Part shown: piece after piece, positions 1 through 64,000 of the stretch | How the letters are laid out: the number at the start of each line of letters is the position of its first letter | Numbering within the stretch: position 1 is the first letter of the stretch | Source: Phoronis australis | Taxonomy: Eukaryota > Animalia > Phoronida | DNA length: 64,000 nucleotides | Reading direction: 5' to 3' | Assembly: GCA_002633005.1 (NCBI GenBank) | Contig: NMRA01000086.1 | Coordinates: 124,001 to 188,000 of the forward strand | Notes under the pieces: model-generated | What the model was told of the DNA's origin: nothing | Databases searched by the model: none | What the model saw: only the letters and a program-made list of their open reading frames with translations | Translations under genes and position numbers: made by a program

Positions 1-2858
1 AACAAAAGAAAAACGAATGTGTACAAACCGGAGTAAAATGCACTGATCTTTTTACTGGCATGACTTGTCAATGATGGGATCTTGGCAGTTTCCTTGGGAA
101 TCTGTAAATGTCAATGATCAAACCTTAACAACACTAGAAATATACGACTCAAAAAGTAAGTGTATCATCAATTTTTTGCACTTAATTCCAGGAAATTGAG
201 AACATGGACATCCATCATCCATGAAAAGTTCAATGGGGAATTCATGACGAATTGAAACACATCTTAGGAATTTTCCTCTTATAGAAAAAAGCATGGTTCT
301 ATGAAAATTTGCAGTCAGAACACAAAAGTCACTGATGTAAGCAGTCCAGTTTCTGGTTTCTGAACATGGCTTAAATTTAAAATGTTGAAGTAAACTGTTC
401 AAACTGAACCGCTTCAAGTAAATGACATGTGATCCTTAAATTTCTTTTAATGATAGAAATTCATTGCTTTCATGAAAAGGGTAACTTTAAAACAAGTTTG
501 TGAGACATCATTTGATGACTTTCATTTTTAAATAGTAATTGGGAATGAAAGGCACTGAAGTCCTTTTTATGAAAGTGAACCGCTACTTAAACCATTTTGT
601 GAATTTCACTTTCTGGCTACTGTTTCTACCTAAAAGCGTGTCCTCTCACTGCAACACAGAAATTGATACGTTGATCTCAATTTCTACGAAATTGGATTGT
701 CGATTAACTCTTCAGTAATTCATTAACAAATTGCTTTACACAACAAGAGGAACAGCAATGTCTCAATACATGTTCATCTAAGTTTCTGATAACAGCAGTT
801 GACGATTTCATCATAAAACCCTGGACAGTCCAGAATATCTACCACTGAAATTTTCACCTAGCCTAACATCCGCATAAATGAGCTGTGGCCAAACCAGATG
901 CCGTGATATCCAGGCAATAGATGTCACAAAAGAAGTCACACATGTCTAACTAAATGTAAGAAAATAGATGCTTAAATATTTGTATAAGCCAACGTGGAAC
1001 ACTGCGTAAAGAGAAAACTAAATACTTAATTACTGGCAGCAAACACGAGTATTAGTTCTGCATTTTAAATGCCCAAAACAGGGCTTGGAATGACCCATGA
1101 CAAAAAAAGAGGAAATTTTTACCGTCTAACTACACATTTCAATCTAAACCATACCTCAACAGATGGAAACTAAACATTATTATCACAAGATGCCCTCTTA
1201 ATGTGTCGTGTTGGCAAAATGCACTTATCTTTAGCAGTACCTAACATCTATTTCAGCAACAACAATGAAGGCAATTGGATGCAACAAAAATATTTTTTAA
1301 AATTAAAAAAGATAATGATGAAAAATTTGCAGTACGAGTGGCAGGAGCTTATTCTTGATTTGCTGCAGGGAAACCTATAGGCCTAAAATTATTTTCAATT
1401 CTTATAATTAAGATATAAAATTACAAAAACAAAAAAATTGTAAATCGATCCAAAGATTATATGGAAAGCCTGAAATACATACACATTTAATTCCAAAAAA
1501 TTTAATCAAAACGCAAATGGAAAAAAGTCGAGACGGAAACCTGTGGCTCATACCCCAACTGCTAGCATGGAAAAATGAAAGTAAAAACACACTTTAAACT
1601 ATAGAATGCAACAACCACAATCCTCAGTTGGCCAAACTTTTCAGTTTCAAATAGTAATTACAGGAGTTAACTGTTCGTAAGCCACGCTGGTGTAGAAGAA
1701 AGTATGTGACATAAGAAATAACTACCAGGACACTGAAAATAGGCTGGCGGAATTTGTAAACAATGGCTTAGACCAATCAGATCATTCAGAATCTGTCACG
1801 TGATCACTTGTCTCGAACTGCAAAACTCGAGTCCCAAAATAGAACACGAAAATGTCAAAATAAATTGAAATACATAAACGGCAATTTAAAACACATTTGC
1901 AGTAACGAAAATAGCACTTTGTATCCCGTTTCGTCGGCACATAGAAAATCGCACTCAGAAGGTCAGGCCTAGCACTAGCAGCCAACGGCAACGGGCGTGC
2001 ATGTGGGATCAAACAAAAGAATTTCATACATCACTCACATGCCACGATTCCAATCCAACGAATAACCGGTTACAGTTGAATTTCGTTTCAGGAAGCGTTG
2101 TTATTTCTAGCGTTTCATCGTTTTCAGGCGGTCCTCCGATTCTAACTTAGACTAGTCCGAGGGGACTCGGCCAAGCACTCCGTAATTGTTCCTCTCTCAA
2201 AGTTTACAGAGCACAAACCTTGACTTATGTTGTTTGTGGAGACATTGACCGTTTCTTTTATCCACTTTTTCCACGAAATATTCTGTCTACTCCACGCTCC
2301 ACGCATTTTTGACCGCAGAATCGCACTATTTGTCACCGCTATCCCAGGCACAAGCGCTTGAATTTATTTGTTCCTCGATTGCCGCTGATGTCACTCACTA
2401 CTAAGAAAACATGTTTCTTATGCATGGTTACAAGTCATCGGGAAATTCAAGCGCCTGTGATCTGCAAGTTCAATTTTCGTTCCTCCGAAACATAAAGAGC
2501 AGTTTCTGCTTTTCGAGTTGTCGGCAACGCCGCGGTGAGAAACCAATTTGCCGCGATAATTTTATGGCAAATACGATTTTTTCCGCAGAAATATAACGAA
2601 AATAAGTGGAGGGAATAAAAGAAAAAAGTGTAAATCAGCGTTTCTGTGGAAAATTCCAAGCCTTGCCAAAAAAGCAACCAAATATCTTTTAAATCTCAGA
2701 CATCTACAAAGAGAAACATGCTCTTTACTAACCACAATCGTTCTCAGAGCATTGCACATTATATAACCCAAAGTTCAAAAGTTGTACCAGTATGCTTTAT
2801 CTCCCTTGGATTGCAATTGTGTCAAAATACAGACATATATAATCAAGCTTGTGCTTAC

Positions 2859-2995
2859 CGTCGGTATCCCATCATCCTCTGGTTCCTCTAGTTGACTAGC
2901 AAGGTCATTGTCCTGACTAGCCACAATCTGACGGACAGCTGCCAGCATCTTACTAGCCGCCTCCCGCTTGGCCACCCTCTTACTCTTGGCAGCAC
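2859..2995 (-). CDS. TARBP2: dsRBP gene exon, dsRBM2 helix 2 and linker
   Basis: tttgtag|GTGCTGCC...CCGACG|gtaagc; GAAKSKRVAKREAASKMLAAV. Confidence 0.9.
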
Positions 2996-5900
2996 CTACA
3001 AACAATTTGTATCTCACTCAGTGCCCAGCAGACCCAAATGGTAAAACTCACCTATGTCAGACACCCACACGGCCCTAGATGCATAAATTTTTAGGCTGAA
3101 TATTGGCCCCATCTTCCAATGAAAAATATTCAAAAATCATGCGAAATTACCCTCAGGAGACCCAAACAGCCCAGTGATAACAAATTCTTCTCAAAGTTAG
3201 AATCACTCCTGCAAACTGGGTACTTGAGTCCTTACAGATGAGGGGTGGTGACAGGGGTTGAAATCAGCCATGATCAAGGGCAGAGGAATTTTCCTCTCGA
3301 CCAAAAAATTCCCCTCTAAGAAGGCACCGGCACCTTTCCCCTCGGGTATGTGAGACGGGCTCTGATGCATCAGTACAAAAAGCACATGATTTTAACAATT
3401 ATTCAGGTGCTAGTACCTGTAATTGGTGTACACGAGACTCACGTCATGAAACAAGTATTTTAAAATCGCAGTAGAGGAGCAAATTTGTGTTAAAAGGCTC
3501 ATAGTTTTCTGGGAACAGAAAATAAAAAAGACAATACAGTATGTCACATTACCTTAGTTGGTACGTATTTTCAAGTGTTTGAACTAGATTAACTAGTGAA
3601 AAGTCTTCAAATGGGACAAAGTTTCAAGATACGGTTGTTCAAGTTTGTGCACATCAAAGTTTGATCATACCACGCTCACTCTGATTAACTCCAACTAATG
3701 TGATTTTTACTGTACTTGATTACCTCTATCCACCAATAACAAACTCTCACAAAATTACAGCTCTTCAAATTTCCTGAATAACAGATATAGTTAGCCTAAC
3801 ACGTGCCTTGGATATGAAAAGAGCTTGGTTAATTTTCGCTTCCTTTGTGTGATAAGGAAATTTGTCAGTTCTTCAAAAACAGTAGTAGATTTGGGGCAAA
3901 GACAAAATCATACAAGCTTATTACCATGGAGACATATCACCCACCTGTCTCCTCCATCTTGCCTAGGGTGACCACGGCGATAAACTGGCGGGCATGGGGC
4001 GGTCCCTGTTCCGTGGGGAACTTGTAGATGGGCGGCCTCATAAGTCTCTTTTGAGTGAATTCTTGCAGTTCTCCGATCGGATTGCCAGGGATTCCGTCAT
4101 CGAATGGTGTCGCTGGCTGGCTAACAGGTCTGATGGGAGAAATAAAAATAACTATTCCTTATACAATAATGTTCATAATGCTTTATCTCACTTGACAGCT
4201 AATACTAGGATTAAGGACAAATAGAATCAGATCAATACAACATGTCATGAATCACCCATCTATATATTTCTAATTTATCTTTCCATGGATAGCGAGGTGA
4301 ATAAATACAATAATGGTTGATTTTTCAACAACTACCAAAAATAATGAATATTTCATTATTTCTTTATTAAATTAAAATGGTACAGAAGTATAGGTAATAT
4401 TAAGCAACAATTAATACTGATACTAATAGTGACCTGCACAGCACAGGTAGCATTGATACACTTTTCCAGTGTTCAGTCTATATTGCTACAAAACTATTTT
4501 CAAATACTAATTGATGTACGTGGGTCAACTATGCAGTACCTGGTCACCACAACACAACACAACACAACACAACACAACACAACACAACACAACACATTCA
4601 ACTTTTTGAAATTCTTTCCGACATTTAAATGCGTCAGCAGCAGTTACCGAAAATGGACAATTCCTTCAAAAAAATTAGTAAAGAAATGATCATGCAAGAA
4701 TAATAAAATGCTTAATGCGACTTACTTGTCCTGTTCAAGATTGACCTCGGGCATTTCACCATTGACAGCGCCCATCATTCGCAGTGCCATCGCTGCAGCT
4801 GCATGCCTGGCCTTCTTTTTGCTAGACCCTGAAAACAAATTGATTTGATCTCCACGAAAATTCACATTTAATCCAGTCATGTATAAGTCTGATTATAACT
4901 CAACCTTCCACAAGTTCCGCGGTACAGTTGTTCAAGTTCATGCACTCGGCCCATCACATAGTTTGGATTTCCCCTCACTTCTGTAAAATATCTCCATCCG
5001 CTTGGATCCAAATTACATACCTTTAACTGTACCTTGAACAAACCACCATGGTGATAAACACCAGACTTCTAACCAAGAAAGGGTGGAAAAATGAGAGTGC
5101 CAGTTACATCTTAAATAACACGTAACAACATAAGCAAAACACTGTTAGGAAAAGTACCTTTAGCATCACCATATGTACTATCAATACAATTATTATTATT
5201 ATTATTATTATTATTATTTTTATTAATATTACATTATCGAAATTATTACTACCATAAGCATTATAAACTTTTTTACATTTTATTTCTGTATCTACAGGAT
5301 CCGAGTGACCTGCTTACAAGGAATACATCTGCACCTATTATCATCTTCATTGTTACCCCACTTTCACTATCATTATAATTATCATAGTCACAACTATAAT
5401 CATTGTTATTGTTAGCACTATTATTACTACCACCACTATCATCATTATTGATAATTATAATACAATCTCACAAGTAGAATTCCAGTAATAACACTATTGT
5501 TTAGCATGTAAAGAACCATTGAGTACAAGATTCTGCTGAATGAACGCTTTTTAGAACTGAATTTCCAAGTGTCAAATAAATTTTTAGGAAACTGGAGAAA
5601 ATAGGGCGCCGTGCAATTGCTAACACAGTGTAAATGGGCTTTGGTTGAAATTTCAAACTTAATTCGAGTCAACACGTTGACAATGAAGAATATAGAGACT
5701 ATTGCATCAATCGTAATTCGACAGGTAAACAAAATTTCTTTAAAAAATAGAAAAAAAATTTAAGAATTCATTTTTCCTTGCAGACTTAGTAGACTGTTAT
5801 ACTGATAATGATTAACTGAAGTTATCTTCCAAGAAATTTAAAGTCAAGAAAGAGCAAGAATCCAATTCATCAGTTGGCGCATTTGGCAGTGACTGAGTAA

Positions 5901-6577
5901 GTCACCTAAAAGCAAATTTGGCAATAAAACAGATTGAAACTTGATTAAACATCTCACAACACTATGCAGGAAAGTTTGCCTCAATCACAGCTCCTTGGTT
6001 TCAAACTGCACCAGTGATCTAAAGGAATATCATAAATTGATATACAGCACCCTGTATAGTGTGCACTCCAAAAACAGACCTTTGCCTGTGCCAGTGAAGT
6101 TTCCAGCAACGACTTGGTACTTGAATATGGGTTCGTGTACAGCGCCCTCATTGGCAACTAGACTGTAGGTAGGAGTTATGGTTCTCTTTGTGCACAGTTC
6201 CTGAAGGAGACTGATGGCTGTCTTCCCACCGAATAGCGCGGTGGCTGTCTGCAAAAGATTAGACGACCATCACAACAACGCAATTCGACCGATAACACCT
6301 CATTACAGGCAGGAACAGTACCTTTGATTCAGTGTCCAATGTTCAACTGATCGACTCCAGAGCTAAAAAGACCAAATGTATATATGTCAAAAAAATGAAG
6401 CATGACAACAAAAATAAATAACGCAAAAGTATAATTTTTGACAACCAAAACATTTACGTCCAACCAAAACTCAGATTAATAACAAAAACTCAACCAAAAT
6501 TTAAGTCTTTAACACAAAAATAACAAAAAACAAAAGTGTAAAGATACGAGATAACGTACCTTTTGCTGATCTGACAT
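2859..6577 (-). CDS. TARBP2: dsRNA-binding protein of the TRBP/PACT/Loquacious family (RISC-loading/Dicer partner); 5 coding exons, 3' part incomplete in window
   Basis: Exons 6577-6560, 6248-6080, 4828-4726, 4129-3945 and 2995-2859 join with GT-AG sites and consistent phases. They give dsRBM1 (KTAISLLQELCTKRTITPTYSLVANEGAVHEPIFKYQV...GKGSSKKKARHAAA) and dsRBM2 (GNPIGELQEFTQKRLMRPPIYKF...GPPHARQF...GAAKSKRVAKREAASKML). The last exon ends at a donor, so the third domain presumably lies left of the window. TARBP2 vs PRKRA orthology cannot be resolved. Confidence 0.9.
3945..4129 (-). CDS. TARBP2: dsRBP gene exon, dsRBM2 first part
   Basis: cccatcag|ACCT...GAGACAG|gtgggt; DDGIPGNPIGELQEF...EQGPPHARQFIAVVTLG. 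Confidence 0.9.
4549..4595. repeat. (CAACA)n pentanucleotide microsatellite
   Basis: About 9 direct copies of acaac. Confidence 0.95.
4726..4828 (-). CDS. TARBP2: dsRBP gene exon, dsRBM1 helix 2 and linker
   Basis: ttttcag|GGTCTAGC...GACAA|gtaagt; GSSKKKARHAAAAMALRMM. Confidence 0.9.
5188..5222. repeat. (TTA)n microsatellite
   Basis: Run of tattattat. Confidence 0.9.
6080..6248 (-). CDS. TARBP2: dsRBP gene exon, dsRBM1 first part
   Basis: tttgcag|ACAGCC...GGCAAAG|gtctg; TATALFGGKTAISLLQELC...FTGTGK. Confidence 0.9.
6560..6577 (-). CDS. TARBP2: dsRBP gene first coding exon (MSDQQK)
   Basis: catttcag acceptor, aataatATG, AAG|gtacgt donor; phase 0 matches the next exon. Confidence 0.65.
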
Positions 6578-8250
6578 ATTATTCGTCTTAATCTGAAATG
6601 AAAGCAAAGCAAGTTAAAAACTGAAATCACAAATCAAGGAAAATCAACCAGATATTTGATTTGAGACCAGATGGAAATTGAGCAGCAACAGAAATCTTAG
6701 TTATGTATTAACAACAGCTGGTGTATAGTACTATATTCCACGCATACTTCTCAAAATGTTTTATGGAATCAGTGCTATAACTAAACACTATCTTAAACAC
6801 AAAGAGTACGAGATGCACGTTCTAAAAATAAGCGAGAAAAAAGCAAGACCACATAAAACCATGCGACAGGTGACCGTTTCCTAAGCTCAGGACCCGACTT
6901 GCCTATGGTACCAAACTGGCGTCCAATGGAAATGAACAGCAAAAGCAAATTCTAAAACGAGGAGTCCAGAACATTGGGAGAATTTCATTTCATCAGAATT
7001 TCAATGGCTTTTGGATGCATTACTCCCCTGCTCAGGAGGATGTGCTCTCATAAACTCGAAAATAAATTGTAACCCAGAAAAATTGACCTGGGTCATTGGT
7101 GAATTTTTGTTTACATCTTCGAAAACACCGGATGGTTTGCTAATTGTTACTTGGTTTGATTGTACAGTTTTGTACATCATACGATGGAGATTTACAAAAA
7201 TGCCAGGCTACTGCCTTCAGGAGACACCACGGGCAGCCAAATCTAAATTTTCGTGAATGATAACTTTTCCCCTGAACAAAACTTATTGTACTTCATTTTC
7301 TTTTATTACACTTCACATCCTAAGTCGAGTATTCCAGTCGAGGTTCTTATTCATTCCCTAACAATTCACGCACTCACTAGTAAGACCGAGCTTAAGAGTA
7401 GGAGACATGTCGCACTATGCTCGATTGTCTACCAGCAACGCCAGGATTTAAACCAGAGTCTCCCAAACGAGAGTCCTGAGCTAAAATCCTTGAACTACAC
7501 TGTCTCCTACTCTCCCAATTGGGAGAATGTCTTCCAAATAAGAAAAAATTCTACACATGGAAAGACATCACCCAATTGTGAGAAAATCTCCCAATTTGAG
7601 AGTTAACCTCTCTTTAAGTTTAATTGTTACTGAACTGGACCCGATTCAGTAACTGGTCGGCTAGGCTGAAAATACTTAGTTACAGACAGGTTACAACATA
7701 CGTGTCTAGGGTGGAATCATTAAATTATTCGACCGAATTCTCTTTTCATGATTTATTCCATCTCCAGTAACACTTCACACTCTAGGTCGAGTATTCTGAA
7801 GTGGGGTAATGTTATGAAATTAGAAGTGCAATCGTGAGATGTGTGTATGTACAAGAGTGCTATGTGAGGGTACAGCGCAGTGTGTTTGTAATGATGTCAA
7901 ACACGAGAAGGGCTCTCTGGAAGTGATCCAGAGAGGCAGCACCAACCATGTGGGCTGGTAGCTTGATCCATGTAGACGAAGGAGTTTTGTAGGTATGCAG
8001 TGTGACACTGAGGTGTCATGAAGTACTTACAGTGGCATCTACATGTAGGGGTACTAATGGAGGGATACAAATAGGTAACGGGAATGGCAAAGGACAATTT
8101 TATAGAATATAGAAAGTTTGTAGATGTAGCGGCAGAGTTTGAGGGTTTGCCAATTTAACGATTCGATGATTTCCCTGACTGAGGAAGTATTGTGGTATCT
8201 ATTCAGGGTAAATCTCGCAGCTCATCGCTGCACAATTTCAATCATGCCTG

Positions 8251-8700
8251 TAGACAGTGACCACCATCTCTAGCTGACTAGAGGCAGTGTAACTCCTATA
8301 GGAGCTTCATACACCGGAAGCTTTTAAGCGAATTATGCCTCACACTGACTAAAACATCTAAGTCACATTTGTTATATACCTTTTGCGATAACTGGCCTTT
8401 TATACACTGCGTATGCCAAGGGATATGACGTCATACCACCTGCTGCGTGCAGTGTTGAAAATGGCGAGTTTCCAATTTTGAGAACTTTAGGAGGGACTGC
8501 TCGAAAAAAGCTTAATAACGTAAATAACGGGAATATTTCTTCGAGTTGGAAGGAATTAAACACATCGACAGCCTCCCGCTACGCGCAACAGTTATTTATA
8601 ACAACGTGACCTTGATGTTTTAGTCAGTGTGAGGCTTAATGTGCCGAAAAGCTTCCGTGTATGAAGCTCCTGTAGGAGCTACACCGTCTCTCGTCAGCTA
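8251..8700. mobile_element. Palindromic MITE family A, copy 1 (long imperfect TIRs)
   Basis: 8271-8375 (tagctgacta...gcctcacactgactaaaacatc) is inverted at ~8600-8700; a related copy lies at 9584-10068. Confidence 0.8.
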
Positions 8701-9099
8701 AACAGTCACCATCTATCTTGCCTTGTGAGTGCGAGCTTTTGTGTGAGGTGACCATACTGTTGAGCAGTACTCTAGGTTATTCCACAAGCAAAGATTTTGC
8801 AAGTTTTATATTATCTGTTGAATGCCTACGCAATGCATCGCCTATGTACGACACAGGCATAGGTCTACGGGCTTGTGCCTTGCTTCACCTGGCGAGTCGC
8901 GGTAAACGTGAACAAAAGAGAGAAACCGGCGAAAACGGCATCGGAATAATACCGATATTTGACAGCATGGTGCCTCAAATTTGATAGTATTGAATAATGG
9001 AATATTTAAACAACAGATGGCACCCGAAGGCGTAATAAAATAGCTCTAAATTACTTCAGAGATGTACAAAATCCTTGGCAATCCGGAATTCACTTCGCC

Positions 9100-9175
9100 C
9101 TTGAGAAACGGAAGTAATGTCTTTTAGTTAACAGTGCGCATGTTCAGTGTAAATTTAAACATGGCGGCGCCCTAG
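9100..9175. promoter_or_regulatory. Putative bidirectional promoter between the dsRBP gene and ERCC3
   Basis: ETS-type CGGAAGT 9109-9115, NRF1-like TGCGCATG 9135-9142 and YY1-type AACATGGCGGC 9158-9168 cluster 85-145 bp upstream of the XPB ATG. A candidate minus-strand 5'UTR donor CAG|gtgaag lies at 8889. Confidence 0.65.
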
Positions 9176-9253
9176 TTGAATTTCGTGCTGACATGACTTG
9201 TTTTTGTTATTTTCAAGCAGCACAGCCGCGACTCACTGAATTTTTCGGATATA

Positions 9254-9281
9254 ATGGGAAAACGTGATAGAAAAGAAAAAG
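9254..9281 (+). CDS. ERCC3: ERCC3 exon 1 (coding part)
   Basis: MGKRDRKEK+G; phase 1 requires a GC donor at 9282. Confidence 0.75.
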
Positions 9282-12200
9282 GCAATGTATCACCATTTTT
9301 TAGTAACTATTATTTTGTGGACAAACAAAAGATAATTAAAAGATGTATGGTCTATGACTCTATGAGTCTATAAGTATAATGACATAAAATTGTTATGAAT
9401 ATGTACATTACTTACAAGTCAAATTTTACATTGAAATGTTCTGTTCCTATTTTATCATTGTACAGGTGAGAGGAAGTCCAAACGAACAAAGTATGAAGAA
9501 AAAGATATCGACTATGATGAAGACACCAGCCAGAGTGCTGATATGGGTAATTTTAGTGGTTTCAAAGTTCTAATTTTTCAGCTAATTATGCCTCACACTG
9601 ATTAAAAAATCAAAGTCATGTTCTTATAAGTACCTTTTGCGCATGGAGGGACACCTTAAGAGACCATTGATGTATTTAAGTCATTCCAACTCGACGAAAT
9701 ACTCCCATTATCAAACTTTTTCTTCGTGCAGTCCCTTGTTCAGTTCCCAAAATTGGTAACTCGCAATTTTTAACAGTTCGCGCGGCAGGTGGTATGATGT
9801 CATATCCCCTGGCATGCGCGGTGTAAAACTAACGAGTTACCGATTTTGGGAACTGAACGAGGGACTGCTCGAAGAAAAAGTTAGATTTCGGAGTATTAGT
9901 TGGAGTTGGAAGGAATTAAAAATATCGACGGCTCCTAAAGTTTATAAAAACGTTACTTTGATGTTTTAGTCAGTGTGAGGCATAATTCACCAAAAAGCTT
10001 CCGTCGTATGAAGCGCCTATTGGAGCTCCACCGTCTGTAGTTTAACTAGATATGGTGGTCACTGCCTAGTAACAATGTTGCTGTGTTGTTAAAGTTTCAC
10101 ACAGTTTTAGTTAGGTCAAGTCAGTATATGACAAACTGTAATGAATCTAGTTCAGGGTTGTGATTCATTCCATTAAAGTCGATGGTGTTTTCAAGTGTAT
10201 TTAGAAACTTTCTGTATTAAAGTATTAAAACAACGGTTCCACCGTCAAACATGAACCAAAACAACTGTCTTTCTAAGCTTGTATTGCATGATATCTAAGA
10301 TATTTTAGTGTTTAAATAAAAATAAACTTCAAGTGTCTACTTCGGTTACTCGAGGTTATGGGTTGGAGTCCCACTAGGTCACAGTGTTTGACCCATGAGT
10401 CAGGTTTCTAGCTCATCAGTTTGATTTGGTTTCAGGTGATCAGTGCAATAGGCCCACATGTGCAGCTGTGCATGTCTGGTAAAACGTCTAACACACAACC
10501 TACAATTATTTTTTATGTTTGTTCTCTGTAGTGTTCAGATATCATAACACATCATTTAGTTAAATTACCGTAATCGTTCGGGTTAACGCCCTGGGCGGTT
10601 AAATTGGCGAACCCAAAAAATCGGGGGTGGGCGGTTAACCAGACATGGGCGCTTAAACGTGAAATTTCAAGAAATCGGGGGGGGGGGGGGTAACTGAACA
10701 TGGGCGCTTATTACGACCGGCAACCGCCCTGGGCGGTTAATCTTACCTTATGATCTGAGTCACCACACGTACTAAGCCACATACTGGGATCGCCTAACAC
10801 TTTGAAAAGAACTTTATCGCCACCAAGTGCGTACTCTGCGCACTCTAATTAACAAATAGTTTCGAAAATGTAGAGTGTGGTCAAACTCCGAACGCTTGCA
10901 TAGAAAGTTTGCTACATAATATGGCGCCTCAGGTGAGACCGATTATTGCGAATTATGCTCATTATTTCACTATACTTCGCAGACGTTGAACATGTTCACC
11001 TGCGTAGCAGACGGTAGCTGTGCTGTCGTTTTAACCCAGTTGTGGTCACGTGCTGACCCATTTTTCCTGTGATCAGTGCACTCCCATAATAAACAACTTA
11101 ACTGACGGTCACGTAGACAAGGACTACCAGCAGTTCCGAATTTCAGTTCAAAATCATTTCGAGATAACAGAATGTACTCCTGGTCTGAATGGTCAAAAAG
11201 CATAAAAATGTATAATCAATCACGAAATCGGGTTCAACTATTCAGCTGCCATGCACTGTCGATTCGCCTGTTTATGTTGCCGGTATGTGGAGTTGACATG
11301 TACGGTACTCTGGCCTTTCAATGGCTAAATACAATAACAAACTTTTTGTTAACAAACTCTACATTCAAAAAATTGCCACCAAGTTACATTGCAAAACACA
11401 AACACGAGTTTCTGTCTACACTCGCGTTTTTACTGGTCGACTTAGCAAACAAGAAGTCGGCCGATTCCAGTGTCGACCTTGAACAACCGTCGTTGCGGTT
11501 TTCGTTTCGACTGCGAGACGCAGCTTTTGTTAGCAAATGAAACCATCTATTCTCGGTAAAAATAATTCTTAGACGAAGCCTTAATTGTTCGGGTAAGTAA
11601 CCCCGGTTTACTATATGCGACGAAATTACCGTGACGAGAGTACTCGAAAGACGGGGATCTCGATAACCCGGCAATTACACTCACCAAAATATAAAGAATT
11701 TATCAACTTTTCGCGGTTTATGGGAATTCTTCAAAATCCCGAGAGCTTACAACCTAAAGCGCATTCAGAGGGTTGGCAAAAGCAATGTCACATTTCTCTG
11801 ACCTGGTTATTTCGAATGCATCTTTTATATAGTGCACTGTAGTCGATAACTCAGTGCGGCAGAGATTGTGGCTGAAAGTGGAGGTGTAGACGCCAGCGCG
11901 GTTCCTAAAGTTTGCGAACATGAGAAGAAAAGAAAGTGACAAAGTGTTCAAGTATTACATTTTGAAGTTAATCGATGACCCGTTACAATAATTTGTTACT
12001 GGTATCATAATTCACATTGCTAAACCGCGGTCTCTGAGGCCGTCGTTGCACTCAATGTTATCATCGATCTTAATCTAAAAGGTCGGGGATTCGCGTTTCC
12101 TATTAGCACAGGGCGGTAATCACCAATCGTCAAAAGTAGGGGATGGGCGGTTAACCGAGCAGTGGGCGGTTAATTGGAAATCTTCAAAAATAGCAGGGGG

Positions 12201-15200
12201 GCGGTTAACCGAGCAGTGGGCGGTTAAATCGAAATTCACCTAAAGTAGGGGGTGGGCGGTTAACTGAGCATGGGCGTTAACCCGAACGATTACGGTATTG
12301 TAACTTACATCATGGTAATCGGAGAAAATGGCGATGTCGCCAATTAGTTTTGTCAAAATATAGTAACTTATCGTCATTGGGACATTTGCAGGCGAGGAGG
12401 TCCCACAGGCCGCCAGTAGACATGTAGATGAACTGCATAGTCATGAAGATGAGTATGGAGCCAAGGACTACCGGTCACTGCTGCAGCTTAAATTAGACCA
12501 TAGGGCTCGTCCACTCTGGGTGGTCAGTACTAGAGATAGGAATCATCCAATGGTTCCAGTTGATTCTCGCTACCAACATTACTGGTTGTGTGAAACTGGA
12601 TGCTTGTTGGGGCAAATTAAGCATACTTCATATTTTAGAGTTTTAAATGTCAGCCTCAGAGGGCACACCATGTGGCAAAACAATTCTCTTTGTTGCGGCA
12701 GAGCAATGCACACTTACGTTGTCAACATGAATGCGTTATTTTTCCCAAAAAGGAATTTGTAATCATCCCTCTTAATGATACACATGGGTATCCGTTGTGT
12801 CACCAAACTGCATATTTTATGTGCAGAAATCATGGCCCACGACTAGACAATGTTCAGTATAAACACATCCCCACCATTGTTCTGATGAGGTCATAAAATA
12901 TGTTCCTGGGCTGTTAAATCGAATTGGGGATTTTACTGTCATATAATCAGTCTTGTAATATTCCATGTTATGATAGGATTCCATTCCCATTACTTACAAG
13001 ACTATCGAAGCCATCAGCAACCCATGAAAACACTTTATTTTATTGGTTTGGCTAACTCTAAATTGCAAATTCGGAAATAGTGCATGTGCGCTTATCTCTG
13101 ATTTGATTTGGTTACGAAATAGATTCCCATCTCTGTGAGGAATATCCGACTTAAAAATTCAGTTCTATTTTGTATTTAGCTAGCTAAATGGAGCGAATTG
13201 CAGCTTTAAAAATTGGGGGTTCCCAACCGTTACTGAACAGTCCTGGTTAATTAGGCGTATGGTTTGCATAAGGCTGATGAACTGTTATACTGCTAAATAC
13301 ATTATTAGTTCCCTTGTGGCAGTGCATTCAAATATTACATCAAAACTAGATTTTGCATAATGTCTTGTTTACAGGCTCCTGATGGTCACATATTTTTGGA
13401 ATCGTTCTCCCCTGTCTACAAGCACGCGCACGACTTCCTCATAGCAATTTCAGAGGTAAGTACTTTCTTCTGACATGTGTTTTGTGAATGCTTCATCTTC
13501 TACGTGTGGTGCCACATGAGTTTTTTTGTATTAAACGTGACTCGTACTGCTGCAAGTGTTTGTAATCTTTGTCACTGTTAGTAGCACCTATATTAGTGCA
13601 ACAATGAACTTAATACTACTATAAAAGTTTACCGGAATTTGTTTTATGCATGTTTTTAGACATCAGGAATTTAGTTAAGCTGGATATACTGAGATAACGG
13701 GATTGAACTGTTGGATCTCACTTGTGTTTAAATCAAGTGGCAAAAAATATGTTGAAGCATATCGCATGCTCAAAGCAGTCTCATGTTTTTTATTTTTTGC
13801 CATGTGATTCATGAGACTGCTCCCACACTTTCAAACAAGAGAGATTATAACACTTGGTACAGCTGAGTACTAATTGGCTTGCTTTGCGGAAATTGGCCTA
13901 ACTTTTAGGCAATACTGGAATTCATTATTTTGTGGTGCTTGTTTGCAGCCAGTTTGCCGACCAGAACACATCCACGAGTACCGTCTGACAGCTTACTCAC
14001 TCTATGCCGCAGTGTCTGTGGGTCTACAAACCAACGACATCATAGAGTATCTCAAAAGACTTAGCAAGACCACCATTCCAGACGGAATACAAGAGTTTAT
14101 CAAGGTGGGCCTGAAGTGCAGTTTGTTGTAGGACAGTTAACCCTTTACTTTTACTCATTCAGGGTGTCAAATTTCTGATTTTACTCAATCAAAATGTCAA
14201 ATGTCTGAATATCCTCACTCATGCAGGGATGTAAAGCCATTTCACCATGGTTGAAGTTCTTGGCATTAGAGGCATCAGCTTTTGATTGCTGCCATGTCTT
14301 GCACTTTCGAAAGGTATAGTTATGCTTACCGTATGCTTTCAAACACTCAGGTCCAGTGAACCCAAATTCCAAAATCTTTATAATCCATTTCTACTTTTTA
14401 AGGTGTGTGAAAACAGTTGAGAAATTACTCTTGCTCAAAACAACACAAAACCATACTGTTAAAGTGAGGGAAATCTGGTGGTAGTTTTATCAATAGAAAA
14501 CAAGGGAAGATAACCAAGAAATGTGGTGGTTTTCATTTCTTTAGTCTATTTCTTGCAACTTTTCAAAATTGCACCCAAGATGTTGTATGCATAAGCTCAA
14601 TGTGCTTCTCACTTATCTTAACTGTGTCAAATGATGCCAAAACTTTGTCTCGGGTGAACAGTGGTGGTTTGCTACAATTCGCCGTTCATGGATGGCATTG
14701 CAAAGCCAAAGCTGAAAATAAAAGACACTTGTCCAACATTTGACACTTTCAATATGTTTTAGTGATTGACATAACTTCATCAAAGGCACCAATGTATTGA
14801 TGTATTGCAGCCATTGAATTGCATTGTTCATCGTGTTTATTTCAGCTGTGTACTCTGAGCTACGGCAAGGTGAAGTTAGTGCTGAAACACAACAAATACT
14901 TTGTGGAAAGCCAGTTTCCTGTAAGTGGTCTACATTAGTTCAGCATAGCATTGTCAACCTTGTAATGTTTGAACCAAATTCTTTATTAAAGGCTGTACTG
15001 AGAGTCCATTGTTTTGTTATCTAATTCTATCATCCTGTTACATAGAAACGAGGCATTACTGGAAGTTCGTTTCCTCATGCTGAGGAGCACGTAAGTGCAG
15101 TACTTGCTAAAAGTAATCGTACAAAATGCAGTTTCTCTGTAATGATGGGTCGTGACTTGCCATGAACTTGCATCAAACTTTTGTCCTTTTAACGCTGTGA

Positions 15201-18200
15201 TGACTTAAAGTAAGTCCTATCATGATGATCAACCAAATGATAGATTTGAAGTAGACACCTTTTGATGCACAAATGCTGTCATTATTAAAGTTAAGGGGCT
15301 ACAAGTAGCTGTTGCAGTCACAATTTCAACCACTGAATAACTTTTCTTAGTATTTCTTGTAATATTGACTCGGGGCTGTTCCAGTAAAATCCGTGTGGGA
15401 GGGGGGGGGACGGCAGTAGAAATAAAAATTCATGGGTGGTGGTCTTCAGAAAAAAACTCAAATTATGGGTGGTCGTTCCTGTAAGAAGTGATGCATTAAA
15501 AATGGGTGGTATTTTTTGACCTGTTAATGTTGACAGGTTGGTTACTTCAGCCGAACACATCTCCAAAGAAATCAAAACTCAAAAAAATGCAATTGGCTAA
15601 TATCCTAACTTATCCCAATACAAAAAAGCCCATGTTGCCAGTGAACAGAGTGCAATATGTTCACTAAGCCATTAATCAAGTCATGGGCAACTTGATTTGA
15701 GCCAATTGTTTGTCTGCAGTCCTATTGAATTGAAAAGTTATGCAACACTAAACTGGTGTTAACACATATAAGAAAATTGATGATTTTTAAATAAAAAGTA
15801 TGAGGAGTAAGATAAACAAGTTCCAATATTCACTTGACATAGAAGTATAAAAGAGTTCGTGGAGACAGTTTGAGATTCATAGATCCTTATAATTGAAAAA
15901 ATGTTCATTGAAATTATAGACACATGGTGAACAGAGACACCTGGTGGCTGCCAAAAGTATTGTTCACAGGCTACTTTAATTTTTGACAATGTTGGACAAG
16001 ACAACTAGTTCTTGTCTGTCAATCATCTAAGTTCTTAACAGGTCCTCCTGGAGGCAATTTGTTTGCAAGTGTTGGATTTTATATTTTAACCTATTAAAAA
16101 TAATTAAAAAATTATGGGTCATGGGTTGGAGAAATAAATGAAAAATATGGGCGGTGGGTACGAAATAAAAGTGCCTTCCCCCCCTCCCATACAGATTTTG
16201 CTGGAACAGCCCTCAACTTATCTCTGTGGTTACAGGAGGTCATACAGAGGTTACTGAAGGATCCAGTTATACAGCAGTGTCGCCTAAGACATGAAGTGGA
16301 TGAAGAGGAAGAAGATCTTATTGAATCTCAAGTCTCTCACAAGACTGCACTGAAGGTAGACCCACGATTAGATTTAAAGAGTTCCCACCATGTCATGCAT
16401 TTTCTTAATTTTTGAGGTTTCAGTTAGTTAATAGACCTAATTCATGCGGCAGACATTAAAATCCAAAGCGAGGCGCACTGCGATAAACAAAGTGGAAGTT
16501 GACATTGCGTTCGAGCTATGCCGGAATACAACTATATGATAAGCCAACAGAGCCTCATTTTGGAACGTGCCTCTTGTCGGCGTGAATTAGGTCTATATGA
16601 AATGAATGCACGCATTAAAATGAAAAGGTATGCTGTTAATTACTGATTTTGAAAAAGCAAATCTTGTAAGCTTGTTTTTTATGTTTAGCTAAACAAACCA
16701 GGCCCGTCAAAAGCATCAGATGACCCCACAGCTCCCCCTGGTGATGGGGAGGGGACACAAGAGACGGAGTCGACAGTACCAGAAGACATATTTAACTACT
16801 ACGAGAAAATTGATAAAGAGGATGAGGAAGGAGAAGATTTAAAAACCGTGTCATTTGAGGTCAATCAAGAACAAATCGAGGTTCTGCAAAAAAGGTGAGT
16901 GTTGCAAAGCACTGTGGGAATTTTTTTTGACTTCTGGTTCAACTGTTCATTTGCTGGTAACATCTGATAGGATGCATGCAATGTTACTGACTAAGTATTG
17001 GATGTTAACTTTACGTCGATTTCAAATATGAGACGCCGAATGTGATGGTTTGTATGCTATTTGGTGCATAATTTAGAACGGACTGTTAATAGCATTTTGC
17101 ACCTGCTCAGTGACGTGTATATTTAGGCCCACATGTGAAGCTGTGCCTGTATCTGGAATAAAAACACAACTAAAGTAGTATGAAGCTGTGTCTTGTCCCA
17201 TTTAGCTGCTTAAAAAATAAGATCGATTTAGACCTTTTACTCTCATAAAATTGGTTTCATAGTATTCCTTACTGTGATAAGGCTCCACTTCTGTTACCAA
17301 CCAGAACATCTAAGCCATCAGTGACTTGAGAAAATGTTTCAGATTTCATCGGGGTTTGCAAACCCCAAAATTGCGTATTTGAAAATGGCTCATGTATGCA
17401 TGGCTTAATACTTGAATCTGCCAGCTCATTCAGCAATAATTCAAGGTTGGATGAATGCGGTAAATGTTTTTAAAGCCCAAAGTGATCCAGGGTCAAATTA
17501 TATACTATGTAAAATTTTGTTGCCTAAGTTCATTTTTGCTTTGTATATTTGGCAGCTGTTACCTCGAATGGGTGTTTAAGATAGTGCATCTTTTCGAATA
17601 TATGAGAATATTATAAGAAGAGTCTGAAACAATCATTTGCTTTATAGGAAATTTGCTGCCAACATACACAAAAGTTAGCATAATTACTGACACGTACAGT
17701 TCATTCTCCGATATGGCTAGTGCACTAAATGTATTCCACTAATACGACACATCACTTTGTTCATTACTAGATTGCATCTAATGAATGCCAACCCCACCTT
17801 GTTTCAGGTGCATTGAATTGGAATACCCACTGCTTGCTGAATATGACTTCAGGAATGACACAGTTAATCCAGATTTAAGGTGAGCTTGCAGTCCTCTTGG
17901 GGATATCCAAACTGATTTAACCATAATTAAAGTGCCTTTTAACCAGCGTTGCTTCCAAAACACGATTCAAGTGCACTTTTGGTTTAAACCACAAATACAC
18001 ATGAATTGGTATCAAAATGTTCTTTACTCAGTTTGTGATTCCGTGGGACCATGCTTGGTGCATAGAATGACTGGCAGTGACTAACCATTTTGTAGAGCCT
18101 GGTTTTTTTGAGCAATAATGAATTGGCAATTCTTTGCAAGCCCAGACGGGTTTCATTAATGGTAATTGGTCTAAACCAAAGATGTATTTGTAATGGAAGA

Positions 18201-21200
18201 CAGGTTCATATCCGCTTTAAATTTATTGTTTTGTAAGCCCCATGTGATGATATTTGCGAAAACCATGGGTTTGGTTCATGTTTTTATTTTCTTTGTATTG
18301 AACGATAGCACATCTTGTGAACTGAAATTTGCTAATTATTTCAGCATTGACTTGAAGCCAAGCACCATGCTGCGTCCATATCAGGAGAAGAGTCTTCGTA
18401 AAATGTTTGGAAATGGCAGAGCTCGTTCAGGAGTGATCGTGTTGCCATGTGGTAAGGTTTGCTAAGTCTTGTGTCAAAAAATAAATATTTTGAAATAAAA
18501 AGACGAAATTTTTGTTGCAGTGTGTAAAGATGGACAAATATCAAAGGTCTGCTTGTCTTGGGTGCAGTATAAAACAGTTGTCATTAATAGTTGTAACTTT
18601 TTGTTAGACGTTCAAAACCATGTCTTGTAGTCTTTTTTGGTTTTGCAAATTTTGTGAATAAGATGGCTAAATTTCAAACTAAATCCGACTTTTGTGTAAT
18701 CATGATCTTTGATCCAGGTACAAAAAGTGCCCTAACCTTGCATTCTCCAAGAATAGTTGCAAAAAAATTAATCAGTCTCCCCAGAAAAGTGTAAAACATG
18801 GACAATCAGATGCTGTTTGTGGAAAAAATTCTTCAAAACTGAAAACCTTTAAAATCTTGTCCAGTTTCATATACCAACAATTCAAACCCATCAAAAATTA
18901 TGGTAAAAAGTATTCAACCACTTAAAGGAGCTGACCAGTCATGTCAAGTGGTACAACTCTTAAAACTCTGCACAATATGAGTCTGCTGACTCCTCTTCTC
19001 TACTCCACTCATTCTTGTGTTTGTTGCAGGTGCTGGCAAGACATTGGTTGGTGTGACCGCTGCGTGCACTGTTCGTAAACGTTGTCTTGTTCTGTGCACA
19101 TCTGGTGTCGCTGTTGAGCAGTGGAGGTCACAGGTAAGTCTTTGGTGTGGTGTCAAGCAATAGTTAAATGTTACCATATTATCTCCATCTAACAGTTACA
19201 CAATATACACCATGTCTCTGACAGAGACAAAAGTTTTCAATAATAACACACTTGAGTTTCTCCACAGTTCATAACAACTGTTGCCCTTGTTGATTCTGTA
19301 TAGTATAGGCCTCCATAGCACAATGGATGTTGTTACAGTCATCATAATAGTCTACAGTTTGACATTGATCTTTCACAGTTTCGTTTCCGCGTTCTACCCC
19401 AAACAAGATATCACTGACTTTACTAGACTGATGACCCAAAGTTGACTTTTAAAAGAGACAGTTGTCCCACGTTTGTCCAAGATGAACATATACTATGTCA
19501 CCGTGTTACTATGTCACTGATACTATGTCACTGTGATACTATATCACGGCGATGCTATATCACTGCGATACTATATCACTGCGATACTATGTCACTGCGA
19601 TACCATGTCACTGCGATACGATGTCACTGCAATACGATGTCACTGCAATACGATGTCACTGCAATACGATGTCACTGCGATACGATGTCACTGCGATACG
19701 ATGTCACTAAGATACTATGTCACTGCGATACTATGGCACTGCGATACTATGTCGCTGTGATACTGTCACTGTGATACTATGTCACTGTGATACTATGTCA
19801 CTGTGATAGTATGTCTCTGTAATACTATGTCACTGGGATACTATGTCACAGCGATACTATGTCACTGCGACACGATGTCACTGCAATACGATGTCGCTGC
19901 GATACGATGTCACTGCCATACGATGTCACTGCGATACGATGTCACTAACATACTGTCACTGCGATATTGTGTCATTGCGATACTATGGCACTGTGATACT
20001 ATGTCGCTGTGATACTGTCACTGTGATACTATGTGACTGTGATACTATGTCACTGTGATAGTATGTCTCTGTAATACTATGTCACTGGGATACTATGTCA
20101 CTGTGATACTAGACAAAGGCATCAACACTTGCTGCTGCCAAAAGCATGTAACAAACACATGTCACAATAGCGAGATAATTGAAACAAAATTAATTAGAAA
20201 GCAGTGACAACCGTTAATTAACTAATTGTGACAAACTCTGACATTGAAGGAAGACACTATGATTCAACTATATCTGACTAAAGAGTGGTATTTTGTGTAT
20301 AATGGTGTGAACATTTTTAGGTTGTCCCAAAAATCTACACTTCAAATGGTAGTAACCGTCATGTTGTTTGTTGACTTAGAAACAAGATTACTAGTTGAAC
20401 ATATCAAAAATAAAAGAAACTAAGTCTGTAAACCAAAACAAATTGTTCGTTAAATTAGGATGAAAATTGATGGCACATTGCACTTCTGAGGTTTCTGAAC
20501 TTCCACTAGGATTGCATGATAAATTTTTGTTCACCAAAACCCAGTCATTTATTTGCCTCTCCTGTGCATACAAAGCATGTGACTGCTCGTGTGACTACTT
20601 TCTCAGCTTGGTGTTAACATACAGTAGGTCCAGGTGTAGTCTCATCCACGGGACCTGAACTTGTACTCGTGTTGTTGAAGTGTGATTACATTTTTGGGGA
20701 CACTCTGTACACTCAAATATCATCCCTTAAGCCTCTGTAGTCTGATGCTTACCTTACCTTGTATAAGTATTCATTTTTACACTAAGATTCTTGTCAAGCG
20801 ACATGAAATGGTGCCATGCACTATGCAATAGTTATTGCTGTTTTGCTGTAGTTGTTATTATGTGATAGTTCAGAATGAGCTTTTGGGAGTGTGCTGTTGT
20901 GACATGCTTGCAATTCTTATTTGCTTCAGTTCAAAATGTGGTCCACCGTCGATGACAGCATGATCTGTAGATTCACCTCTGATGCCAAGGACAAACCCAT
21001 GGGTAGGCACTTGTTTTTGTTACAAACTGAAACCATTTTTCTTGTCACGCACTACTTATGCATAGTTACGCATCGTTTTCTTCTGGGCACCCTGCATTAT
21101 GTTTCTTTATTTACCACACCACTCAAACGATACTCTTGAAATCTTGTTATTTGAAAGACATGCTTCTGTCCTAGAGAGGAGAGCTATTGTTGATTTTCAG

Positions 21201-24200
21201 ATGTAAATGATTTTTGCTGTCCTTTGGTGGCTAGTGTTGGGCACCAGGTGGTGGTGCAGGAACTGCATGGAATACTAAGACAAAAAATACTGGTATAGTA
21301 ATGTCACGCAAAAATTCTCGGTGAACCAATCAATACCTTGGAAGCTAAAAGTGTGGCTGATTCCATATTTTCATTTTTATGCGCCCACGTGTTTATGGTG
21401 TTATCCTTGTCTGTCTGTCCGGCGCCGGCTGCTCTATCTCCAAAACCATTCACTCATTCAACCAATATCTTTTGTTTATGGTTGACATGAATTCTTGGTG
21501 GAATCATGTGAAAAGATTTTGTATCTTAGGGGATCTTACTGTCCTGATAAATTTATGTTTTCAACGTTTCAATTGCAGGCTGTACTATTTGTATCAGCAC
21601 TTATTCAATGATAGCACACACAACCAAGAGGTCGTGGGAGGCGGAAAAAGTGATGGAGTGGCTCCAGACTCAGGAGTGGGGACTCATGTTATTGGACGGT
21701 GAGTTATTCTTAGTGTAACAGTCACATACAGATGTCCTGCATTTTGAGAAACAGTTTTCTCAACTGCTTAACTGGCATCAAACTGGTTCTCAAAATCCAG
21801 GACCCCTGTAAGTATCTATAGGCATTATTGGAAGTCAAGTCCGCTTTTGTGGAGTTCTTAAGTGTGTTTCTTGAAGAGTGTTTAATCTTCAGGTTGAAGC
21901 CGGGTGTCAGAAATTTTGTCGAATTTACAACTTTTGTATCTTTGTCTTTCTTATTCTTTGATGTGTTTACTGTAGAGTAGATTATGGGTTAAAGTAATTA
22001 AACTTCATTTGCCTTATTGGTTATTGTCCAATTGAAATATTTCATTTAATGGGCTTAGCCAACTGAAGACAAAATTTTTGTTTGAAGACAAATGCCTTAA
22101 GTCTTCAAGAAAAAGTGTTTTTTAATCTGCCCATAATTTTTCAACAAGTGAGGTCTGGTATTTTCTGTGCTTTAAATCCACATTTATCCAACGATGTGTG
22201 ACCAATGTTGACCTGTAATTGTTGCTGGACATGGAGCAGTCCTCTTAGAAATGTGACTTGCACCTTTCATTGCTGGAATGATGATTTTGGGACTGACATC
22301 TTTCTATTTCAAAATGGAGAAAGGTGCTTTAAGCTTGCTCAGTTGGTTTGTACATATTGTAACTCTTTAACTTTAATATCTTCTGCAGGTTGAAGCCATG
22401 TTGTTTATTGTGCATTTGTTTGTCACAATGGGAACACAGTGGAAACACTAATGAAGTATTGCTGAATCTCAGATGATTTGCATATAAATCAGTTTATGTT
22501 TTTGTCTTCAAACAGTTTCATCAGGATGGTGAATAACAATTAACATACGGGGAAATTCCATTTTTCCATCCAAAAAGCGTTTTAAAACTACCTGCAGAAT
22601 TTTCGACATCTGGCTTTCCTGATGTCTTCTGCAATACATACTAGGTGGCGCTGTACACAGGATGCTGTTGAATGTTGCGCTGAGTTTGTTGAAGTTGCTG
22701 TAAACCTGTTATGTTCTTTCTACTCCAAAATGTTGTGCATTTCATTGTAAACCACACAGAAGGAAAATCACACTGGCAAGTTTATTCACTGAATGCTACT
22801 GGCATGTCTTCAATTGAAAAAAAAGTAGATAATATTGTAAATTCACCCAACACCTGAACAACACACTCTGCACATTAAGAAAAAATATTAAATATTTACA
22901 ATATCCTGTAGGTTTACTCCACGTCAAATTGATTCAACAGGATACTTGTACAAGCCCCTATTGAGCGAAACAGTTATAACAACGCCCATTAAAAATTTGC
23001 ACAAGAAAAAATTTTCATAATAACAGCCATTAAGAATGTGTGCGTATAATGACAAGAGATCAGGCTGACTAATTCTGAGATCATAAACTTCTTTTCTCTA
23101 GTTTCTTTGCTATGCAAAAATAACATAATAATTACCCAGTTTTACTCGTGTTTTGAACAATAAAGTCTTGACCAACTTGGAAAATAAAATACAACTTTAG
23201 CCTCAAAATATTCATACGCTAATTGTAAAAGCTCACCAGTTTAAGACACAATTAGCATACAAGTAGAAAAATTATGTTTTTCACTGTTTTCATGTATTAA
23301 TCGTGATTATTTATCTATCAAACAAGACAACACTGAGAAATTGTGGGTATTTGAAACAACGTCTTTCATCTGAAATTAGTGAAGTTTTACTTACAATGAA
23401 TTCTTCATCACAGATATTTAAAATAATGTCGGTCATTTAAACACTTATATATATAAATATGATTCCAGACAAATAAACCCTATAAAACCTGGTGAATGAT
23501 AGCACACCCTCTGTTTGAAACAATACTACAATATTAAAATATTATGTTAATATAATATTAGAACACATTATTGAAAAATCTTACAGCGTGTTATTAAAAT
23601 GAGCAAAAGAAACAAACAGGAACTTACAAATACAGGTTGTAAACAATGAGTAAACAGTATATATTAACAACAAGAGTAATCTCAGTACATGTTAATTTCA
23701 AGGATTGACTGTAGAGTAAAATGTAAACAGTTAACGAATAACTCAACAGTTGATAGTAACACAAGAAAAAGACAATTTATCATGCATAGTTTATGTTTTT
23801 GCATGATAACATCAACGAGTTACAGTTGAGGTATTATTGGTTAAACAATTTTTTGTGTAAGCTTTATTTGTTATTCTTTGGAATGTAGGAGCATACAATG
23901 TTACTTAAATGTCCTGACACATTCTTTTGGCACGAGTTTTCCTTACTGAGAATGATAAGAGGTCATGTTTGAAACAGGACATCATACGACATAAAATGGA
24001 GAACTTAAAGGCACCATATGATATGGTAATTATAGTGCATCAATGTTGGCATAGGTAGTCACTAGGGAAATGTGGGTTTGTGGCAGTGCTGTGGATGTGC
24101 AAGAGGTCATTAAACATATTAAGACCAGTTGCCACTACACTCAAATACTGGTTTTATCTTCACCTTCTGCTTGACTTTTGTTTTCGTCCAGTTACTGAAT

Positions 24201-27200
24201 CTTGACATTTAAGGCATCGTCAGTGGTTTATGTCTGTCCAGGCTCTACACCAGAGGTCACTGTTTTTTTCAATGAATAAAATCAACTGATTTCTTAAACC
24301 TTGAACACATGGCAATCAGTGGTAATGTCATTCTGGCCATTTAAATGCTGTCTGTTGGATCAAAGAGTTACAGACGAGGTATTATTGGTTAAACAATGTT
24401 TTTGTATAAGCTTCATTTGTTATTTTTTTGGAATGTAGCTGCATATAATGTTACCTAAATATCCCGACACATTCTCTTGGCAAGAGTTTCCTCAATGAGA
24501 ATGATCAGAGGCTGTGTTTGAAATAGGACATCATACGACATAAAATGGACAACATATGATGTGGTAATTATAGTGCATCACTGTTGGCGTAGCAAGTCAA
24601 CAAGGAAATTTGGGGTTGCGGGAGTGATGTGAATGTGTAGAAATTTACAGAGCAGCCAATTGCAGTGGGTCGTTGCCACAACACTTAAACACTGGTTTCA
24701 TCTTCGCCTTCTGTTAGACTTTTCTTTTCGTCCACTTCAACATTTAAGGCATCGTCGGCAGTTTCTGCCTCTCCACCTTCTACACTAGAGGTCACTTGTT
24801 TCAGGGAGTAAAATCGCCTGATTTCTGCTTGCACCTTGAGCACATGCCGATCAGAAGAAATGTCATCCAGGTCATATTTAAATACCGTCTGCAGGATGTT
24901 TGGTAGTGTTGCGGCTAGCAGTGTGGCAAGTGCCTCCCCTAGACTGGTGATAGAATCCTCACTAAACACATCAATTGTGGTTGCTATGAGGTACAGGAAG
25001 CCAGCTGTGAACAATATTTGTCCAATGGCAGGTAGCTCGTGTTTACTTAGGGGAAACAAGCTGTATAAAACATTGTAATAGAGATCTCGTGGTATGAGTG
25101 GGATGCCGTCCTTCCTGTAGACAACTAATGGATATTCTAAGGTTTCCGTTGTCTTATCATCAGCATCAAAGTTAGACTCTAGGCGTTCATTTTCTTCTTG
25201 ACAGGCATCAAATATTAGCTTCTTGTAATACAGGTATCGGATTTCAACATTGCCTAGAGTTGTATTCAGGAACTGCCATCCTGCTAGAATAATTGATAGA
25301 ATCGGCATCACTTGCAGATAATTCTTGACGGCACCTCTTACGCTATAGACAATTATGAGTCCCACAATTCGAGATGACTCAATAAACACAAACATTGCAA
25401 AAAGTAATCCCATCACAGACACCACCACTCCCAGTAAAATGCCTAGCAATTTTGCAACCTGATGGCGGCCATATTTTTTCACCAGTTGTCGCGTTGTACT
25501 TTCTTCTGGTTTTCTTAAACCTCTCGCAATCATTTCAAGCGGTAGACAATTTACCAAAGGGAAGAAGTTGAGCAAACTGAATACATAGCCAATAAACCAC
25601 AGAATCCTTACCAGTGGTTCCTTAGGGCCACATTTTTCTTGACATTTAAATAACGCCACTAAGTCTCTAAACCAGAAAGACCAAAAATTGGGGTTGATCA
25701 TCAGTGATAATCGGTGAATCATTTTCCGCTGAATCTTTTTTGGGCCTTGATCATAAGTTGTTTTTTGTCTCAGCTTGGGAGGGAGCTTGATGAATCCCAT
25801 ATAGCCATCATCTAGGGCTAGGCGATCAGTCAGCATGTACAATGGTACACCACTGGCGAAAATCACGGCGGTGACACCATAGGCCACCATGGATATGGAC
25901 CAAAACATGTAGTGTGGATTTGAAAAGAAATTTCCCGCATAGAGTTGATCGAAGCTGAATAAATTCAACAGCTGTCCCGTGATGTTCAACTTTCTCTCAA
26001 CATCCACCAAAAACATGACCTCTTCACTGTACTTGAAGTGAACAACCAACAAATAGATATACATAACAATAGGATATAACAAGATGAAGAAAAGCAGTCG
26101 TCTTATCACTCCAATCACAGCATTGTCGGAATTCATGAGTAGCAGAAACTTGAGCGGACGTGTTATTCGTACTGGAATATCTTTATTGTAAGGTATGTAC
26201 TGGATTCCCTTGTTGACTTCTGCCTTGATCGGTGATGATGTACAGGGCTCAGACCATAGGGGCTCTATCGGCGAAATTGGCTCATTGGCCTCAGACTCAT
26301 TATTTGGGTCTTTACTTTTCAATTTTGTCGGTGTTGTATCAGTTGCACCTTGTTCTTCATGTGTGCTCTGCGTTTTTACGTACTTTGGAAAGTCTACTCC
26401 ATCAAATCCTTTAATGCTTCTGCTTCGAAGTTCTAATTTGTCTAGTTTTTTGTTGGCAATGCTTTTCTTTTTTCTCAGAATGCCATTCGATTCCAGTATG
26501 AAAATCTCTTTTGGCTTGGTAAAGAGGGCAGAAAGTAACAATGGACTGAGTAAAAACACTAATATGTATACCATGATCACAAACCAGTCGTCAGTATACA
26601 ATTCTACATAGTGCCCACATTTCGGAGCCACATGAAAACTACAACAATATGGTTGCGTGTAGTAGAAGTTATGTGGGGTTTTGGCCAACTTGTGATAGCA
26701 TAATGATGAGTTTGGATATATATATGACCCTAGACTATATTGCAAAACGCTCATCAGATGTCTTATTGACTTAATTTTCATGGTACCATTACTTCTCTCA
26801 TTGCACTTAGTGGTTAAGTTCAATGTTAAGTAGCCGACATCACTCGTCAGCATGCCAAGGGAATAGAACTCAAATCGAAAATCTATCTTTAACAGTTTTA
26901 TACCTTCGCTCTTCCAAATCCAAATCCACTTTTTTTTCTCCAGGATGTCTTGAAAACGTGCTTCTGGAAAAATCACTTCATCGGGGAAGTTTAGTGTCAC
27001 ATGAACTATACTGTATTTGTTCTCAAGAATGAGATCCTGTAGAGCCTCTTCAGACTTGTTGGTTACTTTATATCGACATAACATGTTCTCAAGTTTGTAA
27101 GTAGATTCACTGTCATCTTTTACGTATTTTGAATCTTTAAACAAACCTCTACCCCTTTGGCTGTATGCCTCTCTCTGTAACTGCATCATCAGTAAAATCA

Positions 27201-30200
27201 AGAAAATTGTTCTAGCATACATTGTGTGCAGATATCTTGCCTCTCTGTTGCAGTAGTGTTAGCAGTAGTTTCAGCTTGCGCTGTAGCTCTCAGTATGTCT
27301 GAAAATATAGAATAAACTGGTCATTTTCGGACTATCTTTTTTTTTTAACAAAAATCATGTGAGTTAAGTCGCAAAAGATTTAAATTATTTTTGTACAAGT
27401 ATTCTGATGAAGTGTATCAGGCTATGATGATGTGCATTATGATGATCCAGAATGATTCACAGCAAATGGATGTTATCTTGTGGCAACTGACCTATACCAG
27501 ACTTCCCACCCCCTTGCGAAAATTCACGTGGCACCCAACAAACAAACAAGATATCGGAGGCAAATATACCGTCGTTGAACGATGTTCCTGATGGAATCGA
27601 TGAGTGTTTATTGGATTATCCAAAAAGGCTGTGACAAAGACAACAGGTGGTGCTTTTTAGCAGAGATTCGTACGTTCTTGTATGAGAATTTGTAAAGGCA
27701 AGGATGAAAAAATAAGTATTTGAGGAAAAGTACTTCGGAGTCAGCAAAAATCCGAAGAACCCCAAACGGTTCACATTCACTTGACAAATGGTAAGGTCAT
27801 TGATGCGATATGTTCATATAAAGCTGGGTATGTACCTTAAAGTTGTAATTATCTGTATGATGCCATAGATGTCAGGATACTTTGAACAAAACCAATGAAA
27901 ATTCACCGATGGTTTTATTCTGCCATCTGCTTAATTCCGCCAAATGAAAAGTAGATCTCCGAGTAAAGTAGGTCGAGTCGATAGCACTGTGTATGCTTTT
28001 CTAATCTTTGAGCGAAATATTTTGATTTAAAAACTCTTGGTTCATACCTCAGGTACACACTCGTCTCGTCCTAGACAGTTGGCGCAGGTATGTCTGGGGC
28101 TGTGTCCATGTCAAATCAATATGTGGAAATGGCCGTAATTCTAATTCTTTTTTAAAGCTTCATAAATCCAAGTATCATGTTTGAACAACTACAAAATGAG
28201 CTCTCTGTAACTCTACAGGCAAAGTGTAAACTAGAGTTTCTCGACGAAAAGTTATTTAACTGTTTATTTTTTCTAAACAGCAGCTCGAACAAAGCTTTGA
28301 GTTCAGTAATCCAGTGCCCCTTCTGTGCCGATTGAATCTGTCAATTTTGAGTTCAGTTGAATGCTAGCCTTCGGGTATATCAATAACAAAAAATGTTCCT
28401 CACTTTTGCTACGAAAGAAAACAATGTCAATTCAGACAAAATAAATGAAAAATGTCCTTAAAAACAACAATGACTAATGCTGGGTCCAGCAGGTGCCAAG
28501 GCAAAAGGGACCGAACGAGTGCAACAAGGGGGGTGTCAAAATCAAATAGGCTTACAATATAGCTAACAAACTGAAAAGTACGTAGTTTGGAACAAGTGTA
28601 TTAATTTGTGTCTAGCCTTCGAGTAATCAAGTAACATTGCCAAGTTCATCTGCTCGTGTGGCCGTCCACACAGTTTGGTCCATCGTTTACACCTTCAACA
28701 TCACCTTTCCAGTTAGCAGATGTCCAAAAAGCGACTGGATAATATTCTCGAGCTGCATAACAGCACTCAGAAATACACGACATAGGTTCACTGTTTCACC
28801 ATTCTTATAGCACAATTTCTTGAGCTATAAACTAAAATAAGCTTTACCCGACAACATGTTGTTTGTTGGGTAAAATGGTGGCTTGGAAACACAGACGACG
28901 GTGTGTCAAGAATGCTATGTTCTGATTGGTCAGTTAAGCTGACAGTCAAAATCTTGACGATAGGTCAATTGCTATTTCATTATGGCAATTGGTTAGATGG
29001 ATACTCTTAGCTTAGACTTTGTTCGGATAATGGCTGCCTACACAGACATGCTGTACTATTGTGGACGTGAAGGCTAGCAGCAATGTTGCACGAACTGTTC
29101 AAGTTGTATCTTGTAAAGTGATTTGTGCTATTTGAAAAAGGTAAAATTTAACTTTGGATATTTACCATTATAAAACTAGTCTCAATATGTTCCTTGTTAA
29201 GATTGAGGTTAAGCACCCACATTTGGGTAAGCACCCACCCCCAACTTCTTGAAATTTCCAATTTAGATTTCTATCTCTCCACGGTTCCCATAGGCCTGCC
29301 AAAAATGAATGTAAGTGCCCATTGCGTTAACCTGAATGTTTAAGGTAAATACCATGGTGTTAACATGGACAAAAACATGTGGCTCTAATTCCCATCGTAA
29401 GTTATGAATAAGACACATATTGTCAATGGACCTGTAATGGATATTAACTAAACGACAACAGGGTTCAACACTTAGAGAACATTGGTTGAATAAGTAACAT
29501 AGCAATATTAAGCTGCTTTCTACCTCTTTTGATGTCCAAAAGCACTTAAGCCCTTTGTGCTGTCAACTTAATTCAGAACTCCTCAATTCTTTCCCAAGTC
29601 CAACCTTGATTTCATCTAAATTGTAGTCATATTCTCTGCAAAAACATTTACAAATGTATTTTTATCCACTTGCTGAGCCAACTCTCAATGTGTTTATAAA
29701 ACCAGTATACCAGGGCCGCACTTTGTCAAAGATTTTATCACCCGGTCATAGCTAAGACTGTACTGGCAAACGCCACTTTGAACTTTTTAAAAGAGTGGAA
29801 ATGTTGGAACTGATGTAAAGTTAGTAATTTTTCAGACTTCACTAGCCAGTTTAATGAACTGTCTGATAATTAAAAGTGGCTAAGATTGGACTGACCTTAA
29901 TGAAACAGGCCCAACCTATCTGCTCATTAGCAGATTTGAAAGTTCACATGCGAACATTAACATAGGTTGTCAAAATTAACCACTATTTGCAATGGTTTTC
30001 AGTACATTCAAAAGTGGCCTATATATGAAAGCAGAACAGGTTGAACATGCGCTGGTTTGCCTATGACATTTGTCCTTAAGCATTAATTTATGGACATGCA
30101 TGACCAATGATCAGCTAATTTTGATGTGAAACTGCAGTAGCCAGACGGGTGTCCTAGGACAGAGGTGATCCTGCATTTTAAGGGGCGTCTAAATTACCGG

Positions 30201-33200
30201 AGGTAATTGAGAACCATACTTTCTGCAGCTGCCACTGAGTAAAAGGCAGCATTATTCAGTGGAAGGAGTACGTTATCATCTTTTCTGGTTAATTTAGACA
30301 TGTAAAATACAGGATAATACACCCCCTAGGGTATATCTTCTACATGAAGATTTTGAGGGTGCATGCAGTTAAATCGCATTTAAAATCTGGAGCAATTAAG
30401 GCAAATACGTGGGAAACAGGTAGAGACCATTCCAGGTTGTGTTGTGCTTTACCTGACATGACTGAAGATATTGCAGATATTGGTAAAAGTTGAGTAAACC
30501 TAGTCCCGCTTCAAAATGGCTTCCAGTTTCACTGAATAACGTGCATTGCAGTTTTTCAGTGAAAAATGGCTCTCGGCAGCCATTTTGAAGAGGGTCCCGT
30601 TTACTCCACTTTTACCCAGACATTTGCACTTATTCCTTGGTTGTTATTTTGAATTCATAATCCTCATTGAATAAATGCCATGATGGGAATGCTCAAATTT
30701 TATCCATTTCCCACTGACAATGCTTTGAAAATTGTTCCATTACAGGTCTAGTTGACCTATACCTCTTACTGGTACCTCGTCATCTTGATGAAGCATGCAA
30801 ACAACATTATTCCAGACAGCTACATAACATGCAGGCTGTGATGCTCTTGTGTTCATGTAATGGCTGCTAGTGTTCACAGGCAATAACACATGTTATCAAG
30901 TATATAAATAAACCTCCCAGGGAGATTGACCTTTTTACCTGACCTCTGTGCTTTCTAAGCCTTCATGCATTGTGTACATTCTGGTGTAAGGGCTGCACCT
31001 GCACTTAACGGATGATATAACAGCTTGGAAATCTGATGGTGCTTGCTTTTACTATGAATGAAATAGTCTTTCACCTATTTCTCAACCCAAGATTACCAGC
31101 ACTATAGCTTTCAGGCCACTTAGTCCAATAATATCATTTGGTAATTTCACTTAGCTTTTTTCACATTGCAATTAAATTTCTGGTATTTATTTTGCTAAAA
31201 TTTCGGTATGTTCCTGCCTGTAGATAGTACCTTGCATTCTTTCCTATGAAAAAGTCTTTTCACTGTAGAGCACACTATATGGTAGACAAGCAAAATTTTA
31301 GTTTTCCCTTTTTTCAAAAGACTAAGTGCCAAATCATGGTTTTACCATGTTAAAGTTCTTAACCATAACTCCAATCAAACATTATTTGGAAAAATGTGGA
31401 CATTGATGACTAGGTTTAAACACCTTGAAAATTGAAGATCAATGTTAAATTTTGGCAATTAATATTTTTATGTACATAAATTAGTGAGGTTTCACCACAA
31501 CTTAGATATAGTAATTATTGGTACATTATGCGTACAAGATGTACTGCTCGATGGATGTGCTATGTATTTAATCTGATTTCCCATGCTTTTCATCATTGAG
31601 GCTGATATATTAGATCATGTGTATATCATATCGATCTTCGATCCAAAAAAATAAGTATTTATAAACATGTAATATTGTAAAATATGGCATGACTAATTTC
31701 AGAACTCACTGGTTACTCTCAAAGACCTTTCCCACTGCTTCAGAAGCAATACCAAAGCTTCGGTCAGTGGGAACATTTAACTTCGGTCTTTTATCGAAGT
31801 TAATAGTGCTAGTTAACTCTGAAGTTTAGAGGTGGATTGAACAGCGAAGTGTCGGCGCTTCCCTTTAAGGAGAACCCTTAAAGTCCTTGTTGCAAACTGC
31901 CCATGTGATTCTAGTATCGGAAAATACTTACTACATAAAATCTTATTTTCGACACCCTTTCTTTACATTCTTTTCGCCTTTCTTGCCAAAAGCGATTTTT
32001 CAACCGTATTTGACCCTTTTCTTTGAGCGTATGATTACGGGTTGTCATCGGTTATTTCCGTACCCACATTTCCGGCTCATCAGTTCAGGAACTTGTCCTG
32101 AACGCCTTTTTTTCCTTGTAACTGAATGTGCTATGGCTTGCTCGAAAAGTCTTCATTATATTGTTTTATTAGTAATATATCGTGATTCGTTTGCATATGT
32201 AGTGTATTTATAGTTTGTAGTTTGTGGTCGTTGATTTTTTTTTGGAATGTTACGCGTACTTAGTATGTTAAAATAGCATTGGTGTTTAGTTCCTTACGTA
32301 GGCCGGTCGAACCTAGGAACCAATATGGGTCGAACCTATTTTTTGCAGTTTTATTTTTTCCTCGTTTTGAAATAGTACTTTGCTATCATCGGAAAGGTAG
32401 TACATTCTACTCAGTAAAAATCGAAAAAGTATCAAAATCGGGGCAAGCACTGTAAAGTTATTGCAGGTTTTGTGGCGCAATTTGGGTCACTTTGTTTGGA
32501 TCGCGTCGGCCATATTGAAGGACAGCGGGATGAGTTACGAGTTTAAAACTTTGTGTAAATTGTTTTCGCCAACAAATTACGGTGACATTTAGTTAGACAT
32601 AACTTTACTTACTATTCTGCACGATTTAGCAGTGTTCACCAAATTTCAGCCTCGCAGTTGTTACTCATTAAGTGATAAATGTGCTCACAATTCCCGTAGG
32701 ACTTCGTCTCATTTCTGGCGGCACCTACAATGTCGACTTTTGCTGAACTGAAAGGCATGTTCAATCGGCTACTTTGTAATTTGTGAAGATTTAACGTTGA
32801 TACATTTTGACAAACGTTGCTACAAAAAAGAAACTCTGCTCAATTTTCGTGTTTTTTGTGTTTGTGGCCAGCGACCAGTTAGGCCTAAGGGTAGTCTTGG
32901 CGCAAAGCTGCCTCCTGTTCAGTAACGCTGAGACCTCGCTAAAAAGCAAGACTTCGCGAGAATACGTGAGATTTTGCTGTGAATTTTGAATAAGAGCACG
33001 TGACTTTGACTAGGTTTTAGCTAGGTCCTAGCGTAGGTCCTAGCGTCTACTGAACGCACGCCTGTATAGGCCTACTAACAAGCTGTATTTTGACTATAGT
33101 CTTCACTGGTTGCTGGTGACTGAGGCTAACTAAAGTCTGCCGCGGCAGTGTTACACAGGACTAACCAGCCCGTAATTTCATGCAAGTATCTGAAACTACC

Positions 33201-36200
33201 CTTGAATATATGCAGCATTTATCATTTGACCATTTTACTTCGACAAAACAGCTTGCAACCGCATGCATTTACCGTTCGCCAGTGTCTGGTCTCGATCCGC
33301 ACCGGGTCCGATAGGCTGCGGTCCCGAGTCTGGCAAAATAATTTCTGTCAAAATTTATTCGCCACATTTCTTCAGCAAATTCGATAAAATTGTCTGTAGT
33401 TTGATTTTATTAAAATTAAGGCGCGCTGTCGATCATTTTATCCCCGTTTGCTGGCTGGTAACAGTACAGGCACTGCTCGAGTCGCACTGACGGCGTTTTC
33501 TCGGCCTGGGTTCCTGAATGAATTGTACTTCCGGGTTCGCGGCAAGTTCAAAATGGCGGTGTTTCTTCGGGTGCGAATCGTGAGTGGCGCGTTCATTTAA
33601 ACTGTTTTCGAGTACGGATGGTGTATTAGTTATGGGGTAGGTACTTCTTGGATCCTTATAACATCTTCTAACCATGTAATTACAACGCGTGAGAGAAGGA
33701 CTTTAACTACAATGCCATTGGAGTTATCAGAGATGTCACTGCATTTGCCAACAGCGGGTGGTAACTGGTTAATATTTGTTAATATTTTGTCCCAATAATT
33801 TTAATTTCAGCAGTAGAAGCATTCTGTTTCAATTTGTCCACGTGCTCACTGGATTCCTTCCTTAAAAAAATCGCTGAACATTTTGTGTATGCAAAACAAG
33901 TTCCAGCCAAACATCACACTGCCCTTACATGGATCTGCTGCTAGCAACAAGACTCCAATTTTCTGTTAAATGTTGTCAAATGTCGTAGCTCATTGTACAA
34001 GTCAAGGTCATATTGACGCTGCCTTGCGATAACTTCCTTGAACTATACTCCGAAGTTGATGTGAAACACTAATGCTCAACTTCGAGGTAAACCACAGTTA
34101 ACACTGAAGCTTCAATTGTAGCAATTAATTAAAGCCATCTTTGTGGCTCAAGTCAGTGGGCAGAACATGTGTAAAAGGTACCGGAATAGCTATAACCAAC
34201 TCAAGTCGAACAAGTTTAAAGCAGGTTGTTTCCAGCAGTATTAAGTCTTAGCTGATAGTATAGACTCACATCATAGGGAAGGGATGTATACATGGTTCCT
34301 GTGTCTATTTTTGTCATCGATATTTCTCACTAGTGATACATTACACGCGATTACTAGTATGGCCAAGCAAATCCGAAATGGCATTTGGAAGGAGAGCGAA
34401 ACAATCATGCTGCTTGAGGTGTGGAGGGACGTCAGTGACCTTACAAGGGTGGCAGGAATCTTCACTGGAACATAGAAATCTTTCAGTATTGATACTAGCC
34501 AACTTATAACATAAGTAAGGGTACTAGACGCGTATTTTGAAATATCCATGAAAAGAATCTTACGTTGACACCCTAGCCAGTGGAGATTGGGCAACTTGAT
34601 TGGTTTGTGTACCACAGAATCTGCTGGTTTAGATCAAAGACACAATGCTGTTGTGGTTGATTAAACTGCCTCAGGCTACTGATGTTATTGTTCTCTAGGT
34701 AGTGAGACCACCATAAACACATTTGGGGTTACAATAGTATTTTTAAATTTTCGTTTTGAAAGTTTATAAATAGCATATTTGAATAGTTAATTAATGAATT
34801 TTGAAAATTGGACAAGAAATGTAACTTTTACATTATAGAACTTTTGTGTTACGTTGCAATCATAACATGTTCCTCATTAATTCTGCTGGGTGTGTTATAT
34901 AATTGGGCCAATTACCAAACCACCAAGCAGCAGTTGGATTTCGAGATAAGCCAAGTGTCGTCCTGCATTTGTTGGCATAGGAAATATTAGCTTCCATGGC
35001 GCATAACAGTGTAGCAGTGCGAAGGTTTACCCTGGTATATGTTGCCACACCCAAGCCATGTGGAATGCTAGCCGATCACCTGTATATATACTATTGAGCA
35101 AGCACATTGAAAGATGGTTCTTTTCCACCATCCCCCAGTTGTCTTTAGAAGTGCAGTTGAAACTGACTTAGTGCAACTCGCACTACCTCTCAAACCGGTA
35201 TCAAAAATGGTCGTCGCGGTATCAACTTGCTCCGTGTCAGTCGTGTTTACTCACATACTTGTGCCGATCAGCTGTTCCATGTTAGTTTCACTGTGACAGC
35301 TGTCTCCCGTGTAAATGCGGCCATTGAATGCTCACCTAGATCCACTCATTATCCGCCAAGTCCACACAGCTCATTTCCATGTCTTTCGTGTTGCTAGCAC
35401 AAGTCTAATCAGATGGAGATTAATTGCAGTGGGAATACTATCCTTATCAGTGAAGCAGCTGAAGTCTCTAATTAGGTGTAAACCTAACCAAATGGGTCCC
35501 CTGTTATGGTTTATAATTTTTGAAAAGGGATATTTTTGTTCTAGATGTGTGTTCAATTAGACTAGTAGTTTTTATGATGCATTGAAACTTCGAGGATACT
35601 TTTGTTTGTAAGGCTGGGCTAAACACTTAAGTACTGCAAGTTAAGTGCAGTTCTAGCAACATATTTATATTCAAGGAGCAGTGTTTCAAATGTTTTTCCC
35701 GTTTCGATAAGTGCAAGACACACTTTGTGGGTTATTAAAGTTTAAGCCGTATGAATTAAATTTAACGCAAACCAATTTTACCAAATGTTGTTCTTACAAT
35801 ATGACATTGATTTTCTTAAACTCACCTTTTGAATTTTTGATAGCGCACCACAAAATAAATGATACCAAACTGGACTTAAAAAAACAAGAAAATACTAAAA
35901 TGTAACTGGTTTATAAGAATTGTCTGCTGATACTCAAAATGAATTACCGTAATCATTCGGGTTAACGCCCATGCTCAGTTAACCGCCCACCCCTACTTTA
36001 GGTGGATTTTCGATTTAACCGCCCACTGCTCAGTTAAGCGCCCCCCTACGATTTTTGAAGATTTCCAGTTAAGCGCCCACCTCTCGGTTAAGCGCCCATC
36101 CCGGACTTTTAAAGAATGAAGATTTAGCGCCCTGTGCTAAGGAAACGGTGATTCCCCGACTTTTACAAAAAGACCGATGATCACAATGAGCGTAACAATG

Positions 36201-39200
36201 CCGCGCCTTCAAGACGGTGGTTTAGCAATGTGAATTACAATACAAGTAAGGAGTTCTTGTCTTGGGTCATGGACTCGCTTCAAAATATAATACTTTAACG
36301 TTTTTGTCACTTTATTTTCTTCCCATGTTTACAAAGTTTAAGAACGGCTCCGGCGTCAAAACCTCCGCTTTCAGCGACTTTGTCTGCCGCACTGAGTTTC
36401 GGTCTGCAGTGCACTAGATAAAATATATATTCGAAAAAATCAGGCCAGACAAATGTGACAATGGTTTTGCCAACCCTCCAAATTCTCTTAAGGTGGGAAG
36501 CTCTCGTATTTTGAAGAAATCTCACAACTCACGGAAAGATTTCAAATTCTCATTTTGATGAATGTAACTGCCGGGTTGTAGAGGACGTGTGGCGACCGAA
36601 GGGACAGTACAAGNNNNNNNNNNNNNNNNNNNNNNNNNNNNNNNNNNNNNNNNNNNNNNNNNNNNNNNNNNNNNNNNNNNNNNNNNNNNNNNNNNNNNNN
36701 NNNNNNNNNNNNNNNNNNNNNNNNNNNNNNNNNNNNNNNNNNNNNNNNNNNNNNNNNNNNNNNNNNNNNNNNNNNNNNNNNNNNNNNNNNNNNNNNNNNN
36801 NNNNNNNNNNNNNNNNNNNNNNNNNNNNNNNNNNNNNNNNNNNNNNNNNNNNNNNNNNNNNNNNNNNNNNNNNNNNNNNNNNNNNNNNNNNNNNNNNNNN
36901 NNNNNNNNNNNNNNNNNNNNNNNNNNNNNNNNNNNNNNNNNNNNNNNNNNNNNNNNNNNNNNNNNNNNNNNNNNNNNNNNNNNNNNNNNNNNNNNNNNNN
37001 NNNNNNNNNNNNNNNNNNNNNNNNNNNNNNNNNNNNNNNNNNNNNNNNNNNNNNNNNNNNNNNNNNNNNNNNNNNNNNNNNNNNNNNNNNNNNNNNNNNN
37101 NNNNNNNNNNNNNNNNNNNNNNNNNNNNNNNNNNNNNNNNNNNNNNNNNNNNNNNNNNNNNNNNNNNNNNNNNNNNNNNNNNNNNNNNNNNNNNNNNNNN
37201 NNNNNNNNNNNNNNNNNNNNNNNNNNNNNNNNNNNNNNNNNNNNNNNNNNNNNNNNNNNNNNNNNNNNNNNNNNNNNNNNNNNNNNNNNNNNNNNNNNNN
37301 NNNNNNNNNNNNNNNNNNNNNNNNNNNNNNNNNNNNNNNNNNNNNNNNNNNNNNNNACACCGATTCTTGTCTTAGGCCTAATTCTTTGCCGAGCATGTTT
37401 GGCGCAACGGCAAGTGAGCAATGCCGGGCGGTCGAGATAAAACAGCTAGCCGCAGAACCATACGCTGAAAATGTCATTGAGTCACAGAGTGTCGACTATA
37501 AACATCCTAAACACAAAAAACATCTGAATTGAGTTTTTCAAACTTTTATTACAACTCATTTTAAAACTGCTCTCAGACTATGAACTTGGCAGCTCAGTAC
37601 GAGACTGCAACCATAAATTTGATGTCTGCTGTGACCTCTGCAACACGTGAAGCTTGCACGCGCGCACTTTAACAAGGTCAAATAGTTGCAATCCAAGTAG
37701 AGGCTGCGTGGTCACTGGTCGTCTGCGCTCTAGAGGGCAAAGTAACAAGACCGCAGGACGCCACGGGGCTATTACTCAGTAATTCTGTAAATTTAACAGT
37801 GAATAACTAATCTGACGGCAAGAGAATCTTTGTTGGGATCATCCGCTGTTATGACATTTTTCTCGTCATGTGGCGACGTGACGATAACGCTCTTTGAAAA
37901 GTACTACGCGTTCCGAGTACGAGGTAAGATTAACCGCCCAGGGCGGTTGCCTGTCGTAATAAGCGCCCATGTTCGGTTAACCGCCCACCCTGGATTTCTT
38001 GAAATTTCACGTTTAAGCGCCCATGTCTGGTTAACCGCCCACCCCCGATTTTTTGGGTTTGCCAATTTAACCGCCCAGGGCGTTAACCCGAACGATTACG
38101 GTAAACTGTTTTTTGGCGATGTCAATGTACCAACCTGTGTCATTTGTGGTAAAAATTCTCAAATTCATGACAGTAAAAAATTAATTACTTTGCTCAACGC
38201 TGGAGCTTAATCACCAGAATGACATGGCAAAATTAACGTGTTCGAAATTCTAGGTTTAATGCAGTACGATACAGTCTACACATGTTTGAATATGCCTTTT
38301 ATATAGTTTGTAACACATCACAAGTCAGAAAACATCGCCCAATTTGAGCGAGCGTGGTTTGGTACCGCAGTTACAAACCAATACATCAGTGTGAGCAGGT
38401 AAAAACACCCTTGGAATATTGAACAGTCGCGTAGTTCTGTGATCGCTATTGATTGTTCAACTCACGATCAGCTATAAGTATTAAGTCCGTTATAAAACGT
38501 AACAAGACGAATGTTTCTGCTAATTCTTATGTTCAGCTTAACAAACTTTGTGATGGAAAAACATTCATTTTTCATGTAAGATGTCCTGATGATGATCCAA
38601 TTACAAAATCTCCGACAATATTGCACTGCGACACTGGTTGGTCCACTGTTTGTGTACAAGTTTCTGGCAGACAATTGTAACAGCTTGTTTCAATGGACGT
38701 CTCATTTTTTATAATTGCAAAAAGACAGCAAACAGGAAAATTGCAACCGTTTTAATTGGCAAAGAAGACCTGGTGAGGACTTGTTTTTCAGCTGAGGAGT
38801 TTTAAGTTGTGAAGAAATTCTCAAGCTCTTGTTTCCAGAAGTGGGTGTGTGCATATGTATGAGTCATCTGTCAATCACATGATGCTGCCAATTGTAACAT
38901 ATACTCCAGCGAGTGTGATAGCTTACATGTGTAGACCACTCCAAAGCCACACAGCGACAGTCCTAAATAAAAGAGTATACTGCCTTGATTCTGTTAAGTA
39001 CGCACGCGTTTACTTGACAATGAGTTTAGACCTCCGGTGGTTTTGAAAGAACTGATCCTTTACAATATTCCCCAGGCCTAATGTTCCCAACTCCTGATAT
39101 TCTCTTATTCCGGTGTTTCCTCTGCTGAATGTTCCTTAGGCAAGATGTTCCATGCCCGTAGCCAGCTATTGCAACTGTAAGTTGGTAGGTGTAACATTGT

Positions 39201-42200
39201 GGTTAGTCGACGTCTTTCTACTCTTCGTACCCCAATGCTAATTTTTCACTCCTGGTTTGTAGATTTTTCAAGACTGGATTGGAAATAATTTTGTTGCAGC
39301 TGAAGTAGGCCAATGAGAAGCAAAATTATTGCAGGTGGCTAAAAAGAGTCGTAATGCTTAGTTAAGTTTGTCGCAGAAAATTTTTATTTTAATAACATTC
39401 TTTACTAATTGTAGTCTTTCACTTTCTTTTTACCGCAAGCATTTGGGTTGTCAATCATGTTTGGGTATGTCCCTACTCATACCTTTGATTTTTTTGGATT
39501 CAATTAAGCGCCCATAGCTCAGGCTATCACCCACTGAATTGATTTTCAAAACTGTAAGGTGCATTTCAAGCACCGAAAGCTGGTCAATTTCGAGGCGCTG
39601 TGTGTTGTGTTTGCAATTATCACCAGGGGACATCGTATTCTGTTAGTCTCCTGTACTGCATTACACGTCTTACACAATCTATATTGTGAATCGGAGGCCC
39701 TCATTCTACGCAACAGCAAAATCATTTTTCAAAAGAACGCTTCTTTTCTCAATGTTTGAAAGCCAAATCTCTGTTTTAGAAGGAGAAGTAAGGCACGTGT
39801 CATGTGACCGACCTATTTTCCCATATATGGCACATATTCAGTGCTAAGAAAGCAAACTCAATCACCTGATAATAGAATCCTGCAAGGAGTCGGAATGGTA
39901 TGTGAAGGCTTCTCATTTCATGGAAAACTAATTATCAACTAGCTGTAAGCAGCATAAGTCACTAGAACTTTAATAACTGTCAAGTCTATTTTCAGACTCT
40001 ATTGCTGCAAAAGGATGTGTGCAAAATTTGAGAAATGCAGTGGTGAACGCCAAAATCGTGCGTGTTTCAATCTTTGGAATCAAGAAAATTCAATTTCTGC
40101 TGGATTTTTGGTATCCCAAATTCTCGAGACTGTCCTAAACTGGAGATTTTGTACCTTACACACAAAACTATATCAAGTTAATTCAGTACCCTTGTTTTCT
40201 GTAAAAGTCCGTAACCTATATTAACATGCGTCCCTTGATTCCCACTCAATGAAATGTGATAGAAATTTGATGTGAGTAAACCCATTTTTTATAATTTGAA
40301 AACCAATTTCAGTTATTTTTTGAGTTCTACATATATCTGGAATCATAAGGGCTTGAAAATGTGTACTTTTTCAAAAAGGGAGCTTTATAATTACTATTCA
40401 TGATCCTGCTTGCAATGCTCGATAAACCCTGTTCTTGCATCATGAACACAGTTTAATTGATTATCACTGCCACCTTTGGCCTGTTGTAGCCTGGGTACCT
40501 GGACCTCGGCTGCACAGGCCGTAAATCACAAATCCAGTTAATAACATGTGCCATTCAGGTAAACAGGGTAAAATGCTGTTTGAAGTATTATGTTGTGGTA
40601 TGATTTTTGTGGTAATCACACAGAACTGTTTGATTGGGAAGAACAGTGAAATAGAAGAATTAAACCCATTTATTTATCACAACCACCACAATCATTATAA
40701 TCATTCGTATTTGTTACACAACATTGTACAAATTGCAACTTTGCACTTTGATGTGCAGCATGCCTGCACAGGTCCTAATACACCTGTACTGTTCCATAAA
40801 TTATTTTAAAAAAAAAAATTTCCAAACATGATCTTGTCTCAGACCACCTTATGATCAACTTATATAACGAGTTACACATTCATAATGAACTGACAATAGA
40901 CAACAACAGGCAAAACTAGCCAGCAAAAATACAATTAAGATATAATCTTAGGCACAACTATTGTATAAACATTTAGTTTGCAATAAGCATACTTGGAACA
41001 TCACACTTTACAACCCATTCATGGAAACACAACTTGTTAACTCTAAGGAGAGACAGCTTAATCTAATCTAAGTGATAAGCTTTTCAAAGACTACAAAATG
41101 ACTTCTGGTTAAAGGGCCATTTCCCAGCTGTTTAGCTGGGATTGTTAGATTCTTACCCAACACAGTTCAACATTTGTTACGCAGGGCCCGATTTCAAATT
41201 TTAGGCAACTTTGGAACAACATATCTCAGAAGTGGCTGATCAGATTCACATTAAACTTTCAGGTAATAATGCTTTATGCTCTGTTCTCCAATACGCTGTT
41301 CGGAATTGTTTTTAAAATGTTGCACTTTTGCATGAGGAGGTAAAAAAATAGAAATTACATGATTTTTTTGAAAAGACTTTAAAGTTCCATAAAACAAAAA
41401 TTAAATGATAATTTAGAAAGTTATGTTAACAGCGTTTTTGAGATTTTATCTTGAAACATTTATATCATACCAAATTTGCCAATGCCACTGATCTTGTTGG
41501 TTTGCTATGGATGTACCTTTCTTGCTTGCTAAAATTCACTTACAAATATTGTCGTGTGAAATGATTAATGGCAGATTGGTATAGTCAAAAAATAGAATAC
41601 TATAAAATGTATACATTCAGAAAATAAATACTTTTGCTGAGTTAAATTCTATAGTTTTGTAGACATTTGGCTAAATGTGATGACTTGCCAGTAAGGTCCT
41701 ACATAACCATAAAACATGTTACCATTCTCTTCCAATCTTATATTGTTGACGAGCAAGCAGGCAACTTAAGTCAGAGGTGACGAGTGCGTACACGCGCCAT
41801 TTTTGAAGTTGCAATTTTAAGGTTGGGCTACCCCAAGCATTTTATTGAGCTGCTGACAGGGTTTCACATTCCTCTTAAGTAACAGATTGAAATAGAATTC
41901 TGTCACAGAAAGAGATATGAGACTGATTTTACCGAAATAATAGACCTAAGGTGTTGTTCACTGAGTGGATGTTCATGTGTAAGATTGACCTGGATCTAAA
42001 ATGGGTCATACATAGCGGGGATAGTGGCAGGGCTTGATCGTTCTTCCAGCTCTATTGGGACATCTATAAACACGTAGACAGCTTTTTTTGACCTTTCTTT
42101 AGTATCAGTGTTCCTTTTTAGTGGGAATATTGTCAACAGTGTGTCCAGTTCTTGAGGGTGGAATTGTCTGACTTCAACAACATGCTTGTATGGAAACTTA

Positions 42201-45200
42201 TTTTTATCCTCATCAGTAAGCTCTGAAAAGCTTCCGTTGTTGAGTACTCGGGCCAACCTAAAGTATTTCTTGTTTCTCTCGCTCCTACCCTCAATCCACT
42301 GAGGCGGTCATTTGAGTTGGTAAAATGCTATATTTCTCATCTTTCATTTTCAGGTGCACTCAATTTTACAACAGTCCCAGAAAAGCTTGCATCAGATTCC
42401 AAATCAAACGTTTTGTGTCACGCTCATATTTTACAGTCTTTGCGCTAGCCAGGGTATTTTACTAATTCCTTATAGACTACTTTCTGCTTCACCTTCTCTT
42501 AGACTTTCTTTTTCATCGACTTCTTGGAGTTCTATATCTAATACTTGGGCTGCAGGTTCAGCCTCCGCTTCTTTAACAACAGAGGTCAACTGTTTCTGCA
42601 GTGAATAGGCTCGCCTAATTTCCGCTTCAACTTTAAACACATGACGGTCAGTGGTAATGGCATCCTGCTCATATTTGAACACTGCTTGTAGGAGGTTGGG
42701 AAGTGTTGCTGCCAGGAGTGTAGTTAATGCCTCTCCTAGATTAGCGATAGAGTTCTTACTGAACACATCAATTGTGGTTGCGATGAGGTATAGGAAACCA
42801 GCTGTGATCAATAGTTGTCCAATGGCAGGCAGCTCATGTTTACTTAGGGGAAAGAGGCGGAACAAAACATTGTAATAGAGATCATGTGGTATAAGCGGGA
42901 TGCCATCCCTTCTGTAGATGACCAGTGGATATGTATGGGTTTCTATCTTTTCATTTGCTTCACACTTGGACTCTAGTCGCTCGTGTTCTTGCAGACACAC
43001 ATCAAAAATAATTTTCTTGTAGTACAGGTATCGATTTTCAACGTTACCCAGCGTTGTTTTCAAAAAGTACCACCCAGCTGCAATAATTGATAAGATCGGC
43101 ATGACTTGGAGGTAGTTTTTCACGGCTCCTCTCACACTATAGATAATTATGATTACAACTATTCTCGATGACTCCATGAATATGTAGACTGCAAATATCA
43201 TTCCCCATACAATTACCACCAGAACTATCATTATGGCCAACAATTTTGCAAGCTTTCGGCGGCCATATGTTCTTACCAACCTCCGAGTTTCACTGTCTTC
43301 TGGTTTTCTCACATTTCTTACAATCATATCAAATGGCAAACAGTTTGTCAAAGGTAAAAAGTTCAGCAAACTGATGATATATCCGAAGAACAACAAAATC
43401 CTAATCATTGATTCTTTGAGTCCACATTGTTCTCGACATCTAAATAATGCAACTAACTCTTTAAACCAAAAACGCCAAAATTTTGGGTTGACTATCAGTG
43501 ACAGTCGGTGAGCCATTTTCCTTTGTATCTTCCTAGTACCTTGATCATATATTGTTTTTTGTCTCAGGTTGTAAGGAAGCTTAATGAATCCCATATAACC
43601 ATCATCTAGGGCTAGACGTTCTGTCAGCATATACAAAGGTACACCACTGGAGAAAATTACCGCAGTGACACCGTATGCAACCATGCATATAGACCAGAAT
43701 ATGTACCTTGGGTTTGAAAAGAAATTACCTGCATACAGATGATCAAAGAAGAGCAATTCCATCAACTGTCCAGTGATGTTCATCTTTGTTTCAACATCTA
43801 TCAAAAACATGATATGGTCGTTGTACATGAAGTGTACTACAATCCAATAAACGTAAATAACGGCCGGATAAAGCAATACAAAGAACAGCAGCCGTCGTAT
43901 CACTCCGATCACAAGATTATCAACGTTCAGTAGCAGAAGGAACTTAAAAGGGTGTGTTATTCGGACAGGAGTATGTTTATTGTATGTGATGTATTGGACA
44001 CCGCTGTTGACTTCTGTTTCAATTGGGGACAATGTTGAGGGCTCTGAACACAGAGGCTCTGTTTGCACAGTGTGCTCATTGAAATGAGAATCAGTCTTTG
44101 CTGCTGTACTTTTGGAAGTGCTAGGTGTGCTGTCAAGTTCATTATGTTGCGTGGTCTTGTTCCGCTTTTTGATATAGTTTGGAAACTCCACTTCCTCTAC
44201 CTGATCATTGTGTTTAAGGTTCAGGCTCTCGAGCCTTTTATGAACCAGGCTTTTCTTTCTTCTAAGAGTGCCATTTGGTTCCAGTATATAAATCTCTTTT
44301 TGTTTGGTAAAGAAGGAAGCAAGCAACAACGGACTGAGTGAAAACACAAATACATATAGAGTGATTGTAAACCATCCACTTGTGTATATCCCGATGAAAT
44401 GACCACATTCTGGGCTCATCTGGTCAAAAGTGCAGCAGTATGGTTGAGTGTAGTACTGGTCCTTTGTGGATTTGGCGAGCTTGTGGTAACACAATGAAGA
44501 ATTTGTTGATATGTAATAACCCAAGCTTTGTTGTAAAACAAACATCATTTGTTGTAGCGAATCAATTTGCATGCCATTACTCCTTAGGTTGCACTTTGCG
44601 GTAAAGTTTAAGGTTACGAAGCCGACATCGGTTGAAAGAATGCCAAGTGAGTAAAACTCAAAGCGGAAATCCACTTTCAACAATTCCAAACCCTCGCCTT
44701 TTCTTATCCAGATCCACCTGTCCATTCGTAGAATTTCCTGGTAACTGGTTTCTGGAAAGATAACTCCGTCGGGGAAATTCAGCGTCATATAGACTAGGCT
44801 GCGCTTGTTCTCGTGAATGAGTTGTCGTAAAGCCTGCACTGACTCATCTGTGACACTGTACTCGCAGGGTGTCCATCCAACGGGCAGCTCAGCTAACTTA
44901 TCAACTACATACTTCATATCTTTGAATAGACTTGTTCTTACTTGGCTGTTCACCTGTCTCACCACGTGCACCAACGTAAATAGAAAAAATAATGTTCCAG
45001 TATGCATTTTATATTAAATTCTGTTCCTCTTTGAATTCTTGAACAGTTGTTCAGCTTTTATGGAAGGTCCTTAGTCACCTACAAACATAGAATAAATTGA
45101 CAAGTTTTCCTTAATTTTTGTCTTAATCAGGAAGTATTTGTCGTCTATAGTTTTAAAGTGCTGCCTTATGTATCTCTGTTAACATCGTGTGAGGAAAAAC

Positions 45201-48200
45201 TAAAAAATTGGGCAACGGGGAATAAATTGTAGTTGCATATATTCAACATCCTGTCAATTGTCTGTTCGTCGTCCATCTGTCATTATCTTTACTTAGCAAT
45301 TGATTTTCTCAAAAGATGCTTTACGGATAATTATGAAATTTTGGTCAGACTTATTTGGTAGGGATGCGCTGCCATCAGTCTGTTTTCTGTTTGTTTTTGT
45401 CAACCGACTAGACAAATTTTGTCTAAACTTGAAGGTATGAATCGGGGTTGCGCTGACACCAGTTTGAATGGAGTCCGCTATAAGCCTTACATAGGATTCT
45501 CTGTTGGCTTTCTTTGTATCAGTTATTGTTACATCGTGACAGATTTTTGTTAAAACTTGACTTGAAGTTTGATGACTGAGAGATGCCTTGTCAATTGTCG
45601 TATTACAATTTGAGCATGTAATACGAGGATGCTCTGCTATCACTTGATCTTCACGTAGATTTGACTACAGTCATACCCGCTGTTGGCCATTTTAGTTTTT
45701 GGCAGGAGTTTCCTTGTCCGGTGTTAATTATTCAAACGGCTTGCCAAGTTTTGATCCCGCTTTACTCAAAGATACGTTGGTGTGTGCGGTCACCAGATTA
45801 TTTTCAAGCAGATTTAGCTACTGTAGCATTCCATTTTGGCAATTTTAGGTTTTCTCAAGGCATTGCTTGTCCATCAATTATTGTCAAAATTACTAGAATC
45901 CTGGCTTTTTTTGATGAAAATTGACACTGGTTTGTGGCTGGGAAACACCAGCACCAGTTGGATGAGACATACAGGGCTGCTATAGCACCACCTGTTGACC
46001 TTTTTATGCGCCCACATATTGATATATGGTCGTTTATTGCCGTCATGTCCATCTGGGCGTCCGGCGTCTGCAGCTTTATCTCCTAAACCCCTTACAGGAT
46101 CTTGATGAGATTTGGCAGATGTGCTTTTATCAAGATAACGACGGATGATGACAAATTTCAGCCCTTTCCGACTTCGGGTGTACCCCCTAGTGGCAATTTT
46201 AGTTTTTTCTTACGCTCACCTTTGTATCTTTGGAGGTCCTCAACGTATTTTCACAAATTTGGAATATAGGCGTTTATTAGTGAGATGACAGTATCCTCTC
46301 GTTTTCGGATGGATTTGCCGTAGTTTACGCCACCTAGTGGCCATTTTTATTGTTTTCGAGTCTTTTTTGGCATCCGTCGTGAAAATTGGCATGTATGTCC
46401 TTATTATGAAAAGTATGGCTGACGAAAATTTTCCAAAGTGTTCAACTACTGTGGCGCCTCCTAGTGGCAGTTTTTTTTTGCGTCCATGGCTGTATCTCCT
46501 AAACCGTTTGCAGGATCTTTACTAAATTTAGCAAGTGCATTTATATGATGTTGACAACAGATGACGACGATGACTTTCACAGTGGCAATTTTAGTTTTTT
46601 ACGTTTATCTCTGTATATTCAAAGGTCCTCAACACATTTTTATAAAATTTGGGATATAGGCGTCTATTACTGATATGACGCTATCCTTGTATTTTCGGAT
46701 GGATTGGAGGTATTTTGCGCCACCTAGTGGCCAGTTTTACTGTTTTCGAGTCTGCTTTTTGGTGTCCACTCCTCTATCAACCAAACTGCTTTAAGGATGA
46801 TTGTGAAAATAAGCGTGTATGTTCTTACTATGAAGAGGATGGCTAACGATGATTTTCCGATGCCTTCAACTACTATGGTGCCTTCTAGTGGCAGTTTTGT
46901 TTTTTTTGCGTCAACGGTTTGCAGGATCTTTACTAAATTTAGCAAGTGCATTTATATGATGCTGACTACGGACTACGACGATGACTTTCGCACAGATTTT
47001 TACACCAGTGTGCCCCCTAGTGGAAATTTTAGATTTTTAGGTTTATCTCTGTATTTTCAAAGGTGCTCATCGGAGTTTCATAAAATTTGGAATATAGACA
47101 TCTATTGGAGAAGTGACGCTATCCTACCATTTTCAGATGGATTCAAGGTATTTTGTGCCACCTAATGGCCATTTTTACTGTTTTCAAGTAGGAGGACACA
47201 TGGCTTTAGGTATTTTTAGAACCTTGGATCAAAGATGATAATTCGTTTCAGTGTGTTAAATGTGAAAATTTCAGTTTAATTTGAATTTTAGCCATCTTTA
47301 CTCATCAATGTCCCCGATTCGTCAGTTTTAAGTAGTGCATGGCACTGATACACGTTAGGGAGACGTACTGTGATGTATGTACAAAATTCTCTACTTAACT
47401 GGGAAATTTGTGCAAAAATGATTGTCAAAATGTTCATTTTTCAAACGTTGATTACGTTTTGCAAATAATGGTATTTTTAACAAAAATATTATTTTATGAC
47501 AACTGCACACTATAATCCAAGCTGGTAATGGACTAAAATGTCCTTAATCTTCACTTTTTTAGAGAAATTCACTTGCCGATCATATTGTGTGCTAAATAAG
47601 TAAAGAATTGCCTTATTATCATTTGAGTCATTTGACTTCAGAACACTGCACTGTGATCACCTTTGAATTGATAAGTATCATGATTTAGCGCCTGGGCCAG
47701 CTTATCCAATGTTCTTCCCCCATTGGCCATCACAATTCATTGATAAATAAATGTTTATGGTGACAGATGCTAGCTGTGAATGTTTACAATATGGTGGAAT
47801 TTACTCCTTGGGTTCATAGTCATGTGCCTCATTGTTTAAAGTCCATCCAAGCACATCATTTGGCTGAACTACATTTTTAAAAATCCATTTTTGGAAATTT
47901 CTTACAAACAATTGAAGTTATTAAAGTCGTGTGTAAACAGTCTACGCTGTAGTCTTTATTGAGGATAAGAGTCAGAGATACATTATGTTAAGCAAAAACG
48001 CTAATCATCCAGATGGTCCTCACAAAAATAGTCGTACACCATCCCTTAATGTGTGACGTGCAAATTAAACAGTATTAAAAGTGACAAAATTGCTCATAAT
48101 TCTGTTCTTGAGAATGTTGTTTTACAGTTTTATGGTACATTACGGTATCTAAGCTATAATCCTGGGGCCCGTTTCAAGAAAACTGACTTAGCTAACTTAA

Positions 48201-51200
48201 GGCAAATCTTAAATCTCAGCCAATTTAAGATCAAACTCAGTTAAATTTGTCTCAAGTCTGCTTCAGGAAGGAGATCTTATGTTTGACTTAAGTTTTTTAC
48301 TAAAGTGAACGTAAGTTAGTTTCTTGGAACGGTCCCATGACCTTTCGTTTTTTTTGTTGGTGTAAAGGTTCTGAAATTAATACATTATCAATTATCAATA
48401 TGTATTAAAGAATTTCCTTGATCGTTTAGCCCTGCCTGCTTTAACACATGACTTTCTGCATGGTTCGGAGTAGTTTCTAGTTCTAGTCACATAAGATTTA
48501 GCTGAGGGTTGGATGCTTAGCATAATGACAATTTTTGCAAATGCGACCTGGCAAAATTTACAGGTCACCAAACAGGAAGTGGGGTCTCCAAACCTTGTTG
48601 GCAAGGGCCGAAAATGAAATAGACGAGATACCTGAAGTGGAAAGGCAGTGAATTCCGCAAATATCCGCCATATACCACGTGCCCTACTGACGGCCAATTT
48701 CCTCTTTTGGGCCCAATATCGTACACACCTGAGATGTAGGCCCACCCCCCTGAGGCAGACGAGCACAAGCTATTCCAATTTTTTGCCATCTGTTTACTTC
48801 CTTTAGCATTTTAAATGCATGCTAGGAAGTATTATGGGGACTTCATGGCAACCTGGGATTTTTACCACATGACATTCTCATGACAACAAAAATCAAGTGC
48901 TCTTTTACTGTTTTTACCAACTGTCTGTCATTCTGAGGAAGTCCAATTGTCAGCATACATAGCAATTTGTCTATATCTTCTGTTTTTGTGTTTGATGACT
49001 AATAGATGCATTCAACAAATGATGCTAAAATATTTCAAAGATCTGCACTTACCTTGATGTCTGGGTTATTTTTGAATTACAGCATTTCACACAGTGTATA
49101 GCAATGAACAAAGCCAGCAAGAAGTCATGTACCATCATGTTATGAATATAAATTTACCATTCAAATGAGCTTGGAACGCTGGATAAATCGCGTCATCCGG
49201 TCAAGTTGTCCAGTCTGTCAGCAGTCTATTTGACGTGTTGACGTTCTTACACAAGGCATGTACTGTATTGCTGAGCCCATACAAACCAGCACTTCGTTAT
49301 CCTCTGGTGATTGCAGAGGTTATATAGTAATCGTTCCCCGCTTTTTATCTTCTTTTGAGTTATCTGTGCTCATGTCTTATTGTGAGCCTGCTTGTACATT
49401 CCAAGTTTGTACTGTTAGTGTTGATGTGACCCAATTATATTTTTAACTTATTTTTGTGCTCTCAATAACATCACAGTGCGGTTGACCTCAGACTACTCGT
49501 ATTACATGCACTGCTGACCTCAAATGTGAAAAGGTGGTTGTTTGCTCATTCTACGATCATGAGTTTTTGTTCTGTCTACACTGTGTTGCTGAATGTGCTA
49601 ATGTAACCCCAAGCATCTACATAACAATTATTATTGCTATATGAGTGTTTCTTACTTAGGGTGATTCAACTAAGCTTCCTTAAATTACAAGTGTCCCTTT
49701 TACACACAGATTACAAAATAATACAAATATCCACTTATATTGACGTTTTATCTTGTAACTGTAAAAATTCCTCAGTTTGGAACACAAAAAGCAGAATTTA
49801 AATTGTTATTTTTAAAGATTTTTTGTTTGGTGGTTTGTGATACCTGATGACAATCAGAAAACATTTGTTAATAACTATTTTTCTTTGGTTATTTGACACA
49901 ATGAGATTCTATAACCCTACCATATAGTGATGAACATGGTTATTATCATACACCTAATATAAAATACACTCCAGGTATACTTTGCTTACCTCAAGATAAC
50001 AACTGTCACCCATGGCGCATCCATCATACACCAAGGTATTCTACATGACATAGGCCTGACACCTTTATATTTCGGTTGTTTACTTAACTGTTGGGTCATG
50101 AAAGATCTTTTTGGTCATGATTCTATTTACCTTTTCATGATGCATAGAAGATGAATTTGAAAACCTTTCAGTTCTGAGCTTGAAGATGCATTTTGCTCCA
50201 TTTTAAGCTGCGGAAGAAATGAAAATCGAGTACAACCGGCTTTTACTGTCATGAAATCTTTCTTTTAATATTATTCATTACCATGATAGGAATCTATTTC
50301 CGTTACTTACAACAACATCAAAACTATCAGCTACTCAAGAAAATGACGCATTGCCTGGTAATTGATATAGAATACTGTCATGATAAGGAATATTACGAGA
50401 CCAATTTAATGAGGGTGAAAGGTGAAATGCAGTTTTAATTATTGTATTTGTGACTGCTTCTATGGTCTGTAGTGGCAATTTTATTATTTTCTTTACATTT
50501 GCCTCAGTATATTCGAACTTCATTGATGGATTTTCGTGAAATTTTGGCAAATAGGTTTCTATTTAGGAGGTAACGATGCTCTTTCATTTTCCTTTGGATG
50601 CGATGTATTTTTGCACTACTCAGTGTCGATTTTTATATTTTCGAGTCCATTTTTGGGCATCTGCCTCTTCATTTGCCAAATTGCTTAAAGGATCGCTTAA
50701 AAGGCTGACAAATGTGTTGCTGACACGAAGGCGGAGGATAACCTTCATTTTTGGATGATCTGACCACTGTGGCGCGCTCTGGTTCTGATTTTGTCTTTTT
50801 TGCATCCTTGGCTGTATCTGATTACTCCATTGATAAATCTTTGTAAACTTTTGCAAGTGTTATCCCTTAAATACTGCCTACGTCCTTTGGACGGTTGTAG
50901 CAACCGCTGCACCCCCTTGTGGCAATATCAGTTTTTCGTTTGCCTCTGTATTTTCAGAGTTCATTGACAATTTTTAATCAAATTTGACTAACAATTTTCA
51001 GTCGTAATGGCGATAGCAGCATTCCATTTTGGGATGGATTTGATGTATTCTGTGCCATAGTGGCCATTTTTATTGTTTATGAATTGGGATGGAATAGGTT
51101 TTGCTTTGCTTTCCGACTAGATGTTCAATAGGTAAATCACTTTCTGAAAGACCTAGGGAGTCTGGTGAGTCAGACGTTTCTGCCCTCTCTAAGGGCTGTG

Positions 51201-54200
51201 TTCACTGACTAGAGGCTTACAGCTCCCAGCAGTGTATAACCTAATTCTAGAACCAGGTCAACCTGAAGCGGGAAATACAATCAGTGAACAAGGCCCTTTG
51301 AGAGAGGGCAGAAACGTCTGACTCATCAAAGTCACGTTTTTCAGCAACTGATTTACCTATTGAATATTTTTTAGTTGTCTGCCTTTGAATTCGCCAAACC
51401 AGTCAGAGGATCATTATGAAAATGAGCAGATGTTACATTACTACTGACAAGAGCATGACTGACATAGATTTTCAGATGGGTCCAACTACTCTGGTGCACC
51501 TTGTAACATTTTTTGCATGTGTGTGTCTATATCCTAAATCCCCTTCCAATATCTTTTGGAAGGTTGGCAATTGTATTTCCAATTAACTTAACAATGGATC
51601 GATGGTTAGGCAACCACTTTGCCTCCCAATGGCAATTTGTTGTTTTCACATTCCCCTCTGTAGTCCGTTACCGATGTTCAAGAAATTTAGAAAACTACTA
51701 TCTGTTCGGGGACAAGGACATCTTCCCTGGTCCTGCCAAATGTTACAGATTCATCAGTATGTATTCTACGTAAATTTAGGGCCTAAAAAATAAGGCATAT
51801 GTATTTTCAAGTGCTACAGATTATCCCAAAAATCAGTTGAAAGTTAAAATTATTTTTAAATTGTCATTGTTTCGAAGCACCAGACTGGTTAAGATCAAAG
51901 CAGAATATACTGGATGGAAATAGTCAAGAATGCAAGATCCGACCAATAAGACGTATCCTGAGTACCAGTGCATAACACAATTTGCCTACAAAATTTACCT
52001 TTTGTGGTTGATCAACTGCAGTTACTTTGTGAAGAACTGACCAATCAAAAATCCGCTTACTTGGTTTTGCACAGTGGGATATCATATGTTTTGGAAATTG
52101 TTTTAAGGTGCCAAGGGCGGAATTTCGGAGACAAGTTTACTGAGGAATTAGATTACATTCAGAAAACGGGAATGCCATTTGCCACGTTTTGTTAGACACA
52201 CCTCAACAGTAAGAACCCTGCAACACCCGGAGCATGGCTCAGCAATTTAATAACAATTCATCGGGATTTTTGGAGCCTTGGTAATTTAGGGAAAAATCAA
52301 CCATTACAGCAAAAGCCGAAAAACATCGGATACGTTCAATGTATTCTGTGCCATACTAATACCTTGGAGCACACTATTAACACTGTAGTAGTGGGTTGCT
52401 CCTGTTGTGATGTGCTATCAATACCTTTGCAAAAAGTTACTTAGTAGCGGTCAAAATTTTTGACTTACATGCAGTATTCCTGATGTCACACATGGTTGAC
52501 AAATGAAATTCTGTTTTGTCAAAATTCCTCCACTAAAATAAAGATTAGGAAATTTTTACTATCCTACATTACCTTTGAAAATGATCTGACTTCACTAACA
52601 TTGTGGTGAATAGTTGTGTGGTATTGTTATTCTCTATTTGCTAGTGAAATTCTAGTGCTGTATTGCTGTGCCATTAAGCCCATGTGTGTCTGCACAGAAC
52701 TGTGCTAATATAATTTAGGCACAGGTGCTAATATGTAATCCATGGGTAAAAAAGGCCTCAAAAGAAGGCATTATTTCTGATATAGGTCCATGGGCCTAAA
52801 ATTGCGAAATATGGTAATACAAAACTATTTACCTAATTTTTTGAAAATACACAAAGGAACTCCCAATGATTAGAGGCAAGTGTAAAAAATGCCATTAAGA
52901 TGCACAGCTGTGGTCAAAACAGGTGCGGCTATATGCGAATTAATGTATTGGCCTATGCAGGGGACATTACCTGGGCTCATGTGAAACTTAGGCACATGCG
53001 CCAATATGTGAACCACTCGGGTAAAAAGGCTGCAAAAAGGCATTATTTCAAATGTAGACCCATGGGCTTAAAGGCATGGCAATATGGTATGAATGTGTTT
53101 CCTAACATATAATGTAGGGATTTTTTAACATGCAGCATGAAAACTATCAACTTGCTTTTTATTAAAAACTGCTTGACAATAACAGGGAAACTGGTTACCA
53201 ACAAATGAACATACAACGAAGACAGTTTCAAGGAAATTGTTTTTAGTGACATTATTAGCAAGAAAAATAATTTTCGGAGATCAGCCCTAAAACAGAATTG
53301 AACTCTCAACCTCTATTAAGCAAATCTTACGCTAACAAGATTTGCACGCAAGTGGACGAAAAAGCATGTCGCTTAGGCATTGGGGTAACAAAACCCCAAA
53401 ATATTAGCGTAGGATTTGTCTCATGTCTGCCGTCATTAAGTCCGACACTCTGCTGGTGGAGCCAAACCTCTCTTATTATATGGCAGAGTAAGCTAAATGT
53501 ATTTAGTAATGTCTGCACCCTTGATTTCAGCAAATTACTGGCAGTCAACGGTGAGAATTGGTGATTCCTAATAAGTTCATAACACAAAAGGATTTTGTTG
53601 TTTTATAAATCTGGTCACAGGTAATCACTGCAAGAAGTCAGTATTAACCAGTAATAATCAGCCCTAAAACCAAACACTTGCCTTTAAAGTGGAAGAAGCT
53701 TCTCTCAAAGCACAACTAAATACAAATTCATAACATAACGTGTAATTAAGTTTGAAACTGATAAAAATACACTCTAAAGCAACTACAGTAATTAAGTATA
53801 AAATGTAGCAAGACTTCTACCATATTTATCCAGTTAGCCAGATATCAAAAATAGCTGAAGGACAGTGGATTAAAGGATTTCGAGGTTTCAGTTGAGTCGA
53901 CGTGATGACGGTCACTCCTTTGAAAAGTAAACGTGTGATTAAAAGGAAAGTGATTATTGGAGCTTCATATGAAAATGTCACCCTTAAGTTCCCCCACAAT
54001 GTAACCCTTCTGTAAAGGGTTAATACCCTTCAGTTCCCCCACAATGTAACCCTTCTGTAAAGGGTTAATACCCTTAAACCGTATAAAATTCCTTTTGAAT
54101 ATAATTTGAATAAACAACCCAATTGGCAATATATTCTCATAAACATAACAAACTGCAGTAAAACGTAAACATTTTTGTTGAAGAAAATGAACGGGATCCC

Positions 54201-57200
54201 TTCGTATAGTTTCAACCCAACAGGGTATAAGCCTTATAGAAGAGATCTGTTCAGAAAAGCCACCCTTCGGTCATGAAACTGACCTTGAAAAGATAACCTG
54301 TCAGAGCTGCACCTCCCACGTGTGGGATTGGGGCCTTACAAGAATTAGACAGCAGTTAGTTCAACATCTTCAGTTTGTGCAGCAGTTTTTGTTTCTTCGT
54401 TTTGAGACTCTGTGCCTAAGTCCTCAGCTGCAGGTTCCACCACTTTATGTTCTAATTCAGAGGTCACCTGTCCATTCAGCAAATAAAGTCGCCTGATTTC
54501 CTTGTGAACTTTGAAATTGTGGCTATCAGTGGTAATGGGATCCTGGTCAAATTTAAACACTGCCTGTAGGAAGTTAGGTATTGTTGCTGCCAGGAGGGTG
54601 GTAAGAGCCTCCCCTAGACTTGTGATAGAATCCTCACTGAATACACCTACTGTTGTTGCTACCAAGTGTAAGAAACCAGCTGTAAACAGTAGTTTTCCAA
54701 TGGCAGGCAGCTCATGTTTACCCAGGGGAAAAAGGTTGAACAACACCTTGTAATAGAGATCTCGTGGTATAAGTGGGATGCCGTCCCTTCTGTATACAAC
54801 CAATGGATATGCTGGAAATTGCAGAAGCTTTTCATCAGGGCTGAACTTAGACTTCAATCTGTCATCTTCTTGTATACATGCATCGAAGATTATTTTCTTG
54901 TAGGAGAGGTATTGCTTTTCAACGTTGCTTAAAGTCGTCTGTAGGAAATGCCAGCCTGCCAGAATAATTGATACAATTGGTATGATTTGTATGTAGTTTC
55001 GTACGACTCCTCTAACTGTATAGATGATTATGAGCCCAGCAATACGAGATGACTCCATAAAAATAAAAATGGCAAACAGGAGTCCCCATAAGCTCATTGT
55101 TACCGCAAAAATGATGGCTATCAATTGTGCGAGCTGCTGGCGGCCATATTTCTTTACCAACCGTCTTGTTTCACTTTCTTCTGGTTGTCTCAGAGCTCGC
55201 GCGATTATATCAAATGGCAGACAGTTTACCAGTGGCAAAAAGCTAAGTAAACTCATAATATATCCAAAGAACAACAATATCCTCACCAAAGATTCCTTGA
55301 CACCACATCGTTCATGACATCTAAATAATGCAACTAATTCCTTGAACCAAAAACACCAGAATTGAGGATCAATCATCAACGATAATCTATGCACCATTTT
55401 TCTCTGCAGCTTTTGAGTATCTGGATCGTACCGTGTTTTTTGTCGTAACCTGGTAGGAAGTTTGATGAAGCCCATGTAACCATCATCCACAGACAGGCGA
55501 TCCATTAGTATAAACAGGGGTACACCAGTGCTGAAAATGGTAGCTGTGATACCGTAGGCAACCATGGATAAGGTCCAGAATATAAGGTATGGGTTCGAAA
55601 AGACAGTTCCAGCGTAAAGATGGTCAAAGAAGAATAGTTCCAACAAGTGGCCGGTGATGTTCATTTTTGTTTCAACATCCGTCAAAAACATGACGTGTTT
55701 GCTGTACTTGATGTGGACTACCAACAGATAGACGTGAATTAGTATTGGGTAAAACAATACGAAAAACAATAGTCGTCGTATCACCCCAAGTACAATGTTA
55801 TCGATATTCAATAACAGTAGGAACTTTAACGGATGTGTTAGCCGGACTGGAGTGTCTTTATTGTACATGATATATTTGATACCACAGCAGACGTCTGCTT
55901 TGCCTGTTGATACTGCTGGTTGGGAACACAGCAGCTCTATCGGTGATAATTGCTCACTAGAACTAGGATCTTTGTTTGCTGCTCTTTTCAAACCACTGCG
56001 CGTCTTGTCAACTGCACGTTGTCCGTCATCCGCCCTCTTTTTGACATAGTTTGGAAAGTCTACCTCTTCATCCCATTCATTGTCATTCTCTTGAATGTTA
56101 AGTGTCCGAAGCATTTTTTTGGCAAAGCTTTGCTTTCGTCTTAGTATGCCATTTCTTCTTAGTGTGTAAGTTTCTTTTGGTTTGGTGATGAACACAGTAA
56201 GTAACAAGGGACTGAGTGAAAACACAAGTACGTATACTGTGAAGACAAACCAGTCGTTTGGATGTAACTCAACAAAGTGTCCACAGTTTGGAAACAGTTC
56301 ATTACTGCAACAGGTTGGCTGGGCGTAGTAGTTATCCATTGAGTTGGCTAACTTATGATAACACAGGGACGAATTGGCTGGTATGTACATCCCTAAGCTG
56401 TGCTGTAGAATTGATCTCATTTGGTGTGGCGACTCTATTTTTTCAACTCCACACTGCTTTGGATCACATATTGTGGTAAAATTTAAGGTCACATGTTCCA
56501 CATCGCTAGAAAGCGTGCCTAGGGAGAAGAATTCGAACCGAAAATCCACTTTAAGCAATTTCACGCCTGCAGCGTTCCTAATCCAAATCCACCTGTCCAT
56601 TTGAAGGATTTCTCGGTAACTGGTTTCTGGGAAGATTGCGTCAGAAGGGAATAACAGTTTCATGTAGATTATGTTGTTTTTCTCGTACTGAACGAGTTTC
56701 TGCAAATCAAAGGTGGATTTGTCTGTAAGTGTGTAGTTACTGACATCCGAGTTTGTCATATTTATTTCTTCATCAAAGTGTCCATCTTCCACGTATATCA
56801 TATCTGTAAACAAGTCTGTTCTCACTTGGCTACTGACCTGTCTCTGGAACCCAGCCATCAGCAGAAAAGAAAATATTGCGGCGGCATGCATTGTACGTAT
56901 TTTGTTGTCTCTAGTTAAGCAGAATATGGAGCAGGTTCTTATTTATTGTTTATCTGTTTTTACTTCGAAAAGGGAACTTCTGCTTCACCTGAAATATAGA
57001 ATAAACACCTATTAAGCAAATGCTTGCTGCCAGTTTTCATTTTATTGGGGGTCTTACACATGTAAGGGATTTGAATTATTACTCAGCAACCTTTTTGCCA
57101 AGTAGTGACTTTGTTGAATTGTTGTTATGTCAGTGCTCATAGCTTTTGCTTTTGTGGCGTGATGATAGGCTATTTCAGAAGTCAGGTTTTCAAGGACTAA

Positions 57201-60200
57201 TGGCAAATTTTGTAAACGTTACAAACAGCCCTGAAAATTTTGACACCATCAAGGGTTGCAAACATGTTATTCAAAGTTAGTCATTCCACTTAAGACGTAT
57301 TTGTTCCTATTTAGCCGACAAAGAAAGGAAACTAGGCCTTTTGCTGTCATAATATCCATCCAATGATATTCCTTGCCATGACAGGATTCCATTTCCGTTA
57401 CCAACCCAAGTCATGGGTAATGCGTGTATGCGCCATTTTCAAATTTGCAATTTCCTTGAGTTGCTGATGCTTTCTATCTACTTGTTGGTAATGGAAATAG
57501 TTTTATGTCACTACAAGGAATATTTTCCAGATTGATTTTAAGATATTTTCATTTTTATCCAACTATAATGGCGAAATACAGTTTTAATTGATTTTTTGAA
57601 AACCCAGAATTTAGCTTACAAGTAGTGAGCACAAATGACATTGTCATTTTAAAGGTGAAAGCCAATATTTTTGCTGTTTTTATTAAAAGTATCGTATGCT
57701 TGTTATCATAGACATTCCAGTGGTAATTACTGCTTCCGAGACCCTAAATAATTAGCATATGACAATAGTTTAACCAGTCATTTATATTTTAATGAAAATA
57801 TTGCCTAAAATGTTGATTTGCCCTTTTAAGAACAAAATTGCTACCTTTTTGTCTGTTTGTTTGCGAAATTAAACGGTTGTGTAGCTGCAATATTATTATC
57901 CACAATCCAGGCAGTTGTTTCTTTCATCCATCAGTTAAAAGGACTATTCTCTCTGTAGAGAATGAAAATCGGTTTAATGCAAAATGAGTTTTGCTCGAGA
58001 TCTCGTCTATAAAGCCACGTTCGGGCATTATTGGTAAAGCTGATCTCGACCTCTTCCGGACTGAGATGATATTACCGTAAACGTTCGGGTTAACGCCCTG
58101 GGCGGTTAAATTGGCAAACCCAAAAAATCGGGGGTGGGCGGTTAACCAGACATGGGCGCTTAAACGTGAAACTTCAAAAAATCCAGGGTGGGCGGTTAAC
58201 CGAACATGGGCGCTTATTACGACAGGCAAGCGCCCTGGGCGGTTAATCTTACCTCGTGATCTAAGTACCCACACCACACACGTAGTCGTAGGCCTACTCG
58301 GAACGCGTAGCTCTTTTCAAAGAGCGTTATCGTCACGTCGCCACATGACGGGAAAAATGTCATAACAGCGGATGATCCTAACAAAGGTTATCATGCCCTC
58401 AGATTAGTTATTCACTATTAAATTTACAGAATTGCTGAGTAATAGCCCCGTGCCGTCCTGCGGTCTTGTTATTTAGCCCTGTAGTGTAGAGCGCAGACGA
58501 CCAGTGACCACGCAGCCTCTACTTGGATTGCAACTATTTCATCTTGCTAAAGTGCGCGCGTGCAAGCTTCACGTGTTGCAGAGGTCACAGCAGACATCAG
58601 ATTTATGGTTACAGTCTCGTACTAGCTGCCAAGTTCATAGTCAGAGAGCAGTTTTAAAATTGGTTGTAATAAAAGTTTGAAAACCTTAATTCAGATGTTT
58701 TTTGTGTTTGGGATGTTTATAGTCAACACTCCGTGACTCAATGACATTTTCAGCGTATGGTTCTGTGGCTTGCTGTTTTATCTCGACTGCCCGGCATTGC
58801 TCACTTGCCGTTGCGCCAAACATGCTCGGCAAAGAAGTAGGCCCAAGACAAGAATCGGGGTTAAGCGGCCGTGTGCCACTCGTCAATCAAGAATAAAATT
58901 TCGAGCCACGGCATAAATATGTGATAAAACGCTACAAAACAGCGATGTTTCAATTCATAAACGATCACCTTACCAAACTTCGTGGTGGAAAAACATTTAT
59001 TTTTCATGCAAGATGTCCAGATTATCCTATTTATATCACTTGCAATATCGCACTGCGGCACTGTTCGGTCCCGTTGTTAGCGCGCAATGACTCAGTCGGC
59101 TGACAATCGTGACTTGGAAATGCCGTCAAGTAATATAACGGCCTCTTTCAATATGCATCTCGTTTTTTATGGCCAAAGATAGCGGCGGGATTCAGCACGC
59201 GCGTAGGGCCTACGTGCGAGTCACCTGTCAATCACATGTTGGTGTCAAGGTAACATGCACTCCAAAGTGTGGGAACTTGCGCGCGTGCACCAATACAAAG
59301 TCACACATCAAAGGAGAATAGCGACAGTCCTAAATAACAGAAACGGGCATGACTATATACTTTTAACCATTGTCTCATTTCTCTGGCCTGATTTTTTCGA
59401 ATATATGTTTTATCAAGTGCACTGCAGACGAAAACTCAGCGCGGCAGACAAAGTCGCTGAAAGCGGAGGTTTTGACGCCGGCGGCGTTCTTAAACTTTGC
59501 AAACATGGGAAGAATATAAAGTGACAAAAACGTTCAAGTATGATATTTTTATGCGAGTCCGGCATGACCCAAGACAATAACTCGTTACTTGTATAATTGC
59601 AAGTCACATTGCTAAGCCACCGTCTCGGAAGCCCGGCGTCGTTGCACTCATTGTGTTCATCGATCTTTTTCTAAAAGTCGGGGAATCGCGCGTTTCCTTA
59701 GCACTGGGTGCTAAATCTTCATTCTTTAAAAGTCGGGGATGGGCGCTTAACCGAGAGGTGGGCGCTTAACTGGAAATCTTCAAAAATCGCAGGGGGGCGC
59801 TTAACCGAGCAGTGGGCGGTTAAATCGAAAATCCACCTAAAGTAGGGGGTGGGCGGTTAACTGAGCATGGGCGTTAACCCGAACGTTTACGGTAAGTGGT
59901 TTCTGGGTTTGTGGAAAGTCTGTCATTTTGTTATTGCTTGAGGCCATGCCCGTGGATAAAGTGACACACTGTGACAAGTCAACTTGTAGATGCTGGCCTA
60001 TCAATAAAACTCAGAAATCACGTCTTGCTTGAATAAGGACAAAATTGAGAGCAATTTCGAAAATGCAAATGATTTAGATCAAAAACCTTTGTTTCTGATG
60101 AAAGGTGAGTTTATAAAAGTTTTAATTTTTAAACTAAGCGAGATTATTCAACTCAAACCTAATTGTCTTAAAGTTTTGTTGGCACTAAACTAATTGTCAA

Positions 60201-63148
60201 AATTGCCATTTGGTTATCTTGTTGCAAATAATGGAAACTTTACAAATGTTTCATGATATTTACAAAAGATAAAAACCATGCTAGAAATACACTGAAATGT
60301 TCTTAATCCTTATTTTTAATTAAAGAAATTTGACAACATAGAATTTCTCTCATCCGCCTCGGTGTGTGCTGAATTGGTAAACACTTAAGTAGTTAAATCA
60401 CTGATTAAGTCGGTCTCTCAATGTATCTACAACTGTACAAAACTGTTTTATTGACTTAACTCCAATCCATTCATAATTATTAAGAATTTGGAAAAAATAC
60501 TAAAAGCATTGGAATCTCCTCAGACTGTAAGATTAGCTCAGATGTCTTAAATTAAGCTTACGGAAATGTAGGGATGTAGGTGAAAAGAAAAGAAAAGAAA
60601 TTACCGGTATGCGAAATTATTTAATGGTTACTTAAGGGGTAGTTTTATGCACAGCAATCTGAAGCACACTCGATATAACAGAATTTTCTTAGAAGGTGTT
60701 AAATTGACGTTTGTAAGAAACTGAAGCCATTCAAAGTAAAATATTTTTGTATTTAATTTTTAAAGATAAACAAACTTCAGGTTATCCATATCACTTACAA
60801 CATGGTTGACTTCTCTACACCAAATGTTGCTTGCATATTTTGTTCAATAAGTGCAATTAGTGAGTTCACGAGGCAAGCTACTAAACAGTGCATGGTTCAT
60901 ACCTTCAGACAAACTTTGGCTACCATACCTTTTCGCATTTTAGTCCTACTATTGCAAATCTTCATCTGCACTCTAACTGTTTTTTATCTTGAACTATGAT
61001 ATTTTTAGTCAGGTCAGTAACCTTCCAAGGTTATTTGTATAGCCGCCAGTACTTACACTAGGGCACTAGGTCAGTAAGTGAATGTTTGCCAGTCCTCTTG
61101 ATAGTAGTGCATTTATAACTCTCCTGCTTTACCATATTGCATTATGACAGGATACTACAGAGGCAACTATTTTAGACTAAACTGATTTTTATGTGAGCCA
61201 GCTGGACTTTTCTCATAACAGATGAAATTAAATCAATAGAACTTAGAAAGTAACAATCATATATTGGTGTTCGTTTTAGTGCTTTGATTTCATAGACTAT
61301 GGTATACTATATTGTCACCAAGTTAGGGCATGTTGGGGCAGACAAGTGAAATTTTTTTCATGTTTTCCACCAAATTAATGATTTTTCTGTATTCAAGTTC
61401 TATGCTGTTGCTACCAACAGGTAATGTTTAGACATTGGTAAATGCTTTTGAAAAATGAAAAAAGAGTAATTTTGGCAATTTAAAGAAATTGGTGAGATTT
61501 TACTGTTATTTTTTCAGTGATCAAATATATATCTTCATAGGAAAAGCAACTTGAACTGTAGCAGGTAATTGCCTTTAAAAGTTAACATTAGGTGAAAAAT
61601 TTGAATGAATGAATGACTTGGCTACAAAGTAACCGAGCTTCATAAGTAGAACAGTAGGATGCAGCAAATTGATCTTGCCCAACTAAGTATTTTTTCTCGT
61701 AAAATTTATCAACATTCTGATCACAAATCATGATTCCCATGTTTCATCACTATTTGTTTAACTTTTGCTCTTATTTGTTGTATTATTTCAAGATTCAAAT
61801 ATGTCTCATTTCACGTAGACATTGTACAGCAGAGTTGTCTGCGTATGAGGCAATTTGCTATATGTCCCGAAAATGGCATTTTCAGAATAGTCCACACCTT
61901 GGGCTTGTCTCCAGAAAGCTTTGGTACTAATAATTTCATCTTACCTGTTGGTGGTTTTATGTTTGAAGTGCTGCTACAGCCTGAAGGTTTTTTTTGTTCA
62001 TACACTCTGGCAGGTGCCCACCACTTGTTACAGTCATCCAAATAACATCTTCAATTGCTAAAGGTTTAACTTTTCTGTATAGTCTGTAATTAAGCTCATT
62101 ATGCCCCAAGGTTATTGTGAAGGACAGGACAAATCACATGTCAATGCACATTCAGCATTTATGTACATCAGAAATACCATGTTTCTAGCCATTGCTTTTG
62201 CAAACAACTCTGCAAGCTACAGCTCGGGGTAACCTAACCATCACAAAACCAAGCATTGACGTGGGGTTGTGTACAACGCGTTAGGTATGGTTCATAAAAT
62301 GTTTGTTTTTGGCAGAAGTGATGTATATAAGATCCCATGCAAACCACAAACATTAAACTGGAATAAATCTCAGTTAGTGGCTTTGAACGTTCCCATTGAA
62401 GAACTCGGTGAACTTCATGTGGTCCGTCAGCTTGGAATGCTAGCTGGCCTAATTGAAAAACAAAACATAGAGTCCCTTCCCAAAACATGAATCAAAGCAT
62501 ACGATGGCACTACATGGAGCTTTAAAGATATTTCGTGCTATATGTTATGGCACTGTTTAAAACCACAGACTGTAGAAAATAAATTTGACAGTAAAAAGTT
62601 CAAAGTGAAAGTATCGTTAAACATTGACCGTTGAGCCCTTTGTTACGTTGATATTTGATGCTCCTTGTGGATCCTTCTGTCTTTCTTCTATTTTCAATGT
62701 TACTGAAATATGAGTGATTTAATTTTGAAGGATAGTAATTAAAGAATTTGTTCATTTTAAGTCTTTATCCTCATTTTTCTGTTTGATATTCTAGTCAAAC
62801 AAAAGGACTAATTGCTCAGAAATTGGACCTCACTCTTTACGGAGGTAAACATTGTTTTCATGAGCTAATTACTTTACAGAGGTACACACCATCCCCGCAA
62901 AGATGTTCCGACGAGTTCTGACCATTGTCCAGGCTCACTGTAAACTGGGTTTGACTGCTACACTGGTGCGAGAGGATGATAAAATTGCTGATCTCAACTT
63001 TCTAATTGGGCCAAAACTATACGAGGCAAACTGGCTTGAGCTGCAAAACAGAGGCTTTATTGCCAAGGTTCAATGTGCTGAGGTTTGGTGTCCAATGACA
63101 CCAGAGTTCTATCGTGAGTACCTACAGACCAGGACTATGAAGAAGATG
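9254..63148 (+). CDS. ERCC3: ERCC3/XPB, TFIIH 3'-5' DNA helicase/translocase; 14 coding exons in window, continues past right edge
   Basis: Spliced translation: MGKRDRKEK...DEYGAKDYR...[21 protein letters not shown]...[26 protein letters not shown]...[32 protein letters not shown] (Walker A)...WGLMLLDEVH (Walker B)...[14 protein letters not shown] (RED motif)...[17 protein letters not shown]. It is collinear with human XPB as recalled, and all phases are consistent. Confidence 0.98.
9466..9546 (+). CDS. ERCC3: ERCC3 exon 2
   Basis: tacag|GTGAG...ATGG|gtaatt; [19 protein letters not shown]. Confidence 0.85.
9584..10068. mobile_element. Palindromic MITE family A, copy 2 (ERCC3 intron 2)
   Basis: aattatgcctcacactga at 9584 is inverted at ~9970-9988. 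Inner arms ~9661-9762 and ~9833-9934 are also inverted. The right end is the reverse complement of 8251-8330. Confidence 0.8.
10568..12295. mobile_element. Non-autonomous DNA transposon, Tc1/mariner superfamily (Tc2/pogo-like CCGTA termini), copy 1
   Basis: Perfect 24-bp TIR CCGTAATCGTTCGGGTTAACGCCC, TA on both flanks, subterminal GGGCG(G/C)TTAA arrays, no transposase ORF. Confidence 0.88.
12392..12522 (+). CDS. ERCC3: ERCC3 exon 3
   Basis: [13 protein letters not shown]...DEYGAKDYR...RPLWV. Confidence 0.95.
12930..13160. repeat. Short interspersed repeat family B (related copies at ~50238-50400 and ~57338-57525)
   Basis: Shared ttttactgtcat...atgataggattccatt(c/t)cc(a/g)ttac core at three sites; boundaries approximate. 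Confidence 0.55.
13375..13455 (+). CDS. ERCC3: ERCC3 exon 4
   Basis: [27 protein letters not shown]. Confidence 0.97.
13949..14104 (+). CDS. ERCC3: ERCC3 exon 5
   Basis: [11 protein letters not shown]...IQEFIK. Confidence 0.97.
14846..14920 (+). CDS. ERCC3: ERCC3 exon 6
   Basis: [25 protein letters not shown]. Confidence 0.97.
15373..16212. mobile_element. Non-autonomous TIR element (PIF/Harbinger-like termini) in ERCC3 intron 6
   Basis: ~38-bp TIR GGGCTGTTCCAG(T/C)AAAATC(C/T)GT(G/A)TGGGAGGGGGG; flanks tcg/tca could be a decayed 3-bp TSD. Confidence 0.75.
16236..16355 (+). CDS. ERCC3: ERCC3 exon 7
   Basis: [20 protein letters not shown]. Confidence 0.95.
16431..16596. mobile_element. Small MITE in ERCC3 intron 7
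   Basis: ATAGACCTAATTCA(T/C)GC inverted at both ends. Confidence 0.65.
16689..16894 (+). CDS. ERCC3: ERCC3 exon 8
   Basis: [40 protein letters not shown]. Confidence 0.95.
17808..17879 (+). CDS. ERCC3: ERCC3 exon 9
   Basis: [23 protein letters not shown]. Confidence 0.97.
18345..18451 (+). CDS. ERCC3: ERCC3 exon 10
   Basis: [35 protein letters not shown]. Confidence 0.97.
19030..19133 (+). CDS. ERCC3: ERCC3 exon 11 (Walker A)
   Basis: [35 protein letters not shown]. Confidence 0.97.
19490..20111. repeat. 16-bp minisatellite (GATACTATGTCACTGY), about 39 units
   Basis: Direct tandem copies; the ORF track shows the expected 16-aa periodicity. Confidence 0.97.
20930..21002 (+). CDS. ERCC3: ERCC3 exon 12
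   Basis: [24 protein letters not shown]. Confidence 0.97.
21579..21698 (+). CDS. ERCC3: ERCC3 exon 13
   Basis: [40 protein letters not shown]+G|gtgagt. Confidence 0.97.
24141..24360 (-). pseudogene. Degenerate copy of the C-terminal ~70 codons of the nested membrane-protein family
   Basis: Aligns to 24685-24897 with indels and ends ...DKTSI*. It is part of a tandem duplication of 23811-24358 and 24359-24895. Confidence 0.85.
24685..27222 (-). CDS. Uncharacterised multi-pass membrane protein, paralog A (845 aa)
   Basis: Uninterrupted ORF with signal peptide, Cys-containing ectodomain and ~8-9 hydrophobic segments; full-length similarity to B and C; 5'UTR acceptor AG at 27299-27300. Confidence 0.93.
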   Translation of the reverse strand: MYARTIFLILLMMQLQREAYSQRGRGLFKDSKYVKDDSESTYKLENMLCRYKVTNKSEEALQDLILENKYSIVHVTLNFPDEVIFPEARFQDILEKKKWIWIWKSEGIKLLKIDFRFEFYSLGMLTSDVGYLTLNLTTKCNERSNGTMKIKSIRHLMSVLQYSLGSYIYPNSSLCYHKLAKTPHNFYYTQPYCCSFHVAPKCGHYVELYTDDWFVIMVYILVFLLSPLLLSALFTKPKEIFILESNGILRKKKSIANKKLDKLELRSRSIKGFDGVDFPKYVKTQSTHEEQGATDTTPTKLKSKDPNNESEANEPISPIEPLWSEPCTSSPIKAEVNKGIQYIPYNKDIPVRITRPLKFLLLMNSDNAVIGVIRRLLFFILLYPIVMYIYLLVVHFKYSEEVMFLVDVERKLNITGQLLNLFSFDQLYAGNFFSNPHYMFWSISMVAYGVTAVIFASGVPLYMLTDRLALDDGYMGFIKLPPKLRQKTTYDQGPKKIQRKMIHRLSLMINPNFWSFWFRDLVALFKCQEKCGPKEPLVRILWFIGYVFSLLNFFPLVNCLPLEMIARGLRKPEESTTRQLVKKYGRHQVAKLLGILLGVVVSVMGLLFAMFVFIESSRIVGLIIVYSVRGAVKNYLQVMPILSIILAGWQFLNTTLGNVEIRYLYYKKLIFDACQEENERLESNFDADDKTTETLEYPLVVYRKDGIPLIPRDLYYNVLYSLFPLSKHELPAIGQILFTAGFLYLIATTIDVFSEDSITSLGEALATLLAATLPNILQTVFKYDLDDISSDRHVLKVQAEIRRFYSLKQVTSSVEGGEAETADDALNVEVDEKKSLTEGEDETSV
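30472..30628. repeat. ~155-bp imperfect palindrome (MITE-like)
   Basis: ggtaaaagttgagtaaac...cttcaaaatggct pairs with agccattttgaag...gtttactccacttttacc. Confidence 0.7.
34359..34600 (+). pseudogene. Degenerate Myb/SANT-like (trihelix) DNA-binding domain fragment, likely a Harbinger transposon relic
   Basis: [24 protein letters not shown] resembles the W-x-x-x-E-T-x-x-L-L-x-x-W start of this domain. Disrupted downstream pieces read [13 protein letters not shown] and [11 protein letters not shown]. Confidence 0.45.
35947..38101. mobile_element. CCGTA-ended non-autonomous transposon, copy 2 (inverted relative to copies 1 and 3; spans the gap)
   Basis: TIR CCGTAATC(A/G)TTCGGGTTAACGCCC with TA flanks; both arms are reverse-complement matches to copy 3. 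Confidence 0.88.
36614..37356. other. Assembly gap (743 N)
   Basis: Run of N. Confidence 1.
38489..38972. mobile_element. Diverged TIR-less fragment homologous to the interior of transposon copy 3 (~58920-59340)
   Basis: Shared blocks tggaaaaacatt(c/t)atttttcatg(t/c)aagatgtcc, ctgtcaatcacatg and agcgacagtcctaaataa. Confidence 0.7.
42470..45007 (-). CDS. Uncharacterised multi-pass membrane protein, paralog B (845 aa)
   Basis: Uninterrupted ORF with the same architecture as A and C; 5'UTR acceptor AG at 45079-45080. Confidence 0.93.
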   Translation of the reverse strand: MHTGTLFFLFTLVHVVRQVNSQVRTSLFKDMKYVVDKLAELPVGWTPCEYSVTDESVQALRQLIHENKRSLVYMTLNFPDGVIFPETSYQEILRMDRWIWIRKGEGLELLKVDFRFEFYSLGILSTDVGFVTLNFTAKCNLRSNGMQIDSLQQMMFVLQQSLGYYISTNSSLCYHKLAKSTKDQYYTQPYCCTFDQMSPECGHFIGIYTSGWFTITLYVFVFSLSPLLLASFFTKQKEIYILEPNGTLRRKKSLVHKRLESLNLKHNDQVEEVEFPNYIKKRNKTTQHNELDSTPSTSKSTAAKTDSHFNEHTVQTEPLCSEPSTLSPIETEVNSGVQYITYNKHTPVRITHPFKFLLLLNVDNLVIGVIRRLLFFVLLYPAVIYVYWIVVHFMYNDHIMFLIDVETKMNITGQLMELLFFDHLYAGNFFSNPRYIFWSICMVAYGVTAVIFSSGVPLYMLTERLALDDGYMGFIKLPYNLRQKTIYDQGTRKIQRKMAHRLSLIVNPKFWRFWFKELVALFRCREQCGLKESMIRILLFFGYIISLLNFLPLTNCLPFDMIVRNVRKPEDSETRRLVRTYGRRKLAKLLAIMIVLVVIVWGMIFAVYIFMESSRIVVIIIIYSVRGAVKNYLQVMPILSIIAAGWYFLKTTLGNVENRYLYYKKIIFDVCLQEHERLESKCEANEKIETHTYPLVIYRRDGIPLIPHDLYYNVLFRLFPLSKHELPAIGQLLITAGFLYLIATTIDVFSKNSIANLGEALTTLLAATLPNLLQAVFKYEQDAITTDRHVFKVEAEIRRAYSLQKQLTSVVKEAEAEPAAQVLDIELQEVDEKESLREGEAESSL
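46001..47217. repeat. Interspersed element with ~400-bp internal tandem units (about 2.7 copies) carrying CTCF-like motifs
   Basis: Units restart at caggatctt (~46096, 46511, 46922). Related pieces lie at ~21374-21452 (head) and ~50790-51075. Confidence 0.8.
48164..48336. mobile_element. Small MITE with Harbinger-like termini
   Basis: GGGGCCCGTTTCAAGAAAACTGACTTA vs inverted TAAGTTAGTTTCTTGGAACGGTCCC. Confidence 0.65.
51124..51364. mobile_element. Palindromic MITE with ~85-bp arms
   Basis: ttcaataggtaaatca...tgagtcagacgtttctgccctctct...gttcactga is inverted at 51281-51364. Confidence 0.8.
53981..54075. repeat. 45-bp tandem duplication
   Basis: ccctt(a/c)agttcccccacaatgtaacccttctgtaaagggttaata x2. 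Confidence 0.92.
54345..56891 (-). CDS. Uncharacterised multi-pass membrane protein, paralog C (848 aa)
   Basis: Uninterrupted ORF with the same architecture as A and B; 5'UTR acceptor AG at 56989-56990. Confidence 0.93.
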   Translation of the reverse strand: MHAAAIFSFLLMAGFQRQVSSQVRTDLFTDMIYVEDGHFDEEINMTNSDVSNYTLTDKSTFDLQKLVQYEKNNIIYMKLLFPSDAIFPETSYREILQMDRWIWIRNAAGVKLLKVDFRFEFFSLGTLSSDVEHVTLNFTTICDPKQCGVEKIESPHQMRSILQHSLGMYIPANSSLCYHKLANSMDNYYAQPTCCSNELFPNCGHFVELHPNDWFVFTVYVLVFSLSPLLLTVFITKPKETYTLRRNGILRRKQSFAKKMLRTLNIQENDNEWDEEVDFPNYVKKRADDGQRAVDKTRSGLKRAANKDPSSSEQLSPIELLCSQPAVSTGKADVCCGIKYIMYNKDTPVRLTHPLKFLLLLNIDNIVLGVIRRLLFFVLFYPILIHVYLLVVHIKYSKHVMFLTDVETKMNITGHLLELFFFDHLYAGTVFSNPYLIFWTLSMVAYGITATIFSTGVPLFILMDRLSVDDGYMGFIKLPTRLRQKTRYDPDTQKLQRKMVHRLSLMIDPQFWCFWFKELVALFRCHERCGVKESLVRILLFFGYIMSLLSFLPLVNCLPFDIIARALRQPEESETRRLVKKYGRQQLAQLIAIIFAVTMSLWGLLFAIFIFMESSRIAGLIIIYTVRGVVRNYIQIIPIVSIILAGWHFLQTTLSNVEKQYLSYKKIIFDACIQEDDRLKSKFSPDEKLLQFPAYPLVVYRRDGIPLIPRDLYYKVLFNLFPLGKHELPAIGKLLFTAGFLHLVATTVGVFSEDSITSLGEALTTLLAATIPNFLQAVFKFDQDPITTDSHNFKVHKEIRRLYLLNGQVTSELEHKVVEPAAEDLGTESQNEETKTAAQTEDVELTAV
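58075..59892. mobile_element. CCGTA-ended non-autonomous transposon, copy 3
   Basis: Perfect TIR CCGTAAACGTTCGGGTTAACGCCC, TA flanks, subterminal repeats. Confidence 0.88.
62880..63148 (+). CDS. ERCC3: ERCC3 exon 14
   Basis: ttacag|AG GTA CAC; [35 protein letters not shown]...RTMKKM|gtaagt. Confidence 0.97.
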
Positions 63149-63154
63149 GTAAGT

Positions 63155-63620
63155 TGTGATGGTGGTGGTGTGGTGCCATGGGTGATGGTGTGTGGTGGTC
63201 AGGCAATGGTGGTGAGGTAATGGTGGTTGGGTGATATTGTCAGTGTGGTGATGATGGGGTGGTGGCAGATGGTGGGGTGGCATAGGAGTGATGATGCTGG
63301 GGTGGTGGTGGTGGTGATAATAGTGGTGGTATTGGGTTGGTGGCAGTGTGGTGGGGTGGTGTGGGTTGACGGTGGTGTTGTAGTGGTGATGTTGTGGTGT
63401 TGTGGTGGTGATGTTGTGATGGTGATGTTGTGGTGGTGATGTTGTAGTGGTGTGGTGGTGATGTTGTGATGGTGATGGAGTGTTGTTCTGGTGATGGTGA
63501 TGTGGTGGTGATGTAGTGGTGGTTTGGTAGTGTTGGTGGCAGTGTGGTGGTGGGGTAATGATGGTGCTGTTGGTGTCAGTGTGGTGATGGAGTGTTGTTG
63601 CAGTAGTTGTAGTTCTGGTG
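63155..63620. repeat. Degenerate (GTG/GTT/GAT)n low-complexity repeat at the start of ERCC3 intron 14
   Basis: GT-rich triplet repeat directly after the exon 14 donor. Confidence 0.92.
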
Positions 63621-64000
63621 TGTTCACCTATTGTTTTGCCTGTGCTTGAGTAGAAGTGTACTGGCACTCGAGCAATGAAGACACAGCTGTGACTGCCGCA
63701 ATGAGTATACACTTGAGCTGTTGGCATTGTATCATAGCTGTGAATGTTATGAAGGAGTAAAGGCACTTTTGGTTTTGATGAGGTGATGAAACAAATGAAT
63801 GTTTCTTGGACATGCTGTATTTTGAGACCCATATTTTTTGTTGTATTCCATTGCAAAATATAATTTTTAGGTAACTTTTTATTTTTTCATAAATACACCT
63901 AACTTTCAACATAGTATGTTATAACACTTATTTTACCCGTGATAGAATTGACGCCGTGAATTATACATTTACTTTTACCAGTCTGTTGAGGAGTGTTTCC

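Follow-up and report, generated by a model that had tools for sequence, protein, structure and literature searches.

The XPB/ERCC3 gene of Phoronis australis contains an intron of 41,181 bp (intron 13), which is real and normally spliced, and inside which three paralogous genes (g1, g2 and g3) lie on the opposite strand. We consider it very probable that this spliced intron occupies an old position, shared with other organisms, and that it grew by the antisense entry of one gene, two old duplications in place and the accumulation of repeats.

An XPB gene with one very long intron

The whole stretch of DNA analysed here, 64,000 nt long (the window), carries the XPB/ERCC3 gene on its + strand, as established by the collinear mapping of five XPB homologs (Table 1). 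The resulting 14-exon model, in which the boundary between exons 1 and 2 was placed from the reading frame alone, comprises 541 codons with no stop and has the DEVH motif at residues 451-454. Compared with its 12 best animal XPB matches the model is 71-82% identical over ~540 amino acids, the top match among the fetched proteins being bryozoan (81.6%), and exon 14 aligns with residues 443-530 of human XPB at an E value of 1.7e-50. A fast tree placed the protein among lophotrochozoans with weak support. The full-length similarity, together with DEVH motif II, identifies the gene as an XPB ortholog.

Exon 13 ends in ...TTG GAC G/gtgagt and exon 14 starts with ttacag/AG GTA CAC, which delimits a phase 1, GT-AG intron that splits the codon for Glu452 of the DEVH motif and in which 743 bp are N. 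Mapping of the five homologs placed no XPB exon within it. The original prediction, that the catalytic Glu codon is split over 41,181 bp and that all other complete XPB introns are under 3 kb, was correct on both counts: the exon boundaries at 21698 and 62880 are confirmed by sequence and RNA, and the remaining 12 introns measure 184-2,845 bp.

Other features were observed at the locus. Intron 1 (9281-9466, +) appears to be a GC-AG intron (AAAAAG/gcaatg), this being the sole donor that keeps the homologous frame. Intron 11 includes a 16-bp minisatellite of 39 copies (19490-20111), and a GGT-rich simple repeat (63153-63624) directly follows exon 14. Head-to-head with XPB, at ~2800-6260 on the - strand, lies a gene that encodes several dsRNA-binding motifs, PF00035 scoring above cut-off in two of its exons, and that presumably resembles TARBP2/PRKRA.

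Table 1 Coordinates of XPB, the nested genes and the repeats in the window
Feature	Position	Strand	Basis or remark
XPB/ERCC3 coding exons 1-7	9254-9281, 9466-9546, 12392-12522, 13375-13455, 13949-14104, 14846-14920, 16236-16355	+	Homolog mapping
XPB/ERCC3 coding exons 8-13	16689-16894, 17808-17879, 18345-18451, 19030-19133, 20930-21002, 21579-21698	+	Homolog mapping
XPB intron 13, phase 1, GT-AG	21699-62879	+	Sequence and 28 junction reads
XPB exon 14	62880-63148	+	XPB similarity; gene continues past window end
Nested paralog g1, unbroken ORF, 845 aa, predicted multi-pass membrane protein	24685-27222	-	Coding exon start 27298
Nested paralog g2, unbroken ORF, 845 aa	42470-45007	-	Coding exon start 45078
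Nested paralog g3, unbroken ORF, 848 aa	54345-56891	-	Coding exon start 56988
Decayed tandem duplicate of g1 3' end	23811-24360	-	Last ~60 codons and 3' flank
Likely non-autonomous DNA transposon copy, ~27-bp terminal inverted repeats	35944-38104		N gap mid-element
Gap-free 1,824-bp copy of the gap element, inverted orientation	58072-59895		Sequence match
Third copy of the gap element, in XPB intron 2	10565-12297		Sequence match

Removal of the intron from XPB mRNA

RNA reads from runs X6-X8, which share one species label and represent three samples of one study, and of which ~18-19% each was read, were mapped to positions 21530-21745. All 52 mapped reads lay on exon 13 and on one strand, and the unaligned ends of 6, 19 and 3 reads in X6, X7 and X8 (n = 28) extended past 21698 with a consensus agreement of 0.99, 1.0 and 0.98, respectively. 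These ends agree with positions 62880-62909, where exon 14 begins, in 28 of 30 letters, with both differences synonymous; the second-best site in the window has 9 mismatches. Exon 13 and its junction with exon 12 were also present in the RNA; this junction, which spans a 576-bp intron and served as the control, was represented by 9 and 16 reads with fewer than three in X8 (25 listed), and the read ends before 21579 matched the end of exon 12 exactly. The ratio of junction reads between the 41-kb and the 576-bp intron was 1.12 (95% CI 0.63-2.0), from counts that are small and in which mates of one fragment may count twice.

None of the 28 junction reads joined exon 13 to an alternative acceptor (upper 95% bound 10%), and no read-through into the intron was seen in X6-X8, RNA depth being zero at 21706-21745. 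Run X5 had no reads on exon 13 and is evidence neither way. With its GT...AG ends and its removal from mRNA, intron 13 behaves as a spliceosomal GT-AG intron. The two letters that differ at the start of exon 14 did so in nearly all reads, and exon 13 had one polymorphic site in 120; these differences probably reflect alleles carried by other individuals, and a second copy of exon 14 may also be their source. One strict pattern for internal AG/GT ratchet sites, applied to the DNA sequence alone, had 0 matches in the intron, and AATAAA occurs 28 times on the sense strand vs 28.5 expected, thus with no sign of purging.

The predicted junction between 21698 and 62880 was therefore recovered in all three samples. 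The proposal that premature termination might yield an ATPase-dead XPB fared differently and is not supported, given the junction ratio, the use of a single acceptor and the zero depth within the intron. Truncation, other acceptors and lower use of the 3' exon, the marks of transcriptional interference, were absent at 28 junction reads from bulk mRNA, a material blind to degraded aborted transcripts and to exclusion at the level of the cell.

An intron at the same codon in other organisms

For the metagenome comparison 557 XPB matches were reduced to 80 loci, 76 of them with a locatable motif. A phase 1 intron with an AG acceptor lies exactly at the DEVH Glu codon in 12 of the 76, which amount to about five groups, L001-L006 being near-copies, and the donor was located in 10 of the 12, where the intron measures 53-957 bp. 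Many of the 64 uninterrupted loci are probably transcripts or fungi. Among the fetched proteins, 13 of 158 occurrences of the motif were without the normal upstream residues, including mispredicted XPB models broken at the same D/E in Exaiptasia, Dermacentor, Rhipicephalus, Ixodes and Melipona. In the Exaiptasia model (P0001) the EVHT...RKRK exon is repeated in tandem, probably through a duplication made during assembly or annotation, with exon boundaries as in Phoronis australis. The intron site is thus common to a cnidarian, arthropods and this animal, and what stands out here is only the size of the intron.

A codon split by an intron is restored by splicing, and termination anywhere mid-gene would be equally fatal to the enzyme. 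With the same position occupied elsewhere by short introns, the special significance originally attached to the split DEVH motif is lost, while the orthologous intron that had been proposed as a check does exist in other organisms.

Three antisense paralogs inside the intron

The ORFs of g1-g3 lie wholly within this one XPB intron. Their pairwise identity is 59-64%, with dS of 1.05-1.18 and dN/dS of 0.23-0.26, values that place them under purifying selection, which argues that all three are functional. In a quick tree, whose internal order is unsettled, they formed a single clade (SH-aLRT 100) with respect to 11 outside homologs, none of which is known to come from the Phoronis australis genome. 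A shared motif resembling a 5'-UTR splice acceptor lies 71-97 nt before each ATG and occurs exactly three times in the window, once per ORF, so that g1-g3 probably begin with a non-coding exon and arose by duplication at the DNA level. As judged against the 11 outside homologs, the clade and the shared non-coding structure are those of a tandem array from one founder, and the flanks of the three genes no longer align to one another.

g1 is transcribed antisense at a low level, with an RNA depth of 0-3 on the strand opposite to the XPB reads. A single-copy bin at 29499-30045 (-), with minus-strand RNA depths of 0.82, 0.55 and 0.12, is a candidate for its non-coding first exon. The decayed copy of the g1 3' end is 77% identical to 24359-24897 and contains stops and frame breaks; lying directly downstream of g1, it shows that local duplication has taken place. 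RNA on the strand of g1 covers this duplicate in X6 and X8 (24029-24575, -), and the duplicate may now be part of the g1 3' UTR. Between g2 and g3, the stretches 46178-47189 and 50471-50693 consist of diverged tandem copies of a ~400-bp unit.

Of the three opposing transcription units originally predicted, all are present as antisense ORFs, and antisense RNA accompanies g1. The accompanying claim, that the intron probably grew by in-place duplication after one founder insertion, agrees with the single clade and with the acceptor motif found before all three genes, but duplication alone does not suffice: the ORFs make up 18.5% of intron 13, and 12 of 27 intronic bins between 21.8 and 36.6 kb have a DNA-contig depth above 200 vs a single-copy level of ~45-60, so repeats supply much of the intron length.

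One of these repeats holds the 743-N gap of the assembly (36614-37356). The element is 1.7-1.8 kb long, with subterminal 54-bp repeats and no long ORF, and the flanks of its copies suggest a TA target site; when the gap join was inspected for a target-site duplication, the flanks were only of TA type. The left half of the gapped copy is present at high copy number in DNA contigs. The two gap flanks correspond to the two ends of the gap-free copy, in one orientation. Upstream of the gap, three overlapping DNA contigs of run X1, a run that may come from the very sample used for the assembly, cover 20200-27607 without a substitution and join exon 13 to g1, at a depth from exon 13 through g1 (44-61x) that is single copy.

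A guest family with few relatives

HMMER searches of 1.84 billion representatives returned 12 relatives of the nested proteins, six of them with E < 1e-30. Two are named, the uncharacterised nemertean proteins LOC135492484 (Lineus longissimus) and LOC141904715 (Tubulanus polymorphus), which show 33-35% identity over the matched stretches (E < 1e-95) and have the same domain layout, but which have longer low-complexity linkers (1,008 and 1,077 aa). Further searches added little: Pfam had no family for g1-g3 better than E 0.03, a PDB sequence search gave 0 matches at E 10 and Rfam gave 0 matches; the ESM Atlas had no usable match for g2 or P0123, and a word-based homolog search with g2 found 0 among 6,156 candidates. 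A metagenome scan for the family yielded 0 relatives among 219 pattern matches, and tblastn of the nested proteins against the 80 XPB loci produced no match. SHR3_chaperone matches occurred in three of 18 family members, none of which is g1, g2 or g3.

Hydropathy predicted 6-9 membrane segments in the nested proteins. AlphaFold2, given 18 sequences, returned a low-confidence model (pLDDT 62, pTM 0.52) in which an N-terminal alpha/beta domain (about residues 45-205) is joined through a disordered linker to a helical membrane region, and the membrane region modelled alone had a pTM of 0.42. The best Foldseek E values were 0.15 for the whole model and 1.0 for the membrane part, from query models whose low confidence means that a new fold is not thereby proven. 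TRP channels were considered as a candidate identity and rejected, the Foldseek rows being weak (probability <= 0.14), and no profile or fold match placed the proteins in any described membrane-protein family (TRP, 7TM receptor, channel or others). We infer that the nested proteins may be cell-surface receptors or channels with a predicted extracellular alpha/beta domain and ~6-9 membrane helices, and that their function is unrelated to that of XPB.

In Tubulanus, the records of XPB (P0021) and of a homolog of the nested genes (P0124) both give a contig of 27,379,721 bp, which suggests that the two lie on one chromosome, but their accession numbers are 2,235 apart; an old linkage between the family and XPB is possible there. 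The more ambitious reading, in which the intron is home to a growing and so far undescribed family of ~850-aa animal cell-surface receptors or ion channels with an unsolved fold and an old link to XPB, is one that we put forward tentatively and regard as rather doubtful. Literature searches, covering few subscription journals, listed no paper about the guest family or about nested genes within XPB/ERCC3.

Origin of the intron and alternative explanations

In the explanation that we favour, one gene would have entered XPB intron 13 on the opposite strand and would have been duplicated in place twice, long ago, with repeats building up between the copies. Because of their opposite strand, the splice and poly(A) signals of the guests would not be read in the XPB pre-mRNA, and with weak or narrow guest expression polymerases would rarely meet, so that the host could tolerate its guests.

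It is very unlikely that the assembly is chimeric, with the two sides of the gap derived from two XPB loci or wrongly scaffolded and with no single 41-kb intron. The location of the gap inside a high-copy repeat and the RNA differences at the start of exon 14 would fit such an error, but exon order, strand and phase are consistent across the gap, paralogs lie on both sides of it in one orientation, its flanks are complementary halves of one element, and the DNA depth at exons 12-13 is single copy. Even in the case of a mis-join, homolog mapping found no exon 14 within 14.9 kb of exon 13 and no exon 13 within 25.5 kb of exon 14. A mis-join would require two separate XPB loci, both having at this position a large intron that carries genes. 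Equally hard to credit is the independent entry of three genes, as retrocopies or transpositions, or the presence of mobile-element genes. Unbroken ORFs are typical of retrocopies, and g1-g3 have both unbroken ORFs and flanks that can no longer be aligned; yet they share the acceptor in the 5' UTR and the same strand, form one clade of similar ages and are under purifying selection, and a mobile-element origin is opposed by the lack of a Pfam match to any mobile-element family and by the single-copy DNA depth over g1.

A regulatory nesting, in which transcription of g1-g3 would lower, truncate or otherwise alter XPB output in cells expressing these genes, seems to us unlikely. It has a precedent in ceh-10, through which a short form of the host gene polq-1 is induced, and co-expression is on average lower in nested pairs than in neighbours (both PMC12274878); in our samples, X7 had the most XPB (depth ~22) and the least g1 (mean ~0.8), a trend over n = 3 that X8 does not follow. 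Against it stand the undiminished long junction, with neither another acceptor nor intron read-through, the very low depth of g1 in bulk RNA and the unpurged AATAAA motifs.

Discussion

The locus is reminiscent of intron 27b of human NF1, at 61 kb the largest of its host, in which OMGP, EVI2B and EVI2A lie antisense to the host and are functionally connected with it little or not at all (PMC5480124); in both cases three opposite-strand genes occupy the largest intron of the host. Unlike in NF1, the guests in Phoronis are all paralogs from a single uncharacterised family, and their host encodes a general factor for transcription and repair in an invertebrate. Nested genes typically represent 5-10% of genes (PMC10282587), and in Drosophila nested structures involve nearly 10% of genes, 71% of the nested ones lie antisense, lethal phenotypes are found in 44.66% of opposite-strand hosts, nested genes are narrowly expressed and most nested structures come from duplication into introns (PMC3814207). 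Mammalian nested genes prefer the largest intron, with up to 3-4 per host inside the 95th percentile (PMC11694760), and nested genes are reported to be no likelier to diverge in expression (PMC13343718). C. elegans has 567 opposite pairs, a DNA-repair host included; there ceh-10, nested antisense in polq-1, likewise occupies a DNA-repair gene, but regulation of the host has been shown for that pair (PMC12274878), whereas none was seen for XPB in bulk reads. Compared with opposite-strand nested genes generally there is no difference in kind, the mid-gene array of three paralogs falling at the top of the range normally seen. The arrangement in the XPB intron is ordinary opposite-strand nesting, and only the guest proteins look new.

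These results show that an essential gene of basal transcription can bear an intron of 41 kb with three genes in it, at no cost visible in the steady-state mRNA. Annotation pipelines need nested models at this locus, as otherwise XPB gets split. Of most interest is the guest family itself, which is conserved, duplicated and under purifying selection, and which stands without a family or structure match.

Follow-up and report, generated by a model that had tools for sequence, protein, structure and literature searches.

Three genes nested antisense in an intron of the XPB/ERCC3 gene of Phoronis australis encode paralogous proteins of a family that is real and widespread, and that is not assignable to any characterised kind. 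We infer that these proteins are receptors, channels or transporters and, from their sequences and predicted models, give a probability of roughly one in three to the reading that the family is a channel opened or tuned by a ligand or partner of its outer domain. Within the window, the stretch of 64,000 nucleotides that was analysed, the genes lie at positions 24685–27222 (ORF1, protein P0001), 42470–45007 (ORF2, P0002) and 54345–56891 (ORF3, P0003), all on the minus strand as originally predicted. The coordinates include the stop codon. Each coding sequence is a single exon, and the products, counted from the ATG, have 845, 845 and 848 residues and end in ETSV, ESSL and LTAV, respectively. 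The three align over their full length, with pairwise identities of 58–64% for protein and 70–73% for DNA. A chance origin of these frames is excluded, because three frames of 2.5 kb run without stops through DNA of 38–41% GC at a dS near 1.1.

The host intron (21699–62879, plus strand; 41,181 bases) is of phase 1 with GT..AG ends. The XPB reading frame continues over it from WGLMLLD to EVHTIP, and the flanking exons match the Pfam families Helicase_C_3 (upstream) and ERCC3_RAD25_C (downstream), which bears out the antisense nesting proposed earlier. A splice acceptor of a putative intron in the 5′ UTR of ORF1 is predicted at 27299–27316, 76 nt upstream of the ATG, with no spliced read among those listed. 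The acceptors predicted for ORF2 (45079–45096) and ORF3 (56989–57005) lie 71 and 97 nt upstream of the respective start codons. This acceptor-like motif occurs three times on the minus strand, once ahead of each ORF, and is absent from the plus strand. Three strand-specific RNA runs chosen by species label (X1, X2 and X3) show sense transcription of all three genes, with a depth that is low overall. Sense-strand depth is 0.45–2.74 for ORF1 in all three runs and 0.14–3.5 for ORF2 in all three raw-read runs; ORF3 is covered in just one of them, with 2.25–8.74 in X3 and 0–0.56 in X1 and X2. Depth drops to 0–0.07 in the bin around the predicted ORF2 acceptor (45046–45586), and near the predicted ORF3 acceptor the X3 value of 3.99 gives way to 0.43 in the adjoining bin. 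The final ~65 codons of ORF1 and the DNA downstream recur as a decayed tandem copy (23811–24360, minus strand; 77% identity) with stops and frameshifts. This copy is likely to be inside the ORF1 3′ UTR; the sense-strand depth of its bin (23820–24483) is 2, 0 and 1.32. The paralogues may have arisen by local tandem duplication, followed by divergence in expression.

The dN/dS values of the three pairs are 0.22, 0.26 and 0.26, far from the value near 1 that would speak against intact genes under purifying selection. The lowest regional values (0.11–0.25) belong to the membrane core, whose conservation had been anticipated, and the highest does not exceed 0.70. The folded core of the ectodomain (residues 91–210) retains 56–64% identity among the three proteins, with a dN/dS of 0.16 from the sole pair with unsaturated dS. 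Judged by regional dN/dS of the three paralogues, positive selection is not apparent in the ectodomain or elsewhere. Residues 1–90, 237–340 and the C-terminal tail are the most variable and mostly overlap segments with pLDDT below 50 (18–41, 265–337 and 810–845). The original prediction was thus right that the N-terminus of the ectodomain and the first loop vary, but these parts are mostly predicted to be disordered, and its description of a diversifying ligand-sensing family is not sustained. The motifs that it quoted are present in all three paralogues, most of them being conserved among these three only. Across a 31-row alignment, the family-conserved positions are mainly W99, G107, S121, C175, C193, P227, R374-R375, G476, R504, F513-W514, P561, Y626-T627, G630, Y663, K667, I710-P711, P724, F742, Q/E763, T767 and P774. 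The columns of W514 and P774 are invariant and those of a glycine, two prolines and a tyrosine nearly so; no catalytic His, Asp or Glu is conserved among these columns.

Frames of a mobile element, a virus or a pseudogene, lacking any host function, might also have a single coding exon, an intronic site amid repeats and a decayed partial copy such as that beside ORF1. This explanation is largely refuted, and we give it hardly any credence, in view of the low dN/dS at a dS near 1.1, the sense transcription, the acceptor-like site conserved ahead of each ATG and relatives in three named animal phyla. Additionally, no transposon or viral domain (transposase, reverse transcriptase, integrase or viral structural protein) is found by Pfam in the three window proteins or by PHROGs, which returned no family for nine members.

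The full-length AlphaFold model (845 residues, 31 sequences) is of middling quality, with a pLDDT of 67.7 and a pTM of 0.64; a model of the ectodomain alone reaches 76.3 and 0.76. The signal peptide is a by-eye call and falls below the 19-residue hydropathy cut-off. The ectodomain core of ORF1 (residues 45–212; 26587–27090, minus strand) is predicted to be an α/β domain of ~165 residues with N-glycosylation sequons. Cys175 and Cys193 are kept in all 24 rows having a residue there, and the domain is predicted to be disulfide-bonded and extracellular. Model and hydropathy place the first membrane helix at residues 213–231 (26530–26586); the membrane core, delineated from DSSP of the model, hydropathy, charge and sequons, spans residues 341–816 (24775–26202), both on the minus strand. 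Its predicted passes are 368–397, 436–458, 587–633, 635–655, 725–755 and 759–781. Helix 535–561 is likely re-entrant, dipping in from the cytosolic side, and helices 656–684, 712–722 and 787–816 are predicted to be cytosolic. The family-averaged hydropathy peaks at 225, after the ectodomain, and then at 385, 448, 552, 605, 647, 741 and 773, in agreement with the one transmembrane helix and ~7–8 further hydrophobic segments described before. The predicted number of passes is seven if 535–561 is re-entrant and 587–633 crosses once, and nine otherwise. Loops 237–365, 462–534, 562–588 and 657–728 are rich in Lys and Arg, and loops 400–433 and 752–760 are poor in them; the former of this second pair bears a sequon in all three window proteins and the latter in five of six other close relatives. 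The predicted outer loops, leaving out the ectodomain, have ~34, 3 and 9 residues, compared to ~129, 127 and 72 for the inner ones. The C-terminus is predicted to be cytosolic with a PDZ-type motif at its end: [ST]-x-[VIL], which we take to be the class I form, terminates six of the nine proteins P0001–P0009 and 9 of 48 proteins overall.

No Pfam family reaches its cut-off on the three window proteins or on any of 22 relatives, consistent with the earlier statement that GPCR, SLC and known channel signatures are lacking. The best Pfam match, SHR3_chaperone (24.8 bits for fragment P0011, where the cut-off is 25), was dismissed as hydrophobic noise, as were two single-member NCBIfam matches among 31 members (E 0.002–0.004) and a PADLOC 2TM effector in one of 31 members (E 0.005). 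A PDB sequence search with P0001 gave no match. Foldseek with the full model found no PDB or viral-structure match at an E-value of 0.001 or better; TRP chains top its list at E 0.3–1.8 with TM-scores of at most 0.10, and realign with Z of at most 4.3. A VIA search of 48,161 chains with the full model reached a best Z of 9.1, where the tool's bar for helical bundles is about 13. These are generic three-helix matches to residues 633–794, the region that dominates the fold searches. The match at Z 9.1 is the fungal ribosome-bound SND3 translocon (9i78_6), which shares three helices with model residues 634–791 (rmsd 3.6, 100 aligned, 7% identity); however, designed coiled coils and BAR domains score equally well, and the match lies below the bar and covers an eighth of the protein. 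Chains of OR/GR, TMC/OSCA/TMEM16, connexin/innexin/CALHM, bestrophin, XKR and GOST proteins are not among the matches listed. For the ectodomain alone, the best Foldseek E-value is 0.22, and VIA returned eight chains with Z of at least 2, none reaching 5 where models without a match typically attain 7–8; the best is an ADF-H/cofilin chain (Z 2.6, rmsd 4.0, 87 aligned). These values fit, but do not prove, an unsolved fold for the modeled domain. Thus, Pfam, PHROGs, PDB and fold searches yielded no full-length match to a characterised, transposon or viral protein.

The channel reading is favored because two membrane helices carry conserved polar stripes and no catalytic residue is conserved. Over 24 rows, the polar positions conserved within predicted membrane helices are E615 (Glu in 9), R618 (Lys in 8, Arg in 3, Glu in 2), Y626 (Tyr in 16, Phe in 8), S627 (Thr in 18, Ser in 5), G630 (Gly in 17), N634 (Asn in 14, His in 10) and Q735 (Lys in 16). 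The last membrane helix contributes E763 (Gln in 16, Glu in 3), T767 (Thr in 20) and P774 (Pro in all 24), and positions 763, 767, 770 and 774 share one helical face. A ligand or partner would bind the ectodomain, and its signal would be relayed through the first helix into the core. There, helix 615–634 and the last helix, with their conserved polar faces (Q/E763, T767 and P774 in the latter), may form the lining of a conduit for ions or small solutes, either inside a single subunit or at the contact of several. Assembly or gating could be the role of the long cytosolic helices and of the strand pair LVVY..DGIPLIP, and the C-terminal tail may tether the protein to a scaffold. A point against this reading is that the core can function without the ectodomain if relatives P0025, P0047 and P0048, which start downstream of it, are whole proteins. 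A dimer prediction for residues 335–820 scored 0.00 with the alignment unused and the fold uncertain, and is evidence for neither side. Helix packing, a pocket for a ligand or a site of transport would explain the polar residues conserved within the membrane equally well.

As described in 10.1101/2023.08.30.555482, 7TM ion channels (7TMICs) comprise insect OR/GR, GRL, DUF3537 and PHTF proteins, with a cytosolic N-terminus and an extracellular C-terminus, and conservation in insect OR-type channels is highest toward the C-terminal pore and anchor. The conservation peak of the window family, in its last membrane helices and cytosolic helices, resembles this pattern by analogy only. The family is like the 7TMICs in a C-terminal end that is most conserved and, on the predicted topology, in outer loops shorter than the inner ones. 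Its model also has a putative hairpin of long helices, which turns briefly on the outer side and reaches into the cytosol, and a predicted cytosolic helix that bends into a membrane helix. The regions reminiscent of the long TM4–6 of the cytosolic anchor and of the split TM7a/TM7b are helices 587–633 and 635–684, and the kink at P724 between 712–722 and 725–755, after which one further membrane helix follows. In contrast to these 7TMICs, the signal peptide, ectodomain, PDZ-type tail and charge bias of the window family predict the reverse topology.

An outward N-terminus, an odd number of passes, a last helix that contains a proline and precedes a cytosolic one, and a PDZ tail suit a signaling receptor equally well. 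Such a protein would be non-conducting, with a ligand at the ectodomain and a seven-pass core acting on G proteins or on partners of its loops and PDZ tail; its topology would be GPCR-like, its ancestry perhaps not. The predicted N-out/C-in seven-pass arrangement, the cysteine-bonded ectodomain and the invariant last-helix proline with the cytosolic helix and tail after it recall GPCRs of classes B, C and F, and a long cytosolic extension past pass 5 points the same way. Chemoreceptor GPCR genes typically have a single coding exon and occur in tandem clusters, as ORF1–ORF3 do, and the class B chain 8hao_R appears in the structural realignment (Z 5.1, rmsd 9.2, 161 aligned). We nevertheless consider a signaling receptor unlikely, if well worth weighing, since no 7tm Pfam family is found in the three window proteins or the 22 relatives, and the class B matches are poor and out of register (such as residues 628–795 on PTH1R 277–393 of 6nbf_R; Z 5.9, rmsd 5.7, 106 aligned). 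The family profile matched only rhodopsins in the PDB, at E 0.06 or worse; the best of these matches (E 0.062) maps to a generic helix–basic loop–helix at 537–621. Moreover, the first and second cytosolic loops are very long, the second having ~125 residues with a membrane-dipping helix, and passes 4 and 5 are separated by few residues.

The 7–9 hydrophobic segments, the re-entrant or broken helix with its conserved prolines (P555 and P561) and the polar residues within the membrane would also suit a solute transporter in which the ectodomain is accessory, a reading that is decidedly improbable. No internal repeat is seen (hhalign probability below 1% for seven of seven segment pairs, a weak test), and structural repeats of transporters are often invisible in sequence; no transporter family is found in Pfam, and NCBIfam gave only the two single-member matches. 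A cleaved signal peptide and a folded ectodomain, both predicted here, are uncommon in SLC carriers. Only a small share of the probability, in our estimate, goes to a protein of adhesion, junctions or immune recognition, or a poreless auxiliary subunit or scramblase regulating membrane proteins. The predicted disulfide-bonded ectodomain, the PDZ-type tail, lineage-specific duplication and the sample-specific expression of ORF3 agree with such a role, but a conserved multi-pass core with intramembrane polar residues exceeds the needs of an anchor, and the ectodomain lacks the rapid evolution of immune receptors.

A profile search among 1.84 billion proteins identified 22 relatives. Five are named (two nemertean, two scallop and one from Capitella), every one labelled “uncharacterized”. 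Relatives listed are XP_064635065 (Lineus longissimus) and XP_074649456 (Tubulanus polymorphus) of nemerteans, the uncharacterised OWF48738 and OWF54686 (Mizuhopecten yessoensis) and XP_069112515 (Argopecten irradians) of bivalves, and the likewise uncharacterised annelid protein ELT93422 (Capitella teleta). The earlier suggestion of similar proteins in other marine invertebrates is borne out. The nemertean proteins (E 2e-116 and 1e-110, ~25–28% identity) have the layout and ETxV tail of the window proteins; the bivalve and annelid proteins match at E 3e-9 to 4e-4, and their branch diverges from the window proteins between residues ~340 and 560. A quick tree indicates lineage-specific duplication within the family. 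PF28478.1 is the precomputed accession on two scallop members (P0013 and P0031), and is absent from the local Pfam matches of the 22 relatives, P0013 included. The description as uncharacterised thus holds insofar as the relatives have neither function nor name, but the sequence family is already databased, at least one branch with a recent Pfam accession. A word-indexed search with residues 595–835 of P0013 found two scallop proteins and nothing else; those with P0001 and alignment A2 found no match, the latter missing even the alignment's own members, and so are uninformative. The ESM Atlas gave no usable match to P0013. Pattern scans with a reach of close relatives only gave 22 pattern matches in viral contigs, 548 in metagenome contigs and 251 in prokaryote genomes, none of them a relative. 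A literature search, with supplements and subscription journals outside its scope, found no paper on the family, PF28478 or six member accessions. TRADD-N (PMC8195603) was compared and is unrelated.

New classes of animal cell-surface receptors or channels are rare. The family described here occurs in at least three named animal phyla, is under selection, and shows lineage duplications and sample-dependent expression, with neither a name nor a function in the records searched. Each gene has one coding exon, so that genomic DNA suffices as the source from which to amplify it for direct tests. It is unlikely, though well worth weighing, that these proteins represent an ancient invertebrate family of ligand-gated channels, unrelated to the Cys-loop, iGluR/IR, DEG/ENaC, P2X, TRP, TMC and OR/GR channels and with an ectodomain sensor of new fold. 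If true, the ligand-gated reading would add a further, undescribed class to the sensory or neural receptors of marine animals, locally expanded here to three copies that differ in expression.

The three sister membrane-protein genes lie on the minus strand at the positions given by the original prediction, 24685–27222 (ORF1, 845 aa), 42470–45007 (ORF2, 845 aa) and 54345–56891 (ORF3, 848 aa), and the end-to-end alignment that it described is borne out, with protein identities of 58–64% and DNA identities of 70–73%. A search of the window in six frames with the family profile returned only these three ORFs and, at 23811–24360 on the minus strand, a decayed duplicate of the end of ORF1. The duplicate spans 550 bases, repeats in tandem the ORF1 C-terminus together with DNA downstream of ORF1, is 77% identical with stops and frameshifts, and apparently lies within the transcribed 3′ region of ORF1. 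The host gene XPB (ERCC3) occupies the plus strand, where Pfam identifies Helicase_C_3 (13874–14128, E 1.5e-16) and ERCC3_RAD25_C (62864–63217, E 1.2e-14). Since its frame continues uninterrupted (WGLMLLD/EVHTIP) across a GT..AG intron of 41,181 bases (21699–62879, plus strand), the three genes all sit antisense inside a single intron. Genes nested in long introns are common among animals, and no functional link between these genes and XPB was seen. A pyrimidine-rich motif ending in AG precedes the ATGs of ORF1, ORF2 and ORF3 by 76, 71 and 97 bases, respectively; in the whole window it occurs three times on the minus strand, each time ahead of an ORF, and never on the plus strand. Each gene thus likely comprises a non-coding first exon and a single coding exon, and no spliced reads joining such a first exon were among the joints listed.

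Several other features share the region. A minus-strand gene whose product has two or more dsRNA-binding motifs (2775–9045; Pfam dsrm, E 5e-7 and 1e-7), which we take to resemble TARBP2/PRKRA/Loquacious, stands head to head with XPB, whose start is apparently near 9250, and the two possibly have a common promoter. Between ORF1 and ORF2, the XPB intron holds an assembly gap of 743 N (36614–37356), which could hide a further ORF copy. Inverted dispersed repeats, 80–91% identical, are found at 37357–38104 and 58072–58861, at 35944–36466 and 59365–59895, and at 11659–12297, and are likely non-autonomous DNA elements; self-complementary, MITE-like stretches occur at 9584–9987, 30482–30616 and 51121–51367. 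Many diverged RNA reads from both strands (depth up to ~200) mark a transcribed interspersed repeat at 31788–33779. A tandem array in an XPB intron (19490–20111) is the source of spurious Cys/His-rich ORFs, and a 254-aa His/Thr/Pro-rich open frame in the next XPB intron (63122–63886, minus strand) resembles trinucleotide-rich low-complexity DNA and is probably not a gene.

Expression was assessed in three raw RNA runs (X1, X2 and X3) that belong to a single study and carry the same species name, using 18–19% of each run and placing reads at a likeness of 90% for ORF1 and 95% for ORF2 and ORF3. The runs are stranded, as the XPB joint 21001–21578 is crossed by 9, 13 and 1 first mates on the minus strand and by none on the plus strand. 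Minus-strand RNA covers ORF1 at depths of 1.13–2.74, 0.45–0.91 and 0.71–2.06 across the three runs, compared to 0–0.45 in the XPB sense, and ORF2 at 0.93–3.5, 0.14–2.85 and 0.41–1.27. ORF3 reaches 2.25–8.74 in X3 versus 0–0.56 in X1 and X2, and its transcription is sample-specific. Depth is 0 in several non-repeat intron bins. We conclude from these depths that all three genes are transcribed at a low level, although some reads may stem from closer paralogues elsewhere in the genome.

The coding sequences are constrained, with Nei-Gojobori dN/dS of 0.22, 0.26 and 0.26 for the three pairs (dS 1.05–1.18). By region, dN/dS is 0.11–0.25 in the membrane core, 0.29–0.43 in residues 1–90 (ORF1 numbering), 0.51–0.61 in the first cytosolic loop and 0.15–0.70 in the tail, and the ectodomain core gives 0.16 from the sole pair with unsaturated dS. 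The 21 listed differences between reads and reference in ORF2 and ORF3 comprise 11 silent and 10 residue-changing substitutions, with no stops. Segments disordered in the AlphaFold model (18–41, 265–337 and 810–845) make up most of the variable parts and, together with these regional values, leave the proposed diversification of the family without support. We are highly confident that these are real host genes encoding a surface multi-pass protein.

A profile of the three proteins, searched against 1.84 billion representatives, gave 22 matches at E ≤ 0.001, six of them at ≤ 6e-63. Five carry organism names (Lineus longissimus, Tubulanus polymorphus, Mizuhopecten yessoensis twice, and Capitella teleta), and all five are labelled “uncharacterized” or “hypothetical”. 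A further homologue search added a relative from Argopecten irradians, and both scallop proteins from that search bear the precomputed accession PF28478.1; corals and oysters presumably also have similar uncharacterised proteins. A quick tree was built from 24 of the 48 collected proteins, leaving out near-duplicates and short fragments. It places the window proteins together in one clade (SH-aLRT 100) within a group of nine that includes the nemertean proteins (SH-aLRT 91), and puts those of bivalves and the annelid on a branch of their own (SH-aLRT 100). This nesting fits local tandem duplication in an old family. Seven relatives (P0025 and P0043–P0048) form a cluster of 521–637 aa; the three read (P0025, P0047 and P0048) begin beyond the ectodomain and first helix, so that either the core occurs naturally on its own or gene prediction overlooked exons upstream.

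AlphaFold models of the full-length protein (pLDDT 67.7, pTM 0.64, 31 sequences) and of the ectodomain (pLDDT 76.3, pTM 0.76, 24 sequences) predict an α/β domain at residues 45–212, following a N-terminus that by eye is signal-like, more evidently so in the named relatives. Trp99, Gly107, Cys175 and Cys193 are invariant among alignment rows with a residue there. Membrane helices are predicted at 213–231, 368–397, 436–458, 587–633 (long), 635–655, 725–755 and 759–781. The hydrophobic helix 535–561 is likely re-entrant, dipping into the membrane and returning, because its flanking loops are basic and it has two conserved prolines. Loop charge and sequons support an outside location for loops 400–433 and 752–760 and an inside C-terminus. 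Seven passes with N out and C in are thus predicted, with nine possible. The predicted cytosolic side includes a strand pair (~473–479), a basic helix with invariant Arg504 and Trp514, helix 656–684, the LVVY..DGIPLIP strands, and helices 712–722 and 787–816. Class I PDZ-type motifs form the C-termini of six of the nine nearest proteins (ETSV, ESSL, LTAV, ETQV, ETMV and ETSV).

This predicted topology fits that of GPCRs, but structural matches to them are weak and out of register, and Pfam gave no GPCR profile match for the window proteins or their relatives; a receptor that does not conduct is a doubtful alternative. Against criteria for 7TM ion channels (insect OR/GR, GRL, DUF3537, PHTF) from 10.1101/2023.08.30.555482, the predicted loops have fitting lengths and the modelled long hairpin and kinked helix bear a resemblance, whereas the termini are predicted in the opposite orientation. 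The best structural match for the whole protein (9i78_6, Z 9.1, rmsd 3.6, 100 aligned) is a generic three-helix one; that for the ectodomain has Z 2.6 and rmsd 4.0 over 87 aligned residues, and matches this weak are evidence neither for a different fold nor for a new one. By analogy, the mode of action may resemble that of an OR-type or ectodomain-gated channel, with the protein filed in no family.

The family alignment contains no invariant histidine, aspartate or glutamate, which argues against an enzyme. Conserved polar or small residues lie within predicted membrane helices: Tyr626, Thr/Ser627, Gly630 and Asn/His634 in the long helix, Lys735 within another, and Gln/Glu763, Thr767 and Pro774 on a single face of the last. 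A transporter seems improbable, and an adhesion, auxiliary or immune role only slightly less so. Taken with an outer domain predicted to be disulfide-bonded and a tail predicted to bind a scaffold, these polar residues make a channel the most likely reading, at a probability of roughly one in three: the ectodomain would gate or tune the pore and the tail would bind a scaffold, all steps from ligand to pore being inferred.

The family is real, expressed, under selection and widespread, and could be assigned to no characterised kind; databases already contain its sequences as uncharacterised entries, and a recent Pfam accession is attached to one branch. The boldest reading, which we consider unlikely, is that these proteins would constitute a previously undescribed class of ligand-gated channels whose sensor domain has a new fold.
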